NCBI GenBank assembly: GCA_017437605.1
Contig: JAFRYL010000145.1
Location: 1 to 54,112 of the forward strand
Direction: 5' to 3'
DNA from: Ottowia sp.
GTDB taxonomy: Bacteria > Pseudomonadota > Gammaproteobacteria > Burkholderiales > Burkholderiaceae_C
DNA length: 54,112 nt
Part shown: positions 1-54,112 of the stretch, piece after piece
Layout: each line of letters begins with the position of its first letter
Position numbering within the stretch: the stretch's first letter is position 1
Made by a program: the position numbers and the translations under genes
The notes under the pieces: generated by a model
What the model saw: only the letters and a program-made list of their open reading frames with translations
Told to the model about the DNA's origin: nothing
The model's database searches: none

Positions 1-1176
1 ACGGAGCAGATTTTTGGTACGCCGCAAATCACGCCGCTGAAAAAGCTGGAGGACGGTTTTTATATTCAGGGGCTGTCTGGCGGGCCGACGCTGGCGTTCA
101 AGGACATGGCGATGCAGCTCCTTGGGCGCCTGTTTGAATACGAGTTGGCGCGGCGCGGCGCCACGCTCAACATCCTTGGCGCGACGAGCGGCGACACGGG
201 CAGCTCCGCCGAATACGCCATGCGCGGGCGCAAGGGCGTTCGCGTGTTCATGCTCAGCCCGCACGGGCGCATGAGCGCGTTCCAGCGCGCGCAGATGTTC
301 AGCCTGCAGGACGAAAATATCTTCAATATTGCCGTGGAAGGCGTGTTTGACGATTGTCAGGACATGGTGAAAGCGGTCAGCGGCGATGTGGATTTCAAAC
401 GCCGCTGGCATATTGGCGCGGTGAACAGCATCAACTGGGCGCGGCTGCTGGCGCAGGTGGTGTATTACTTTGCCGGTTATTTTCAGGCGACAGAAGAAGG
501 CGGTGTGGTGGATTTCACCGTGCCGAGCGGCAACTTCGGCAATATCTGCGCCGGGCATGTGGCGCGCATGATGGGGCTGCCGATTCGCCGCCTTGTCGTG
601 GCGACGAATGAAAATGATGTGCTGGACGAGTTTTTCCGCACCGGCACTTATCGCGTGCGCTCAGGCGCGGAAACGCTGGCAACGAGCAGCCCAAGCATGG
701 ACATCAGCAAGGCGAGCAATTTTGAGCGTTTTGTGTTTGACGTGCTTGGGCGCGACGGCGCGGCGTGCGCGCGGCTTTTCAGTCAGGAATTGCCGCAAAA
801 AGGGCAGTTTGAGCTGAAAACGCAGCTTGCTGCTTGGGGTGCCCAAGGGCAAGCGTGGGAAAGTGGACGCAGCACGCACGCCGACCGCATGGCAACGATT
901 GCCGCCGTGCAGCGTGAGCACGGTGTGCTGATTGACACGCACACTGCCGACGGCGTGAAAGTGGCGCGCGAAAGGGCGCAACCGGGCGCACCCATGATTG
1001 TTCTGGAAACGGCGCAGCCGGTGAAATTCCTTGATTCCATCGCCGAGGCGCTCGGGCAGCCGGTGCCGCTGCCCGAACAATGGCGCGCATTGCAGGAGCT
1101 GCCGCAGCGCGTGCAGCGTATGCCGGTGGATGTGGCGCAGTTGCGCGCCTTCATTGAGCAGCATTGCGGCGGATAA
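1..1176 (+). CDS. thrC: Threonine synthase (5' end outside window)
   Basis: Frame open from base 1; GPTLAFKD PLP-lysine motif, GATSGDTG, NSINWAR, VPSGNFGN. Confidence 0.95.
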   Translation, partial: TEQIFGTPQITPLKKLEDGFYIQGLSGGPTLAFKDMAMQLLGRLFEYELARRGATLNILGATSGDTGSSAEYAMRGRKGVRVFMLSPHGRMSAFQRAQMFSLQDENIFNIAVEGVFDDCQDMVKAVSGDVDFKRRWHIGAVNSINWARLLAQVVYYFAGYFQATEEGGVVDFTVPSGNFGNICAGHVARMMGLPIRRLVVATNENDVLDEFFRTGTYRVRSGAETLATSSPSMDISKASNFERFVFDVLGRDGAACARLFSQELPQKGQFELKTQLAAWGAQGQAWESGRSTHADRMATIAAVQREHGVLIDTHTADGVKVARERAQPGAPMIVLETAQPVKFLDSIAEALGQPVPLPEQWRALQELPQRVQRMPVDVAQLRAFIEQHCGG

Positions 1177-1245
1177 ACGCGCCATGTCCGCCGCTATTCC
1201 CACGCTGGGCGCGCTCGTCGCGCGCCATGCTTGGTGTCATGCTTG

Positions 1246-1305
1246 ATACTCCACGCATTCACATGTCATTGCCGGTGAATGTTACGGGCGAAAAAAACAA
1301 TACCC
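1246..1305. repeat. GCCGGC-core element E1 (long/short, degenerate right core)
   Basis: ATACTC-N19-GCCGGT-GAATGTT-ACGGGC-N10-ATACCC. Confidence 0.65.
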
Positions 1306-1330
1306 TAGATGATGAGACAGGAATGTCGCC

Positions 1331-2413
1331 ATGACGGATGAAACACCGCCTCTGCTTGCCGCCGGTGGCTACGGGCAGTGGCTCGCGGCGCTCAAAACGC
1401 GCTTTCGCCAAGTGCAGCTCAAAGCTGCAGTGGCGGTCAACACCGAACTCCTGCAGTTTTATTGGGAACTGGGCGCCGACATCGTCCAGCGTCAGGACGG
1501 GCAGGCGTGGGGCAGCGGCTTTCTGGAAAAGCTCAGTCACGACTTGCGGGCAGAGTTTCCGCATGTGCAAGGCTTCTCCAGGCGCAACCTTGAGCGTATC
1601 CGCCAGTGGCACCAGTATTGGGCGGGCGACGCAGCAATTGCGACACAGCTTGTGTCGCAATTGACTGCCATCCCTTGGGGGCACAACCTTGCCATCGTCA
1701 GCAAATGCCGCAGCCACGCCGAAGCCCTGTATTACGTGCAGCAAACGCAGATGCACGGCTGGAGCCGCGCCGTGCTCACGCACCAGATAGAAAGCGGCCT
1801 CTGGCAGCGCGAAGGGCAAGCCATCAGCAACTTTGAGCGCACGCTGCCCGCGCCGCAGTCCGACCTGGCGGCGCAAGTGCTCAAAGACCCCTACGTGTTT
1901 GACTTTCTCAGTCTCGCCCCCGAACACACCGAGCGCGAACTGGAACGCGCCCTGCTGGACCACATCACCCAATTCCTGCTGGAACTCGGCACCGGCTTTG
2001 CCTACATCGGGCGGCAAGTGCCGCTGCAAGTGGGCGAGCGCGAATTCTTCCCTGACCTGCTCTTCTACCACGCGCGGCTGCACTGCTACGTCGTCGTTGA
2101 ATTGAAAACCGTGGACTTTGAGCCGGAATTTGCCGGCAAACTCAACTTCTACCTCAAAGCCGTGGACGAACAAATGCGCGGCGCAGGCGACGCCCCAACC
2201 ATCGGCCTGCTGCTGTGCAAAAGCAAAGACCGGCTGGTCGCGGAATATGCCCTTTCAGACATGCACAAACCGCTGGGCGTTGCCAGCTACCAGCTTGCGC
2301 ACGAGTTGCCGCAAGACCTGCGCGACAAACTGCCGAGTATTGAGGCGCTAGAAGAGCAACTGCGCGAAGCGGCTTGTGACGACCAAGCGCCGCCGCGCGG
2401 CAGAAAAGCGTAA
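1331..2413 (+). CDS. YhcG/DUF1016 family PD-(D/E)XK nuclease-domain protein
   Basis: AVNTELLQFYWELG, GFSRRNL, KDPYVFDFL, FLLELGTGFAYIGRQ, DLLFYH..LHCYVVVELK, GKLNFYL. Confidence 0.9.
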   Translation: MTDETPPLLAAGGYGQWLAALKTRFRQVQLKAAVAVNTELLQFYWELGADIVQRQDGQAWGSGFLEKLSHDLRAEFPHVQGFSRRNLERIRQWHQYWAGDAAIATQLVSQLTAIPWGHNLAIVSKCRSHAEALYYVQQTQMHGWSRAVLTHQIESGLWQREGQAISNFERTLPAPQSDLAAQVLKDPYVFDFLSLAPEHTERELERALLDHITQFLLELGTGFAYIGRQVPLQVGEREFFPDLLFYHARLHCYVVVELKTVDFEPEFAGKLNFYLKAVDEQMRGAGDAPTIGLLLCKSKDRLVAEYALSDMHKPLGVASYQLAHELPQDLRDKLPSIEALEEQLREAACDDQAPPRGRKA

Positions 2414-2419
2414 TTCCTG

Positions 2420-2478
2420 CTGTATATATTCGTTGCCGGCTTATGAAGCCGGCGACGAAGCATGTTTATGTGTAGTAT
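2420..2478. repeat. GCCGGC-core element E2 (short/long)
   Basis: CTGTAT-N9-GCCGGC-TTATGAA-GCCGGC-N19-TAGTAT. Confidence 0.9.
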
Positions 2479-2483
2479 GCAGC

Positions 2484-3152
2484 TCACACTACCCGCTGCA
2501 CGGCTTCTTCAAGCGTGCGGCGGGTTTTGGGGCGGGGTTCGTTCAGGCGGTAGCCGAAGCACACCATGACGGCGAGTTTGTAGTGCTCGGGGTTGTAGGG
2601 CACTTCGCGGGCGAGGTGGGCGTTCATGCTTTCCAGATCAAAGCCTTCAATGGGCGTGGAGTCAATGCCGAGCCAGGCGGCGGTGCTGAGCATGTTGGCC
2701 ATGGCGATGTAGCTCTGTTTGCAGGCCCAGTCGTAGAAGGCGCGCGAGTGGCCGACGAGGGCAAAGTCGCTCTTGGCGAAGTGCTCAAAGTGTTGGCAGC
2801 GGCGTTCCAGTGCCTCGCCCTCCACGCGCTGGCGCTCGCGGAAGATGCGTTGCGGCAGGCCGCTGTCGGGCGAAAGCAGGGGTTCGAGCTGCGCGATGAA
2901 GGCGACGACGTGGCTGCATTCGGTGGCCTTGGCGCCGGCGCCCCAAGCCTGCTCTGCGATGCGCTGGCGCAGCGCGGGGCGCTCAATGACGAGCAGGCGC
3001 CACGGCTCCAGCCCGAAGGAGCTTGGGGCGAGCACGGCGCTTTGCAGCAGGGTTTGAAAGTCGTCCTCGCTGATGCGGCGTGCGGGGTCGTAGACCTTGC
3101 AGGCGTGGCGGAAGTTGGCAGCAGCGATGATGTCGGCGGCGGTCACAGGCAT
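2484..3152 (-). CDS. NAD(P)H-dependent nitroreductase family protein
   Basis: RHACKVYD, LAPSSFGLEPW, GIDSTPIEGF; start taken at MPVTAA. Confidence 0.9.
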   Translation of the reverse strand: MPVTAADIIAAANFRHACKVYDPARRISEDDFQTLLQSAVLAPSSFGLEPWRLLVIERPALRQRIAEQAWGAGAKATECSHVVAFIAQLEPLLSPDSGLPQRIFRERQRVEGEALERRCQHFEHFAKSDFALVGHSRAFYDWACKQSYIAMANMLSTAAWLGIDSTPIEGFDLESMNAHLAREVPYNPEHYKLAVMVCFGYRLNEPRPKTRRTLEEAVQRVV

Positions 3153-3282
3153 GGCGGTTTTCCTTTCTGTTGTGGCGGGTTGGGTGCTCCTTGTTTGGGA
3201 GCATGCGGGTGACGGGTGCAATCGTGGACAATACGCCGCTTTGCGTTTTCACCCTTTTTGAAACACGAAGGATAAGGACATC

Positions 3283-3441
3283 ATGGGCAACAAAATCATT
3301 ACCGAAGCGATGCGCAAGGCGACGCCGCCGCTGCCGGGGGCGCCGCGCCCGAAGCTGGGCGGCGGGCAGCGCCAGTCGCTGGAACGCGGCGCGCACCTGC
3401 GCAGCAAGAAGAATCCGGGCAAGCGTCCGCATCAGGGCTGA
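3283..3441 (+). CDS. Small basic hypothetical protein (52 aa, not in ORF track)
   Basis: AAGGA RBS before ATG; MGNKIITEAMRKATPPLPGAPRPKLGGGQRQSLERGAHLRSKKNPGKRPHQG; GC3-rich codons. Confidence 0.6.
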   Translation: MGNKIITEAMRKATPPLPGAPRPKLGGGQRQSLERGAHLRSKKNPGKRPHQG

Positions 3442-3504
3442 GCTTCTTCCCTTGAAAGAGCGCCCCTGCGAAGTTGCAGGGACGTTTTTTTGTGCGTTTT
3501 GCAA

Positions 3505-3563
3505 GGGTATAAAGGCGTCGCCGGCAAGATAAGCCGGAAAGAAAAGCAATTACAGACGGGTAT
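3505..3563. repeat. GCCGGC-core element E3 (short/long)
   Basis: GGGTAT-N9-GCCGGC-AAGATAA-GCCGGA-N19-GGGTAT. Confidence 0.85.
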
Positions 3564-3623
3564 CAATCTATTTGCCCTGTTTTTCACGCCGTTGCAGGGC
3601 GCGGCGGCGAGAAAACAGGCATG

Positions 3624-3652
3624 AAAAAAAGGAGCCTTTCGGCTCCTTTTTT
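3624..3652. terminator. Bidirectional intrinsic terminator
   Basis: A7-GGAGCC-TTTC-GGCTCC-T6 just past the ETF-QO stop. Confidence 0.85.
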
Positions 3653-3661
3653 GCGTAGGCA

Positions 3662-5368
3662 TCACATGCCAGAGTAGTTGGGGCCGCCGCCGCCTTCGGG
3701 GGTGACCCAGACGATGTTTTGCGTCGGGTCTTTGATGTCGCAGGTCTTGCAGTGCAGGCAGTTGGCGAAGTTGATTTGCAGGCGTTTCTTGCCGGGGGCG
3801 TTTTCGTCGTCCACGAATTCGTAGACTTGCGCGGGGCAGTAGCGCGCTTCGGGGCCGGCGAATTTTTCCAGGTTGACTTCCACGGGCACCTTGGCGTCCT
3901 TGAGCGTGAGGTGCGCGGGCTGGCTTTCTTCGTGCATGACGCCAGCGAGGAAGACGCCGGAGAGCCGGTCAAAGGTCAGCTCGCCATCGGGCTTGGGATA
4001 GTCGATGGGCTGGCATTCGGCGGCGGGTTTGAGCTGCACATGGTCGGGTTCGTGGCGGTGCAGCGTCCAGGGAATGTTGCCGCGCAGCGCGAATTGCGAC
4101 TGTTCCATGCCGTTCATGGCGGTGCCGATGAGCAGCCCCTTCTTGAACCAGGTCTTGAAGTTGCGGTCTTTGTAAAGCTCCTTGTAGAGCCAGCTGTCGC
4201 GGAAGGCGTCGGGGTAGGCGGTGAGTTCGTCGTGCTGGCGGCCTTTCTGGATGGCTTCAAAGGCGGCTTCGGCGGCGAGCATGCCGCTCTTCATGGCGGG
4301 GTGGACGCCCTTGATGCGGCTGACGTTGAGGTAGCCGGCATCGCAGCCCACAAGCGCGCCACCGGGGAAGATGGTGCGCGGCAGCGACATGAGACCGCCC
4401 GCAGTGATGGCGCGTGCGCCGTAGCTGATGCGCTTGGCGTTGACTTTGCCGCTGTCGTCGGTGAAGAACTTCTTGATGAAGGGGTGCGTCTTCCAGCGCT
4501 GCATTTCCTCAAACGGGCTGAGGTAGGGGTTTTTGTAGTTGAGCGCGGTGACGAAGCCGCAGAAAATCTGGTTGTTTTCGCCGTGATACATGGAGGCGCC
4601 GCCGTAGGTGCCGAAGTCCATGGGCCAGGCGGCGGTGTGAATGACGGTGCCGGGCTGGTGGCGGCTGGGGTCAATTTCCCAGAGTTCCTTCACGCCGATG
4701 GCGTAGCTTTGGGGGTCGCAGTCGGCGTCGAGCTTGAACTCTTCCATCAGGCGCCGACCCAGGTGCCCGCGTGAGCCTTCGGCAAACAGGGTGTATTTGC
4801 CGAGGATTTCCATGCCGAGCGCAAAGTTGTCGGTGGGTTCACCGTCTTTGCCCAGCCCCATGTTGCCGGTGGCGACGCCCTTGACGCTGCCGTCGTTGTT
4901 GAAGAGGATTTCAGCAGCGGGCTGGCCGGGGAAGATTTCCACGCCCAGTTCTTCGGCTTGCCCCGCCAGCCAGCGCACGACGTTGCTCAGGCTGACGATG
5001 TAGTTGCCGTGGTTGTCGGCAAAGGGCGGCAGCAGCGCATTGGGAATGCGGAAGTGGCCGCCGCCGGCGCCGAGGAAGACGTAGGCGTCGTCGGTGACTT
5101 CCTGCTTGATGGGGGCGTCTTTGGATTTCCAGTCGGGGAGCAGCTCGTCCAAGGCGCGCGGGTCAAACGCGGTGCCCGCGAGAATGTGCGCGCCTGGCTC
5201 GGAGCCTTTTTCCAGCACGACGACAGAGAGTTCAGTTTCCTTTGCTGCGGCCAGTTGCTTCAAACGAATGGCTGCGGAAAGGCCTGCCGGACCAGCGCCC
5301 ACGATAACCACGTCGTATTCCATGGATTCGCGCGGGCCGAATTTTTCAATCAATTGCTCGGGGGTCAT
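3662..5368 (-). CDS. Electron transfer flavoprotein-ubiquinone oxidoreductase
   Basis: YDVVIVGAGPAGLSAAIRLKQ FAD motif; C-terminal YCPA...NCLHCKTCDIKDP 4Fe-4S motif; PEGGGGPNY end. Confidence 0.95.
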   Translation of the reverse strand: MTPEQLIEKFGPRESMEYDVVIVGAGPAGLSAAIRLKQLAAAKETELSVVVLEKGSEPGAHILAGTAFDPRALDELLPDWKSKDAPIKQEVTDDAYVFLGAGGGHFRIPNALLPPFADNHGNYIVSLSNVVRWLAGQAEELGVEIFPGQPAAEILFNNDGSVKGVATGNMGLGKDGEPTDNFALGMEILGKYTLFAEGSRGHLGRRLMEEFKLDADCDPQSYAIGVKELWEIDPSRHQPGTVIHTAAWPMDFGTYGGASMYHGENNQIFCGFVTALNYKNPYLSPFEEMQRWKTHPFIKKFFTDDSGKVNAKRISYGARAITAGGLMSLPRTIFPGGALVGCDAGYLNVSRIKGVHPAMKSGMLAAEAAFEAIQKGRQHDELTAYPDAFRDSWLYKELYKDRNFKTWFKKGLLIGTAMNGMEQSQFALRGNIPWTLHRHEPDHVQLKPAAECQPIDYPKPDGELTFDRLSGVFLAGVMHEESQPAHLTLKDAKVPVEVNLEKFAGPEARYCPAQVYEFVDDENAPGKKRLQINFANCLHCKTCDIKDPTQNIVWVTPEGGGGPNYSGM

Positions 5369-5578
5369 GTGCTGTGTCTCACTTTTGGTGTGGGAGGATA
5401 GAACCGAGGCGGCGCCCCGCCTTGGTGCGCGCCGCCATTGTAGGCGGAGTTTGTGGCAGGGGCGGCGGCGCATTCCCTGTACGCTCATGGGGCGCAAAAT
5501 CCGGGGAGCGCTTCAAGGGGCGCTCGGGTGCGTCAGAAACCCGTAAACCGGCAATCTGCAGAAACAGTGATAGCGCCA

Positions 5579-6109
5579 ATGTCTTGGAGAGTTCTGGTGG
5601 GCGGCATATTCCGTAGTCTTTTCCTGCTGCTGGGCGCGTGCGCGTGCGCGTGCGCGCAGGCGGGCGCCGCGCAGGAGTGGGAAGCGCGCGTGCAATACGT
5701 GGTTGATGGCGACACGCTCTGGGTCAAGCGCGCCGAGGGTGGGAAGCGCGTGAAACTGCGCCTGCGCGATATTGACGCGCCTGAAATCTGCCAGCCTGAC
5801 GGCGCCGCTGCGCGCCGCGCGCTGCGGCAGCTCGTGCGCGGGCAGCGTGTGCAGGTGCGCGTGGTGGCGCGCGACCAGTACGGGCGCCGCGTGGCGGACG
5901 TGTGGCGCGCGGACGATGGCGTGAATCTGGCCGCGCGCATGGTGGAAGACGGCTGGGCGTGGAGCCACCGCGTCGGGAGGCACTACGCCGGGCGCTACGC
6001 CGCGCAGCAAAAAGCGGCGCAGGCAGCGCGGCGCGGACTGTTTGCCGACGCGCAGGCGCTGCACCCGGCAGACTTTCGCCGCCAGCATGGGGCGTGCGAC
6101 AAACGCTGA
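5579..6109 (+). CDS. Thermonuclease (SNase-like) family exported protein
   Basis: Hydrophobic leader; VVDGDT, RLRDIDAPE, DQYGRRVA, MVEDGWAW, AARRGLF. Confidence 0.85.
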   Translation: MSWRVLVGGIFRSLFLLLGACACACAQAGAAQEWEARVQYVVDGDTLWVKRAEGGKRVKLRLRDIDAPEICQPDGAAARRALRQLVRGQRVQVRVVARDQYGRRVADVWRADDGVNLAARMVEDGWAWSHRVGRHYAGRYAAQQKAAQAARRGLFADAQALHPADFRRQHGACDKR

Positions 6110-6120
6110 AACGCAGAGCA

Positions 6121-6189
6121 ATACCCATGCAATAAACATTGCATTGCCGGCAACATAAGCCGGTGCTTAAATGCAGTGGCAATGGGTAT
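6121..6189. repeat. GCCGGC-core element E4 (long/long)
   Basis: ATACCC-N19-GCCGGC-AACATAA-GCCGGT-N19-GGGTAT. Confidence 0.9.
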
Positions 6190-6202
6190 GGGTTGATGAA
6201 AG

Positions 6203-6271
6203 ATACTGTCAAACAAGATATTTCATCGCCGGCACAAGTTGCCGGCGACGCTGTGAAACATCAAAGGGTAT
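6203..6271. repeat. GCCGGC-core element E5 (long/long), overlaps LysR stop
   Basis: ATACTG-N19-GCCGGC-ACAAGTT-GCCGGC-N19-GGGTAT. Confidence 0.9.
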
Positions 6272-7169
6272 TCGCGCTGTCCAGGGCGAGCGCCTGCACC
6301 ACGGCGTTCAGCGCGGGCGAGGCGTTGCGGCTGGCGTAGTAGAGGTGGTAGCCGGGAAACACCGCCGCCCAGTCGTGCAGCACTTCTTCCAGCGCGCCCT
6401 CGCGCAGCGCGGCTTGCACGGCATCCAGCGGCAGCCAGACGAGGCCTGCGCCGCCCAGCGCCGCCTGCTGCGCCAGATGGCCGCTGTTGCAGGTGTAGGA
6501 GCCGCTTACCTGCACGCTGAACAGCCGCCCGTCACGCATGAACTCCCAGGGCATCATGCCGCCGAGCGTGGGCAGCCGCCGCCCGATGCAGTTGTGCTGA
6601 GCCAGCTCCTGCGGCGTGCGCGGGCGCCCGCAGCGCGCCAGATACGCCGGGCTGCCCGTTACGCACATGCGCATGTCCGGCGCGATGCGGCGCGCAATCA
6701 TGTCGCGCGCCACGTAGTCGCCAAGGCGCACGCCGAGGTCAAAGCGCTCGGCAACGATGTCGATGAAGCGGTCCTCGGCACTCACTTCCACATGCAAATC
6801 CGGCCAGCGCGCCAGCAGCGGCGCCAGTCGCGGCCACACGTGCATCTCCAGCGCATGGTGCGAGGCAGTAATGCGCACCGTGCCCGCCACCTGCCCGCGC
6901 ATGGCGACGAGGGCGTCAAGCTCCGCTTCAATCTCCTCCAGGCGCGGCGCCAGCGTGCCGTAGAGCCGCTCGCCGGCTTCCGTGGGCGCAACGCTGCGCG
7001 TGGTGCGGTTGAGCAATTTCAGCGCCAGCCGCTCTTCCAGCGCGCGCATGGCGTGGCTGAGTGCCGAGGGCGACACGCCAAGCTGCGCCGCCGCGCGCGT
7101 AAAGCTGCCCGCGCGCACCACGGCGGCGAAGGCGGCGAGGTCGTCAAAACGGGGGCTGGAACGTGGCAT
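6261..7169 (-). CDS. LysR-type transcriptional regulator (CrgA-like)
   Basis: GSFTRAAAQLGVSPSALSH..LEERL..LLNRTTRSVAPTEAG; FDLGVRLG. Confidence 0.93.
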   Translation of the reverse strand: MPRSSPRFDDLAAFAAVVRAGSFTRAAAQLGVSPSALSHAMRALEERLALKLLNRTTRSVAPTEAGERLYGTLAPRLEEIEAELDALVAMRGQVAGTVRITASHHALEMHVWPRLAPLLARWPDLHVEVSAEDRFIDIVAERFDLGVRLGDYVARDMIARRIAPDMRMCVTGSPAYLARCGRPRTPQELAQHNCIGRRLPTLGGMMPWEFMRDGRLFSVQVSGSYTCNSGHLAQQAALGGAGLVWLPLDAVQAALREGALEEVLHDWAAVFPGYHLYYASRNASPALNAVVQALALDSANTL

Positions 7170-7274
7170 TGTTGAATCTCCTTCACAAGTCTATCCTGCA
7201 AAAACGCCTTTTTCCGCCCCCGGCAGCGGCGCACAATGCCCTGCGTTTCATTGCCCGGAAAGGAGAACCACACC

Positions 7275-8186
7275 ATGAAACGCCGCACCGTCATGCAGGC
7301 CATAGGCGCTGGCATCGCCGCCGCTGGCTTCCCGTCCATCGCCGCCGCCAAGACTGCGCCCTTTGATTTTGAAAAGCGCACCGTGCGCCTCAACGACGGG
7401 CACGACATGCCCATCATCGGCCTGGGCGTTTTCACGCTGGACGACGCTGCCACCGAAAGCGCCTGCATCGTGGCGCTGCAAAACGGCTGCCGCCTGATAG
7501 ACACGGCGCACGTCTACAGCAATGAGGAAGCCGTTGGGCGTGCCGTGAAAAAATCCGGCGTGCCGCGCGCGCAGGTGTGCATCACCACCAAACTCTGGAC
7601 CAGCGATTTTGGCCGCGCCGCGCCGGAAATTGACAATATGTTGAAGCGTCTGGACACAGACTATATTGACCTGCTGCTGCTGCATCACCCGGCCGACCGC
7701 GACGAAGATGCCTACAGCGCCATGGAACAGGCCGTGAAAGCGGGCAAAGTGCGCTCCATCGGCCTGTCAAACTATTATGAAAAAGAGTTTGAACGCATCA
7801 TGAAAGGCGCCAGCATCACGCCCGCCGTGGTGCAGAACGAAACGCACCCATACAACCAGTGGCGCGAGCTGAAAAAGTTTTTTGACCGCCACGGCACCGT
7901 GCTGGAATCGTGGTATCCGCTGGGCGGGCGCGACCGCTATGGGCGCAGCGGCTTTGCCATGCTCGCCGCCGACCCGGTGATAGTGGATTTGGCGAAAAAA
8001 CACGGCAAAAGCACGGCGCAAATCATATTGCGCTGGCACCTGCAGGACGGCAACATCGCCATTCCGCGCTCCTCCAATCCGGCGCACATCAAGGAAAACC
8101 TTGACATTTTCAACTTCCAGCTCGACGCCGGCGACATGCAGCGCATGGCGTCGCTGGACAAACAGCAGCGCTTTTCTACGTTCTGA
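7275..8186 (+). CDS. Aldo/keto reductase with putative Tat signal
   Basis: AGGAG RBS; MKRRTVMQ leader; IDTAHVY, DYIDLLLLH, VRSIGLSN, AIPRSSNPAHIKEN. Confidence 0.9.
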   Translation: MKRRTVMQAIGAGIAAAGFPSIAAAKTAPFDFEKRTVRLNDGHDMPIIGLGVFTLDDAATESACIVALQNGCRLIDTAHVYSNEEAVGRAVKKSGVPRAQVCITTKLWTSDFGRAAPEIDNMLKRLDTDYIDLLLLHHPADRDEDAYSAMEQAVKAGKVRSIGLSNYYEKEFERIMKGASITPAVVQNETHPYNQWRELKKFFDRHGTVLESWYPLGGRDRYGRSGFAMLAADPVIVDLAKKHGKSTAQIILRWHLQDGNIAIPRSSNPAHIKENLDIFNFQLDAGDMQRMASLDKQQRFSTF

Positions 8187-8256
8187 CAATATGTGCTCCC
8201 TCGCCCCCGCCGGCGCAGCCGGACGGGGCAGGGGTGAGTTGTAAGGACGCGCAAAA

Positions 8257-9300
8257 ATGCAATACACCACACTGGGCACCACCAATATCCGCATTTCACG
8301 CATCTGCATGGGCTGCATGGGTTTTGGCAATGCCGCTACCGGCCAGCACAGCTGGACGCTGAACGAGGACGATTCGCGCGCCATCATCCGCCGCGCGCTG
8401 GAGGCGGGCATCAATTTCTACGACACCGCCATCGCCTACCAGAACGGCAGCAGCGAGCAATATGTAGGGCGCGCGCTGCGCGACATGGCCAGGCGCGATG
8501 AGGTGGTCGTCGCCACAAAGTTCCTGCCGCGCACACCCGCGCAAATTGAGGCGGGCGTGAGCGGCGCGCAGCACATTGCCGCCTCGCTGGAGCAAAGCCT
8601 GAAAAACCTCGGCATGGATTATGTGGATTTATACATTTACCATATCTGGGATTACAACACCCCCATCCGCGAGGTGCTGCAGGCGCTGAATGCGGCGGTA
8701 AAAGCGGGCAAGGTGCGCGCCATCGGCATTGCCAACTGCTTTGCCTGGCAGCTTGCCAAGGCCAATGCGCTGGCGGAAAAAGAGGGTTGGGCGCGTTTTG
8801 TATCCGTGCAAAACCACTACAGCCTCATCATGCGCGAGGAAGAGCGCGAAATGTTCGGCTACTGCCATGAAGAAAATATCGCCATGACGCCCTACAGCGC
8901 GCTCGCTGCCGGGCGCCTGTCGCGCGTGCCGGGCGAGCAGACCAAACGCCTGCAGCAAGACGTCTATACCAAACTCAAATATGATGCCGCCGCGCAGCAG
9001 GACGCCGTCATCATTCAGCGTGTGGCAGAGCTGGCGCAAAAACGCGGCGTCGCCATGACGGAAATTGCGCTCGCGTGGCTGCTGGAAAAAGTGGCGGCGC
9101 CCGTCGTTGGCATGACAAAAGAAAGCCATGTGGACGCCGCCATAAAAGCCACGCAGCTTGCCTTGTCCGCCGAGGAAATGAATTATCTGGAAGCGGCCTA
9201 CACGCCGCACAACTTGAGCGGCGTCATGGCGCAAAACACCCCGGCTGCCAAAGGGCAGGCGAAAGTGTGGACAAAATCAGGCAACCACCCCAAGGAGTAA
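8257..9300 (+). CDS. Aldo/keto reductase (YajO-like)
   Basis: ISRICMGCMGFG, GINFYDTA..Y, DYVDLYIYH, GKVRAIG. Confidence 0.9.
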   Translation: MQYTTLGTTNIRISRICMGCMGFGNAATGQHSWTLNEDDSRAIIRRALEAGINFYDTAIAYQNGSSEQYVGRALRDMARRDEVVVATKFLPRTPAQIEAGVSGAQHIAASLEQSLKNLGMDYVDLYIYHIWDYNTPIREVLQALNAAVKAGKVRAIGIANCFAWQLAKANALAEKEGWARFVSVQNHYSLIMREEEREMFGYCHEENIAMTPYSALAAGRLSRVPGEQTKRLQQDVYTKLKYDAAAQQDAVIIQRVAELAQKRGVAMTEIALAWLLEKVAAPVVGMTKESHVDAAIKATQLALSAEEMNYLEAAYTPHNLSGVMAQNTPAAKGQAKVWTKSGNHPKE

Positions 9301-9304
9301 ACAG

Positions 9305-10030
9305 ATGCACACAACACGCAGAACCATCTTGAAAACCGCCGCCGCACTGGGCGCGGCCACATTGCTTTCCCGCGCGCTGGCGGCGAACCTCACGCCCACG
9401 CAGAAGCCGCTGAAAATCGGCGTCGTTGGCGCCGGTTCGCTCGGCGGCACCGTGGGGCGGCTGCTGGCGCAGGCGGGGCATGAAGTGATGTTTTCCGCGC
9501 GCGACGTGGAGCGGGTGCGCCGGCGCTTTTCCGGCGAGCGTGAACGCGCTGGCACGCCGCTGGAAGCCGCGCAGTTCGGCGAGGTGGTGCTGTTCGCGCT
9601 GCCGTATTCGGCGCTGCCCGAGATGGCGGAAAAACTCGCGCCCGCGCTGAAAGGAAAAATCGTGCTCGACGCCATGAACCCCTGGGGCGAGCCAGCGATG
9701 GAAGAGCGCGCGAAGCAGGAGGCGCAGGGCGTCATCGGCCTGCTGACCGCCAAGTTCCTGCCCGATGTGCGGCTGGTGCGCGTGTTCAGTTCCATTGACG
9801 CCACGCAGATTGCCGCCTCTGCGCGGCGCGATGGCGACAAGCTGGCGGTGCCCATCGCCAGCGACGACGCGCAGGCCGCAGCGCTCGCCGCCGAACTGGT
9901 GCGCGAAGTGGGCTGCGAGCCGGTGCCCGTGGGCGCCCTCATTGAATCGCGCCGCTACCAGCCGGGCAGCAATGCCTTCCGCGCGCACATTGGCGCCGAC
10001 GAGCTGCGCAAACGCATGGGTGTGCAATAG
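9305..10030 (+). CDS. F420-dependent NADP oxidoreductase-like protein with putative Tat signal
   Basis: TRRTILK leader; KIGVVGAGSLG Rossmann; GKIVLDAMNP. Confidence 0.8.
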   Translation: MHTTRRTILKTAAALGAATLLSRALAANLTPTQKPLKIGVVGAGSLGGTVGRLLAQAGHEVMFSARDVERVRRRFSGERERAGTPLEAAQFGEVVLFALPYSALPEMAEKLAPALKGKIVLDAMNPWGEPAMEERAKQEAQGVIGLLTAKFLPDVRLVRVFSSIDATQIAASARRDGDKLAVPIASDDAQAAALAAELVREVGCEPVPVGALIESRRYQPGSNAFRAHIGADELRKRMGVQ

Positions 10031-10060
10031 CGCGCGCTGGCAGGAGCACTGACGAAAGGG

Positions 10061-10093
10061 CCGCCGCTTCCGTAAAGGAGGCGGCGGTTTTTT
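10061..10093 (+). terminator. Intrinsic terminator
   Basis: CCGCCGCTTCC-GTAAA-GGAGGCGGCGG then T-tract. Confidence 0.75.
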
Positions 10094-10107
10094 ATCTTTT
10101 TTTGGCG

Positions 10108-10176
10108 ATACTGGCAGAAAAAACGTTTTGTCGCCGGCTTCATAAGCCGGTGATGCAGTGCATTATTGTTGGGTAT
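10108..10176. repeat. GCCGGC-core element E6 (long/long)
   Basis: ATACTG-N19-GCCGGC-TTCATAA-GCCGGT-N19-GGGTAT. Confidence 0.9.
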
Positions 10177-10190
10177 GTTTGGAATCAAGG

Positions 10191-10259
10191 ATACCAAGGC
10201 ACGTGAACACAGCTTGCCGGCAAGATAAGCCGGCAAGCTGGTGTTTGCGCTGGCAGTAT
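10191..10259. repeat. GCCGGC-core element E7 (long/long)
   Basis: ATACCA-N19-GCCGGC-AAGATAA-GCCGGC-N19-CAGTAT. Confidence 0.9.
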
Positions 10260-10273
10260 GTTGAAAAACGCCT

Positions 10274-11581
10274 TCACTTCGCACCGGCGGCGCGCAGCAT
10301 GTTGACGATGTTGGTGTGCCCCTTGGCCTGGGCGATGTCCTGGGCGGTGGAGCCGGCGAGCTTGCCTTTGCTGATGGTGGTGTTCAGGTTGGCGCCACGC
10401 TCAATGAGCAGGCGGACGGTGTCGGCGTGCCCCTTGCCGGCGGCAATCATCAGGGCGGTGACGCCGTTTTCTTCCTGCATGTTGATGCTGGCGCCTTTGT
10501 CCAGCAGCAGGCGGGCGGTGGTGGTGTGGCCGTTCTGCGCGGCGAGCATGAGGGGCGTCCAGCGGCGCTTTTCGGTGGCGTTGACGCTGGCGCCGCGCTC
10601 AATGAGCAGGCGGGCGGTGTCGGTGTGCCCCTTGTTGGCGGCGAACATGAGCGGCATCCAGCCTTTGACGTCGGCGGAGGTGAGGCTTGCGCCTTTGTCC
10701 AGCAGCAGGCGCACGGTGTCGGTGTGGCCGTTGGTGGCGGCGAAGATGAGCGGCGTCCAGCCGTCTTCGTCAGCGGCGTTGACTTTGGCACCTTTGCCAA
10801 GGAGCAGGCGGGAGGTGTCGGCGTGGCCGTTGCCGGCGGCAATGGTCAGGGCGGTGGCGCCGGTTTTGGTGGCGGCGCCGACTTTGGCGCCTTTTTCAAG
10901 GAGCAGGCGCACGGTGTCGGTGTAGCCGTTTTGTGCGGCAATCATCAGCGGCGTCCAGCGGTCTTCTTCGGTGACGCCGACTTTGGCGCCTTTGCTGATG
11001 AGCAGGCGGGCGATGTCGGTGTGGCCTTTCTGCGCGGCGAACATGAGGGGCGTCCAGCCGCGTTTGTCGGTGGCGCTCACGGAGGCGCCCTTGTCAAGGA
11101 GCTGGCGGGTGGCGTCGGCGTGACCGTGGCCGGCAGCAATCATCAGCGGGGTGATGTTGTTGACGGTGACGGCGTCGACTTTGGCGCCTTGGTCAAGGAG
11201 CAGGCGCACGGTGTCGGCGCTGCCGTCCTGCGCGGCGAGCATGAGGGCGGTCCAGCCCTTGTTTTCGGTGGCGTGGAGGTTCGCGCCCCGGTCAAGCAGG
11301 AAGCGCGCGGCGTCGGTGTTCCCCTTGGCGGCGGCGAACATGAGGGCGTTCCAGCCGTCGCTGTCGGCGGCGTTGATGGCGACGCCGCCTTCCAGCAGGC
11401 AGCGCAGGTTGTTGGTGTCGCCAGCGCGCGCGGAGTAGAGCAGCGGGAGGGGGGCTTTTTCGTCCGTTGTGGTGTTGCAGGGCGTGCCGGAGGCGTCACG
11501 CACGGCGCCGGTGGTGCCGCAGCCGGCAAGCAGGGCAGTGAGCAGCGCGGCGGCAAGAGTGGAGAGGGTGGTTTTTTTCAT
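10274..11581 (-). CDS. Ankyrin-repeat lipoprotein ANK1 (~12 repeats including caps)
   Basis: MKK..LLAGC lipobox; 33-aa GxTPLMxAAxxGHTDTVRLLLDKGA repeats; ends LRAAGAK. Confidence 0.92.
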   Translation of the reverse strand: MKKTTLSTLAAALLTALLAGCGTTGAVRDASGTPCNTTTDEKAPLPLLYSARAGDTNNLRCLLEGGVAINAADSDGWNALMFAAAKGNTDAARFLLDRGANLHATENKGWTALMLAAQDGSADTVRLLLDQGAKVDAVTVNNITPLMIAAGHGHADATRQLLDKGASVSATDKRGWTPLMFAAQKGHTDIARLLISKGAKVGVTEEDRWTPLMIAAQNGYTDTVRLLLEKGAKVGAATKTGATALTIAAGNGHADTSRLLLGKGAKVNAADEDGWTPLIFAATNGHTDTVRLLLDKGASLTSADVKGWMPLMFAANKGHTDTARLLIERGASVNATEKRRWTPLMLAAQNGHTTTARLLLDKGASINMQEENGVTALMIAAGKGHADTVRLLIERGANLNTTISKGKLAGSTAQDIAQAKGHTNIVNMLRAAGAK

Positions 11582-11606
11582 GCTTGTTTCCTTGGTTGAT
11601 AGAGTT

Positions 11607-11665
11607 GGGTATTGTGTGGTCGCCGGCTTGATAAGCCGGTAACCGTGCATTGATTGGCAAAGTAT
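11607..11665. repeat. GCCGGC-core element E8 (short/long)
   Basis: GGGTAT-N9-GCCGGC-TTGATAA-GCCGGT-N19-AAGTAT. Confidence 0.9.
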
Positions 11666-11679
11666 TGCCAAAAACGCCT

Positions 11680-12450
11680 TCACTTTGCGCCAGCGGCGCG
11701 CAGCATGTTGGCGACGGCGGTGTGACCGTTGGCGGTGGCAATCATCAACGCGGTGAGGCCCTGTTTGTTGGCGGCATCCACTTGGGCGCCCCGGTCAAGG
11801 AGCAGGCGGGCGGTGTCGCTGCGGCCTTCTTGCGCGGCGAGCATCAGCGCAGTCCAGCGCTCATCTGCGGAGGCGGCGTTGGGGTTGGCTCCTTTGTCCA
11901 GCAGCAGGCGGGCGGTGTCGGTGTGACCGCCGCCAGCGGCCATCATCAGCGCGGTGGCGCCATGCTGTTTGTTGTCGGCATTGGGGTTGGCGCCCCGCTC
12001 AAGGAGCAGGCGCGCAGTGCCGAACTGTCCCCTGGTGGCTGCGACCATGAGGGCTGAACCGCCTTTTTCGGTGCTGGCGTGAATGTTGGCGCCTCGGTCA
12101 AGGAGCAGGCGCGCGGTGTCGGTGTGGCCGTTGCCTGCGGCGGACATGAGGGCTGTCCATCCGTCTTTTTCAACGGCGTTGGGGTTGGCGCCTTTGTCAA
12201 GGAGTAGGCGCACGGTGTCGGTCTGCCCTTCGCTGGCCGCGAACATGAGGGCGGTCCAGCCGTCGTCATCCGGGGCGTCAATGGGAGAGCCGCTGTCCAG
12301 CAGGCAGCGCACGTTCCCCGCGTTGCCTTCGCGTGCGGAGTAGAGCAGCGGGGTGACGGCGCTTTCATCTGTCGTGGTGTTGCACGGCGCAGCGTGCGCG
12401 GCGGCGCAGACAAAGAGCGCGAGGGCGGCGGTGAAAAGCTGTTTTTTCAT
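11680..12450 (-). CDS. Secreted ankyrin-repeat protein ANK2 (~7 repeats)
   Basis: Signal peptide ending AHA; ankyrin repeats; ends LRAAGAK. Confidence 0.92.
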   Translation of the reverse strand: MKKQLFTAALALFVCAAAHAAPCNTTTDESAVTPLLYSAREGNAGNVRCLLDSGSPIDAPDDDGWTALMFAASEGQTDTVRLLLDKGANPNAVEKDGWTALMSAAGNGHTDTARLLLDRGANIHASTEKGGSALMVAATRGQFGTARLLLERGANPNADNKQHGATALMMAAGGGHTDTARLLLDKGANPNAASADERWTALMLAAQEGRSDTARLLLDRGAQVDAANKQGLTALMIATANGHTAVANMLRAAGAK

Positions 12451-12461
12451 GGTGTTTTAGG

Positions 12462-12520
12462 CAGTACTGCAGTATCACCGGCAAGTTACGCCGGCGATGC
12501 AGTGTTAATGTTCAGGGTAT
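12462..12520. repeat. GCCGGC-core element E9 (short/long)
   Basis: CAGTAC-N9-ACCGGC-AAGTTAC-GCCGGC-N19-GGGTAT. Confidence 0.8.
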
Positions 12521-12525
12521 GCGGT

Positions 12526-13440
12526 TTATTCTTCCGCCGCCGCCGGTTCGGTGACGCACTCAATGGGCGAGGGGACGGCGTCGGGCGGCTGGCGCAGGAG
12601 CATGGAGAGGAGCGAGGCGACGCGGTCGCGCAGCACGCGGCGGTCGCAGATGAAGTCCACGGCGCCTTTGCACTGCAAAAACTCGGCGCGCTGGAAGCCT
12701 TCGGGCAGTTTCACGCGCACGGTGTTTTCAATCACGCGCGGGCCAGCAAAGCCAATCAGCGCGCCGGGTTCGGCCATGACGATGTCACCGACGAAGGCAA
12801 AACCGGCGGAGACGCCGCCCATCGTGGGGTCGGTGAGCACGCTGATGTAGGGCAGGCCGTGTTCGGCAAGGCGGGTGAGGGCGGCGTTGGTTTTCGCCAT
12901 CTGCATGAGGCTGAACAGCCCCTCCTGCATGCGCGCGCCGCCGGTGGCGGTGAAGCAGACGAAGGGGATTTTGTGCTCGATGGCGCAGGCGACGCCGCGC
13001 GCAAAGCGCTCGCCCACGACGCTGCCCATGCTGCCGCCCATGAAGTCAAACTCAAACGCGGCGGCCACAAGCGGCAGCCCGTGCACGGCGCCGCGCATGA
13101 CGACGATGGCGTCGCGCTCGCCGGTGGCGTCCTGCGCTTCTTTCAGGCGCGCGGGGTAGTCGCGGCTGTCGGTGAATTGCAGCACGTCCTGCGGGGCAAC
13201 GCCCGAGCCGATTTCTTCGCGCCCTTCGGCGTCCAGAAAGGTGTTGAGGCGCGCACGCGCGCGGATGCGGTGGTGGTGCCCGCATTTGGGACAGACGTTC
13301 TGGTTGCGCTCGAGGTCGGTGTTGTAGAGCACGGTGTCGCACGCGGGGCATTTGACCCAGAGGCCCTCGGGCATCTGGTGGCGCGCGGCGGCGGCGTTGG
13401 GCCGTATGCGGGGCGGCAGGACTTTTTCAAGCCAGCTCAT
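12526..13440 (-). CDS. accD: Acetyl-CoA carboxylase carboxyltransferase beta subunit
   Basis: [16 protein letters not shown] Zn finger; [12 protein letters not shown]; GGARMQEG. Confidence 0.96.
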
Positions 13441-13551
13441 AAGTCTTGTTCTTCCATGAAAGATGCGGGCGCATGGCTGCCGAAAAGCAGCGCGTGCGCC
13501 CGCAGTGTAGCAAGCGGTTTTCCTGAAGACATTCCCTCGCCCCCGCCCATC

Positions 13552-13621
13552 GTAGGGGCGCAATTCATTGCGCCCTGTGCGTATCCTGCACACGGACGGG
13601 CGCGATAAATCGCGCCCCTAC
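13552..13621. repeat. Inverted pair of GTAG-type REP sequences (REPIN-like)
   Basis: GTAGGGGCGCAATTCATTGCGCCC (13552-13575) and reverse-strand GTAGGGGCGCGATTTATCGCGCCC (13598-13621). Confidence 0.8.
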
Positions 13622-13660
13622 GTGCGGCGCTCACGCGCCCGCGAGGGAGAGGGAATGGAT

Positions 13661-14470
13661 TTACGAATCCAGCGCCGCGCGCACTTCGCGCAGGAACTCC
13701 ACGGCGGCGTCCATCGGGCGCTGCGGGTTTTGCTCCATCGCGTCAATCAGGCGCGTGCCGAGCACGACGGCGTCCGCCCCGGCGTTTTTCGCAATGGCGC
13801 GCGCGGTGGCGGCGTCGCGGATGCCAAAGCCCACCGCGAGCGGCAGGCTGATGCGCTGGCGTATGCGCGCGAGCATCTGCTGCACTTCGCTCACGTCCAG
13901 CCCGTCGCTGCCGGTGACGCCCTTGAGCGAGATGTAGTAGACGAAGCCGCCCGCAAGCTGCGCCACTTGCTCCATGCGCTCCTCGGTGCTGGTGGGGGCG
14001 AGGAGGAAGATTTGCTGCAGCCCGGCGGCTTTCAGGCGCGCGGAGAAGGCTTCGCACTCGTCAGGCGGGTAGTCCACGATGAGCACGGCGTCCACGCCAG
14101 CCGCCGCTGCGTCCTTGGCGAAGTCGCCGCCCGCGTGCTCGTAACGCTCGATGGGGTTGGCGTAGCCCATGAGCACGACGGGGGTGGTGGCGTCCTTGTC
14201 GCGGAAGGCGCGCATGTGCGCGAGCACCTGCTGCAGGTTCACGCCGCGCGCCACGGCGTCGCGCCCGGCGCGCTGGATGACGGGGCCGTCCGCCGCCGGG
14301 TCGGAGAAGGGGAAGCCAAGCTCAATGGCGTTCGCTCCGGCGGCCACCAGCGCGTGCATGATGTCGGGCGTGGGCAGCGATTCCGGGTAGCCCCCCATGA
14401 TGTAGGGAATGAGGGCGCAGCGCCCCTGCGCGCGCAGCGCGGCAAACATTTCGTCCATGCGGCTCATCAT
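13661..14470 (-). CDS. trpA: Tryptophan synthase alpha subunit
   Basis: [36 protein letters not shown]. Confidence 0.96.
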
Positions 14471-15678
14471 TGCACCTCCTTTTTGACAGCGGCGTCATAT
14501 TCGGCGACAGAATTCACGTCCTTGTCGCCGCGACCGGAAAGATTGACCAGAATAATCTGGTCCTTGCGCATTTTTGGCGCAATTTTCAGCGCGTGCGCGA
14601 AGGCGTGGCTTGATTCAAGCGCTGGAATAATCCCCTCCACGCGGCAGAGGTGGTGGAATGCAGCGACAGCTTCCGCGTCCGTGGCGCCGACATATTCGGC
14701 GCGTTTTGTGTCTTTGAGCCAGGCGTGTTCCGGGCCGATGCCGGGATAATCCAGCCCCGCGCTCACCGAGTGCGTATCCATGATTTGCCCGTTTTCGTCC
14801 TGCAAAACATAGGTGCGGTTGCCGTGCAGCACGCCGGGCACGCCGCGCTGCAGCGTGGCGGCGTGTTTGCCGGTATCCAGCCCGCTGCCGTCGGCTTCCA
14901 CGCCTATCAGTTTCACGTTTTCATCGGGTACATAGGCGCTGAAAATGCCCATCGCGTTGCTGCCGCCGCCCACGCAGGCAATCACCACATCGGGCTGGCG
15001 GCCAGCGAGTTCGGGCATTTGTGTGAGGCACTCCTTGCCAATCACGCTCTGGAACTCGCGCACCATGAGCGGATAGGGATGGGGGCCAGCGACGGTGCCG
15101 ATGATGTAGAAGGTGTGGTCAATGTGCGCCACCCAGTCGCGCATGGCCTCATTGAGCGCGTCTTTGAGCGTCTTGCCGCCCACTTCAATGGCGTTGACCT
15201 TGGCGCCGAGCAGCCGCATGCGATACACATTGGGCATTTGCCGGCGCACGTCTTCGGCGCCCATGAAAATCTCGCATTCCAGCCCGTAGCGCGCGCAAAT
15301 CGTGGCGGTGGCCACGCCGTGCTGACCGGCGCCGGTTTCGGCAATTACGCGTGTTTTGCCCATGCGTTTGGCGAGCATGGCCTGGCCAATCACGTTGTTG
15401 ATTTTGTGCGCGCCGGTGTGGTTCAAATCCTCGCGTTTGAGGTAAATCTGCGCGCCGCCCAGCTCGCGGCTGGTGCGCTCGGCGTGGTAAATGGGCGAGG
15501 GGCGCCCGACGTAGTATTTCAGCTCGCGCTGGAATTCGGCGATGAATTCAGGGTCTTGGCGGTATTTTTCATACGCTTCCCTGAGTTCGTTGATGGCGAA
15601 CGCAAGCGGCTCGCCGATGAAACTGCCGCCGTACTGGCCAAAATGGCCGCTGGCGTCAGGCATGTTGTAGTCAGACAT
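14467..15678 (-). CDS. trpB: Tryptophan synthase beta subunit
   Basis: [42 protein letters not shown]. Confidence 0.97.
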
Positions 15679-15791
15679 GGTGTTGTGCTTTCAAAAAAAT
15701 CCGGTTGCAATGCGGCAGGCGCAATGGCGCCGCCGAAAGGGAAAAAAGTGAAGGGGAGCGCGCGGGTGCGGCGCAGTGCCGGCGGGCAGTT

Positions 15792-16475
15792 TCAGGCTGC
15801 AGCGTCCGCCGCACGCACGGCGGCGATGAAGCGGCGGATTTTTTCAGCGTCCTTGATGCCCTTGACCGGCTTGCCGTCAGCGCCAGTGGCTTCAACGCCA
15901 GTGGACACGTCAACGGCAAGCGACAGCGGCGCGCGCGCGCGCAGCGCAGCGATGCCATCGGCCACGTTTGCAGGTGTCAACCCACCAGACAAAACGAGGT
16001 GAACGGCGGCGTTTGGTGGCAGGAGTGACCAATTGAATGTCCTTCCGCTGCCGCCGTAGCCTGGGGATGGGGCGTCCAGCAGCAGCGCCTGGGCTGAGGG
16101 ATGAGAAGCCGCGAAGTGTAGCAAGCTGTCCGGCGCGGCGCCAGCCTCAATGTGCACAGCGCGCCAATACTGCCGCCCGCACGCGGCGGCAAGCTGCGCG
16201 CATTCTTCGGGCGATTCGTCGCCGTGAAACTGCAGCAGCGCGCCCGGCACGGCGGCGCAGGCAGCGCGCACGCGCTCCGCTGGCTCGTTGACGCAAAGCA
16301 ACACCGGCTGCACCAGCGGTGGCAACAGGCGCGCAAGCGCGGCGGCGCGCTCAATGCTCACGCAGCGCGGACTGCGCGCATAGAGCACAAAGCCGACGGC
16401 GTCCGCGCCAGCTTCTGCGGCGGCCAGCACATCCTGCTCGCGTGTGAGGCCGCAAATCTTGATTCGGGTGCGCAT
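15792..16475 (-). CDS. trpF: Phosphoribosylanthranilate isomerase
   Basis: TRIKICGLT, ADAVGFV, LQFHGDE, GGSGRTF, LSGGL, DVSTGVE. Confidence 0.95.
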   Translation of the reverse strand: MRTRIKICGLTREQDVLAAAEAGADAVGFVLYARSPRCVSIERAAALARLLPPLVQPVLLCVNEPAERVRAACAAVPGALLQFHGDESPEECAQLAAACGRQYWRAVHIEAGAAPDSLLHFAASHPSAQALLLDAPSPGYGGSGRTFNWSLLPPNAAVHLVLSGGLTPANVADGIAALRARAPLSLAVDVSTGVEATGADGKPVKGIKDAEKIRRFIAAVRAADAAA

Positions 16476-16484
16476 GATTTCTAA

Positions 16485-16543
16485 GGGTATCTATGTGTCG
16501 CCGGCACAAGTCGCCGGCAATGATGTGTTTGAACAATGAGTAT
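16485..16543. repeat. GCCGGC-core element E10 (short/long)
   Basis: GGGTAT-N9-GCCGGC-ACAAGTC-GCCGGC-N19-GAGTAT; fills almost the whole truA-trpF gap. Confidence 0.9.
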
Positions 16544-16546
16544 CCA

Positions 16547-17344
16547 TCAAAAAACGCCCGGCGCAGGCAACCAGTCAAAGGCGGGCGTGCGCTCGGGCAT
16601 GCCCCATTCGGGCGCGTAGCGGGGGCCGAGGAAATACAGCCCGTCCGCCGAAAAGGTGGACCACGCCGCGCTGCGGCGGCGCGCGGCGAGCACTTCGCCC
16701 ATCCACTGCGGCGGCTTCAAACCTTGCCCCACGGCCACGAGGCAGCCCATGATGTTGCGAATCATGTGGTGCAAAAACGCATTACCCTCAAAGTCAAAAC
16801 GCCAGTACGCGCCGCATTGCGAAATGTCCAGCCGCAGCAGTGTTTTCACGGGTGAGGGCGCCTGACAGCCCGCCGCGCGAAACGAGGAAAAATCGTGCTC
16901 GCCCAGCAAGAGCTGCGCCGCCTCGCGCATTGCCGCGCCATCCAGCGGGCGAAAGCTCCATCCCGCGCGCCGCGCCTCCAGCGCCCCGCGCACGCGCGAC
17001 TGCAGCAACAGATAGCTGTAGCGGCGCGAAAGCGCGCACGAGCGCGCATGAAAGCCGTCTGGCGCCACGCGCGCCCACTGCACCGCCACATCGGGCGGCA
17101 GAAAGGCATTCACCCCGCGCACCCAAGAAAACTCCTCGCGCTGCACGCTGCTGTCAAAGTGCACCACCTGCCCGAGCGCATGCACGCCCGTATCCGTGCG
17201 CCCGGCGCAGAGCGTGCGCACGCGCTCACCGGCAAAGCGCGCCAGCGCCGCCTCCAGCACGTCCTGCACGGTGCGCCCCTCGGGTTGGCTCTGCCAGCCG
17301 AGGTAGTTGCTGCCCGCATAGTTGAGACCCAAAGCAATCCGCAT
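16547..17344 (-). CDS. truA: tRNA pseudouridine(38-40) synthase
   Basis: [29 protein letters not shown]. Confidence 0.96.
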
Positions 17345-17400
17345 GGGGCGGCATTGTCCGGCATGCGCTGCGGCGCGTTTCGTCGTACCCTCGCGCCCCT

Positions 17401-19494
17401 ATGCCACGCAAGCCAGCCACCCCACCCGCACCAGAAGCCGCCCCGAGCACAGAAGGGCGCTTCGTCACCTTTCCCGACTCGCCCTACCAGCTCTGGCAGC
17501 CGTACCCGCCTGCCGGCGACCAGCCGCAGGCCATTGCCGAACTGGTGGAGGGCGTGCAAAGCGGCGAGGCGTTTCAAATCCTGCTTGGCGTCACCGGCTC
17601 GGGCAAAACCTTCACCATGGCCAACGTGATTGCGCGCCTCGGGCGCCCGGCCATCATCTTTGCACCCAACAAAACGCTGGCGGCGCAGCTCTACAGCGAG
17701 CTGCGCGAGTTTTTCCCGAAAAATGCCGTGGAATACTTCGTCAGCTACTACGACTATTACCAGCCCGAAGCCTACGTGCCGCAGCGCGATTTGTTCATAG
17801 AAAAAGACAGCGCCATCAACGACCAGATTGAGCAAATGCGGCTTTCCGCCACAAAAAGCGTGCTCGAGCGCCGCGATGTGGTGATAGTTGCCACCGTTTC
17901 CGCCATTTATGGCATCGGCGCGCCCGATGATTATCTGCAAATGCGCATGATACTGCGCGTGGGCGGCAAGCAGGGGCAGCGCGACGCCATCGCGCAGCTC
18001 GTCCACATGCAGTACAAGCGCAACGACATGGAGCTTGCGCGCGGCATGTTCCGCGTGCGCGGCGACACCATCGACGTGTTTCCCTCGGAGCACAGCGAAC
18101 TGGCCGTGCGCATTGAGCTTTTTGATGACGAGGTGGAAAGCCTTTCGCTTTTTGACCCGCTCACCGGCAAAATCGTGCAAAGCGTGCCGCGCTTTGTCAT
18201 TTACCCGAGCAGTCATTATGTGACGCCGCGCGCCAAAGTGCTCGCCGCCGTGGAAACCATCAAGGAAGAACTCGCCGAGCGCCTGGAATACTTCACGCGC
18301 GAGGGCAAACTGCTGGAAGCGCAGCGCCTCGCGCAGCGCACGCGCTTTGATTTGGAAATGCTCACGGAACTGGGGCACTGCAAAGGCATTGAAAACTACT
18401 CACGCCATCTGTCTGGCACGCGCCCCGGCGAGCCGCCGCCCACACTCACCGATTATCTGCCGCGCGACGCCCTCATGTTTCTGGACGAAAGCCACCAGAT
18501 GATAGGGCAGCTCAACGGCATGTACAACGGCGACCACGCGCGCAAAAACACGCTCGTGGAATATGGCTTCCGCCTACCCAGCGCGCTGGACAACCGCCCG
18601 CTCAAGTTTGCCGAGTTTGAACAGCGCATGCGGCAGGTGATTTTCATGAGCGCCACGCCCGCCGATTATGAAAAACAGCACGCCGGGCAAATTGTGGAGC
18701 AGGTCGTGCGCCCCACCGGGCTGGTGGACCCGGCCGTGGAAGTGCGCCCTGCCACGCATCAGGTGGACGACGTGCTGCAGGAAATCCGCACGCGCGCGCA
18801 GCAGGGCGAGCGCGTGCTGATTACCACGCTCACCAAACGCATGGCGGAGCAACTCACGCAATATCTTGATGAAAATGGCGTGCGCGTGCGCTACCTGCAC
18901 AGCGATATAGATACTGTGGAGCGCGTGGAAATCATCCGCGACCTGCGCCTTGGCGCTTTTGACGTGCTCGTCGGCATCAATTTATTGCGCGAAGGACTGG
19001 ATATTCCAGAGGTTTCACTCGTCGCCATTCTTGACGCCGACAAGGAAGGTTTTCTGCGCGCCGAGCGCAGCCTGATTCAAACCATAGGGCGCGCGGCGCG
19101 CAACGTGCACGGCACGGCGATTTTGTACGCCGACCACATGACGGATTCCATGCGCCGCGCCATTGACGAAACCGAGCGCCGCCGCGCCAAGCAACTGGCC
19201 TACAACAAGGCGCACGGCATCACCCCGCGCGGCATCGTCAAGGAAGTGCGCGACCTCATTGACGGCGTGTATTCCGACAAAAGCGCCACCACCACCCGCC
19301 CCGCGCGCACTGCCCTGCGCGGCGAAGTGCAGGACATGGACGAAAAGGCGCTGGCGCAGGAAATCCGCCGGCTGGAAAAAGAAATGATGGACTGCGCGCG
19401 CAACCTTGAATTTGAGCGCGCCGCCGCCGCGCGCGACGCCCTTGCCGCCCTCAAGCAGCGCGTGCTGGGTGCGTCCGGTAAAGAGAAAAGCTAG
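17401..19494 (+). CDS. uvrB: Excinuclease ABC subunit B
   Basis: [41 protein letters not shown]-terminal UVR coil. Confidence 0.97.
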
Positions 19495-19552
19495 GGTATA
19501 ACATCGTTGCCGGCTTGATAAGCCGGCAATAACATGTAACTACTTATAGTAT
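19494..19552. repeat. GCCGGC-core element E11 (short/long)
   Basis: GGGTAT-N9-GCCGGC-TTGATAA-GCCGGC-N19-TAGTAT; starts on the last base of the uvrB TAG. Confidence 0.9.
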
Positions 19553-19574
19553 TGTGCGGCGGGAGCGATGGGAG

Positions 19575-22412
19575 TCAGTGTGCCTGCGCCCAGTTGGCGC
19601 CTTCGCCGAGTTCGGCGAGGAGGGGCACGCGCAGGGTGGCGACGCTGGCCATGAGTTGCGGAATGTTGGCGCGCACCCAGGGCAGTTCGGCGTCGGGCAC
19701 TTGCAGCACGAGTTCGTCATGCACCTGCATAAGAATGGCGCTGTGCAGCCGCTCGGCGGCAAGGGCGCGGTGGACGGCAATCATGGCGAGTTTGATGAGG
19801 TCGGCGGCGCTGCCCTGCATGGGGGCGTTGATGGCGGCGCGCTCGGCGCCGGCGCGGCGCGCGGCGTTTGCGCTGTGAATTTCGGGGACGGCCAGGCGGC
19901 GGCCAAAGATGGTGTGGACGCAGCCGTGCTCGCGCGCAGCGGCGCGGCAGCGTTCCATGTAGCGGTGGACGCCGGGATAACGCTCAAAATAGCGCTCAAT
20001 ATAGTTAGCGGCGGCGCGTTTTTCTATGCCAAGGCTGCGGGCGAGGCCGAAGCTGCCCATGCCGTAAATCAGTCCAAAGTTAATGGCTTTGGCGGCGCGG
20101 CGCTGTTCGGGGGAAACGTTTTCAGGCGCGGCGCCGAAAATTTCGGCGGCGGTGGCGCGGTGAATATCCTGCCCTTGCTCAAAGGCGCGCAGCAGGGCTT
20201 CGTCTTCAGACAAATGCGCCATGATGCGCAGTTCAATCTGGCTGTAGTCGCAACTGACGATGCGGCTGCCGGGCGGGGCAATGAAGGCGGCGCGAATGCG
20301 GCGGCCTTCGGGCGTGCGCACGGGAATGTTTTGCAGATTGGGTTCGTTGCTGGCAAGGCGCCCAGTGACGGCGACAGCCTGCGCGTAGTTGGTGTGAATA
20401 CGCGCGCTTGCGTCCTGCATGTGCGGGAGTTTGTCGGTGTAGGTGCTTTTGAGCTTGGCGAGCGCGCGGTGTTCCAGTATGCGCGCGGGCAGGGGAAAGT
20501 CGGCGGCGAGGGTTTCCAGCACTTCTTCATCAGTGCTGGGGCGGCCTGTGGAGGTTTTTTTGGTGACGGGCAGCCCCAGCTTGTCAAAAAAGATTTCGCC
20601 GATTTGTTTGGGGCTGCCGAGGTTGAATTGCTGGCCGGCGAGCTGCCACGCCTGCAGCTGCAGCTCGTTCATGCGTGTGCCGAGTTCGGCGCTGTGCTGC
20701 TGGAGGGCGGCGGTGTCAATGAGGACGCCGAGGCGCTCCATGTCAAACAGCACGCCAGCGGTGGCGATTTCCAGCGCGTAAATACGGCGCAGGTTTTCAC
20801 TTTCGGCAATCTGCGGCCAAAGCGCCTGATGCACGGCGAGGGTTTGCTCGGCGTCTTCGCACGCATAGTGCGCGGCATCTTCTATGGCAATGCTGGCAAA
20901 AGGTTTTTGCTGCGCGCCGCGTCCGCACAAGTCTTCATAACTCGTGCCGCTGCGCCCAAGGTGGCGCTCGGCCAGACTTTGCAGGCTGTGCGGCAGGTGC
21001 GCTTCCAGCACGTAGCTTTGCAGCATGGTGTCGTGAACAAAGCCGGCGGTTTTCAGTCCACAGTTGGCAAAAACGTGGCGGTCGTATTTGAAGTTTTGTC
21101 CGAGTTTTGCTTTTTCCGGGTCGGCAAGCCACGGGGCGAGGCGCTGCAAAACCTGTTCGGCGGGCAGTTGCCCGTCAAGCAGAACGCCAAAATCGTCAAC
21201 ATGTCCAAGGGGAATATAGGCGGTTTCAAATGGCGCAACGCTGACGGAAAGCCCGACGATGCGCGCGCGCATGGCATCAAGCGAGTCAGTTTCCGTGTCT
21301 ATGGCAACAAGTGGCGCGGCGCTGATTTTTTGCATCCATGCGTCAAAAGTTTCCCAGTCCTGAATGCTGCAGTAGCGCGGTTCGCCGCTTTCCGGCGGCT
21401 CTTTTGGCAGTGCGTCGGCAGCGGCGGGGCGCTCGGCCAGCAGCGCGTCCAGCAGCGGGGCAGGCGGGGCGGCTTCGTCGGCAGCGTCAAACAAATCAGC
21501 GGGCGGCGCGGCAGGTTTGGGCGCGCGCTTTGCGGCGGCTTTTTTCGCCGCGCCGCGAAAGCCGTATTGCTGGTAGAAGGCGGCCAGCCCCTCTTTATTT
21601 TCAGGCTGCAGCGCCAGTTCGGACAGGGCGGGCAAACCCTGCACGTCGTTGCGGATTTTGAGCAGTTCGCGCGCCTTGGGCAGCCAGTCAAGCGCGGCGC
21701 GCAGCCGCTCGCCCGCCGCGCCCTTGATGTTGCCCGCGTGTTCCACCAGTGCCTGCAGTGAGCCGTATTCGGCCAGCCACTTGGTGGCGGTTTTGGGGCC
21801 GACTTTTTCCACGCCGGGAATGTTGTCCACGGCATCGCCCACGAGGGTTTGCCAGTCCAGCATGAGGGCGGGGGGCACGCCGAACTCCTCCTGCACGCCC
21901 GCTTCGTCGCGGAGTTTGCCGCTCATGGTGTCCATGATGGTGATGTGCGGTGTGACGAGCTGCGCGAGGTCCTTGTCGCCGCTGGAAATCACCACGTCCA
22001 GCCCCTGCGCGGCGGCTGCGTGCGCGAGGGTGGCGAGCACGTCGTCGGCCTCCACGCCGGGCACGGCGAGCAGCGGCCAACCGAGCAGGCGCACGAGTTC
22101 ATGCACGGGCGCAATCTGGCTGCGCAGCTCGTCGGGCATGGGTTTGCGCGTGGCCTTGTAGTCCGCATACAGCCCGTGGCGGAAGGTGGGGCCGTGGGCG
22201 TCAAAGACGCAGGCGCCGTGCGGCACGTCGGCGAATTGCTTGCGCAGCGCGCCGAGCATGTTCAACATGCCGCGCACCGCGCCCGTGGGCTGGCTGCTGG
22301 GGTCGGACGGGTCGGCGCGCAGGTCGGGCAGGGCGTGAAAGGCGCGGTAGAGGTAGCTGGACGCATCAACCAGCAGCAGCGCAGGGGCGGTATTTATGCG
22401 CGCATTGTGCAT
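19575..22412 (-). CDS. polA: DNA polymerase I
   Basis: LLVDASSYLYRAFHA, DTET exonuclease motif, DYSQIELR, AKAINFGLIYG, QVHDEL. Confidence 0.97.
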   Translation of the reverse strand: MHNARINTAPALLLVDASSYLYRAFHALPDLRADPSDPSSQPTGAVRGMLNMLGALRKQFADVPHGACVFDAHGPTFRHGLYADYKATRKPMPDELRSQIAPVHELVRLLGWPLLAVPGVEADDVLATLAHAAAAQGLDVVISSGDKDLAQLVTPHITIMDTMSGKLRDEAGVQEEFGVPPALMLDWQTLVGDAVDNIPGVEKVGPKTATKWLAEYGSLQALVEHAGNIKGAAGERLRAALDWLPKARELLKIRNDVQGLPALSELALQPENKEGLAAFYQQYGFRGAAKKAAAKRAPKPAAPPADLFDAADEAAPPAPLLDALLAERPAAADALPKEPPESGEPRYCSIQDWETFDAWMQKISAAPLVAIDTETDSLDAMRARIVGLSVSVAPFETAYIPLGHVDDFGVLLDGQLPAEQVLQRLAPWLADPEKAKLGQNFKYDRHVFANCGLKTAGFVHDTMLQSYVLEAHLPHSLQSLAERHLGRSGTSYEDLCGRGAQQKPFASIAIEDAAHYACEDAEQTLAVHQALWPQIAESENLRRIYALEIATAGVLFDMERLGVLIDTAALQQHSAELGTRMNELQLQAWQLAGQQFNLGSPKQIGEIFFDKLGLPVTKKTSTGRPSTDEEVLETLAADFPLPARILEHRALAKLKSTYTDKLPHMQDASARIHTNYAQAVAVTGRLASNEPNLQNIPVRTPEGRRIRAAFIAPPGSRIVSCDYSQIELRIMAHLSEDEALLRAFEQGQDIHRATAAEIFGAAPENVSPEQRRAAKAINFGLIYGMGSFGLARSLGIEKRAAANYIERYFERYPGVHRYMERCRAAAREHGCVHTIFGRRLAVPEIHSANAARRAGAERAAINAPMQGSAADLIKLAMIAVHRALAAERLHSAILMQVHDELVLQVPDAELPWVRANIPQLMASVATLRVPLLAELGEGANWAQAH

Positions 22413-22430
22413 GGGCGGGCGGGTCGGGAT

Positions 22431-22467
22431 AAAAAAACCGCCCAGAGCGTGGAGCTTCTGGGCGGTT
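22431..22467 (-). terminator. Intrinsic terminator downstream of tRNA-Ser
   Basis: ACCGCCCAGA...TCTGGGCGGT stem followed by a T-run on the minus strand. Confidence 0.75.
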
Positions 22468-22473
22468 GGCGTT

Positions 22474-22566
22474 TGGCGGAGACAGAGGGATTCGAACCCT
22501 CGATGGAGCTCTACACCCCATACTCCCTTAGCAGGGGAGCACCTTCGGCCACTCGGTCATGTCTCC
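22474..22566 (-). tRNA. tRNA-Ser (anticodon GCT)
   Basis: GGAGACA acceptor stem, CTCCC-CTGCTAA-GGGAG anticodon arm, long variable arm, GGTTCGAATCC T-loop, encoded CCA. Confidence 0.95.
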
Positions 22567-22585
22567 GTGCGAGGAAAGGGGCGCA

Positions 22586-23866
22586 TTATGCCAGTTTTCC
22601 GCCGCCTGGTTGGTCAAGGCCGAACGCCTGGTGCAGCGCGCGCACGGCAAGCTCGGTGTATTTCTCGTCCACGACGACAGAAATCTTGATTTCGCTGGTG
22701 GAAATCATCTGGATGTTGATGCCTTCTTCGCTCAGCGTGCGGAACATGGTGCTGGCCACGCCCGCGTGGCTGCGCATGCCGATGCCAACCAGGCTGACTT
22801 TGCAGATGTGCTTGTCGCTGATGAGCGTGGCGCCGAGGGCGGGGAGAACATTTTCCTGCAGCAGGGCGCAGGCGCGGTCGCATTCGCTGCGCGCCACAGT
22901 GAAGGAGAAGTCCGCGCGCCCGTCTTTGCCGACGTTCTGGATGACCACGTCCACCTCAATGCCTGCGGCGGCCACAGCGCCGAGGATTTGCGCGGCGGTG
23001 CCGGGCTTGTCGGGCACACCCATGACGGCAATCTTGGCTTCGTCGCGGCTGTAGGCGATGCCGGAGATAAGGGCTTTTTCCATTTTTTCGTCTTCCTCAA
23101 AGGTAATCAGGGTGCCCGAGCGGGCTTCTTCGTTGATGTCGATGTCCCAGGGGGTGAAGCTGGAGAGCACGCGCACGGGCACGCGGTATTTGCCGGCGAA
23201 CTCCACGGAGCGGATTTGCAGCACTTTGCTGCCGAGGCTGGCGAGTTCGAGCATTTCCTCAAAGCTCACGGAGTGCAGGCGCTGCGCTTCGGGGACGATG
23301 CGCGGGTCGGTGGTATAGACGCCGTCCACGTCGGTGTAAATCAGGCATTCGTCGGCGCCCAGGGCTGCGGCCATCGCCACGGCGGAGGTGTCCGAGCCGC
23401 CGCGCCCAAGGGTGGTGATGTTGTTGTTCTCGTCAATGCCCTGAAAACCGGTGACGATGACGACGCGCCCGGCGGCGAGGTCGGCGCGCACGCGCTCGCC
23501 ATCAATGCTTTCAATGCGCGCTTTGGTGTAGGCGCTGTCGGTGCGCACGGGCACCTGCCAGCCGGTGTAGCTGACGGCGGGCTGGCCGAGCGCCTGCAGC
23601 GCAATGGCCAGCAGCGCGGACGATGCCTGCTCGCCCGTGGCGGCGAGTGCGTCCTGCTCGCGCAGGTAGGCCTCGTCAGTCACGCCAGCGGGCGCCAGCT
23701 CCTTGGCCAGCGCCAGCAGGCGGTTGGTTTCGCCGCTCATGGCGCTGGGCACCACGACCATCTGATGGCCGGCGCGCACCCACTTGGCGACGCGCCGCGC
23801 GACGTTGGCGATGCGTTCGGTGGACCCCATGGAGGTGCCGCCGTATTTGTGAACGATGAGTGCCAT
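22586..23866 (-). CDS. lysC: Aspartate kinase
   Basis: MALIVHKYGGTSMG, TTLGRGGSDTSA, YTDVDGVYTTDPR, ACT domains, ISTSEIKISV. Confidence 0.95.
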   Translation of the reverse strand: MALIVHKYGGTSMGSTERIANVARRVAKWVRAGHQMVVVPSAMSGETNRLLALAKELAPAGVTDEAYLREQDALAATGEQASSALLAIALQALGQPAVSYTGWQVPVRTDSAYTKARIESIDGERVRADLAAGRVVIVTGFQGIDENNNITTLGRGGSDTSAVAMAAALGADECLIYTDVDGVYTTDPRIVPEAQRLHSVSFEEMLELASLGSKVLQIRSVEFAGKYRVPVRVLSSFTPWDIDINEEARSGTLITFEEDEKMEKALISGIAYSRDEAKIAVMGVPDKPGTAAQILGAVAAAGIEVDVVIQNVGKDGRADFSFTVARSECDRACALLQENVLPALGATLISDKHICKVSLVGIGMRSHAGVASTMFRTLSEEGINIQMISTSEIKISVVVDEKYTELAVRALHQAFGLDQPGGGKLA

Positions 23867-23989
23867 ACGTTGTTGTTGCTTTGTTGTAGGGGAAAGAGCG
23901 CCCGCCGCATGTGGCGCGCGGGCGGCGCGCGATTGTATGCTGCGCTGCGGCAAAGGCGCGGAAGGTGCGGCGTTTTTGTCAGTGTGCAG

Positions 23990-24048
23990 CAGTATGTGTT
24001 GCTTGCCGGCATAAGAAGCCGGCAAGCAAGTGTGGATTGGAGGCGTAT
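23990..24048. repeat. GCCGGC-core element E12 (short/long)
   Basis: CAGTAT-N9-GCCGGC-ATAAGAA-GCCGGC-N19-GCGTAT. Confidence 0.9.
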
Positions 24049-24063
24049 CGCAAAAAAGTGCCT

Positions 24064-24711
24064 TCACTTCGCGCCAGCGGCGCGCAGCATTTGGGCGGTG
24101 GCGGTGTGCCTTTGCCACGTGGCGAGCGTCAGCGCGGTGGCGCCTTTCTTGTCGGTGGCGTTGATGTCGGCGCCTTTTTCAATGAGCATGCGCGCGGTGT
24201 CGGTGTTCCCCATGAGTGCAGCGTACATGAGGGGCGTCCAGCCCGTTTTTGTTGTGGCGTGAATGTTTGCGCCTCGTTCAATGAGAAAGCGGGCGGTGGC
24301 AGTTTGTCCCGTGCTTGCGGCGTTCATCAGGGCAGTGTTGCCGTCTTTGTTTGCGGCGTTGACATTGGCGCCCCTGTCCAGCAACAGGCGGGCGGTGTCG
24401 GTGTGACCGCCTTGCACGGTAATCATCAGCGCGGTGCCGCCGCCAACGGTGGTGGCGTTGGGTTTTGCGCCCCTGTCCAGCAGCAGGTGCACGGTGTCGG
24501 TGTGCCCATCCTTCGCGGCGTGCATGAGGGGCGTCCAGCCGTATTCGTCGGAGACTTTGGGGCTGGCGCCTTGGTCAAGGAGGGCGCGGACGGTGGCGGT
24601 CTGCCCTTCGCCTGCGGCGCGCAGGAGTGCCTGCTTGCTTGCGGTGTCGGTGGTGGCGCAGGCGCTGAGCAGGGCAGCAAGCACAAGGGCGGGGAACAGC
24701 AGTTTTTTCAT
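24064..24711 (-). CDS. Ankyrin-repeat lipoprotein ANK3 (~6 repeats)
   Basis: MKKLL..LLSAC lipobox; ankyrin repeats; ends LRAAGAK. Confidence 0.92.
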   Translation of the reverse strand: MKKLLFPALVLAALLSACATTDTASKQALLRAAGEGQTATVRALLDQGASPKVSDEYGWTPLMHAAKDGHTDTVHLLLDRGAKPNATTVGGGTALMITVQGGHTDTARLLLDRGANVNAANKDGNTALMNAASTGQTATARFLIERGANIHATTKTGWTPLMYAALMGNTDTARMLIEKGADINATDKKGATALTLATWQRHTATAQMLRAAGAK

Positions 24712-24723
24712 GCCGTTTTGCAT

Positions 24724-24782
24724 GGGTATTGTGTGGCTGCCGGCTTGATAAGCCGGCGACCGAATGACGTTGAATGCGGTAT
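24724..24782. repeat. GCCGGC-core element E13 (short/long)
   Basis: GGGTAT-N9-GCCGGC-TTGATAA-GCCGGC-N19-CGGTAT. Confidence 0.9.
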
Positions 24783-24795
24783 GCGAAGAAAACCT

Positions 24796-25530
24796 TTATT
24801 TCTTCGCGCGCTTCGCGCCCTTCGCGCCGGCGGCCTTGAGCATCTTGACGATGGTGGTGTGCCCGTTGGCCTGGGCGATGTCCAGCGCGGTGCGGCCAGC
24901 GGCTTTGCCTTTGGTGACGACGGCGTTGACCTTGGCGCCTTTGTCAAGCAGCAGGCGCACGGTGTCAGCGTGCCCCTGCAATGCAGCGATGGTCAGCGCG
25001 GTGGCGCCCTTGTCGTTGGCGGCGTTGACGTTTGCGCCGTTTTCAAGCAGCAGGCGGGCGGTGTCGGTGTGGCCGCTGGCGGCGGCGGCCATCAGCGCGG
25101 TGCTGCCGTCCTTGTAGGCGGCGCCAACCTGCGCGCCTTTTTCAAGGAGCAGGCGCACGGTGTCAGTGCGGCCATTGCCCGCCGCGCCCATGAGCGCGGT
25201 GAAGCCGTCGCCCTTGTCGGCGCCCACCTGCGCGCCCTTGTCAAGGAGGTTCTGGACGATGTCGGTGTGGCCGCGACCAGCCGCGAGCATGAGTGCGGTG
25301 AGGCCTTCGCCATCAGCAGCGTTGGCATCGGCGCCGGCGTCCAGCAGGCAGCGCACGTTGGCGGCGTCGCCTTCCTTGGCGTCGTGCAGCAGCGCGCTGT
25401 TGGCATCGCTGCCTTCGGCGATGTTGCACTGCGCGGCGGCGCTGGTGGCGCTGTCCTGCACGGTGCCGTTGGTGACGCAGCCGGCAAGCAGCGCCGAGAG
25501 CAGCAGGGCGGGGAGCAGGTGGTGTTTCAT
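24796..25530 (-). CDS. Ankyrin-repeat lipoprotein ANK4 (~6 repeats)
   Basis: LLAGC lipobox; ankyrin repeats; ends LKAAGAKGAKRAKK. Confidence 0.92.
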   Translation of the reverse strand: MKHHLLPALLLSALLAGCVTNGTVQDSATSAAAQCNIAEGSDANSALLHDAKEGDAANVRCLLDAGADANAADGEGLTALMLAAGRGHTDIVQNLLDKGAQVGADKGDGFTALMGAAGNGRTDTVRLLLEKGAQVGAAYKDGSTALMAAAASGHTDTARLLLENGANVNAANDKGATALTIAALQGHADTVRLLLDKGAKVNAVVTKGKAAGRTALDIAQANGHTTIVKMLKAAGAKGAKRAKK

Positions 25531-25554
25531 GCTGGTTTCCTAGGTTGATTGAAG

Positions 25555-25613
25555 GGGTATTGTGTGGTCGCCGGCTTATGAAGCCGGCGATTGTGTGCAG
25601 ATTGGCATTGTAT
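25555..25613. repeat. GCCGGC-core element E14 (short/long)
   Basis: GGGTAT-N9-GCCGGC-TTATGAA-GCCGGC-N19-TTGTAT. Confidence 0.9.
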
Positions 25614-25625
25614 TGCCAAATCGTC

Positions 25626-26537
25626 TCATTCCTTCGCGCCGGCGGCGCGCAGTATTTTCACGATTTCCGGGTGCTTTGAGTCCTTGGCGGCGTCCAGCGC
25701 CGTGGCGCCGGTGAGCTTGCCTTTGGTGACGCGGGCATTCACGTTGGCACCGCTGGCGATGAGCAGGCGCACGATGTCGGCGTGCCCCGCCACCGCTGCA
25801 ACCATCAGTGCGGTGCCGCCGCTCGGGTTGGCGGCGTTGACGTTGGCGCCCTTTTCAATGAGCAGGCGGGCAATGTCGGTGTGGCCGTTTTCCGCCGCGC
25901 CAAAGAGTGCGGTGGAGCCGTTGAGAAGGGTGGCGTTGACGTTGGCGCCGTTGTCAAGCAGCAGGCGCACGATGTCGGTGTTGCCGTACCAGGTGGCCGC
26001 CGTGAGCGGGAGGGCGCCGCCAGCTTTGTCGGCGGCGTTGACATTGGCGCCTTTCGCTATGAGCAGGCGGGCGATGTCGGTGTACCCCCGGCCCGCCGCC
26101 CAGAGCAGCGGTGTGCTGCCGACGGCTTTGCCGCTGGTGAGGGCGACGTTGGTATTGGCGCCCCGCTCAAGGAGCAGGCGGACGATGTCGGTGCTGCCGC
26201 TTATCGTCGCAGTCGTCAGCGCGGTGTAGCCGTTTTTGTCGGTGGCGTTCACCTGCGCGCCCCGCTCAACAAGGTTTTGCACGATGGCGGTGTGCCTCTG
26301 GCTGGCGGCGAACATGAGCGCGGTGCTTCCGTTCCCGTCGGCTTCGTTGACGTTGACGCCGGCGTCCAGCAGGCAGCGCACGTTGGCCGCATCGCCCGAG
26401 CGCGCGGAATACAGCAGCGGCGTGGAGGCGAGCTTGTCCGTCTTGGCGCTGCAGGACGTGCCCTGCACCGTGCCATCGGTGGCGCAGGCAGTCAGCAACG
26501 CCGAGAGCACAAGCGTGGGGAAAAGAGCTTTTTTCAT
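25626..26537 (-). CDS. Ankyrin-repeat lipoprotein ANK5 (~8 repeats)
   Basis: LLTAC lipobox; ankyrin repeats; ends LRAAGAKE. Confidence 0.92.
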   Translation of the reverse strand: MKKALFPTLVLSALLTACATDGTVQGTSCSAKTDKLASTPLLYSARSGDAANVRCLLDAGVNVNEADGNGSTALMFAASQRHTAIVQNLVERGAQVNATDKNGYTALTTATISGSTDIVRLLLERGANTNVALTSGKAVGSTPLLWAAGRGYTDIARLLIAKGANVNAADKAGGALPLTAATWYGNTDIVRLLLDNGANVNATLLNGSTALFGAAENGHTDIARLLIEKGANVNAANPSGGTALMVAAVAGHADIVRLLIASGANVNARVTKGKLTGATALDAAKDSKHPEIVKILRAAGAKE

Positions 26538-26549
26538 GGTGTTTTCCTT

Positions 26550-26608
26550 GGGTATGTAATGCTTGCCGGCTTGATAAGCCGACGACAAAGTGATGATTGA
26601 TGTGGTAT
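26550..26608. repeat. GCCGGC-core element E15 (short/long)
   Basis: GGGTAT-N9-GCCGGC-TTGATAA-GCCGAC-N19-TGGTAT. Confidence 0.88.
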
Positions 26609-26621
26609 TGCTAAAAACGCC

Positions 26622-27101
26622 TCATTTTTTTGCGCCAGCGGCGCGCAGGATTTTCACGATTTCGGTGTGTCCTTCGGCTTGGGCGAAGTCCAGCGCGGTA
26701 TGCCCTTGCGTGGTGGCTGCGTTGAGATCGGCGCCGCTGGCAATGAGCAGGCGGACGGTATCGCTCTGTCCCCACATTGCCGCGAACATCAGCGCGGTTT
26801 CGCCAGTCTTGCGGGAGGCGTTGACCTGAGCGCCCTTTTCAATGAGCAGGCGGGTGGTGTCGGAGGGGCATAAGGTGAGCGCAGCGCTCATAAGCGCGGT
26901 GTCGCCGTTCTCGTCGGCAGCGTTGACGTCCGCGCCCTTCTCAATGAGCAGGCGAATGGTGTTGTTGTCGCACATGAGCACTGCCTGCATCAGCGCGGAG
27001 GTGCCAGACGCGCCGCCGCTGCTGCCCTGCGCGGTGCCGGTGGTGGCGCAGGCGGTGAGTAGCGCCGAGAGCAGCAGGACGGGGAGCAGATGTTTATTCA
27101 T
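26622..27101 (-). CDS. Ankyrin-repeat lipoprotein ANK6 (~4 repeats)
   Basis: LLTAC lipobox; ankyrin repeats; ends LRAAGAKK. Confidence 0.9.
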   Translation of the reverse strand: MNKHLLPVLLLSALLTACATTGTAQGSSGGASGTSALMQAVLMCDNNTIRLLIEKGADVNAADENGDTALMSAALTLCPSDTTRLLIEKGAQVNASRKTGETALMFAAMWGQSDTVRLLIASGADLNAATTQGHTALDFAQAEGHTEIVKILRAAGAKK

Positions 27102-27112
27102 AGAATTTGATG

Positions 27113-27171
27113 AGGTATTGATTGCTTGCCGGCTTGATAAGCCGGCGATGAAATGTATTATCAATGGGTAT
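27113..27171. repeat. GCCGGC-core element E16 (short/long)
   Basis: AGGTAT-N9-GCCGGC-TTGATAA-GCCGGC-N19-GGGTAT. Confidence 0.9.
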
Positions 27172-27238
27172 CAACTTGTTCCGGCATCACAAAACGCAAG
27201 AACGCAGCCCGTCGGTGCGGGGGAATGTATACGAGCTT

Positions 27239-28219
27239 TCACTCCGCTGCGGGTGCCCACCGCAGCACCTCCCCCACACGCTGCACGTAGCCGTTGCCGA
27301 CTTTGAGGTGAATGTGGTGGCCGCGCGTGCGGCAGGCGGCGATGAGGCGCAGCAGTTCGTCCAGTTGTGCGCTGCTCGGTGTGGCGCCGGGCAGGGTGCT
27401 GAGCCAAAAGCGCAGGGCGCCCGCCTGGCGCGCGGGGGAGAGCTGCTGCAGCGCGGCGATACGGGGCGGGGTGCCGGTGGTGTGCAGGTCCTGCGCGGCG
27501 ATTTCGCCCAGTACTTCTTGCGCCTGCGCTGCGTGGGCGGCGCTGCGCGCAAAGGTGGTGCGAAAGTGCGGGAATGCCTCGTCCAGCGCGGGGAGCAGCC
27601 GCGCGCGAATGCGGTTGCGGGTGTAGCGCGTGTCGGTGTTGCTTGGGTCTTCCACCCACGTTGCGCCGCGCTCGCGCAGCCAGTGGCGAATGTCGGCGCC
27701 GGGCACGTCCAGCAAAGGGCGCACGCAGTGCAGCGCGCCGCGCTGCCAGTGCGCGGGCATGGCCGCCAGCCCGGGCAGGCCCGCGCCGCGCGTGAGGGCG
27801 AGCAGCAAGGTTTCCACTTGGTCGTCGGCATGGTGCGCGAGCGCGAGGGTGCGCACGCCGCTGGCGGCGGCAAGCTGGTCAAAGGCGGCGTAGCGCGCGG
27901 CGCGCGCGGCGGCTTCTGTGCTCTGCCCGCGTGCGGCGTTCACCTGCACGCGCTGCACGCGCAGCGGTACACCAAGCCGCTGGCAGCAAGCGGCGCAGTG
28001 GCGTTCAAAATCATCAGCGGCGGCTTGCAGGCCGTGGTGGATGTGCCATGCTTCAAGCTGCCCCGGCCAATGCGCGGCGCAGGCAAGCAGCAGCGCGGTG
28101 GAGTCCGCCCCGCCGCTGTAGGCGACAGCCAGCGGCAGCGCGGGCGCGCTTGCGACAAAAACGTGCATGGCCGCGTCTACGCGGCGGGCGGCTGTGCGTT
28201 CTTTGACAGTTGCAGGCAT
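27239..28219 (-). CDS. tilS: tRNA(Ile)-lysidine synthetase
   Basis: AVAYSGGADS PP-loop, EAAARAARY, AHHADDQVET, DPSN..RNRIR; start uncertain. Confidence 0.92.
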   Translation of the reverse strand: MPATVKERTAARRVDAAMHVFVASAPALPLAVAYSGGADSTALLLACAAHWPGQLEAWHIHHGLQAAADDFERHCAACCQRLGVPLRVQRVQVNAARGQSTEAAARAARYAAFDQLAAASGVRTLALAHHADDQVETLLLALTRGAGLPGLAAMPAHWQRGALHCVRPLLDVPGADIRHWLRERGATWVEDPSNTDTRYTRNRIRARLLPALDEAFPHFRTTFARSAAHAAQAQEVLGEIAAQDLHTTGTPPRIAALQQLSPARQAGALRFWLSTLPGATPSSAQLDELLRLIAACRTRGHHIHLKVGNGYVQRVGEVLRWAPAAE

Positions 28220-28313
28220 GATGCACAAGGGTACGGCGTGCGGCGCTCTTGCGCCAGCGCGCAGCAGGCCGCATATGGGCGGCGTTTTTCTCCGATGCGA
28301 AAGGGCACTGGCG

Positions 28314-28610
28314 ATGGGGAAGCTGGTGCGTTTGTGGAAACTGGCCGGACGGCAGGCGCGGCTGGCGTGGGCGGTGCTGCGCGACGCGCGCACGCCGTGG
28401 AGCGCCAAGGCTGCCACAGTGTTTGCGCTGCTCTACGTGCTGGTGCCTGCCGATGTGGTCACAGACTTTATGCCCGTGCTCGGCTGGCTGGACGACGGGC
28501 TGGTGGTCTACATCCTGCTGCAACTCGCGTTCAAACTGCTGCCGCCGGAACTCTACGAGAGCGTGCGCGTGAAGGTGGAGCAGCGCGGCAAGGCGGCGCC
28601 AAGCAATTGA
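28314..28610 (+). CDS. YkvA/DUF1232 family membrane protein
   Basis: ALLYVLVPADVVTDFMPVLGWLDD motif. Confidence 0.8.
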   Translation: MGKLVRLWKLAGRQARLAWAVLRDARTPWSAKAATVFALLYVLVPADVVTDFMPVLGWLDDGLVVYILLQLAFKLLPPELYESVRVKVEQRGKAAPSN

Positions 28611-28678
28611 TACTCCTTGACATATGCAGCAATCGCCGGCTACATAAGCCGGCGATTGTGTTTTATATGCTTGGGTAT
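28610..28678. repeat. GCCGGC-core element E17 (long/long)
   Basis: ATACTC-N19-GCCGGC-TACATAA-GCCGGC-N19-GGGTAT; starts on the last base of a TGA stop. Confidence 0.9.
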
Positions 28679-28707
28679 GCTGTTTTTCAAGGGGAACGCG
28701 GCGCGCG

Positions 28708-29655
28708 TCAATAGCTTTCGCCGGCAGCGCGGCATTCGTCATAGAACTGGCAATAGAGCTGCCAGCGCTGTTCGTCCAGCGCGCCGCGTTGCACGGCGGC
28801 GGTGACGCTGCAGTCGGGTTCAGCACGGTGGGTGCAGTTGTAGAAGCGGCAGCCGCCGGTGTGCGCGGCGATGTCGGGCATGCAGGCGGCGAGTTGGTCG
28901 GCTTGAATGTGGCGCAGGCCGAATTGCTGGAATCCGGGTGAATCTATCAATGCGCTGGTTTTTGCCGCGTCCAGCCAGTACCAGGTGCTGGCGGTGGTGG
29001 TGTGGCGACCCGCCTGCAGCGCCTGCGATATTTCGCCGGTTTGGGCAGCGGCGCCGGGGATGAGGCGGTTGATGAGCGTGCTTTTGCCCGCGCCGCTTGG
29101 GCCGAGCAGCAGGGTGGTGCGTGCGCGCAAGAGCGGCAGCAGGGCGGCGTCGGGCGCTGTTTCGGGCGGCGCGGCGCGGCGAGCCTCGGCGCAAAGCGGC
29201 AGCACGCGGTAGCTGGCGGCGGCATACGGGGCAAGGCGTGCGAGCGCCTGCGCGAAGGGGGCGGCGAGGTCGGCCTTGTTGAGCGCAATGAGGGCGGGAA
29301 TGTGCGCGGCTTCGCAGGCGATGAGGGCGCGGGCGAGCTGCTCCAGCGAGGGCTGCGGCTCGGCGGCGAGCACGATGAGCACCTGGCTGATGTTGGCGGC
29401 AAAGAGGCGGCGGCGCATTTCATCTTGCCGGTAGAGCAGGGTGTGGCGCGGCTCTATTGTTTCAATCACTCCGCCGCCATGCACGGCGCGCCAGCGCACG
29501 GCGTCGCCCACGATGGCGTCCAGCTTGCGTCCGCGCATCTGGCAGGCGAGGCGCTCGCCCTGCGGCGTTTCTATCAGGCACTGCCGCCCACGGCTGGCGA
29601 CGACGCGCGCCAGCGGCAAGTCGTCGTTTTTGGGCGGGGCGGGGCGTTTGGCCAT
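28708..29655 (-). CDS. rsgA: Ribosome small subunit-dependent GTPase A
   Basis: NKAD, GPSGAGKSTLIN, GRHTTT, DSPG, CRFYNCTH..EPDC. Confidence 0.93.
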   Translation of the reverse strand: MAKRPAPPKNDDLPLARVVASRGRQCLIETPQGERLACQMRGRKLDAIVGDAVRWRAVHGGGVIETIEPRHTLLYRQDEMRRRLFAANISQVLIVLAAEPQPSLEQLARALIACEAAHIPALIALNKADLAAPFAQALARLAPYAAASYRVLPLCAEARRAAPPETAPDAALLPLLRARTTLLLGPSGAGKSTLINRLIPGAAAQTGEISQALQAGRHTTTASTWYWLDAAKTSALIDSPGFQQFGLRHIQADQLAACMPDIAAHTGGCRFYNCTHRAEPDCSVTAAVQRGALDEQRWQLYCQFYDECRAAGESY

Positions 29656-30959
29656 CAGTGTTCTTGCGCTGCCAGCCGTTCAAGCTGCGCGATGCGCTCG
29701 GCGGCGGGCGGGTGCGAGTAATGAAAGCGCGCGTAGAGCGCGTCGGGCGTGAGGGTGCTGGCGTTGTCGCGGTGCAGCTTGAGCAGCGCGCTGATGAGGG
29801 CGCGCGCGCTGGCGTGCTGCGCGGCCCAGGCGTCGGCCTCAAACTCGTAGCGGCGCGATTGCGCCGCCAGCAGCGGGGAGAGGAAAAATCCCGCCAGCGG
29901 CGCCGCCAGTGCCATGAGCGCGAGCGCCAGCGCCGAGTTGGGCACTGCGCCGCCCATGCTGGCGGGCAGGTTGGGCACGGCGCCCAGCCCCGTGTAAAAG
30001 CCGTTTTGCCCCGCGAGCCAGCCAAGCGCCGCCAGCGCCGCGAGGCTCACAGCCGCCAGCGCCCCCACTCGCCGCACGATGTGCCGCCTGCGCCAGTGGC
30101 CGATTTCGTGCGCCAGCACGGACTCAATTTCCTCCGGTGCAAGCTGCGAGAGCAGCGTGTCAAACAGCACCACGCGGCGCGCGGCGCCAAAGCCGGTGAA
30201 ATAGGCATTGGCGTGTGCGCTGCGGCGGCTGCCGTCCATCACCTGCAGCGTGCTGGCGCGCATGCCGCAGCGTTCCATCAGCGCCGTCAGGCGCGCGGCA
30301 AGCGCCTCATCGTCCAGCGGCGCGAAGCGGTTGAACAGCGGCGCAATCCACATCGGAAACACCACCATCATCACAAGCGAAAACCCCATCCACAGCGCCC
30401 ACACCCAGAGCCACCACAGGCCGCCCGCCGCCTGCATCAGCAGCAGCGCCGCCGAAAGCAGCGGCAGCGCGAGCGCCAGCGAAAGCAGGGCGGACTTGGC
30501 CGTGTCCGCCAGCCACAGCCGCCACGTCGTGCGGTTGAAGCCAAAACGCTGCTCGATGACAAAAGTCTGGTAGAGCGACAGCGGCATATCCAGCAGCGCG
30601 CCGATGGCGCCAAACGCCAGCAGCAGGGCCAGCGGCTGCAGCAGCGGGCGCGGGCCGATGAGGGCAAGCAGCGCACTGTTGAGCGCCTGCACCCCGCCCA
30701 GCAGCGTCCAGCCGAGCAGCACGGCGGCCTCCAGCGGCAGCGCCAGCAGCGCCAGGCGCAGGCGCGCGAGCGTGTAATCCGCCGCCTTCTGGTGCGCGGG
30801 CAAATCAATGGTGGCGGCAAAGGCCGCTGGCACCGCGCCCCGGTGCTGCGCCACGCTGCGCGCCTGCCGCAGCAGCAGCCATATCTGCACGGCGGCCTGC
30901 GCCAGCAGCAGCGCCACAAAACAGCCGGTGACAAGAGGGGCGGGCAGGGAATCACTCAT
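29655..30959 (-). CDS. M48 family metallopeptidase (Ste24-like)
   Basis: Multiple TM segments; DGSRRSAHANAYFTGFG, AHEIGH, EFEAD, YSHPP. Confidence 0.92.
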   Translation of the reverse strand: MSDSLPAPLVTGCFVALLLAQAAVQIWLLLRQARSVAQHRGAVPAAFAATIDLPAHQKAADYTLARLRLALLALPLEAAVLLGWTLLGGVQALNSALLALIGPRPLLQPLALLLAFGAIGALLDMPLSLYQTFVIEQRFGFNRTTWRLWLADTAKSALLSLALALPLLSAALLLMQAAGGLWWLWVWALWMGFSLVMMVVFPMWIAPLFNRFAPLDDEALAARLTALMERCGMRASTLQVMDGSRRSAHANAYFTGFGAARRVVLFDTLLSQLAPEEIESVLAHEIGHWRRRHIVRRVGALAAVSLAALAALGWLAGQNGFYTGLGAVPNLPASMGGAVPNSALALALMALAAPLAGFFLSPLLAAQSRRYEFEADAWAAQHASARALISALLKLHRDNASTLTPDALYARFHYSHPPAAERIAQLERLAAQEH

Positions 30960-31004
30960 GGGCGCAGTATGCCGCAGGGAGGGAGTGCGCGCCGGAGGTG
31001 CTCT

Positions 31005-31064
31005 ATACTTCATGCATAAACATCGGATTGCCGGCTCAACTTGCCGGCGGCAATATCAATACCC
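31005..31064. repeat. GCCGGC-core element E18 (long/short)
   Basis: ATACTT-N19-GCCGGC-TCAACTT-GCCGGC-N10-ATACCC. Confidence 0.85.
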
Positions 31065-31074
31065 TACAAAAACC

Positions 31075-31845
31075 ATGAAAAAACAGCTTTTCGCCGCAGC
31101 CCTTGCACTGTTCGCCTGCGCCGCACACGCCGCGCCGTGCGACACCACCACGGACGGCAACGCGCCCACGCCGCTGATGTATTCCGCGCGCACGGGCAAC
31201 GCCGAAAACGTGCGCTGCCTGCTGGCCGCGGGCGCCGACCCCAACGCCGCCGATGGTGGAGGGCGAACCGCGCTCCTGTTCGCCGCAGCCAAAAAACATG
31301 CCGACATCGTTCGCCTGCTCATTGACAAAGGCGCGGATGTCAACGCCGCTGACGAGGACGGCTGGACGCAGCTCATGCTCGCTGCGAGTGGAGGTCACAC
31401 CGACGCTGCACGCCTGCTCATAGAGCACGGCGCCGACCTCAACGCTGCCCACAAGGGCGGCACCACCGCGCTGATGATGGCGGCGATAAGCACGATAAGC
31501 ACCGACACCGCCCGGCTGCTCATTGAAAAGGGCGCCGACGTCAACGCACCCGACAAACACGGCAGAACTGCGCTGATGAACGCTGCGAGCAATCTCCGGC
31601 GCAACGGCGCCTCACGCTTGCTCATCGACGCTGGCGCGCAGGTCAATGCGGCCAACAAAAACGGCTTCACCGCGCTCATGGGCGCGGCATACAGCGGCCA
31701 GACCGACACCGTTCGCCTGCTCATTGAAAAAGGCGCCGATGTCAACGCCGCCGACAAGGACGGTGGCACTGCACTGGGGCGCGCTGTCAAGAAAGGGCAC
31801 ACCGACATCGCGGACATGCTGCGCGCCGCCGGTGCAAAAAGATAG
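31075..31845 (+). CDS. Secreted ankyrin-repeat protein ANK7 (~7 repeats)
   Basis: MKKQLFAAALALFACAAHA signal; ankyrin repeats; ends LRAAGAKR. Confidence 0.92.
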   Translation: MKKQLFAAALALFACAAHAAPCDTTTDGNAPTPLMYSARTGNAENVRCLLAAGADPNAADGGGRTALLFAAAKKHADIVRLLIDKGADVNAADEDGWTQLMLAASGGHTDAARLLIEHGADLNAAHKGGTTALMMAAISTISTDTARLLIEKGADVNAPDKHGRTALMNAASNLRRNGASRLLIDAGAQVNAANKNGFTALMGAAYSGQTDTVRLLIEKGADVNAADKDGGTALGRAVKKGHTDIADMLRAAGAKR

Positions 31846-31860
31846 GCGCTCTCATTTACG

Positions 31861-31929
31861 ATACTGCCTGCATAAAAATCAACTTTCCCGTATAACAAGC
31901 CGGCAAGTAACGCTTGTTTTCAGGGGTAT
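31861..31929. repeat. GCCGGC-core element E19 (long/long, decayed left core)
   Basis: ATACTG-N19-TCCCGT-ATAACAA-GCCGGC-N19-GGGTAT. Confidence 0.7.
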
Positions 31930-31943
31930 CTAAAACACATCGC

Positions 31944-32002
31944 ATACTCTGCAAAAACATATTCCATCACCGGCAACTTGTGCCGGTGATGCTGTGATAC
32001 CC
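31944..32002. repeat. GCCGGC-core element E20 (long/short)
   Basis: ATACTC-N19-ACCGGC-AACTTGT-GCCGGT-N9-ATACCC. Confidence 0.85.
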
Positions 32003-32143
32003 ATGCAAATGGAGGAAAGGCAGCTTAAGCAAATATTGCACAAGTTCTGCGTCCGGGCGTACCATGCGCTTATGCGGGCGTCAGCCGGAACCAAAGTCCT
32101 GACCGGGGCGCCCTTTCCCAAGGCGTTTTACAGGAGACAAACC

Positions 32144-33634
32144 ATGACAGATGTCAAATTGCAGGACAAATATCAGCTTTTCATCGGCGGGCAGTGGCGC
32201 GATGCCTCGGACGGCAAGACCTTCACCACCACCAACCCGGCCAACGGCCAGACGCTGGCGCAGTGCGCCGAAGCCACCAAGGAAGATGTGGACGCGGCTG
32301 TGGACGCGGCATGGAAAGCGTTTGAGAGCTGGAAGAAGGTGCCGGTCAACGAGCGCGCCGTCATCCTCAACAAGATTGCCGACATCATCGACGCCAACGC
32401 CGCGCATCTGGCGATGGTGGAAACGCTGGACAACGGCAAACCCATCCGCGAGACGCTGAACGTGGACGTGCCGCTGTCCTCGCAGCACTTCCGCTACTTC
32501 GCGGGCTGCATCATGGCCGAGGAAGGCAGCGCCAACATGCTCGGCAACGACACGCTCAGCCTCATCCTGCGCGAACCCATCGGCGTGGTCGGCCAAATCG
32601 TGCCCTGGAACTTCCCCTTCACAATGGCGGCGTGGAAGCTCGCCCCCGTGCTGGCGGCGGGCTGCTGCACCGTGCTCAAGCCCTCCAGCACCACGTCGCT
32701 GAGCGTGCTTGAGTTTGCCCGCCTGATTCAGGACGTGTTGCCGCCCGGCGTCATCAACGTCATCACCGGCTCGGGCGCGCGCTCTGGCCAGTTCATGCTC
32801 GACCACAAGGGCTTCCGCAAGCTCGCCTTCACCGGCTCCACCGAAGTGGGGCGCAGCATCGCGCTGGCTGCTGCCGAGCGCCTCATCCCCGCCACGCTGG
32901 AACTCGGCGGCAAGTCGGCCAACATCTTCTTTGAAGACTGCGACTTTGAAATGGCCATGGACGGGCTGCAGATGGGCATCCTGTTCAACCAGGGGCAGGT
33001 GTGCTGCGCTGGCTCGCGCGTCTTTGTGCAGGAGGGCATCTACGACAAGTTCGTGGAAGAAGCTGTCAAACGCTTCAATGCCGTCAAGGTCGGCTTGCCC
33101 ACAGACCCCGCCACGCAAATGGGTTCGCAGATTGACAAGCGCCAGATGGAAAAAATCCTGCGCTACGTGCAAATCGGCAAGGAAGAAGGCGCCACCGTGC
33201 TCTGCGGCGGCGAACAGGCCACCGACGGCGCACTCGCCCAGGGCTGCTTCATCAAACCCACGCTGCTCGGCAACGTGAACAACAAGATGCGCGTGGCGCA
33301 GGAAGAAATCTTCGGCCCCGTGGCCTGCATCATCAAGTTCAAGACCGAAGACGAAGTGGTGGCGATGGCCAACGACAGCGTCTACGGCTTGGGCGGTGCC
33401 GTGTGGACGCGCGACATCAACCGCGCCATCCGCGTGGCGCGCGCCGTGGAAACCGGCCGCATGTGGGTCAACTGCTACAACGTGCTGCCCGAAGGCGCGC
33501 CCTTCGGCGGCTACAAGGAATCCGGCATTGGCCGCGAAACCCACAAGGTCATTCTGGAACACTACACCCAGATGAAGAACATCATGATTAACCTCGCGGA
33601 AGCGCCCACCGGCTTTTACCCGAAACCGGCCTGA
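32144..33634 (+). CDS. Aldehyde dehydrogenase
   Basis: AGGAG RBS; VPWNFP, FTGSTEVG, LELGGKS, NQGQVCCAGSR, EEIFGPV. Confidence 0.95.
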   Translation: MTDVKLQDKYQLFIGGQWRDASDGKTFTTTNPANGQTLAQCAEATKEDVDAAVDAAWKAFESWKKVPVNERAVILNKIADIIDANAAHLAMVETLDNGKPIRETLNVDVPLSSQHFRYFAGCIMAEEGSANMLGNDTLSLILREPIGVVGQIVPWNFPFTMAAWKLAPVLAAGCCTVLKPSSTTSLSVLEFARLIQDVLPPGVINVITGSGARSGQFMLDHKGFRKLAFTGSTEVGRSIALAAAERLIPATLELGGKSANIFFEDCDFEMAMDGLQMGILFNQGQVCCAGSRVFVQEGIYDKFVEEAVKRFNAVKVGLPTDPATQMGSQIDKRQMEKILRYVQIGKEEGATVLCGGEQATDGALAQGCFIKPTLLGNVNNKMRVAQEEIFGPVACIIKFKTEDEVVAMANDSVYGLGGAVWTRDINRAIRVARAVETGRMWVNCYNVLPEGAPFGGYKESGIGRETHKVILEHYTQMKNIMINLAEAPTGFYPKPA

Positions 33635-33660
33635 GTGCGCGGACAGTTGACATGACCAAC

Positions 33661-33689
33661 GGGGCCGCCGCGCGCGGCCCCTTTTTTTT
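33661..33689 (+). terminator. Intrinsic terminator
   Basis: GGGGCCGC-loop-GCGGCCCC followed by T8. Confidence 0.75.
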
Positions 33690-33702
33690 GATGGAGAAAA
33701 AC

Positions 33703-34167
33703 ATGGGCAAATTCGCAGGCAAAAAACTGCTGCTTTTGGGCGAACGCAGCGGCGTATCCGGCGAAGCGATGGAAAAAATCTTCGCTGACAGCGGCGCAGA
33801 AATCGTCTACGTGGACACAAGTTGCCTCGGCTGCAGCCTGATAGAGGCGCTCGACCGCCGCAGCCAGCAGCGCGTGCGCGCCGCAGCCGAGCAGTGGGGC
33901 GCAGAAAACCTCGTCGCCATCATCGGCTGCGCCGACACAGCGGGCGCCAAGGTCTACGCCGAAACACTCACCAGCGGCGACCCCTACGAAAGCGGATCGC
34001 TCGCAGGCATCGCCCTGCACCTTCCCGTCTTCCACGCGCTCGACGACGAAATCAAAGCCGACATCGCCCCCGAACTCTGGAAAGAACACATCAGCATGAT
34101 GGAACGCATCCTCGATGCCCCCGCGCTCGCCTCTACCGTGCGCGCTGTCAGGGAAGCCAAAGCGTAG
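33703..34167 (+). CDS. Glycine/sarcosine/betaine reductase protein A (GrdA)-like, Cys form
   Basis: GKKLLLLGERSGVSG..TSCLGC..GAENLVAIIG..AETLTSGDP..G.LAGI.L.L.V.H..SMME parallels clostridial GrdA (recognised from memory). Confidence 0.75.
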   Translation: MGKFAGKKLLLLGERSGVSGEAMEKIFADSGAEIVYVDTSCLGCSLIEALDRRSQQRVRAAAEQWGAENLVAIIGCADTAGAKVYAETLTSGDPYESGSLAGIALHLPVFHALDDEIKADIAPELWKEHISMMERILDAPALASTVRAVREAKA

Positions 34168-34177
34168 CGAAAGATGA

Positions 34178-34236
34178 CAGTATTACTGCATCGCCGGTAA
34201 CATAAGCCGGTAACCAAGTGCATATTCAGTGTGTAT
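34178..34236. repeat. GCCGGC-core element E21 (short/long)
   Basis: CAGTAT-N9-GCCGGT-AACATAA-GCCGGT-N19-GTGTAT. Confidence 0.85.
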
Positions 34237-34251
34237 ACGGCAAAAAGGCGC

Positions 34252-34281
34252 AAAAAAACGGGCGGTTGGGTGCCGCCCGTG
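34252..34281 (-). terminator. Intrinsic terminator
   Basis: A7-CGGGCGG..CCGCCCG hairpin past the CMD gene stop. Confidence 0.7.
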
Positions 34282-34306
34282 CAGCGCCGGTTTTTATTGC
34301 CCGACG

Positions 34307-35203
34307 CTATTTCAGCTTGGCGTATTCCGCCGGGTCAACCGGCTCCAGCCACTCGGTTTCCGCGCCTTCCTGCATGGCTGTCAGGTGCTGGAACCACGAA
34401 CCGGGCGCCGCGCCGTGCCAGTGCTTCACCCCTGCGGGAATGGTCACCGTGGTGCCCGGCTCCATTTTCTGCGGCGCTTCGCCCCAAATCTGGTAATAGC
34501 CTTCGCCAGCCGCGCCCACCAGCACCTGGCATGATTTGTGGTGCTTGTGCCAGTGATTAATCACGCCGGGCGCAAATGTGACATTCGCCGTATTGATGCC
34601 GTGCCCGCCCGCCAGCGGCGCCAGCCATGTTTTGCCGGTGAAATATTTTTCATACGCCGTGTTGGGTTTGCCAATCGGGAACGTGGTGTGCCCCTTGGCG
34701 GCAAAGGCGCGGGTGATTTCCTCCACCGGCACGCCATCGGCGGCGCCCTGTTGTTGTGCTGCTGCGGCGGGCGCGTCGGCATACACCTCCTTGGCCATGC
34801 GGAAGGCCGCCCACGCCTTGGGCCAGCCAGCGTAAAAGCCAAGCTGCGTAATCACCTCCACAATCTCGGCTTGCGTGACGCCGTTTTTCTTTGCGCTTTC
34901 AATGTGGTATTTGAGCGAGCTGTCAATCACGCCGCTGGAAATGAGCGCCGAAAGGGTGACGATGCTGCGCTCGCGCAGCGGCAGCACGTCATTTTTTGAC
35001 CAGACTTCGCCAAACAGGATGTCGTCGTTGTAGCGCGCAAAATCCGGGGCGAACTCACCCAGGACGTCGCGCCCGGCGGTCTGCACGACCTTGACTGCTT
35101 TTTTCGGCTGCTTCATCTCTTGTGCCTGCAGAGTGGTTGAAAAGACGGTGGAAAATACGGCAGCGCCTGCCAGCGCCGCACATGCTGCTCGTGGTTTCAT
35201 CAT
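34307..35203 (-). CDS. Carboxymuconolactone decarboxylase-like + cupin fusion with signal peptide
   Basis: NDDILFGEVWS..RERSIVT..GFYAGWP; NVTFAPG..HWHKH..GVKHWHGA. Confidence 0.85.
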   Translation of the reverse strand: MMKPRAACAALAGAAVFSTVFSTTLQAQEMKQPKKAVKVVQTAGRDVLGEFAPDFARYNDDILFGEVWSKNDVLPLRERSIVTLSALISSGVIDSSLKYHIESAKKNGVTQAEIVEVITQLGFYAGWPKAWAAFRMAKEVYADAPAAAAQQQGAADGVPVEEITRAFAAKGHTTFPIGKPNTAYEKYFTGKTWLAPLAGGHGINTANVTFAPGVINHWHKHHKSCQVLVGAAGEGYYQIWGEAPQKMEPGTTVTIPAGVKHWHGAAPGSWFQHLTAMQEGAETEWLEPVDPAEYAKLK

Positions 35204-35254
35204 GCCTCCTGTGTTTGGAAAAGAGCCAGCCGCGCCCGCGCGCGGCGGTGTGGC

Positions 35255-36337
35255 TTATTTCAGGTACTGGTTGAAGAAGGTGGCCATTTTCTCAAAGGGG
35301 ATGATGTCCATGCGGTCGTACAAGTCTGTGTGTACCGCGCCGGGGATAATCATCAGCTCCTTGTTGTTGCCTTTGAGGTTTTTGAAGGCGTCGCGGCTGA
35401 AATAGACTGAATGCGCTTTTTCGCCGTGAATGAGCAGCGCTGCGCTTTCCATCTCGCTGCTGTATTGCAGCAGCGGCGCGTTGAGCAGGGAGAGGGCAGC
35501 GGTGACATTCCAGCCTTCGTTGGAGTTGAGCGAGCGTTTGTGGTAGCCGCGCGGCGTTTTGTAGTAGTCAAAATAGTCCTTGACGAAAAACGGCGCATCC
35601 TCCGGCAGTTTGTCGGGCACGCCGCCAGCGCGTTTGTAGCTGCCGCTCTTGTAATCTTCGGTGCGCTGCTGCGCCAGCGCCTGGCGCGTTTTCTGGCGCG
35701 CGGCGGCGTTGTTGCCTTCGTCAAAATAGCCGTTGGCGGTCACGCGGCTCATGTCGTACATGGTGGTGGCGACGGTGGCCTTGATGCGCGGGTCAAGCGT
35801 TGCGGCGTTCAGCGCCATGCCGCCCCAGCCGCAGATGCCGATGATGCCGATGCGCTGCGGGTCCACATCGCTGCGGGTGGAAAGATAATCCACGGCGGCG
35901 CTGAAATCCTCGGTATTGATGTCGGGCGAGTTCATGTAGCGCGGCTGCCCGCCGCTTTCGCCGGTGTATGAGGGGTCAAAGGCGATGGTGAGAAAACCGC
36001 GCTCGGCCATGGTTTGTGCGTAGAGGCCGCTGCTTTGCTCTTTCACCGCGCCAAACGGCCCGCTGACGGCAATGGCGGGCAGTTTGCCCGTTGCGCCCTT
36101 GGGCACGTAGACATCAGCGGCCAGCGTGATGCCAAAGCGGTTGACAAAAGTGATTTTGCTGTGCGTGACCTTGTCGCTCAGTTTGAAGGTTTTGTCCCAC
36201 TCCTGCACCAGCGTGAGCGGTTCGGTTTTCATCATGGGCATCTCCTGTTTGGTGGTGGCGGTTTGTGCGGCGGCAGAAAATCCTGCCAGCGCCGCGCATG
36301 CGGCGGCAACGATGTTTGCAAATGTGCGTCGGTTCAT
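35255..36337 (-). CDS. Alpha/beta hydrolase with putative Tat signal
   Basis: MNRRTF leader; GPFGAVKEQ, AFDPSYTGESGG, GICGWGG, HTDLYD. Confidence 0.85.
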   Translation of the reverse strand: MNRRTFANIVAAACAALAGFSAAAQTATTKQEMPMMKTEPLTLVQEWDKTFKLSDKVTHSKITFVNRFGITLAADVYVPKGATGKLPAIAVSGPFGAVKEQSSGLYAQTMAERGFLTIAFDPSYTGESGGQPRYMNSPDINTEDFSAAVDYLSTRSDVDPQRIGIIGICGWGGMALNAATLDPRIKATVATTMYDMSRVTANGYFDEGNNAAARQKTRQALAQQRTEDYKSGSYKRAGGVPDKLPEDAPFFVKDYFDYYKTPRGYHKRSLNSNEGWNVTAALSLLNAPLLQYSSEMESAALLIHGEKAHSVYFSRDAFKNLKGNNKELMIIPGAVHTDLYDRMDIIPFEKMATFFNQYLK

Positions 36338-36359
36338 GATGTTCTCCTGAAAAAATCGT

Positions 36360-36779
36360 TCATTTCTGCACGGATATGGTGACGCGCCCGCGCAGTTTTT
36401 CAATGGTGGCTGCGTCGCGGCATTCGCCCAGTGCGTAGCGCCCGCTGTACGGGCCGCTGTTCTTGTAGAACAGCACGACGTGGTTCCACGGTGCGAAGTA
36501 GGCGAGGGTGCCCGCGCTGCCGTCGTCCGGCTGCGCGTCGGTGGTGTCCAGCTTGGCTGGTGGGGAAAAGGTTTTTTCCTGTCCGGCGTAGTCGCTGATG
36601 TCCAGCGAGAGCGGCAGTTGCGAGAGCAGGTCGCGCGCGGCGCGGCTGCTGTTGAGCGCGCACACGACTTCGTGCGCCTCAGATTTCACGACGATGTTCA
36701 TGGCGGCGCCTTCCTGCGCGGCGGCACTAAAAGCGAGTGCGCCGAGCAGGGCGGCGGCTGTGCGGGCGGCGCGGTTCAC
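36360..36779 (-). CDS. Cyclophilin-like fold protein, exported
   Basis: ARDLLSQLPL..DY..EK..LAYFAPW..VLFY; GTG start overlaps upstream TGA. Confidence 0.7.
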   Translation of the reverse strand: MNRAARTAAALLGALAFSAAAQEGAAMNIVVKSEAHEVVCALNSSRAARDLLSQLPLSLDISDYAGQEKTFSPPAKLDTTDAQPDDGSAGTLAYFAPWNHVVLFYKNSGPYSGRYALGECRDAATIEKLRGRVTISVQK

Positions 36780-37552
36780 AGGAAGGCTCCGTTGCATACC
36801 TGCAGCACCTGCCCGCGCACGGCGCGCCCCATTTTGCTGGCGAGATACAGGCAGGCATAGGCCTGGTCAATGGCCTCGCATTCGGGGCCGGGAAAATAGA
36901 CGAAGTGTTTGCTGTATTCCAGCATTTTTGCGCCGCCGGGCTGCTCACCCGCCTTGTTTGCAATATGCGCCGGGGTGATGGTGGCGCCGGGCGCGACGGC
37001 GTTGCAGCGGATATTGGTGCCCACCAGCCGCATGGCGACGTTTTTGGTGAGTGTGTTGAGCGCGCCTTTGGTGGCGGTGTAGGTGGCGCCGCAAAAGGGG
37101 CGTGTGCCGTTGACGGAGGAAATGTTGATAATCACGCCGTCGTTTTTCGGCAGGAAGATTTTCAGCGCCTCGCGGATGTAGCGCATGGGGCCAGCGAGGT
37201 TGGTGTCCATGACGTGCATCATCCATTCGTCATCGGTTTCGTCAATCATTTTCTGTTCGCCGATGCCCGCGTTGTTGATGAGAATATCAACATCGCCAAA
37301 GGCTTCAAGCGTGGCGGCAAAGACGCGCTGTGTGTCCGCCAGCGATTTGGTGTCGGCCACAATGCCAACGGCTCTGCCGCCGCCAGCAGTGGCGTTGATT
37401 TTGTCCACCACGGCGTCGAGCTTTTCTTTGCCGCGCGCGGTCAGCGCCACGTTCGCGCCTTCGGCGGCGAACAGCTCGGCCATCGCCACCCCCATGCCAT
37501 AGCTTGCGCCGGTGATGATGGCGGTCTTGCCCGCCAGCATGTGTGCGTCCAT
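36776..37552 (-). CDS. Short-chain dehydrogenase/reductase
   Basis: TGASYGMG, NNAG, YTATK, NAVAPG. Confidence 0.9.
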   Translation of the reverse strand: MDAHMLAGKTAIITGASYGMGVAMAELFAAEGANVALTARGKEKLDAVVDKINATAGGGRAVGIVADTKSLADTQRVFAATLEAFGDVDILINNAGIGEQKMIDETDDEWMMHVMDTNLAGPMRYIREALKIFLPKNDGVIINISSVNGTRPFCGATYTATKGALNTLTKNVAMRLVGTNIRCNAVAPGATITPAHIANKAGEQPGGAKMLEYSKHFVYFPGPECEAIDQAYACLYLASKMGRAVRGQVLQVCNGAFL

Positions 37553-37652
37553 CAGGTTCTCCTTGCATTCAGCCGCGCTGCAAAAGCGCAGCGCAGGTGC
37601 AATGTAATACCACGCGCCGCAATATGCCAATACTTTTATTGAATATGGTGTT

Positions 37653-38564
37653 TTACTTTGCGGGCATATCAGCGGCGCGCAGTTCTTCCTGCAGCGCGTG
37701 GAAAAACGCCTGCGCCGCCGGGGAAAACAGGCGGCTTTTTTTCCACACTACGCTCAGCCAGCTTTCCAGGCGGGGTTCCAGCAGGCGGAAGCACAGCCCG
37801 CTGCCTTCGCGCGTGTCTGCCAGCCCGTCCAGGCTCACGACGTGCCCGAGGCCGCAGCGCGCCATCAGCGCGGCGTTGTAGACGAGGTTGAAGGTGGCGG
37901 CGACGTGCAGGCGCTCAAAATCCTCGCCGAACCAGTCGGCAAACGCATTGGGCGCGGCGCTGCGGCGCATGGCCTGCCGCGAGAGGATGAGCGGTTGCCC
38001 GAGCAAATCTGCCCGCGTGACGTGCGGCAGGGCGGCCAGCGGGCTGCCGCTCGGCGTAATCACGCCCCACACATCTTTGTCCGGCAGGCGCATGGAGTCG
38101 TAGCGGCTCAAATCCGCTGGCTCGATGAGCACGCAAAAGTCCAGCAGCCCTTCGTCCAGCCGCACGGTCACGTCATCAAAATTGCCGCTATGGATATGGA
38201 AGCGTATGCCCGGCCACTGCGCCTGCGTGCGCTGCATGGCGCGCGCCAGATGGCGCATTTCGCGCGTCTCGCCGCAGCCGATGTGTACGTCGCCCGTCAG
38301 GGGTTTGCCGGGCGCGGCAAATTCGGCGCGCGTTTTTTCCAGCAGTTCAAGAATCTCCTCAGCGCGCTCGCGCAGGCGCAGCCCGTCGGCAGTGAGCGCG
38401 ACGCCGTGGCTGCGGCGCACGAACAGGCGCACGCCAAGTTCCTCCTCCAACTCCGCCAACTGGCGCGAGAGCGTGGGCTGCGTCACATGCAGCGCAGCGG
38501 CGGCGGCGCTCATGTTGCCCTCGCGCGCGACGGCGAGGAAGTAATGCAGGACGCGGATTTTCAT
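37653..38564 (-). CDS. LysR-type transcriptional regulator
   Basis: YFLAVAREGNMSAAAAALHVTQPTLSRQL..LEEELG. Confidence 0.92.
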   Translation of the reverse strand: MKIRVLHYFLAVAREGNMSAAAAALHVTQPTLSRQLAELEEELGVRLFVRRSHGVALTADGLRLRERAEEILELLEKTRAEFAAPGKPLTGDVHIGCGETREMRHLARAMQRTQAQWPGIRFHIHSGNFDDVTVRLDEGLLDFCVLIEPADLSRYDSMRLPDKDVWGVITPSGSPLAALPHVTRADLLGQPLILSRQAMRRSAAPNAFADWFGEDFERLHVAATFNLVYNAALMARCGLGHVVSLDGLADTREGSGLCFRLLEPRLESWLSVVWKKSRLFSPAAQAFFHALQEELRAADMPAK

Positions 38565-38633
38565 CAGGTGCTCCTCTGGCGCGCATCTTATGCGAGCGCA
38601 GCCTCAAGCGCGCATGAACACAGTGTATTGCAG

Positions 38634-38692
38634 CGGTATCAATCCATCGCCGGCAACATAAGCCGGCGACCGTAGATATATTGATTGAGTAT
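38634..38692. repeat. GCCGGC-core element E22 (short/long)
   Basis: CGGTAT-N9-GCCGGC-AACATAA-GCCGGC-N19-GAGTAT. Confidence 0.9.
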
Positions 38693-38707
38693 GCAGTCAG
38701 AAGACAC

Positions 38708-38736
38708 AAAAAACGGGCGGCTGTGGCGCCGCCCGT
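38708..38736 (-). terminator. Intrinsic terminator
   Basis: A6-CGGGCGGC..GCCGCCCG hairpin. Confidence 0.7.
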
Positions 38737-38755
38737 GTCCATGCGGTGAGCCGTT

Positions 38756-39709
38756 TCAATAGCCCTGATTCCGGTCCACGACGTTGGTGAGCGCCTCGCC
38801 CGCCAGAAAGCGCGCGAGGTTGTCCGCTGCAATCTGCACGGCGCGCTCCATCGTGCCGGGAAGCAGGAAGCGGCTTGCCACATGCGGGGTGATGAAGACG
38901 CGCTCCATGCCCCAGAGCGCGTCGTCCGCGGGCAGCGGCTCCGGCTCGGTGACATCAAGCGCAACGGCGCGCAGGTGGCCGTCTGCGAGCACCTTTTTCA
39001 ATGCAGCGGGGTCAATGGCGCTGCCACGCCCGACGTTGATGAGGCAGGCATCCGCCTTCATCAGGCGCAGGCGGCGCTCGTCCATGAGGCGGGTGGTAGC
39101 CGCGCCGCCCGGCAGCACCATCGTTACCACATCGGCGCTGGGCAGCACTTCGTCCAGATGCTCGATGGTCAACACCTCGTCCACACACGCCGGTTTGTCC
39201 AGCGCGCGCCGGCGCACACCGATGACGTGGGCGCCAAGCGCCTTCATCTTGGCGGCGTAGGTGCTGCCAGCGGCGCCCAGTCCCAGAACGGCAATGCGTG
39301 CGCCCTCGACGGAGCGCATCGCGCCGCTCACTGCCCATGTGCGCGCCTGCTGTTGCTGCGCGTAGCTTTTCAGCCCGCGCAGCAGCGCGAAGGTGAGCGC
39401 CACGGCATGCTCGGCAACGCTCAGGGCGTGCGCGGAAGCGGCATTGGTCAGCGTGGCTTGGGGGCGCAGGCAGTCAGCCGCCGCGAACGGATCGGCGCCA
39501 GCGGTAAAGAGCTGCAGCCATGCGAGCTGCCCCGCCTTTTTGACCTGTTCGGCAGAAGGCAGGCCGAGCAAGGCATCCGCCTCGTGCAAATCGGCATCTG
39601 TGGCGGCGTCCGCAGTGCGAAAAACCAGCGAGGCGCGCTCGCCAGCCGCCGCGAGCAACGCCTGTTTGTGCGCGTCGTCAAGCGGCGCGATGACCAGAAT
39701 CTTTTTCAT
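38756..39709 (-). CDS. D-2-hydroxyacid dehydrogenase
   Basis: VLGLGAAG, INVGRG, ALDVTEPEPLP, ITPHVA. Confidence 0.9.
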   Translation of the reverse strand: MKKILVIAPLDDAHKQALLAAAGERASLVFRTADAATDADLHEADALLGLPSAEQVKKAGQLAWLQLFTAGADPFAAADCLRPQATLTNAASAHALSVAEHAVALTFALLRGLKSYAQQQQARTWAVSGAMRSVEGARIAVLGLGAAGSTYAAKMKALGAHVIGVRRRALDKPACVDEVLTIEHLDEVLPSADVVTMVLPGGAATTRLMDERRLRLMKADACLINVGRGSAIDPAALKKVLADGHLRAVALDVTEPEPLPADDALWGMERVFITPHVASRFLLPGTMERAVQIAADNLARFLAGEALTNVVDRNQGY

Positions 39710-40788
39710 GACGTTTCCTTGTGTTGAAGCCCTGTTAAATGGAGTTTGGTTTGTGCTCTTTCCCCCATCGTCAGGCTGCGCTGTGTCGCGAATATTTCCT
39801 TCTGCCGTTCTATTTCCTTGCGCAATTCCTCCTCGGACGGCAAATACGTCAGGTACTTCGCCGCGAAAAGCTGCTTGCTGCCGTGCAGAACGGAATAGCG
39901 GGCGATGTCTTTGCCCGTTTCGGAACAGAGCACAAGCCCGACAGTGGGGTTGTCGCCCTCGGTGCGCTTTATGTCATCAAACATGCGCACATACATGTCC
40001 ATTTGCCCGACGTCTTTGTGCGTCAGTTTCCCGGTTTTGAGGTCAACAAGGAAGAAGCATTTGAGAATGTAGTTGTAGAAGACGAGGTCAATAAAGTAAT
40101 CCTCGCCGTCGGCCACGATGTGCTGCTGGCGCGCGACGAACGAGAAGCCGCGCCCCAGTTCCATGATGAACGACGTGATGTGCGACAGAATCGCCGATTC
40201 AAGCTCGCTTTCGGTAAAGCTGGAATTGCTCGGCAGCCCGAGAAACTCGGCAACGACAGGGCTTTTGACCAGCTCGGCGTTCGCGGGCGGATTCTCTGCC
40301 GTTTTTTCTAGCATCTCGGCAATGACGGCCTCCTTTTTAGGCGAGGCGAGAAGCCGGTGGTAGTACTGCGAGCCGACGTTTCTCGCCAGTGTCCGCGCGC
40401 TCCAGTTTTCCCGCGACGCCTCGCGGAGGTACCAATACCGCGCGTCGGCGTTGACGACAGGCAAAACCTGCCTGATGTGCGTCCAGGTCAGATTTGGCAC
40501 TCGCGAGTGCCAAATCTCAAAATCCGGCAACTGCGCGTAGAATTGCCGGTAGTCGCGCAGCCGCCTGGCCGAATAGCGGTCTCCATAGACAGGGCGCAGG
40601 GTTTTCGCCAATTCATCAATCAAATGGGCACCATATGTCGCGCGCTCTTCGCCACCCTGTTCTTCTTCAACAATCCGCCGGCCAATCCGCCAATAGGTCA
40701 GCGCGGCAATGATGTTTGCTGCGGAATAGGCTTGGAGAACGCCCTTGTCGATGATGTTCCTGACATCGGAGGCCAATGAGGATTTCAT
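39706..40788 (-). CDS. Second YhcG/DUF1016 family PD-(D/E)XK protein
   Basis: YWRIGRRIVEEEQ, LTWTH, WSARTL, ELGRGFSFVARQ, IDLVFYN..DLK, GQMDMYV. Confidence 0.88.
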   Translation of the reverse strand: MKSSLASDVRNIIDKGVLQAYSAANIIAALTYWRIGRRIVEEEQGGEERATYGAHLIDELAKTLRPVYGDRYSARRLRDYRQFYAQLPDFEIWHSRVPNLTWTHIRQVLPVVNADARYWYLREASRENWSARTLARNVGSQYYHRLLASPKKEAVIAEMLEKTAENPPANAELVKSPVVAEFLGLPSNSSFTESELESAILSHITSFIMELGRGFSFVARQQHIVADGEDYFIDLVFYNYILKCFFLVDLKTGKLTHKDVGQMDMYVRMFDDIKRTEGDNPTVGLVLCSETGKDIARYSVLHGSKQLFAAKYLTYLPSEEELRKEIERQKEIFATQRSLTMGERAQTKLHLTGLQHKETS

Positions 40789-40818
40789 TTCAATGCCGCT
40801 TTTCGCCGCCCGTGCCGC

Positions 40819-41988
40819 CTACGCCATGCTTGCGCGAATGACGGCTTCCACATCGGCGGCGGTGAGTTGTTTGTATCCACCGGGCAGCATGATGGTGTTT
40901 TTCACGATGCCGGGCAGGTTCTCCTCGGTTACGCCGAGTTCGCGGCTGTCCATCACCAGGCCGATTTCGCGCATCCATGCGGCCATGCGCTCCAGCCCTT
41001 CATTCGCAATCTGTTCATCGGTTTTTCCGTCGGGGTTCACATCCCACACATTGACGGCGTAGCGGCGGAACTTCGCCAACCCGTGCGGCATGACGTGGCG
41101 GTAGTAGGGAATGGAAACAGCAGCCAGCGTCATGCCGTGCGTGGCGTCGGTGGTGCCGCCAATCGCCTGCCCAATCATGTGAACCATCCAGTCCGTCGTT
41201 TTGCCCTTGGCCACCAGCGTGTTGAGCGCCCAAGTCGCCGTCCACATGATGTTGCTGCGCGCCTCATAATCCTGCGGGTTTTTCACGGCAATGCGGCCGC
41301 TGTGAATGAGCGAGCGCAGCAGCCCCTCCATCAGATAATCCGAGGTGTTGTCGTCGGTGCCGGAGAAATACTGCTCCAGAATATGCGACATAATGTCAAA
41401 GAAACCCGCCACCATCTGGTTTTTCGGCAGCGTGTAGGTGAACTCCGGATTCAGTATGGAAAAGTGCGAGAACATCGCCGGACCGAACACCTTGCCGATT
41501 TTCTGTTTCGTCGCCGTGTTGGTAATGACGGAGCCGCCATTCATTTCCGAGCCGGTGCCCACCATCGTCAGCACGCAGCCCACGGGAATGGTTTTTTCCG
41601 TGGGTTCTTCGTGGCGCAGGAAAAAACGCTCCCACGGCTCGCCTTCGCACCACGCAGCGGCGGACACCGCCTTGGAATAGTCGCAGCACGAGCCGCCGCC
41701 GACAGACAGAATCAGGTCGGCGTTGCAGTCACGCGCACGCTGCGCGCCCTCGCGCAGCTTGTCCAGCGTGGGGTTGGGCATCACGCCCGCGTCTTCGGCC
41801 ACCGTCTTGCCGGCGGCGTCCAGCATGGCGCGCACCTGCTCATACAGGCCGCTTTTCTTGATGGAGCCGCCGCCGTAGACCAGCAGCACGTTTTTGCCGT
41901 AGCGCGCCAGCTCCTGCGGCAGTTGCTGCATGGCGTCCTTGCCAAAGTGCAGCCGCGTGGGGTTGTGGTAGGTGAAATTGCCAAGCAT
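40819..41988 (-). CDS. Iron-containing alcohol dehydrogenase (butanol dehydrogenase-like)
   Basis: VGGGSCCDYSK, GTGSEMN, DIMSHILEQY, H..HG metal ligands. Confidence 0.9.
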   Translation of the reverse strand: MLGNFTYHNPTRLHFGKDAMQQLPQELARYGKNVLLVYGGGSIKKSGLYEQVRAMLDAAGKTVAEDAGVMPNPTLDKLREGAQRARDCNADLILSVGGGSCCDYSKAVSAAAWCEGEPWERFFLRHEEPTEKTIPVGCVLTMVGTGSEMNGGSVITNTATKQKIGKVFGPAMFSHFSILNPEFTYTLPKNQMVAGFFDIMSHILEQYFSGTDDNTSDYLMEGLLRSLIHSGRIAVKNPQDYEARSNIMWTATWALNTLVAKGKTTDWMVHMIGQAIGGTTDATHGMTLAAVSIPYYRHVMPHGLAKFRRYAVNVWDVNPDGKTDEQIANEGLERMAAWMREIGLVMDSRELGVTEENLPGIVKNTIMLPGGYKQLTAADVEAVIRASMA

Positions 41989-42099
41989 GATTGTTCTCCT
42001 GTCATCGTGGGGTGGAAATGTTCGCGTGCAAGCCGCCGCATCTTAGGCGAAGCGGCAGCGCAGCGTCTGAAAAAAACAGAGCGAGGCAAGGTTTTGATT

Positions 42100-42158
42100 A
42101 GGTATATATCGCTTGCCGGCACAACAAGCCGGCGAACATAGATATGTTGCATGAGTAT
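42100..42158. repeat. GCCGGC-core element E23 (short/long)
   Basis: AGGTAT-N9-GCCGGC-ACAACAA-GCCGGC-N19-GAGTAT. Confidence 0.9.
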
Positions 42159-42260
42159 GTGCCACGGAGGGCGTCCTTGCCCACGCCGCGATAATCAGGG
42201 GCTGCGCGCGCCGGGGCGAATGCAGCGCGCGCATGAAACGATGCACAACTGTTCCCTGAT

Positions 42261-43130
42261 ATGAACCCCATCCTGATAGTTCTTCCCATCCTCGCGGTGT
42301 TGATGTTTGACTTGGGGCTGACGCTGCGCGTGGCGGATTTCGCGCTCGCGCTCAAACGCCCCAAGGCGGCGCTGGTGGCGCTGTTCGGGCAGATTGTGCT
42401 GTTGCCGGCGCTGGCGTGGGCGCTGGCGGCGGGGTTTGGCTTGCCGCCGCTGTTTGTGATTGGCGTGGTGCTGATTGCGTGCTGCCCGGGCGGGAGTTCG
42501 TCGAATGTGTTTTCGCGGCTTGCGGGCGGGGATGTGGCGCTGTCGGTGATGCTCACGGCGGTGAGCAGCGTCGTCACGCTGTTCACACTGCCGCTGGTGA
42601 TGGGCTGGGTGACGGCGGCGGTGGGGGCGTCGGCGGGCATTTCGCTGCCCGTGGGCAATCTCATCAAGCAGAATCTGGTGCTGATGCTGCTGCCGGTGCT
42701 CATCGGGATGGCGGTGAATTACTTTTTCCCGAATTTTGCGCGCCGCGCTGACAAGGCCTTGGCCAAAACCGTGTTTCCGGCGCTGCTGGTGCTGGTGAGT
42801 GTGTTTTATATCCAGCACCGCGCAACGATACGCGACAACCTCGGCGCGGTGGCGGTGTGCGTGACGCTGCTGATTATTCTCGCGGCGTGCAGCGCTGGGC
42901 TGCTTTCGCGGTTGTTCCGGCTGGCGGGCAGCGCGCGCCGCACGGTGGTGATTGAAGTGGGCATGCAAAATGCGGCGCAGGCGATTGCGGTGGCCTCCAG
43001 CCCGTTCATTTTCAATAATGACACCATCGCCATTCCCGCGATTCTTTATTCCATGATGATGAATGTGGTGCTGCTGCTGTATGTGGTGATGGTGCGGCGC
43101 GGCAACCGGGCGGTGTGCGCCGCTGCGTAG
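42261..43130 (+). CDS. Bile acid:sodium symporter (BASS) family transporter
   Basis: MFDLGLTL, CPGGSSSNV, GDVALSV, EVGMQN. Confidence 0.9.
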   Translation: MNPILIVLPILAVLMFDLGLTLRVADFALALKRPKAALVALFGQIVLLPALAWALAAGFGLPPLFVIGVVLIACCPGGSSSNVFSRLAGGDVALSVMLTAVSSVVTLFTLPLVMGWVTAAVGASAGISLPVGNLIKQNLVLMLLPVLIGMAVNYFFPNFARRADKALAKTVFPALLVLVSVFYIQHRATIRDNLGAVAVCVTLLIILAACSAGLLSRLFRLAGSARRTVVIEVGMQNAAQAIAVASSPFIFNNDTIAIPAILYSMMMNVVLLLYVVMVRRGNRAVCAAA

Positions 43131-43159
43131 CGGCGCGGTGTTTGATGAGGAGACTGGTG

Positions 43160-43837
43160 ATGAAACCTTTTGTAGTCTGTCACATGATGGCGGCGCTTGA
43201 TGGCCGCATTGACTGCGGCATGCTGGACGCGCTGGGCGAGTGCCCGAACTATTACGAGACTTTGAAGCGCCTGAAATGCCAGGCGTTTGTTGAGGGGCGC
43301 GTGAGCCGCGCCATGCACGCCGCCGCCCCTGGGCGCTTTCTTGACGAGGGGCGCTCGCGCGCAGGAGCTGCCGTGCATCGCGCCGTGGACAAGGCGCCGA
43401 ACGGCTGGGCGGTGACGGTGGACACGCGCGGCACGCTGCTCTGGGACGACAAGCAGGTGGACGGGCGCCCGCTGCTGTGCATCGTCAGCGAGTCGGCGCC
43501 CGGGCGCTATCTGAAATATCTGGCGGACCGCAACATTTCCTATATTGCTGCCGGCGAGCAGGGGATTGATTTGGCGCGCGCGCTGGAGCTGCTGCACGAG
43601 CATTTTGACGTGAAGCGCGTGGCGGTGGTGGGTGGCGGGCATGTGAATGCGGGGTTTCTGGCCGCCGGGTTGCTGGACGAAATCAGCATGCTTTACGGTC
43701 CCATTATTGATGGGCGCGCGGGTATGACGGCGGCGTTTGACGGGCTGCCATATAACGTCGCGCCGCAGATTGTGAAGCTCAAAAGCGTGGAGCAGTTTGA
43801 CGACGGCTGCGTGTGGATGCGCTATACAACGGCGTAA
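43160..43837 (+). CDS. RibD C-terminal/DHFR-like reductase
   Basis: CHMMAALDGRID, VGGGHVNAGFL..GLLDEIS. Confidence 0.8.
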   Translation: MKPFVVCHMMAALDGRIDCGMLDALGECPNYYETLKRLKCQAFVEGRVSRAMHAAAPGRFLDEGRSRAGAAVHRAVDKAPNGWAVTVDTRGTLLWDDKQVDGRPLLCIVSESAPGRYLKYLADRNISYIAAGEQGIDLARALELLHEHFDVKRVAVVGGGHVNAGFLAAGLLDEISMLYGPIIDGRAGMTAAFDGLPYNVAPQIVKLKSVEQFDDGCVWMRYTTA

Positions 43838-43843
43838 AAATCC

Positions 43844-43878
43844 AAAAAAACCGGCGCTGCGGGCGCCGGTTTTGTTTT
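43844..43878. terminator. Bidirectional terminator
   Basis: A7-CCGGCGC-TGCGG-GCGCCGG-T-rich between convergent genes. Confidence 0.75.
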
Positions 43879-43894
43879 GGTGCGTGTGCAAATA

Positions 43895-44098
43895 TCAGGC
43901 GCAGCCGGGCTGCCCGTCTTCGCGGAAGCGGCAGACTTCGCAAATTTCAAGAGGGTAGCTTTCGCTCAGGTCGCCGGGCTTGATGTCCTTGACGCTGAAT
44001 TGCGCTTGCGCCTGCTTTTCGGCTTCTTCCCGGTTGGCGGCGACGATGTTCAGGTCGCAACTGCCGCTGAAACTCATGGTGACGACGTAGTTGGGCAT
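43895..44098 (-). CDS. Small hypothetical protein (67 aa)
   Basis: GGAG RBS; MPNYVVTMSFSGSCDLNIVAANREEAEKQA; followed by terminator. Confidence 0.55.
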   Translation of the reverse strand: MPNYVVTMSFSGSCDLNIVAANREEAEKQAQAQFSVKDIKPGDLSESYPLEICEVCRFREDGQPGCA

Positions 44099-44174
44099 GG
44101 TGTGCTCCGTGCAGAGGAATGGCGGCGAGTGTAGGACTGTGTCTTTCCCCTTGGAACAGAGGGGAAAATTTTGC

Positions 44175-44233
44175 ATACTGGTTGGAAATATGTGTGGTTG
44201 CCGGCTTATGTTGCCGGCGATGAATGGATACCA
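44175..44233. repeat. GCCGGC-core element E24 (long/short), overlaps ygfZ 3' end
   Basis: ATACTG-N19-GCCGGC-TTATGTT-GCCGGC-N9-ATACCA. Confidence 0.9.
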
Positions 44234-45075
44234 TTGATGTCCAGCAGTGGCGCGCCGCGCACGGTGAGGGGCTGCTGCACGGCGTCCAGCGCAAGCACGG
44301 CAATGAGGGCGCTGCCGCCGCCCGGGGCGGGGGCGGCCTGGGCAATGGTTCCGGCGCTGTTGCCTGCGGCGTCCAGCACCTCATCGCCTGCGTGCGCTTC
44401 GCCCGGCGTGTGCGCGACGAAGGCGCGGCGTTTGATGGCGCCGCGATATTGGCTGCGAGCGACGACTTCCTGTCCCGGGTAGCAGCCTTTATTGAAGTTC
44501 AGCACGCCCAGGCTTTCGTAGCAAAGCATTTGCGGCACGAAGGCGCCGGAGATGGCGGCGCCCACGCGCGCGGCGCCGCTCCCCACTTCGGCAAGCAGCC
44601 ACGCGGCGGTGTCAAGCGGTGTGCCAGCAGGTTCCGCTGCGTCGGCGTTGCCTACCCACAGTGCGCGCGGCGTGCCGTTGGCAGGCGGTAGAGGGATGAT
44701 GTAGGCGCCGGCGGCTGCTTCTGCCGCTTCGCCCAGCAAGCCGCGCAGTTTCCATGCGCTGCTGGCGTCAGCAAGCTGCACCTTGGCGCGCAGCACGTAG
44801 CGGCGCAGGCGCGTGAGGGTGGCTTCAAGCACGTCGGCGCTGATGATGAGCAGCAGTTCTTCTTCGCCCACACGAAGCGCGTGCATGCTGGCGAGCACGC
44901 GCCCCTTGGGGTTGCAGAGCGCGGCGGGCGCGCTGGCGCCGGGGGCAAGGTGGACGATGTCCTGCGTCAGTTGTCCGTGCAGGAAGGCGATGGCGTCGGC
45001 GCCCGTGGCGCTGATGATGCCCAAGTGAGGCAGGGGGGCGATGCCGCAGGCGGCTGGGGTGTGCGTGCAAGTCAT
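44206..45075 (-). CDS. ygfZ: Folate-binding protein YgfZ
   Basis: FLHGQLTQD, KGCYPGQEVVAR signature. Confidence 0.9.
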   Translation of the reverse strand: MTCTHTPAACGIAPLPHLGIISATGADAIAFLHGQLTQDIVHLAPGASAPAALCNPKGRVLASMHALRVGEEELLLIISADVLEATLTRLRRYVLRAKVQLADASSAWKLRGLLGEAAEAAAGAYIIPLPPANGTPRALWVGNADAAEPAGTPLDTAAWLLAEVGSGAARVGAAISGAFVPQMLCYESLGVLNFNKGCYPGQEVVARSQYRGAIKRRAFVAHTPGEAHAGDEVLDAAGNSAGTIAQAAPAPGGGSALIAVLALDAVQQPLTVRGAPLLDINGIHSSPAT

Positions 45076-45131
45076 TCCTTTATCATGCGCCGTTTTTGCC
45101 CCACCCTGCGTTTTTCCATAAAAAATTCGCC

Positions 45132-46133
45132 GTGCGAACCCTGTTGAAACTCGTGGCACTTTTGCTTGCCGTGGCGCTGGCCGCTGCGGGCGGGGCATGG
45201 TGGTGGACGCAGCAGCCGCTGCCGATGGCGGCTGACACGCTGGAAGTGAGCGTGCCCGCAGGCGCCTCGCTGCGTACGGCGGCGCAGCGGCTGCACGAGG
45301 CGGGGGTGCAGGTGCCGCCGCGTGCGCTGGAGGCGTATTTCCGCTACGCGGCGCGCGGGCGCAGCATTCAGGCGGGCGATTACGCCATCAAGCGCGGCAT
45401 GAAGCCGCAAGACGTACTCGCGCGCATGGTGCGCGGCGAGCGCATCTCGCGCAGCGTGACGCTGGTGGAAGGCTGGACCTTCCGCCAGGCGCTGCAGGCG
45501 CTCTCGCGCGCGCCCGATTTGCAGCACGACGCTTCCAGCCTCACGCCCGAAGCGGTGATGGCGGCGCTGGGACGCGAAGGCGTGCCGGCGGAAGGGCGCT
45601 TTTTCCCCGACACCTTCCACTACACCAAGGGCGATTCGGAGCTTGACGTCCTGCGCCAGTCCATGCAGCTCATGGACAAGCGTCTGGAGGCGGCGTGGAA
45701 TGCGCGCGCGAGCGATGTGCCGCTGGCCAATGCGGAGGAGGCGCTTATCCTCGCCTCCATCATTGAGAAAGAAACCGGGCGCGCCGCTGACCGCGCCGAA
45801 ATCGCCGGCGTGTTTGCCAACCGCCTGCGGCTGGGCATGAAGCTGCAGACCGACCCGACGGTCATCTACGGCCTGGGCGATGCTTTTGACGGCAAGCTGC
45901 GCCGCAGCCAACTGGACGCAGACACGCCCTACAACACCTACACCCGCGCCGGGCTGCCGCCTACGCCCATTGCGCTGCCCGGCAAGGCGGCGCTACTGGC
46001 GGCGGTGCGTCCGGCGGAGACACGCGCGCTCTACTTCGTGGCGCGCGGCGACGGCAGCAGCCAGTTCAGCCAGACGCTGGACGAACACAACCGCGCGGTG
46101 CAGCTTTATCAGCGCGGAGGAGCCAAACCATGA
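45132..46133 (+). CDS. mltG: Endolytic transglycosylase MltG
   Basis: N-terminal TM; [37 protein letters not shown]. Confidence 0.93.
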
Positions 46134-46786
46134 GCGAACAAGGCATTTTCATCAGTTTTGAAGGCATCGACGGCGCGGGCAAGTCCACGCACATCAAATC
46201 GCTGGCCGTCGCGTTTGAGCAGGCGGGGCGCAGCGTGGTGCGCACACGCGAGCCGGGCGGCACGCCGCTGGCCGAGCGCCTGCGCACGATGACGCTGCAC
46301 GAGGACATGGACGGCGTGACCGAGGCGCTGCTCATGTTCGCCGCGCGCCGCGCGCATGTGCGCGAAGTCATCGCCCCGGCGCTGGCCGCCGGCAAAGTGG
46401 TGCTGTGTGAGCGTTTCACCGATTCCACCTTTGCCTATCAGGGCGGCGGGCGCGGTGTGGACTGGACGACGCTGGAAAAGCTCGAACGCCTCGCGCTGGA
46501 CATCAACGGCACGGGTGTGAGCATGCCGCTGATGGACGAACCGCTGACGCCCTCGCTCACGCTCTGGTTTGACCTGCCCACCGAACTGGCTGCTACGCGG
46601 CTGCGCGGCGAGCTGGACCGCTTTGAGATGCAGACGCTGGTGTTTTTTGAGTCCGTGCGCGCTGCCTACGCCACGCGCATGGCGCACGCAGGTGGGCGCA
46701 TCGTGCGTATTGACACCAGCGTGACCAAAGAACAGGTGGCCAGCGAGGTGATTGCCGCCGTGCGTGCGCGCGGGTGGCTGCCATGA
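46130..46786 (+). CDS. tmk: Thymidylate kinase
   Basis: [29 protein letters not shown]. Confidence 0.95.
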
Positions 46787-47838
46787 GCGCGCCTGATGCC
46801 GTCGCTCCGTGGGTCACGCGCCAGTTGCACGCACTGCTGGCGCAGCCCGGGCACGCGCTGCTGCTGCATGGGCCAAGCGGCCTGGGGCAGTTTGAACTGG
46901 CGTGGCAGCTTGCGCGCGCCTGGCTGTGCGAGGCGCCTACGCCGGAGGGCGCATGCGGCGCTTGCCCCGCCTGTCACGGCATGGACGTGCATACGCACCC
47001 GGACTTTTTCCTGCTCATGCCCGAAGAGGAGCTGCTCGCGCGCGGGTTGCCGCTGCCGGAAAAGGCGCAGGCCGAGCTGGACGCCAAAAAGCGCAAACCA
47101 AGCCGCGACATTCGCATCGACGACATGCGCGCCGCCACCACTTTCGCGCAGCGCACGCGCGCACGCGAGCGCGGCAAGGTGGTGCTCATCTACCCGGCCG
47201 AGCGCATGAACCACGCCGCCGCCGGCGCGCTGCTCAAGACGCTGGAAGAGCCGCCGGGCGAGGTGCGCTTCATTCTCGCCAGCGACGCCGCACACATGTT
47301 GTTGCCCACCATACGCAGCCGCTGCATGGCGCGCGCGCTGCACAGGCCGGGCGAGGAAGAGGCGCTCGCCTGGCTTGGCGAATGCGGGCTGCCGCAGGCG
47401 GAGGCCGCCGCGCTGCTGCGCGCCGCTGGCGGGCGCCCGGAGCAGGCGCTGGCGCTCGCTGCCACCGACGACGCACCCAGGGGCAAAAACGCCCCCAGCC
47501 TGCAGCAAAGCGCCGCTGCACAGGCCGCGCAGTGGGCGGCACTGCCCGCTGCGCTGGCGCAGGGCGAAACTGCCGCGCTTGCCGCCACGCCGCTGCCCGA
47601 AACTGTGGCGCGCTTGCAAAAGCTCTGCCACGACCTGATGTGCGTGCAAGTGGGCGCGGCGCCGCGCTTTTTTGACGCCGCCAATCTGCCGCGCCGCCCT
47701 CTGTCCTTCATGGCGCTGGCGCGCTGGCAGCAGCAGCTTGCGCGCCTGGCGCGCCACGCTGCGCACCCGTTCAATGCACCGCTGGCAGCAGAATTTCTCG
47801 CCAGCGCCGCGCAGCAGGCTCTACACTCACGCCCTTGA
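46783..47838 (+). CDS. holB: DNA polymerase III delta' subunit
   Basis: [25 protein letters not shown]. Confidence 0.92.
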
Positions 47839-47866
47839 TTACCTTCATCAATCGGAACACCGCACC

Positions 47867-48256
47867 ATGACGCCGCCTCCCACCGCCCGCCGTCCCGCCG
47901 CCGCCCCTGCTGCCGCGCCGCGCACCAGCGTGGTGCAGCTTCAAATCAAGGAAAAAGGCGCGCTTTACGCCGCCTACATCTCGGCGTTCGCCAACGGCGG
48001 CATCTTCGTGCCCTCCGACAAGGAACACCGCCTGGGCGACCCCATGTATGTGCTCATCTCGCTGCCGGGCGAAGCACAGCGTTATCCCATCGCGGGCAAG
48101 GTGGCGTGGATTACGCCGGCGCGCTCGTCCATCAGCCGCACGCAGGGCGTGGGCATCGCGTTTCCGAAGGACGAGCGCTCCGAGCAGCTCAAGGCGAAGA
48201 TTGAAGAGATCCTCGGCACGCACCTTGGCTCGTCGCGTCCCACGCAGACCATCTGA
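47867..48256 (+). CDS. pilZ: PilZ domain type IV pilus protein
   Basis: ALYAAY..GGIFVP, GKVAWITP, QGVGI; holB-pilZ-tatD synteny. Confidence 0.88.
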   Translation: MTPPPTARRPAAAPAAAPRTSVVQLQIKEKGALYAAYISAFANGGIFVPSDKEHRLGDPMYVLISLPGEAQRYPIAGKVAWITPARSSISRTQGVGIAFPKDERSEQLKAKIEEILGTHLGSSRPTQTI

Positions 48257-48342
48257 GCGCTGCCGTTTTTTTGAACAACAACACTGGCTTCGTGCCCTGA
48301 AACCATCGGGGCGCGAAGCTATCTTTTTTTGTAAACACTCCA

Positions 48343-49143
48343 ATGTTCACCGACTCGCACTGCCACCTCGTCATGCCTGAACTGGCGGAGCAACTGCCGC
48401 AGGTGCTGGAAGCCATGCAGCAGGCGCGCGTGACACGCGCACTCACCGTCTGCACCACGATGGAGGAGTTCCCCGCCGTGTGCGCGCAGATTGAAGCGCA
48501 CCCGCAACTTTGGGGCAGTGTGGGCGTGCACCCGGAAAACGAACCCGGCGCCTGCGCCGAGGCCGATGAAGCCGCCCTCGTGCGCGCGGCACAGCACCCG
48601 CGCGTCGTTGCCATCGGCGAAACCGGGCTGGACTACTACCAGATGGACGAGCGCAAGGGCGGGCGCAGCATCGCTGACCTGGAATGGCAGCGCGAGCGTT
48701 TCCGCTGCCACATCCGCGCCGCGCACGCCGCGTGTCTGCCGCTCATCATTCACATGCGCTCGGCGGCGGATGACACCCTCGCCATCCTGCGCGAGGAGGG
48801 CGCAGAGCGCGCCGGCGGCGTGTTCCACTGCTTTACGGAAACGAAGGACGTTGCCCGCGCCGCGCTGGACATGGGCTTTTACATCTCCATCTCCGGCATC
48901 GTCACCTTCAAGAATGCGCGCGAAGTGCACGAAGCCGCCGCCTACGTGCCCGAAGACCGCCTGCTCATAGAAACCGACGCGCCCTACCTCGCCCCCGTGC
49001 CGCACCGTGGGCGCCTGAACCAGCCCGCCTATGTCGCGCACACTGCCGCGTGCATCGCCGAGCTGCGCGGCGTGGATGTGGAACGCATCGCCCGCACGAC
49101 GTGGGACAATTTCAACTCCCTCTTCACCAAGGTGAACGCATGA
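48343..49143 (+). CDS. TatD family DNase
   Basis: DSHCH, GVHP, IGETGLDY, HCFT, ETDAPYL. Confidence 0.93.
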   Translation: MFTDSHCHLVMPELAEQLPQVLEAMQQARVTRALTVCTTMEEFPAVCAQIEAHPQLWGSVGVHPENEPGACAEADEAALVRAAQHPRVVAIGETGLDYYQMDERKGGRSIADLEWQRERFRCHIRAAHAACLPLIIHMRSAADDTLAILREEGAERAGGVFHCFTETKDVARAALDMGFYISISGIVTFKNAREVHEAAAYVPEDRLLIETDAPYLAPVPHRGRLNQPAYVAHTAACIAELRGVDVERIARTTWDNFNSLFTKVNA

Positions 49144-49775
49144 AACACTCCATCCCTACATACCTCCTTGCCGCCACCCTCGCGTTTTCCAGCGCAGCCT
49201 GGGCGGGCGTCGTTGACGACCTTTTCAGCGCCGTGCGCCGCGACAGCGACATGGCCGTCACCGCCGCGCTCAAGAACGTCGTCAGCCCCAACGTCCAGGA
49301 CGCCAAAGGCAACACCGGCCTGCACGTCGCCCTGCTTGAAGAAATGCCCAACGCTGCCCGCGTGCTGCTGGAGCAGCCGCAGATTGACGTGAATGCGGTC
49401 AACAAGGCCGGCGAGACACCCCTGATGATGGCCGCCCTCAGAAACAATGTGGACGTCGCCCGCACCCTGATAGAGCGCGGCGCCGCCATCAACAAGAGCG
49501 GCTGGACCCCGCTGCACTACGCCGTCACCGGTGGCAACACGGACATCATGAACATGCTGCTGGACAAAGGCGCGCAGATTGACGCCCGCTCGCCAAACGG
49601 CACCACGCCGCTAATGATGGCCGCGCGCTACGGCAGCACCAAGGCCGTGGAACTGCTGCTGCAAAAAGGCGCCGACCCCAAACTCACCAACGAACAAAAC
49701 CTCACCGCGCTGGACTTCGCCCGCCTCGGCCAGCGCCCCGACGCCATCAAGATTCTGGAAAAGCTGGCGCAATAA
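49140..49775 (+). CDS. Exported ankyrin-repeat protein (operonic, distinct from ANK1-7)
   Basis: ATGA overlap with tatD; signal peptide; GETPLMMAA, GWTPLHYA, GTTPLMMAA. Confidence 0.88.
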   Translation: MKHSIPTYLLAATLAFSSAAWAGVVDDLFSAVRRDSDMAVTAALKNVVSPNVQDAKGNTGLHVALLEEMPNAARVLLEQPQIDVNAVNKAGETPLMMAALRNNVDVARTLIERGAAINKSGWTPLHYAVTGGNTDIMNMLLDKGAQIDARSPNGTTPLMMAARYGSTKAVELLLQKGADPKLTNEQNLTALDFARLGQRPDAIKILEKLAQ

Positions 49776-49788
49776 GGGCAGCACACAC

Positions 49789-49814
49789 AAACCCGGCACG
49801 ACGCCGGGTTTTTT
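49789..49814 (+). terminator. Intrinsic terminator
   Basis: AAACCCGGC-ACGAC-GCCGGGTTTTTT. Confidence 0.8.
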
Positions 49815-49829
49815 GTGCTTTCTTTCGCC

Positions 49830-49888
49830 ATACTCATTGAAATAATTCTGCGTCGCCGGCTTGTTTTGCCGGCGACTGAATGATACCC
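49830..49888. repeat. GCCGGC-core element E25 (long/short)
   Basis: ATACTC-N19-GCCGGC-TTGTTTT-GCCGGC-N9-ATACCC. Confidence 0.9.
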
Positions 49889-49987
49889 ATGCGCTGATGC
49901 TTCCATCAGCGTTGCGCCTTGGTGTTTGCGCACTGCTGCACACGTTCTACAATGCGCAGCAATCATTGAACATTGATGGAGAACTGT

Positions 49988-50305
49988 ATGCCTGCTGCAG
50001 CCACTGCCGATGCCTTTGTGGGGGTTCGCATTCCCCGCACCATGAAAGAGCACGTTGCCGCCGTTGCCGACCGTGCGGGGCTGAACATTTCCGACCTGCT
50101 GCGCATGTTCCTCAAACGCGTTGACGACGATGGGCGCCTGCCGTTTGACCCCTTTGAGGAGCGTATCCCCAACGCCAAGACGCTGGCGGCCATGCGCGAG
50201 GCCGAGGAGATAAAGCACGCCCGTTTCAGTGACCCCGAGGAGATGTTCCGTGAACTCGACAAAGCGGCGCTCGCCTACAAGCAAGCGCACGAAGCTGCCG
50301 CGTAA
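49988..50305 (+). CDS. RelB/DinJ family antitoxin
   Basis: VRI...GLNISDLLRMFL..LPF..IPNAKTLAAMRE. Confidence 0.85.
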   Translation: MPAAATADAFVGVRIPRTMKEHVAAVADRAGLNISDLLRMFLKRVDDDGRLPFDPFEERIPNAKTLAAMREAEEIKHARFSDPEEMFRELDKAALAYKQAHEAAA

Positions 50306-50576
50306 GCACGACTGCACCAGGAGCTTTACGGACGACTGGGAACGCCTGAACCTTTCCGGGCGCTACGACATGGCTGCGCTCAAGGAAGCCATGCTCCTGC
50401 TCATCGCTGGCGACGCGCCCTTGCCCGCAGAGTACCGTGACCACAAGTTGTCAGGAAAGATGAATAAATACCGCGAGTGTCATATTGGCGGCGATTTCCT
50501 GCTGATGTATGAGCTGCTCGGCGATACGGACATCATCTTTGTGCGCGCCGGCTCGCACGCGGATTTGTTTGGCTAG
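50250..50576 (+). CDS. YafQ family mRNA interferase toxin
   Basis: GAGGAG RBS before GTG; YRDHKLSG..RECHIGGDFLLMY..RAGSHADLF. Confidence 0.88.
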   Translation: MNSTKRRSPTSKRTKLPRKHDCTRSFTDDWERLNLSGRYDMAALKEAMLLLIAGDAPLPAEYRDHKLSGKMNKYRECHIGGDFLLMYELLGDTDIIFVRAGSHADLFG

Positions 50577-50583
50577 AGCCTTG

Positions 50584-50642
50584 ATACCCAATTGATTTTG
50601 CCACTATCGCCGGCTTATGTTGCCGGCGATGGAGTGATACCC
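50584..50642. repeat. GCCGGC-core element E26 (long/short)
   Basis: ATACCC-N19-GCCGGC-TTATGTT-GCCGGC-N9-ATACCC. Confidence 0.9.
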
Positions 50643-50651
50643 TCTGACTTC

Positions 50652-51815
50652 TTACGGAAGAAAGAGCTGCTGCACGTCGCTGAGGAAGTCAAAGCCGCGT
50701 GCGGTGGGCGTCCAGTGGCCGTGCGCTTCGTGCAGCCAGCCCTTGCGCGCGGCTTCCTGTAGCGTGGGCTGCACGGCGGAGGGGGGCAGGCCGGTGCGGG
50801 CGCAGAAGTCCTGCATGTCAAAGCCGTTTTTGAGGCGCAGCGCGCCGAGCATGTATTCAAACGGCAGCTCGCGCGGCGTGACTTGCCGCTCGTTTTCCAC
50901 GGCTTTGCCTGAAAAGGCAGCCTGCATGTATTGTTCTGGCTGGCGTGCGCGCTCGTGCCGGATAATGCGCTGCGTGAAACTGATTTTGGCGTGCGCCCCG
51001 GCGCCGATGCCGAGATAATCGCCAAACTGCCAGTAATTGAGGTTGTGCGTGCATTGACAAGCTGCCCGCGCCCAGGCGGAAACTTCATAACGCTGCAGTC
51101 CAGCGGCGGCGCAGGCGGCGTCGCTGGTGTCCATCATGGCGCTGGCTTCATCGTCGTCCGGCAGTGGCGGCGGTTTTTTGGCAAAGGGCGTGCCTTCTTC
51201 CAGCGTGAGTTGATACGTGGACAAATGCGGTGGCGCAAAGGACAGGGCGATATGCAAATCTTCCTGCCATTCCTGCACGCTTTGCCCGGGCAGGGCATAC
51301 ATCAAATCCAGATTGAATTGTTCAAAATGGCGCGCGGCTTCCTCTGCGGCGGCGCGCGCCTGCGCGCCGTCGTGCACACGGCCTATGGCGGCAAGCAGGT
51401 GGTCGTTGAAGCTCTGCACGCCGATGGAAAGGCGCGTGACGCCAGCGGCGCGGTAGGCGGCAAAACGCTCGCGCTCAAAGGTGCCCGGATTGGCTTCCAG
51501 CGTGATTTCGCAGCCCGGCGCAAAGGGCAGCAGGGCGCGCGCGCGGCGCAAAAAATCTGCGACTAATTCGGGTGCAAACAAGCTGGGTGTGCCGCCACCC
51601 AGAAACACGCTGATGATGCGCCGCCCCTGCACCAGCGGCAGGCAGGCTTCAATATCCGCCAGCAGCGCCTGCACATAGCGCGCGTGCAGGGCGGCGTTGT
51701 TTTCGCTCTGGCGCAGTGGATGTGAATTGAAATCGCAGTACGGGCATTTTTTCAGGCACCAGGGAAAATGCACGTAGAGCGCCAGCGGCGGCAGTTCAGG
51801 CAACTGCTGCATCAT
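50652..51815 (-). CDS. hemW: Radical SAM heme chaperone HemW
   Basis: LYVHFPWCLKKCPYCDFNSH, GGGTPS, HNLNYW..DYLGIGAGAH. Confidence 0.93.
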   Translation of the reverse strand: MMQQLPELPPLALYVHFPWCLKKCPYCDFNSHPLRQSENNAALHARYVQALLADIEACLPLVQGRRIISVFLGGGTPSLFAPELVADFLRRARALLPFAPGCEITLEANPGTFERERFAAYRAAGVTRLSIGVQSFNDHLLAAIGRVHDGAQARAAAEEAARHFEQFNLDLMYALPGQSVQEWQEDLHIALSFAPPHLSTYQLTLEEGTPFAKKPPPLPDDDEASAMMDTSDAACAAAGLQRYEVSAWARAACQCTHNLNYWQFGDYLGIGAGAHAKISFTQRIIRHERARQPEQYMQAAFSGKAVENERQVTPRELPFEYMLGALRLKNGFDMQDFCARTGLPPSAVQPTLQEAARKGWLHEAHGHWTPTARGFDFLSDVQQLFLP

Positions 51816-52411
51816 GCAAACCAGCGTTCGCGCATGAGCGCAAGCATGGCCTGCACCGCGCGCCCTCGATGGCTGTGCGCGTTTTTTACCTCCGGCGGCA
51901 CTTGCGCGAAGGTGCAGCCAAATTCGGGCAGGAAAAACACAGGGTCAAAACCAAAGCCGCCGTCGCCTGCTTTTTCGTGCGTGATGAGGCCGCTGACGCG
52001 CCCGGTGGCGACGAGCGGTTCGGGGTCGTCTGCGTGGCGCAGGGCGACCAGCGTGCTCACCATCGCCGCGCGGCGGTTCTCAACGCTGCGCATGTTCTGC
52101 AGCAGGGCGAGCACGGAACCATCTTCGCCCGGGAAGCCGTGTTGCGCGCCGTAGTGCGCCGTGTCCACGCCGGGCAGCCCGCCGAAGGCGTCCACGCACA
52201 AGCCCGCATCGTCAGCAAGCGCCGGCAGGCCGCTGGAGCGCGCCGCGTGCCGCGCCTTGGCGAGCGCGTTTTCAAGGAAGGTGTGAAACGGCTCCTCGGC
52301 TTCCGCGATGCCAAGCGCGCCCTGGCTGACAAGCTCCACGCCAAGCGGCGCGAGCAGCGGGCGCAGTTCCGCGAGTTTTCCGGCGTTGTGGCTGGCGAGG
52401 ACAAGCTGCAT
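51812..52411 (-). CDS. rdgB: Non-canonical purine NTP pyrophosphatase
   Basis: LASHNAGKLAE, ENALAKA, GFGFDPVF, KNAHSHRGRA. Confidence 0.95.
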   Translation of the reverse strand: MQLVLASHNAGKLAELRPLLAPLGVELVSQGALGIAEAEEPFHTFLENALAKARHAARSSGLPALADDAGLCVDAFGGLPGVDTAHYGAQHGFPGEDGSVLALLQNMRSVENRRAAMVSTLVALRHADDPEPLVATGRVSGLITHEKAGDGGFGFDPVFFLPEFGCTFAQVPPEVKNAHSHRGRAVQAMLALMRERWFA

Positions 52412-52426
52412 GGTGTTTTTTTGGTG

Positions 52427-52486
52427 ATACTGTCAGACTATTGCGATTGCTTGCCGGCATAAGTTGCCGGTGGAAAATATATACCC
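52427..52486. repeat. GCCGGC-core element E27 (long/short)
   Basis: ATACTG-N20-GCCGGC-ATAAGTT-GCCGGT-N9-ATACCC. Confidence 0.85.
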
Positions 52487-52495
52487 GTTGAATTC

Positions 52496-53320
52496 CTATG
52501 CCGGCAAGGTCACGCCCGTGTGCGCGGCGAGGGCGTCGAGCAGGCGGTTCTGGAACGCCACGTCGTTCACGGCTTTGTGCGGCGTCTGGCGCTGCTGATG
52601 GTGCCAGTAACCGCCGCTTTGCATGGCTGCGGCGTCGTTGCTGGTGGCAAGCCATTCCTGCGTCAGGTGGCCGAGGCGCAAGTCGTCCGGTGCGCCAGCG
52701 CCGCCCATCTTGGTGGGCACCCAACCCGGGTCCACGGCGCTGCTGACGGTGTCGGGCCAAAGCCGCGCGACGGCGGCCATGAGCGCGGTAACGAACAGCT
52801 TGCTGTCGGAATAGCTGCCGCGCCCGGGGGCAAAGTCAAGGTTGGCGGGGTTGCCGCCCCGGTGCATGCCGCTGCTGATGTAAATCAGGCGCTTGGGGCG
52901 GCGAATCAGGGCGGTGAGCAGGTAGGGCGCGACGGTGTTGACGGCGAGCACGCTGTCGCCCCGATAAATGCCAGCGTTGTGGATGATGGCGTCCATGGTG
53001 CCGATGGCGTTGACCTGCTGCGCAAGCGCACGCACCTGCGCGGCGTCGGCCAGGTCGCCCGTGGTGGGAATGGCGCCCATCTGCAGCAGCTCCTGCACGG
53101 CCTCCAGCCGCTTTTCGGAGCGCGCGTGCACCACGACGCGGTGCCCCTGCCCAAGCAGCATTTTGGCAGCGGCGCGGCCAATGCCGTCGCTTGAGCCGGT
53201 GATGAAGATGCTGGCTTTTTCAGGGACAGTGGCGGGGTGCATGGCGGCTTTTTCCTGGGCAAAAGTGGTGGAGGGAAGGGCGAGCGCCGAGAGGGCGGCG
53301 AGAAGCTGGCGGCGGTGCAT
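52496..53320 (-). CDS. Short-chain dehydrogenase with putative Tat signal
   Basis: MHRRQLL leader; TGSSDGIG, HNAG, YSDSK, VDPGWVPTKMGG. Confidence 0.85.
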   Translation of the reverse strand: MHRRQLLAALSALALPSTTFAQEKAAMHPATVPEKASIFITGSSDGIGRAAAKMLLGQGHRVVVHARSEKRLEAVQELLQMGAIPTTGDLADAAQVRALAQQVNAIGTMDAIIHNAGIYRGDSVLAVNTVAPYLLTALIRRPKRLIYISSGMHRGGNPANLDFAPGRGSYSDSKLFVTALMAAVARLWPDTVSSAVDPGWVPTKMGGAGAPDDLRLGHLTQEWLATSNDAAAMQSGGYWHHQQRQTPHKAVNDVAFQNRLLDALAAHTGVTLPA

Positions 53321-53397
53321 GGCGTATTCCTTGGCAAAGCAACGGGCGGGGCAATCGCGTATGCTCCGCCGCTTGTCTTGAAACGGGGGTTTTGATT

Positions 53398-54112
53398 ATG
53401 AACACTTCACGGCGGATTTTTCTTGGTGCGGCGCTGCTGGCGGCGAGCAACATGGCGGCGCTGGCGCAGGAAGCGGCGGCGGGCGACGCGCCGCTGGTCA
53501 TCTCCATGTCGGGCGACATCATGCTGGGCACCACCTTCCCCTCGGTGATGCTGCCACCCAACGAGGGGCGCGACGTGCTGCGCGACGCCGGCCCGCACAT
53601 CCGCGCGGCGGATTTGGCGGTGGGCAATCTGGAAGGCGCCGTGATTGACGGCGGCACCAGCGCCAAGGGCAGCGGAAAAAACACTTACTCATTCCGCATG
53701 CCCACGAGCTACGGGCCGCGCCTGAAAGAAGCGGGCTACGATTTTTTGAGCATGGCCAACAACCATGCGCGCGATTTTGGCGAGGAGGGCATCGTTTCCA
53801 CAGAGCGTGTGCTTGACAAAGAAGGCATCAAATATGCTGGCGTGCAGGGGCGCACAGAATCCGTGGTGCTGGAAAAGGGCGGCGTGCGCTATGGCATTGC
53901 GGCATTTGGGCACAATTCCTACACGGTGAAGCACACCGACATGGAAAAAGCGCGCGCCATTGTGCGCGATTTGCGCGCAAAATCCGACATCGTGATTATC
54001 TCCATGCACGGCGGCGCCGAAGGGCGCGACAAGCGCCACCTGCCGCACGGCGCGGAAACCTTCCTCGGTGAAAACCGGGGTGATTTGCGCGCCTTCGCGC
54101 ACATGTGCATTG
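53398..54112 (+). CDS. CapA/PGA_cap metallophosphatase family protein (3' end outside window)
   Basis: Own translation: MNTSRRIFLG leader, GDIMLG, GNLEG, ANNHARDFG, SMHGG. Confidence 0.8.
   Translation, partial: MNTSRRIFLGAALLAASNMAALAQEAAAGDAPLVISMSGDIMLGTTFPSVMLPPNEGRDVLRDAGPHIRAADLAVGNLEGAVIDGGTSAKGSGKNTYSFRMPTSYGPRLKEAGYDFLSMANNHARDFGEEGIVSTERVLDKEGIKYAGVQGRTESVVLEKGGVRYGIAAFGHNSYTVKHTDMEKARAIVRDLRAKSDIVIISMHGGAEGRDKRHLPHGAETFLGENRGDLRAFAHMCI

Follow-up and report, generated by a model that had tools for sequence, protein, structure and literature searches.

The window, by which we mean the whole 54,112-nt stretch of Ottowia sp. DNA, contains 27 copies of an element with fixed geometry, spanning positions 1246-52484. 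This number, obtained in a pattern scan allowing degenerate cores, is exactly that given by the sequence-only reading, which also placed the copies between genes or at stop codons. With gene positions predicted in this analysis, five copies extend 1-37 nt into the end of a predicted gene, and all others are intergenic. A copy consists of a 19-bp dyad core, with two hexamers around a 7-nt loop (6-7-6), and one box per side, located either at +9 to +12 (ATAC, read outward) or at +21 to +24 (GTAT). The former arrangement is called a short arm (S) and the latter a long arm (L), on either side of the core. There are 21 copies with a short and a long arm, six with two long arms and none with two short arms.

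At the left end of the series, an L-S copy (1246..1303, degenerate core 1271-1289) and an S-L copy (2422..2478, core 2435-2453) flank a YhcG (DUF1016) gene on the plus strand (1331..2413), with their short arms facing the gene. Another S-L copy is found at 3507..3563 (core 3520-3538), followed by two close pairs of L-L copies, 6121..6189 (core 6146-6164) with 6203..6271 (core 6228-6246, overlapping the LysR stop), and 10108..10176 (core 10133-10151) with 10191..10259 (core 10216-10234). The cores are 82 bp apart in the first pair and 83 bp in the second. The S-L copy at 11609..11665 (core 11622-11640) has ankyrin genes on both sides. In the S-L copy at 12464..12520 (core 12477-12495), the short arm has the correct length but its box is substituted (GTAC), which the sequence-only reading did not flag. 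Further S-L copies occupy the trpF/truA gap (16487..16543, core 16500-16518) and the gap of the convergent uvrB and polA genes (19496..19552, core 19509-19527), and one lies at 23992..24048 (core 24005-24023). An ankyrin array carries S-L copies at 24726..24782 (core 24739-24757) and 25557..25613 (core 25570-25588). The S-L copies at 26552..26608 (core 26565-26583) and 27115..27171 (core 27128-27146) bound a 563-bp cassette of an ankyrin gene and one element (26560..27122, minus strand). They are followed by an L-L copy (28610..28678, core 28635-28653), an L-S copy (31005..31062, core 31030-31048), and a pair with cores 83 bp apart, formed by an L-L copy with a degenerate core (31861..31929, core 31886-31904) and an L-S copy (31944..32000, core 31969-31987). 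The remaining copies are S-L at 34180..34236 (core 34193-34211), 38636..38692 (core 38649-38667) and 42102..42158 (core 42115-42133), and L-S at 44175..44231 (core 44200-44218, overlapping a gene end), 49830..49886 (core 49855-49873), 50584..50640 (core 50609-50627) and 52427..52484 (core 52453-52471). Three of the 54 arms are longer by 1 nt, namely the short arms at cores 1271 and 31030 and the long arm at core 52453; three is also the number that had been reported before.

Fixed spacing in the genome and in other lineages

The window has 16 matches to GCCGGC-N7-GCCGGC and 23 to RCCGGY-N7-RCCGGY, compared to 0-2 at each other spacing from 0 to 29. In the 2.04-Mb genome of this gut bacterium, Ottowia sp. 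(G000, a 97%-complete assembly in 215 contigs), the degenerate core pair is found 599 times versus at most 27 at other spacings from 0 to 25. The element is high-copy, intergenic and palindromic, with 767 copies in this genome (708 LS, 57 LL and 2 SS), 21 of them within predicted genes, and it makes up 2.1% of the sequence. The full pattern is present 497 times, while the two controls, the reversed pattern and the pattern with swapped arm lengths, give no match. The spacing is kept across the genome. GTAT-N49-GTAT is found 703 times versus about 13 at typical spacings; N50 gives 63 matches, and N48, with 11, is at background level. A perfect box is present in 1141 of the 1186 arms of strict cores, and the copies differ on average at 21.7 of 37 spacer positions and form no sequence families, in agreement with the earlier claim of fixed spacing with diverging spacers. 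The copies constitute a genuine family of intergenic DNA elements that share a fixed geometry across the genome.

The same geometry is found with other cores in the Comamonadaceae genomes G071 (432 versus 14 in the control), G108 (369 versus 20) and G008 (102 versus 0), and in the Chitinibacter-like genomes G041, G608 and G650. In 600 kb of G041, GTAT-N37-ATAC occurs 156 times versus a median of 6, S-S is the main form, and the core is nearly erased while the boxes stay. GCCGGC, considered the defining core in the sequence-only reading, gives way to other sequences in other lineages, where the box geometry stays. GCCGGC is a lineage dialect, and the geometry is the conserved part. High copy number was seen in one of 400 other genomes of the host family, and carriers in one other family amount to three genomes among 380; the geometry was absent from 400 sampled Pseudomonadota. 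A mobile factor would account for such a patchy spread better than would a conserved protein of the host.

Together, the two box positions make up one 16-bp pseudo-palindromic site, ATAC-N8-GTAT, each being one half of it; the whole site is intact in G041 and G608. A copy therefore amounts to a pair of these sites spaced by 53 bp (five turns), and each site needs one perfect half. ATAC-N8-GTAT occurs 42 times and ATAC-N9-GTAT 33 times in 600 kb of G041; G000 has mostly half-sites and only two full ATAC-N8-GTAT sites. Both boxes have a common 3' extension (profile r 0.67 in register and 0.52 at -1; 142 in elements versus 4 alone). Neighbouring copies are 73, 84, 95 or 106 bp apart. Among 115 neighbour pairs at 60-115 bp, 107 fall within 1.5 bp of 73, 83.5, 95 or 106 bp, bins that cover 23% of the range, and the phasing persists in the 41 non-LL pairs taken alone (R 0.63-0.77). 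The near-invariant boxes amid diverging spacers, together with the phased neighbours, suggest a protein that reads the DNA in duplex form from a single face of the helix.

The element does not depend on hairpin pairing, because flank pairing is near the permutation mean in G000 and all pairing z values in G041 are ≤2.4. Two core pairs covary in G000 (4/16, z 12; 1/19, z 5.8), which may reflect a hairpin or conversion between the halves. The loop is polar, with positions 9 and 11 avoiding complementarity (z -18), and its polarity relative to the arms is nearly random (352 versus 303).

Genomic niche and strain differences

In G000, the element is present in 161 of 201 convergent gaps, 302 of 688 co-directional gaps and 63 of 213 divergent gaps. 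The corresponding values in G041 are 20 of 45, 34 of 161 and 2 of 57, and crude ORF calls enclose 77 of the 156 copies there, compared to 21 of 27 controls. There is no polarity relative to transcription in G000 (185 versus 163). The GTAT strand shows a weak bias toward the G-rich strand in G000 (315 versus 238) and no bias in the first 2 Mb of G008 (19 plus, 20 minus). Among 53 ankyrin paralogues, 34 are single genes between two copies, 22 having S at the 5' end and L at the 3' end.

The sequence-only reading had linked its proposal to strain differences with breakpoints at the core, and three breakpoints in or at a core were indeed found. X7 (contig 22) lacks exactly one element-to-element cassette, the 563-bp unit at 26560..27122, whose two bounding copies have identical loops. 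X4 is split at core 28635, with two contigs that each hold 28628-28656 and then depart to other sequence. The YhcG gene is missing in the runs X4 and X6, and the match resumes at core 2435 in X6 and at 2474 in X4. The latter is one of two X4 breakpoints at a box, the other being at 10259, where the match stops at the last box base. It is noted that X4, X5, X6 and X7 all depart from the window at 24033. The crossovers lie within 22-29 bp of identity, which homologous recombination could also use. Located to within these 22-29 bp, the joints are compatible with RecA-independent exchange in the central overlap of the core.

Gene adjacency with G071 is kept at 19 of 115 element gaps versus 41 of 78 element-free gaps. 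In 45 of 110 G071 flank comparisons, a same-orientation copy is present at the matching place in G000 (some copies were counted from both sides), and 17 of these 45 rows have ≤14 mismatches, the random first percentile being 15. Old copies thus persist. In 44 of the 110 comparisons no copy was found in G000. No sharp breakpoint was seen in paralog mosaics.

A predicted protein-binding platform and its alternatives

The best reading of the element is an undescribed, REP/BIME-like site, predicted to bind protein, with the core as a crossover point, probably via homologous recombination. We propose, at somewhat less than even confidence, that it is a binding platform for a protein on double-stranded DNA, and that the repeated core serves as the crossover for gene gain, loss and reordering. 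A two-fold symmetric protein would bind both 16-bp sites on one helical face and bend or wrap the 37 bp between them. Its role would lie in chromosome architecture or supercoil handling at the 3' ends of genes, especially where two genes converge; similar roles have been proposed for REP/BIME sites. Selection at each copy would maintain the boxes and their spacing, and homologous recombination between the 22-29 bp common to any two copies would incidentally produce the cassette gains and losses and the synteny breaks. The platform model gives no account of the origin of new copies, such as those of G071 without a G000 counterpart. The covarying core pairs, the two X4 box breakpoints, the lack of a sharp breakpoint in paralog mosaics, the G041 copies in ORF calls and the patchy spread also argue against it. 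No cognate enzyme or binding protein was found, and neither G000 nor the complete G041 has a RAYT or Y1 transposase. The earlier proposal of a multi-protein site for a recombinase or nucleoid protein is supported in part, as a predicted fixed-geometry, multi-part protein-binding site; a dedicated recombinase gained no support, XerC/XerD being the only tyrosine recombinases of G000.

A CsoR/FrmR-family protein of G000 (C146:8867-9112) is a weak and doubtful candidate for the binder. PF02583 proteins are present in G000, G008 and G041. The binding sites of FrmR in E. coli are tandem inverted repeats of ATAC/GTAT that enclose 9-bp G/C tracts, and RcnR binds tandem sites on one face, with wrapping suggested (PMC5146963). 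However, close relatives of the candidate occur across Comamonadaceae, the full ATAC-N8-GTAT site is the one nearly absent from G000, and by ORF reading the homologues in G008 and G041 adjoin a gene that is persulfide-dioxygenase-like and an operon that is copper-transport-like. Those operators comprise one or two promoter sites, in contrast to the hundreds of sites here, which favour gene 3' ends, are mostly half-sites and are avoided in divergent promoter gaps.

It is possible, though rather unlikely, that a horizontally spread protein recognises ATAC/GTAT site pairs five turns apart, builds phased arrays and itself drives core exchange. If this is true, a whole Burkholderiales chromosome would be a dispersed cassette array amplifying and shuffling ankyrin and surface-protein genes, and protein-driven core exchange would be a categorically new chromosome-wide system of Burkholderiales.

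We consider unlikely a dedicated site-specific recombinase, as in the recombinase idea of the sequence-only reading, that cuts in the asymmetric 7-bp loop of the dyad, with the boxes as accessory sites and single genes between direct copies moving as cassettes. The 6-7-6 dyad with its polar loop does have the layout (weakly in G041) of tyrosine-recombinase sites, in which inverted half-sites enclose an asymmetric overlap of 6-8 bp, and the X7 cassette loss, the core-centred X4 split, the ankyrin genes between copies and the enrichment of synteny breaks at element gaps are all consistent with it. However, the tyrosine recombinases of G000 are XerC and XerD, of ordinary sequence, with no cognate one beyond them; two resolvase-like proteins were found there by motif only, and no RAYT. 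Free core exchange should yield many LL and SS copies, whereas 57 and 2 were counted versus 708 LS, so that the arms are not freely shuffled. In addition, the core is almost erased in G041 though the boxes remain, the strain crossovers fall within stretches of identity, and paralogous cargo genes also offer homology. The dif/pdif and attC sites of tyrosine recombinases and cassette systems share the inverted half-sites around a 7-bp asymmetric centre, and the ankyrin arrays have one gene per repeat; the element differs in its genome-wide dispersal, in having no dif/attC motif and in the lack of IntI or an extra recombinase in G000.

Quite improbable is a non-autonomous single-strand element of an HUH Y1 transposase (RAYT/TIRYT or IS200/IS605 type), in which a hairpin on the ATAC strand, joined to the same tetranucleotide by a long linker at its 5' side and a short one at its 3' side, would be excised as a 53-nt circle and inserted after ATAC. 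The N21/N9 linkers on the ATAC strand reproduce the long-left/short-right arrangement of IS200/IS605; depending on the stem foot chosen they measure 18-21 and 10-13, near the cleavage sites described for IS608, 19 nt 5' and 10 nt 3' of hairpins (PMC3597680). In G108 the TIRYT gene is flanked by GTAT-N37-ATAC left and right, many Comamonadaceae loci have an arm of a related 6-7-6 repeat immediately next to the 3' end of TIRYT, and the core covariation and X4 box breakpoints would also fit. However, Y1_Tnp matches, and hence element-flanked Y1 genes, are absent from G000, G041 (complete, one contig) and G608, TIRYT was not found in G071, the GTAT geometry flanks TIRYT in only 1 of 57 loci, and GTAT-rich genomes do not form one TIRYT clade. 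In IS200/IS605 elements a guide tetranucleotide pairs with the cleavage site; the logo has no conserved tetranucleotide 5' of the hairpin foot. The element has one dyad versus the two hairpins of IS608, the symmetric S-S form dominant in G041 has no long linker, and the GTAT/G-rich strand bias, weak in G000 and absent in G008, opposes the ATAC-strand model. Neither a single-ATAC empty site among paralogues nor a predicted-gap empty site was found among 641 copies compared with G000 and fetched relatives, a set with few true empty alleles.

Remnants of an IS630/Tc1-type MITE are very unlikely. In such a model, ATAC...GTAT would arise from the duplication of TA within an ATAT target, together with the first terminal-repeat base, and L-L would be a 63-bp MITE. 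L-L copies resemble a pair of bipartite ends (ATAC-N21-hexamer), TA termini and a link to IS630 are described for bacterial MITEs such as RUP (PMC2229807), and a TA duplication inside invariant boxes would be indistinguishable from the box itself. However, terminal inverted repeats could be assigned to only the 57 L-L copies of 767, ATAC-N61-GTAT is near background in G041 (11 versus a median of 5), the S boxes have the wrong orientation, no set has a duplication outside the boxes, and the copies form no sequence families. A regex search found no IS630/Tc1 motif in six frames of G000 or in the fetched parts of G041, G608, G650 and G008. An RNA-level terminator or mRNA-stabilising hairpin at 3' ends is highly improbable: a GC-rich 6-9 bp stem does follow stop codons shortly and is enriched between convergent genes, but both orientations are equally frequent relative to transcription, the logo has no conserved U run after the stem, an RNA function gives no reason for the phasing or for the exact spacing of the boxes, G041 has lost the pairing, and Rfam covariance models matched neither the elements of the window at E values up to 1 nor seven G041/G608/G650 loci at gathering score.

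No catalogued REP, MITE or Rfam family matched in our searches, consistent with the earlier statement that the element is not a described family. REP/BIME and REPIN with RAYT (TnpA-REP) are alike in their hundreds of short palindromic intergenic copies, lineage-specific expansion and dimers at set distances, and REP/BIME are bound by host proteins such as IHF and gyrase. REPs are defined by a GT[AG]G tag at the stem foot (PMC6006769). The element has no GT[AG]G (or CGTC) tag, its GTAT box lies 9 nt away from the hexamer and a further box lies at 21, it is defined by spacing and not by sequence, its pairing is dispensable, and G000 and G041 have no RAYT. As a separate matter, G000 also holds about 150 copies of an ordinary GTAG-type REP.

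Neisseria dRS3/NTS with the Ssn nuclease occurs in hundreds of copies, is built of a short inverted core with a variable loop, and is located beside variable genes (PMC11893778), all of which the element shares; the element differs by its 7-nt loop, the lack of a CGTC tag and the extra boxes at 9/21, and no short GIY-YIG protein was found in G000, G071 or G108. The short GIY-YIG gene of G021 has CGTC repeats on its flanks and not the element. VeiPR1 of Verminephrobacter eiseniae, a host-associated member of Comamonadaceae, is by its description an abundant palindromic repeat with about 2.3% of the genome and lost synteny (PMC3975124), and at that level of comparison it is like the element in abundance, palindrome and synteny loss.

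Geometry and copy number of the element

The element comprises a 19-bp dyad core (6-7-6) flanked by one box on each side, either ATAC at +9 to +12 (short arm, S) or GTAT at +21 to +24 (long arm, L). A rescan of the window that tolerated up to three core mismatches in copies with both boxes found exactly 27: 21 pair a short with a long arm and 6 have two long arms; three arms are +1 and one box is a GTAC variant. The description in the sequence-only reading (27 copies, fixed geometry, three +1 arms) was thus accurate. The window has 16 matches to GCCGGC-N7-GCCGGC and 23 to RCCGGY-N7-RCCGGY, and 0-2 at any other spacing. The genome holding the window (G000) is a 2.04-Mb, 64% GC, 97%-complete assembly of 215 contigs, with a TrpA 60-66% identical to Comamonadaceae proteins; by run records, the sequencing runs carrying host DNA are mostly animal-gut metagenomes. 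It contains 767 two-box copies (708 LS, 57 LL and 2 SS), amounting to ~2.1% of the genome at a density of up to one element per 2.7 kb.

The dominant form in G000 is GTAT-N9-core(19)-N21-GTAT. GTAT-N49-GTAT is found 703 times against ~13 at typical spacings (N50 63, N48 11), and the reversed and arm-swapped patterns are both found 0 times, so the geometry seen in the window is kept genome-wide. The earlier claim of conserved spacing with unconserved sequence also holds at this scale, with a perfect box on 1141 of the 1186 arms of strict cores and spacers differing between copies at a mean of 21.7 of 37 positions (662 copies). The family is real, far beyond chance, and extends past the window. 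The 7-nt loop is polar, complementarity being avoided at positions 9 and 11 (z -18), but with respect to the arms its polarity is close to random (352 vs 303). The core halves covary in two pairs only (4/16, z 12; 1/19, z 5.8), and flank pairing in G000 is close to the frequency expected under independence. The 3' extensions of the two boxes are alike, approximately ATACCCWTnnAWWW. A search for target-site duplications found none outside the boxes.

Gene positions in G000 were taken from our own gene calls (2009 genes), by which 21 of the 767 copies lie within genes. Elements occupy 161/201 convergent, 302/688 co-directional and 63/213 divergent gaps of at least 40 bp. There is no polarity relative to transcription in G000. 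The strand bias is weak there (315 vs 238) and absent in G008, another Comamonadaceae genome, where a replichore bias apparent in 23 copies vanished once all 102 were counted.

Copies in G000 are interspersed with two further intergenic repeats. One is a GTAG-type REP, GTAGGGGC, with 149 matches; under a looser pattern, 33 of 352 matches begin 0-3 nt past a GTAT. The other is CCCTCTCCC/CCCTCACCC, with 177 and 122 matches. No RAYT for either was found in G000. GATC is nearly missing from this genome (175 vs 4635 expected, ratio 0.04), and GGCC, GTAC and ACCGGT are likewise avoided, which suggests restriction systems. In the window, a gene with a GRDA (glycine reductase selenoprotein A) domain at 33652-34167 adjoins an aldehyde dehydrogenase gene; the host being a betaproteobacterium, it was probably acquired from gut anaerobes.

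Occurrence in related genomes

The strict GCCGGC pattern has 520 matches in G000, 121 in G071 (another Comamonadaceae genome), 1 in G025 and 0 in the 46 other genus genomes; among 400 family genomes it reaches 8 in G108 and at most 2 in the rest. Matching the geometry without the core gives 432 against 14 control matches in G071 and 369 against 20 in G108, the sole clear excess over control among the 400. In G008, 102 copies have the core GCGCYY-N7-RRGCGC; G021 and G035 have 3 each, and G013 has 11 under a stricter pattern. Across 380 genomes of the order, a second family (f6) of Chitinibacter-like genomes stands out, with 16 copies in G041, 12 in G608 and 9 in G650 against controls of 0; G056, from yet another family, has 6 against 1. 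Named Chitinibacter proteins share 96-98% identity with the adenylate kinase of G041. A 600-kb portion of that genome has 156 matches to GTAT-N37-ATAC, compared with a median of 6; the outer GTAT lies at +21 in 34 arms and at +22 in 26, and the core is almost erased; copies in this genome have hardly anything in common past eight bases. The core in G608 and G650 is GCCATT-N7-AATGGC. The element is not tied to the GCCGGC core and is found in two bacterial families whose cores differ. Named records with copies also include rumen MAGs and a Xylophilus MAG. With a pattern blind to the LS form, the S|S form was above control in 0/400 phylum genomes.

Copies in G470, G471 and G473 were not counted as spread because their host contigs are 85-99% like G000 and probably misbinned; the copy-bearing contigs L026, L047, L029 and L028, from MAGs with a Rhodocyclaceae or Clostridia label and with the same 85-99% likeness, are probable binning errors. 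None of the claims draws on G216, which is unpublished. Among viral matches, 3 sit within a structural gene and 120 others are at control rates, and 2 metagenome matches with GC-rich spacers look like chance. Within a gene of G071, an in-frame element-like geometry at L094:10059-10401 takes the form of four tandem 108-bp repeats that encode a 36-aa repeat.

A second repeat type on a 6-7-6 core is present in G021 and G008 (e.g. L172-L211) and missing from G000. It has arms N9-ATTT and N5-GCTAT-N7-RTAGC and the core GCGCYY-N7-RRGCGC, with up to 337 core matches, and we found no published description of it. Its GCTAT-N7-GATAT arm adjoins, at many loci, an inverted repeat 3' of TIRYT, a Y1-type transposase gene of Comamonadaceae.

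Gene order and strain differences at the element

The element marks sites of change in gene order and gene content. Gene adjacency between G000 and G071 is kept at 19/115 element-bearing gaps against 41/78 element-free gaps; the Fisher p of 2e-7 is overstated because gaps are countable from both sides. From fetched loci covering part of the G071 genome, 134 G071-like copies gave 110 usable flank comparisons, in which the matching G000 place held a copy in the same orientation in 45 cases, in the opposite orientation in 17, an LL or SS copy in 4 and none in 44. The 45 same-orientation matches differ by a mean of 17.6 mismatches against 23.1 for random pairs, with 17 rows at 14 or fewer. Therefore many copies have been inherited with intact boxes, and others have been gained or lost.

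Contigs representing other strains (runs X4 to X7) were drawn from three studies, and depth dips were left out of the breakpoint evidence. Strain differences with breakpoints at the core, anticipated by the sequence-only reading, were found. X7 is without exactly 563 bp between the cores at 26565 and 27128, the joint lying inside 22 nt of identity that span the core. The YhcG (DUF1016) gene at 1331-2413 is missing in X6 and X4, which have 100 and 139 other bases instead, respectively; in X6 the match restarts at the first core base after the gap. Two X4 contigs both hold 28628-28656 and then run on to other sequence; X5, X6 and X7 are continuous at this place. Other observations speak against breakpoints at cores only: X4 has two at boxes (2474 and 10259), all four runs leave the window within the long arm at 24033, and a sharp breakpoint peak sought in paralog mosaics was not found. 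In a comparison of 641 copies with G000 and fetched relatives, which offered few true empty alleles, no empty site with a single ATAC turned up at the predicted gap.

In G000, 34 of 53 ankyrin paralogues stand singly between two copies. Arrays of one ankyrin-repeat gene plus one element per unit lie at 10274-12450, 24064-27101 and 49140-49775 of the window; many of these genes have signal-peptide-like starts, and their copy number is strain-variable. Another 24 genes, a surface-protein-like family, have the same arrangement. The strain-variable YhcG cassette is one of two YhcG/DUF1016 PD-(D/E)XK genes in the window, the other being at 39706-40776.

Helical phasing and the search for an acting protein

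Neighbouring copies are phased. Where two cores lie 60-115 bp from each other, the distances gather at 72-74, 83-84, 94-97 and 105-107 bp. Of 115 pairs, 107 are confined to 23% of this range. For the 41 pairs other than LL, R is 0.63 at a period of 10.5 and 0.77 at 11.3; past ~115 bp the phasing is gradually lost. We propose that a single 16-bp site, ATAC-N8-GTAT, may have the short box as one half and the long box as the other, each copy then comprising a pair of these sites at a distance of 53 bp. In G041 both inner halves are mostly retained, in G000 one inner and one outer; both halves on one arm are almost never seen in G000 (2 copies genome-wide). Facing sites of neighbouring copies would be 20, 31, 42 or 53 bp apart, i.e. 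two to five helical turns, as expected of a protein on one face of duplex DNA. We tentatively favour an architectural protein-binding site, with recombination as a by-product; the binding to duplex DNA, its purpose and the recombination route are all inferred from these patterns.

A dedicated recombinase acting on the element would constitute a new recombination system, and the breakpoints at cores would suit it, but we consider it unlikely. The partner recombinase or transposase gene sought after the sequence-only reading did not emerge: XerC/XerD are the only PF00589 proteins of G000, PF01541 gave no short GIY-YIG member there, and motif scans (HUH, serine recombinase, nuclease, IS630, and IS110 by regex only) gave no candidate. 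A dif motif had no match even in the complete G021 genome, which makes that scan uninformative. An HUH (Y1, IS200/605-type) element is a rather improbable origin. The GTAT geometry flanking the TIRYT gene of G108 points to one, but a single-strand hairpin would not impose helical-turn spacing between copies, PF01797 has 0 matches in G000, and the complete G041 genome has no Y1 match; PF04986 gave one sub-threshold match in G000, in a glycosyltransferase-like ORF. TIRYT-type genes are present in 114/121 family and 41/49 genus genomes. As the cognate enzyme, TIRYT is weakened by its absence from G000 and G071, by the lack of Y1 in G041, and by the geometry flanking it at 1 of 57 loci, G108 only (quick tree; protein obtained from 57 of 60 loci). 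At G000 C196:1-630, an element and a GNAT-like gene come after tatC; TIRYT and gltB, 3' of tatC in relatives, were not found in the assembly. An IS630-type remnant, for which a regex scan of G000 gave no enzyme, is improbable, and so is some further explanation. An RNA role, which would not impose helical-turn spacing either, is highly improbable.

As for a protein that could bind the proposed architectural site, proteins common to G000, 600 kb (16.5%) of G041 and 188 kb of G608/G650 are housekeeping ones. A PF02583 (CsoR/RcnR/FrmR) protein is encoded at G000 C146:8867-9112. It and other Ottowia-named homologues are without a cysteine at a position kept by some relatives, which we take to be the sensory position. 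This subfamily is widespread (168 matches), and its G008 and G041 members stand in ordinary regulatory contexts; the protein is therefore a lead, a candidate binder with a rather small chance of being the right one. FrmR operators have ATAC/GTAT repeats in tandem around 9-bp tracts (PMC5146963).

The element acts similarly to REP/BIME-type dispersed sites, and its core resembles dRS3 as a recombination hotspot. BIME sites are bound by IHF and gyrase. By the tests run, the element belongs to neither REP/RAYT nor Ssn/NTS, nor to any Rfam family. Its standing as an unrecognised family was borne out in the literature searched, which held no description of this geometry; supplementary repeat tables (PMC6006769, PMC3733652, PMC12306157), which could bear on novelty, and most subscription papers lay outside that search, and a term search of the accessible portion of PMC3318438 gave no match. 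Repeat finders rely on shared sequence, so a family defined by spacing escapes them, and copies such as those of G041 would be missed. Because box and spacing mutants can be made in culturable carriers, the element offers a clean test of whether REP-like repeats are kept by the host for protein binding or persist as parasites. In G021, a short GIY-YIG (Ssn-like) gene lies between inverted CGTC repeats (L161; L173:4800-5100).

What the first reader, a model, noticed from the sequence alone, without database searches (positions are those of the whole stretch)
23990..27171. Integron-like array: four ankyrin lipoprotein genes each separated by one directly repeated 59-bp element
Seen: E12-ANK3-E13-ANK4-E14-ANK5-E15-ANK6-E16, all in the same orientation. 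Each gene fills the space between two elements. Stops lie 12-15 nt from the long-arm GTAT and starts 11-24 nt from the short arm. E13, E15 and E16 share the spacer TTGATAA. Known: tilS and lysC-tRNA-Ser are usually neighbours in Burkholderiales, so the array appears inserted in a conserved locus. Inference: one-gene cassettes gained, lost or shuffled by recombination at the 7-bp core, with no attC motif and no adjacent IntI.
Basis: partly seen in the sequence, partly recalled or inferred. Interest (0 to 1): 0.88.

Follow-up and report, generated by a model that had tools for sequence, protein, structure and literature searches.

The report
Genome-wide polar gene-swapping repeat
The repeats between these four ankyrin lipoprotein genes are 5 of about 750 copies of a polar 57-base element spread between the genes of a ruminant-gut bacterium; gene-order breaks and one exact single-gene loss fall at these elements, so they likely act as recombination sites for an enzyme not yet identified.

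Summary
Observation confirmed; 'integron-like array' is too local a reading. The element (GTAT-N10-CCGGC-N7-GCCGG-N22-GTAT) has 719-771 copies in this 2.04-Mb genome, 740 of 742 intergenic, also between core genes. It occurs in 2 of 49 genus genomes and 0 of 401 family genomes searched. It is strongly polar: 672 short/long, 45 long/long and 2 short/short arm pairs. Gene neighbours separated by an element are mostly broken in the sister species (kept 8 of 39 versus 54 of 78). Homology between paralogous loci ends inside the element. One of three informative metagenome strains lacks ANK6 by an in-register 563-bp loss that leaves one hybrid element. Cassette order was unchanged in all strains that bridged junctions, and variation inside ankyrin genes also occurs. 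There is no attC motif and no IntI; no cognate recombinase was found (XerC/XerD, two small serine recombinases, one IS110 in another repeat). Best reading (0.5): a dispersed, polar site-specific recombination site that makes genes swappable modules. It is closest to Neisseria dRS3/NIME but has a different, longer anatomy. Rivals: a REP/HUH-type element; a protein-binding site with incidental recombination.

The parts
23992..24048 (+). Element E12 (short arm - GCCGGC ATAAGAA GCCGGC - long arm); short arm faces lysC 5' end
   Evidence: runs X5, X6, X7 carry 92 letters in place of 24034-24065
24064..24711 (-). ANK3, ankyrin-repeat lipoprotein (alternative start 24723)
24726..24782 (+). Element E13, spacer TTGATAA
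24796..25530 (-). ANK4, ankyrin-repeat lipoprotein; diverges internally in run X6
25557..25613 (+). Element E14, spacer TTATGAA
25626..26537 (-). ANK5, ankyrin-repeat lipoprotein
26552..26608 (+). Element E15, spacer TTGATAA; left partner of the X6 deletion
26622..27101 (-). ANK6, ankyrin-repeat lipoprotein; absent from the X6 contig, present in X4 and X5
27115..27171 (+). Element E16, spacer TTGATAA; long arm faces tilS 3' end
22586..23866 (-). lysC aspartate kinase (conserved flank); tRNA-Ser at 22474-22566
27239..28168 (-). tilS (conserved flank)
10120..12520 (+). Second ankyrin cluster in the window: two minus-strand ankyrin genes (10274-11581, 11680-12450) among elements at 10120, about 10203, 11609 and 12464
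16487..16543 (+). Element between trpF and truA; in run X5, 712 letters replace 51 starting right after the first spacer base
19496..19552 (+). Element between core genes uvrB and polA (example of a non-cassette copy)
31005..32000 (-). Ankyrin gene 31075-31845 (+) between two minus-strand elements (31005-31061, 31944-32000): same polarity as the array
49830..50640 (-). relB-yafQ toxin-antitoxin pair between two directly repeated elements

Best explanation
The element is a lineage-specific, polar intergenic repeat with about 750 copies per genome, and it likely works as a dispersed site-specific recombination site, so that a gene lying between two same-facing copies, such as each ankyrin lipoprotein gene here, would behave as a one-gene module that can be lost or gained. 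Shown: copy number, intergenic position, short/long polarity, helically phased spacing, coincidence with gene-order breaks, homology ending inside the element, and one in-register gene loss. Inferred: a dimeric recombinase, most likely of tyrosine type given the dyad with a 7-nt asymmetric spacer, exchanges strands in the core. The two directly repeated 16-nt boxes (A/T tract...RGTAT, about 2 and 3 helical turns from the dyad) act as arm-type sites that set orientation. Short/long by short/long exchange then gives deletion or insertion between direct copies and inversion between opposed copies. Spacer mismatch is tolerated, as with IntDOT. Incoming modules would arrive by natural transformation (comEC present). 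The enzyme is not identified. The ankyrin lipoproteins are likely a diversifying envelope repertoire (binding or immunity roles, untested).
For: Copy number: 685 cores versus 37-110 at other spacings; 771 profile hits versus 0 in the reversed genome; 740 of 742 intergenic (own gene caller). Polarity: 672 S-L, 45 L-L, 2 S-S of 719 versus about 159 S-S and 202 L-L if arms paired at random; sister G041 221/10/0 of 231. Gene adjacency kept in G041: tandem 49 of 122 with element versus 122 of 168 without; divergent 11 of 26 versus 78 of 91; contigs picked by number 8 of 39 versus 54 of 78 (gene sides, so some pairs count twice). The arm type facing a gene is kept at 30 of 41 broken junctions (p=0.004). 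Paralogous loci: identity of one flank and arm stops inside the element (6 S-side and 10 L-side families, unshared flank at background 0.29-0.30 versus 0.27). Four-way reassortment at the core among C36:1649, C143:3349, C181:1031, C29:10446 and C70:5799; spacers swapped between otherwise near-identical duplicates (identical in 4 of 10 pairs). X6 in-register loss of ANK6; X5 insertion starting in a spacer. Ankyrin genes flanked on both sides 19 of 23 versus 90 of 1542 other genes; 17 of 18 in one polarity. All 9 multi-gene runs (22 genes) have the short arm at the 5' end. Close pairs lie 72-73, 83-84, 95-96 or 107-108 bp core to core.
Against: No cognate enzyme was found. G000 has only XerC and XerD, two small serine recombinases (45, 56), one IS110 inserted in a different repeat (14-16, 93), and no Y1, Y2 or large serine recombinase above cut-off (13, 78, 79, 117); the assembly is 97% complete in 215 contigs. 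Only one exact loss was seen (1 of 3 informative runs, 6 laid), and its 22-bp identity also suits homology-driven slippage. No reordering or circle was seen. The right end of the X5 insertion does not map inside the element. Several paralog breaks lie at the short-arm GTAT rather than in the spacer. A looser polarity test gave 23 same versus 21 opposite. G000-G041 elements are too diverged to map crossovers. Compensatory stem changes fit a hairpin better than a duplex site. Elements come and go at colinear loci (in both genomes at 34 of 79 kept sides with any element), which pure reciprocal exchange does not explain. Doubly flanked genes are not clearly more accessory (orthologue found 22% versus 29%, p=0.22).
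Confidence: 0.5

Rival explanations
1. A REP/IS200-IS605-like single-strand element: an HUH (Y1-type) enzyme binds the core hairpin and cuts at the conserved tetranucleotide on each side. This spreads the element and captures or drops genes between copies.
For: Compensatory stem changes in otherwise unrelated copies: position 17/29, 20 observed versus 2.5 expected; 14/32, 18 versus 3.9; G041 33 versus 15.8. Cores fold as hairpins. Several paralog breaks lie at the short-arm GTAT. Dimers and enrichment in convergent gaps, 170 of 188, resemble REPs. Gains and losses at colinear loci. GTAG-type REPs abut the long-arm GTAT (23 of 191 start 35-39 nt from the dyad).
Against: No Y1 in G000. G041's one Y1 is an IS605-type copy with its own ends. 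The tetranucleotide is 9 nt from the stem, whereas described REPs have GTAG/GTGG 0-2 nt from it (PMC6006769, passages). No pairing beyond the 6-bp stem: position 13/33 pairs 0.47 versus 0.44 expected. G-T and A-C mismatches are equally common, so no strand is preferred. Almost no clonal copies or linkage between modules.
Confidence: 0.22
2. A structural or regulatory protein-binding site (nucleoid organiser or transcription boundary) placed at transcription-unit ends. Rearrangements collect there only because these AT-rich repeats are tolerated break sites and give microhomology for RecA or slippage.
For: Helical phasing and AA/TT and CA/TG dinucleotide patterns suggest shape readout. Occupancy follows gene geometry (convergent 170/188, tandem 308/625, divergent 55/220). 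The X6 loss used 22 identical bases. No recombinase was found. Weak link of orientation to local GC3 skew (56% of 449, p=6e-4).
Against: In divergent gaps, all of which are unit boundaries, adjacency is kept 11 of 26 times with an element versus 78 of 91 without. Spacers are swapped between near-identical duplicates, and arms reassort at the core between copies sharing little else. Random crossover at a palindromic core should make S-S as often as L-L (2 versus 45). Promoter and terminator scans give no consistent hit on the elements.
Confidence: 0.2
3. Ordinary tandem duplication and unequal crossing-over of ankyrin genes, with the element carried along as a passenger.
For: The paralogs are 47-56% identical with variable repeat number. 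X6 diverges inside ANK4 and small in-gene insertions occur. Ankyrin-flanking elements share arm subtypes.
Against: It does not explain the genome-wide link to breaks among non-paralogous genes, the unrelated genes in same-polarity units on C200 (LprI, SH3, FG-GAP, ankyrin), or the ANK6 loss ending in the elements rather than in the genes.
Confidence: 0.06
4. A true integron or CALIN (IntI acting on attC sites).
For: One gene per unit, common orientation, little intergenic space, toxin-antitoxin and secreted cargo.
Against: No RYYYAAC...GTTRRRY pair in the array or the window. No long-range covariation. Both tyrosine recombinases score as XerD/XerC and far below the IntI cut-off (135 and 106 versus 265 bits). 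Sites are genome-wide and in both orientations.
Confidence: 0.02

Closest known systems
Neisseria dRS3 repeats / NIME arrays
   Same: About 700 intergenic copies per 2-Mb genome; 6-bp inverted arms around a variable spacer; AT-richer flanks; linked to surface-protein genes, gene insertion or loss and rearrangement; proposed target of a site-specific recombinase in a transformable mucosal betaproteobacterium (PMC1797815, PMC3898611, passages).
   Different: Different sequence and a 7-nt spacer (dRS3 is ATTCCC-N8-GGGAAT). Fixed, polar short and long arms ending in directly repeated GTAT instead of 19-214-bp RS families. Mostly single copies or dimers, not long arrays. No Piv/IS110-type phage enzyme found at the sites. 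PMC1797815 reports NIMEs as not observed outside Neisseria.
Integrons (IntI/attC) and CALIN
   Same: Same-facing one-gene units separated by a variable repeat; an empty site holds one hybrid element.
   Different: No attC motif or fold, no IntI, no single attI platform; about 750 sites dispersed in both orientations, including between core genes.
REP/BIME and IS200/IS605 ends (HUH Y1 enzymes)
   Same: Hundreds of intergenic short-stem palindromes, dimers, a conserved tetranucleotide, enrichment downstream of genes, compensatory stem changes.
   Different: The tetranucleotide is GTAT, present twice in direct repeat at 9 and 21 nt from the stem rather than once at 0-2 nt. GCCGGC does not occur in the main text of the GTAG/CGTC survey (PMC3733652; its figures were not seen). 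No Y1 gene in G000.
Bacteroidales rAID-1 arrays
   Same: Arrays of small co-oriented genes, some immunity-like, separated by repeated intergenic motifs in a gut bacterium (bioRxiv 10.1101/471110, passages).
   Different: rAID-1 has a dedicated 5' XerD-like recombinase, low-GC cargo and a local array. Here cargo GC is 63.5-69% (host-like), there is no adjacent recombinase, and sites are genome-wide.
IntDOT-type tyrosine recombination with mismatched overlap
   Same: Precedent for strand exchange that tolerates non-identical overlap regions and uses arm-type sites (PMC2817482, abstract).
   Different: That system acts on a few att sites of one conjugative element; no such integrase was found here.

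Membership tests
Integron/CALIN | attC sites with R and L boxes (RYYYAAC...GTTRRRY; motif recalled) and a conserved bottom-strand fold | tested here: not met
   0 motif pairs in array and window; no long-range covariation in 662 windows. IntegronFinder's covariance model could not be run.
Integron/CALIN | IntI-family integrase | tested here: not met
   Two tyrosine recombinases in G000, best hits XerD and XerC, integron-integrase model far below cut-off; assembly 97% complete
Integron/CALIN | Co-oriented one-gene cassettes that can be lost leaving one site | tested here: met
   (one exact loss)
Neisseria dRS3/NIME | ATTCCC-N8-GGGAAT core | tested here: not met
   Core is GCCGGC-N7-GCCGGC
Neisseria dRS3/NIME | Hundreds of intergenic copies associated with variable surface genes and rearrangement | tested here: met
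Neisseria dRS3/NIME | Targeted by a filamentous-phage IS110/Piv-type enzyme | tested here: inconclusive
   The one IS110 sits in another repeat. The filamentous prophage on C138 is cut by the contig end and carries a small serine recombinase. No true element in viral contigs.
REP (GTAG/CGTC) with TnpA-REP | GTAG/GTGG (or CGTC) tag 0-2 nt 5' of the hairpin foot | tested here: not met
   GTAT lies 9 nt from the stem and recurs 21 nt after it; definition from PMC6006769 and PMC3733652
REP (GTAG/CGTC) with TnpA-REP | Hairpin kept by compensatory change | tested here: met
   (6-bp stem only; may also arise by palindrome correction)
REP (GTAG/CGTC) with TnpA-REP | Cognate Y1 transposase flanked by the repeat | tested here: not met
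   None in G000; the G041 copy is IS605-type without this element beside it
Tyrosine-recombinase site (general) | Inverted binding arms around a 6-8-nt asymmetric spacer | tested here: met
Tyrosine-recombinase site (general) | Cleavage at spacer borders by a cognate enzyme | not testable with these tools
   Needs biochemistry; breakpoints are compatible but not resolved
rAID-1 | 5' XerD-like recombinase and low-GC (<=41%) co-oriented cargo | tested here: not met
   No recombinase beside the array; cargo GC 63.5-69%

The most novel reading that the evidence does not exclude
A new, integron-independent, genome-wide cassette system. A dedicated (or repurposed host) recombinase recognises about 750 polar sites whose direction is set by two distant GTAT boxes rather than by the spacer. 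It tolerates mismatched 7-nt spacers, and so turns much of the chromosome into swappable modules while building arrays of secreted ankyrin and other envelope proteins, a 'distributed integron'.
Probability: 0.3. Interest if true: 0.92.

Novelty: new variant of a known kind. Interest (0 to 1): 0.72.

Why it matters
The idea that hundreds of short intergenic dyads serve as sites for a specific recombinase that diversifies surface genes was proposed for Neisseria dRS3/NIME, and the papers I read treat it as a hypothesis. Here an independent lineage shows a similar system with an unusually rigid, polar anatomy and more than 900 natural variants in two species. That makes polarity, spacer tolerance and crossover position directly testable. 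A recombinase with built-in polarity and spacer tolerance would be a new genome-engineering chemistry. The system could also explain the ankyrin expansion (180 and 154 Ank_2 matches versus 2-7 in three relatives) and the scrambled gene order in this ruminant-gut lineage.

Tried and rejected
Enzyme hunt, all without a cognate candidate: tyrosine recombinases (G041's additional ones, on contigs C19, C49, C126, C139, C186 and C319, show no consistent element beside them), Y1, Y2 (78, one sub-threshold hit in an off-frame ORF), IS110, small and large serine recombinases, motif scans and atypical-region list, and a by-eye look at 178 basic soluble proteins. Viral contigs: 0, 0 and 1 hits; the hit is a chance match inside a phage coding sequence. 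Metagenome contigs: 4 hits, none scoring as a typical element (best 25 bits). The hits in G042/G043 (1 and 3 exact matches) were first read as horizontal transfer and rejected: two G043 contigs are 99.4-99.97% identical to G000 over core-looking DNA, so misbinning is likelier. A long-range single-strand fold was rejected. Linkage mapping within G000 and G000-G041 element alignments (74) could not place crossovers. A dif-motif comparison was uninformative, since most genus genomes also lack the recalled motif. Rfam found only tRNA-Ser (90, 104). No T6SS VipB in the six genomes searched, so a cognate-immunity role is unsupported; orphan immunity stays open. No RNA holder was listed. Earlier scan notes: nothing found. 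Eight literature searches found no description of this element; the library is open-access only, and figures and supplements were not seen.
Full report
Observation. Each element reads GTAT-N9-GCCGGC-N7-GCCGGC-N21-GTAT on the + strand (57 nt). The genes lie on the minus strand with the short (S) arm at their 5' end and the long (L) arm 12-15 nt from their stop. E13, E15 and E16 share the spacer TTGATAA. The core is far beyond chance: 26 matches in the window versus 2.6 expected. tilS is adjacent to lysC without elements in G022, G002 and G012; G010 has another neighbour.

The element is genome-wide. The window is contig C71 of a 2.04-Mb, 215-contig, 97% complete genome. CCGG-N9-CCGG occurs 685 times against 37-110 for spacings 4-8 and 10-15. 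A strict search gives 663 copies, 662 of them distinct as 90-nt windows. A profile gives 771 non-overlapping hits and 0 in the reversed genome. With my own crude gene caller, 740 of 742 strong hits are intergenic, including between core genes such as uvrB/polA and trpF/truA. Occupancy of gaps of 57 nt or more is 170/188 convergent, 308/625 tandem and 55/220 divergent. The element was found in 2 of 49 genus genomes, G000 and G041 (=G064; lysC 87% identical), in 0 of 40 relatives first drawn and 0 of 401 family genomes. One of the two full-length homologues of the ANK5 N-terminus is named 'Ottowia sp.'. The runs that hold the locus are gut metagenomes, X5 and X7 bovine. One passage of PMC12918008 lists Ottowia among dominant forestomach-epithelium taxa. 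G000 and G041 have 180 and 154 Ank_2 matches versus 7, 6 and 2 in three relatives.

Anatomy. Information extends from position -10 to 57, symmetric about the dyad at 23. A 16-nt box (A/T tract, then RGTAT) sits at both ends in direct repeat, about two and three helical turns from the dyad (my reading of the profile). Arms are almost always S with L: 672 S-L, 45 L-L and 2 S-S of 719 in G000, and 221/10/0 of 231 in the 1.10 Mb of G041 fetched. Random pairing would give about 159 S-S. Close pairs in all orientations lie 72-73, 83-84, 95-96 or 107-108 bp core to core (derived). The spacer is asymmetric: 533 of 664 split into a 4-nt and a 3-nt half that combine almost freely and face either arm (245 versus 288). 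There is no long-range covariation and no pairing beyond the stem. Within the stem, however, compensatory changes are enriched in copies that share little else: 20 versus 2.5 expected, 18 versus 3.9, and 33 versus 15.8 in G041. G-T and A-C mismatches are equally common. This fits a hairpin or cruciform, a symmetric dimer, or palindrome correction.

Evidence for recombination at the element. (1) Against G041 (136 of about 340 contigs, 597 orthologues, median 83% identity, ankyrins excluded), gene adjacency is kept at 49 of 122 tandem sides with an element versus 122 of 168 without, and at 11 of 26 versus 78 of 91 divergent sides. On 47 contigs picked by number it is 8 of 39 versus 54 of 78. Convergent gaps (16 of 63 versus 2 of 5) lack a control, and pairs may count twice. 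The arm type facing a gene is kept at 30 of 41 broken and 24 of 34 kept junctions. An earlier, looser test gave 23 versus 21. (2) Within G000, loci that share one flank lose identity inside the element (6 S-side and 10 L-side families). C181:1031 shares the S side of C36:1649/C143:3349, C29:10446/C70:5799 share their L side, and C181 and C29/C70 carry the same spacer, as a reciprocal exchange at the core would need. In loci duplicated on both sides the spacer is identical in only 4 of 10 pairs while distal arms are 90-94% identical. Other breaks lie at the S-side GTAT, some beside an inserted GTAG-type REP. (3) Six public runs were laid. X6 joins 26559 to 27123 in one 5,318-nt contig: a 563-bp loss equal to the E15-E16 spacing, with the crossover inside 22 identical bases (positions 9-30). 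X4 and X5 keep ANK6; X2, X7 and X9 do not bridge. X5 has 712 letters in place of 51 starting after the first spacer base of the trpF-truA element; the right end is not inside the element, and X6 has no such insert. X5, X6 and X7 have 60 extra nt from position 43 of E12.

Order was unchanged wherever junctions were bridged. X6 also diverges inside ANK4, and small in-gene insertions occur. Flanking spacers are identical in only 3 of 18 ankyrin units. Doubly flanked genes include core genes and are not clearly more accessory (22% versus 29% with an orthologue, p=0.22), though they are richer in paralogs (36% versus 10%) and lipoproteins (18% versus 4%). Still, ankyrin genes are flanked on both sides in 19 of 23 cases versus 90 of 1542 others, 17 of 18 in one polarity. 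All 9 multi-unit runs put S at the 5' end, including a C200 array of unrelated secreted proteins (LprI, SH3, FG-GAP, ankyrin).

Enzyme. None was found. G000 encodes XerD and XerC, two small serine recombinases (45, 56) and one IS110 with its own inverted repeats inside a different palindrome family (14-16, 48, 93). It has no Y1, Y2, large serine or IntI-type enzyme above cut-off (13, 78, 79, 117, 121). comEC is present in all six genomes checked. Multi-copy mobile genes are often missing from such assemblies.

Mechanism and rivals. I favour a polar site-specific recombination site (0.5): dyad core, 7-nt overlap and two direct-repeat arm boxes that set orientation, with mismatch tolerance as described for IntDOT (PMC2817482, abstract). 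The near-absence of S-S, the swapped spacers and the in-register loss are what this predicts; enzyme class, cut sites and circles are inferred. An HUH/REP-like element (0.22) explains stem covariation, breaks at GTAT and copy turnover, but fails the 0-2-nt tag rule (PMC6006769, passages) and lacks a Y1 gene. A structural or regulatory binding site with incidental recombination (0.2) explains phasing and the missing enzyme but less well the divergent-gap contrast and the spacer swaps. Plain ankyrin unequal crossing-over (0.06) and a true integron (0.02) fail as whole explanations.

Known relatives and novelty. It works most like Neisseria dRS3/NIME (about 700 copies, proposed recombinase target, linked to surface genes; PMC1797815 and PMC3898611, passages) and, locally, like integron or rAID-1 arrays (PMC9024848 and bioRxiv 10.1101/471110, passages). 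It is a member of none by their defining features. GCCGGC does not occur in the text of the GTAG/CGTC REP survey (PMC3733652, passages and section 6; figures unseen). Eight literature searches and three look-ups of earlier scan notes found no description. Verdict: a new variant of dispersed recombinogenic intergenic repeats, interest 0.72. There is a 0.3 chance that it is a categorically new, genome-wide cassette system.

Noticed in passing
L206 (G000:C200:7000-14200): Second cassette-like array of eight secreted or envelope genes (2 LprI, SH3, Ank+FGE-sulfatase, FG-GAP, 2 Ank, HEAT), mostly bounded by same-facing elements. Five unrelated genes share a near-identical 5' leader next to the short arm.
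   Followed up: partly
G000 C94, C106, C143, C163, C186, C198, C214 and others: A family of about 18 surface proteins with a shared C-terminal sorting-like tail (resembles IPTL-CTERM; name recalled, not tested). 8 of 11 listed have a long arm at their 3' end. An exosortase EpsH gene lies on C138.
   Followed up: partly
G000, genome-wide: GTAG-type REP-like hairpins cluster at the element: 57 of 191 lie within 80 nt of a core, 23 start directly after the long-arm GTAT; no Y1/RAYT gene in the assembly.
   Followed up: partly
G000 contig ends; L003:1300-2800: A third repeat family (CCCCTC-G/T-CCC palindromes) is prominent among a cluster of 39 similar contig ends; the single IS110/IS1111 copy is inserted in one.
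   Followed up: partly
L122:17600-20000, L123: End of a filamentous prophage (Zot-family gene, Gly/Ser-rich coat-like ORF) with a small serine recombinase, next to a PIN toxin-antitoxin pair and an element at 16713; cut by the contig end.
   Followed up: partly
window 24034-24065: Three other strains (X5, X6, X7) carry 92 letters here instead of 32, starting at position 43 of E12, the border of the distal arm box; the letters were not shown.
   Followed up: no
window 1331-2413 and 39706-40623: Two YhcG/DUF1016 PD-(D/E)XK nuclease genes; the first lies between two opposed elements. A four-member family genome-wide.
   Followed up: no
L076:10000-10450 (G041): Element-like sequence repeated inside a 108-nt tandem repeat that appears to be coding.
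   Followed up: no
G041, genome-wide: The sister species has drifted to a GCCCGC/GCGGGC core variant in about a quarter of half-sites, with more diverse spacers: species-specific turnover of the site.
   Followed up: partly
L021, L038, L039, L015: Contigs in two unrelated bins (G042, G043) are 99%+ or 87-88% identical to G000: probable misbinning, and a hint of a third element-bearing species.
   Followed up: partly
G000 C4:21986-22903, C128:39528-40157, C150:1208-2182: By eye (recalled likeness, untested): Cas1-like, Cas6e-like and IS481-like proteins.
   Followed up: no
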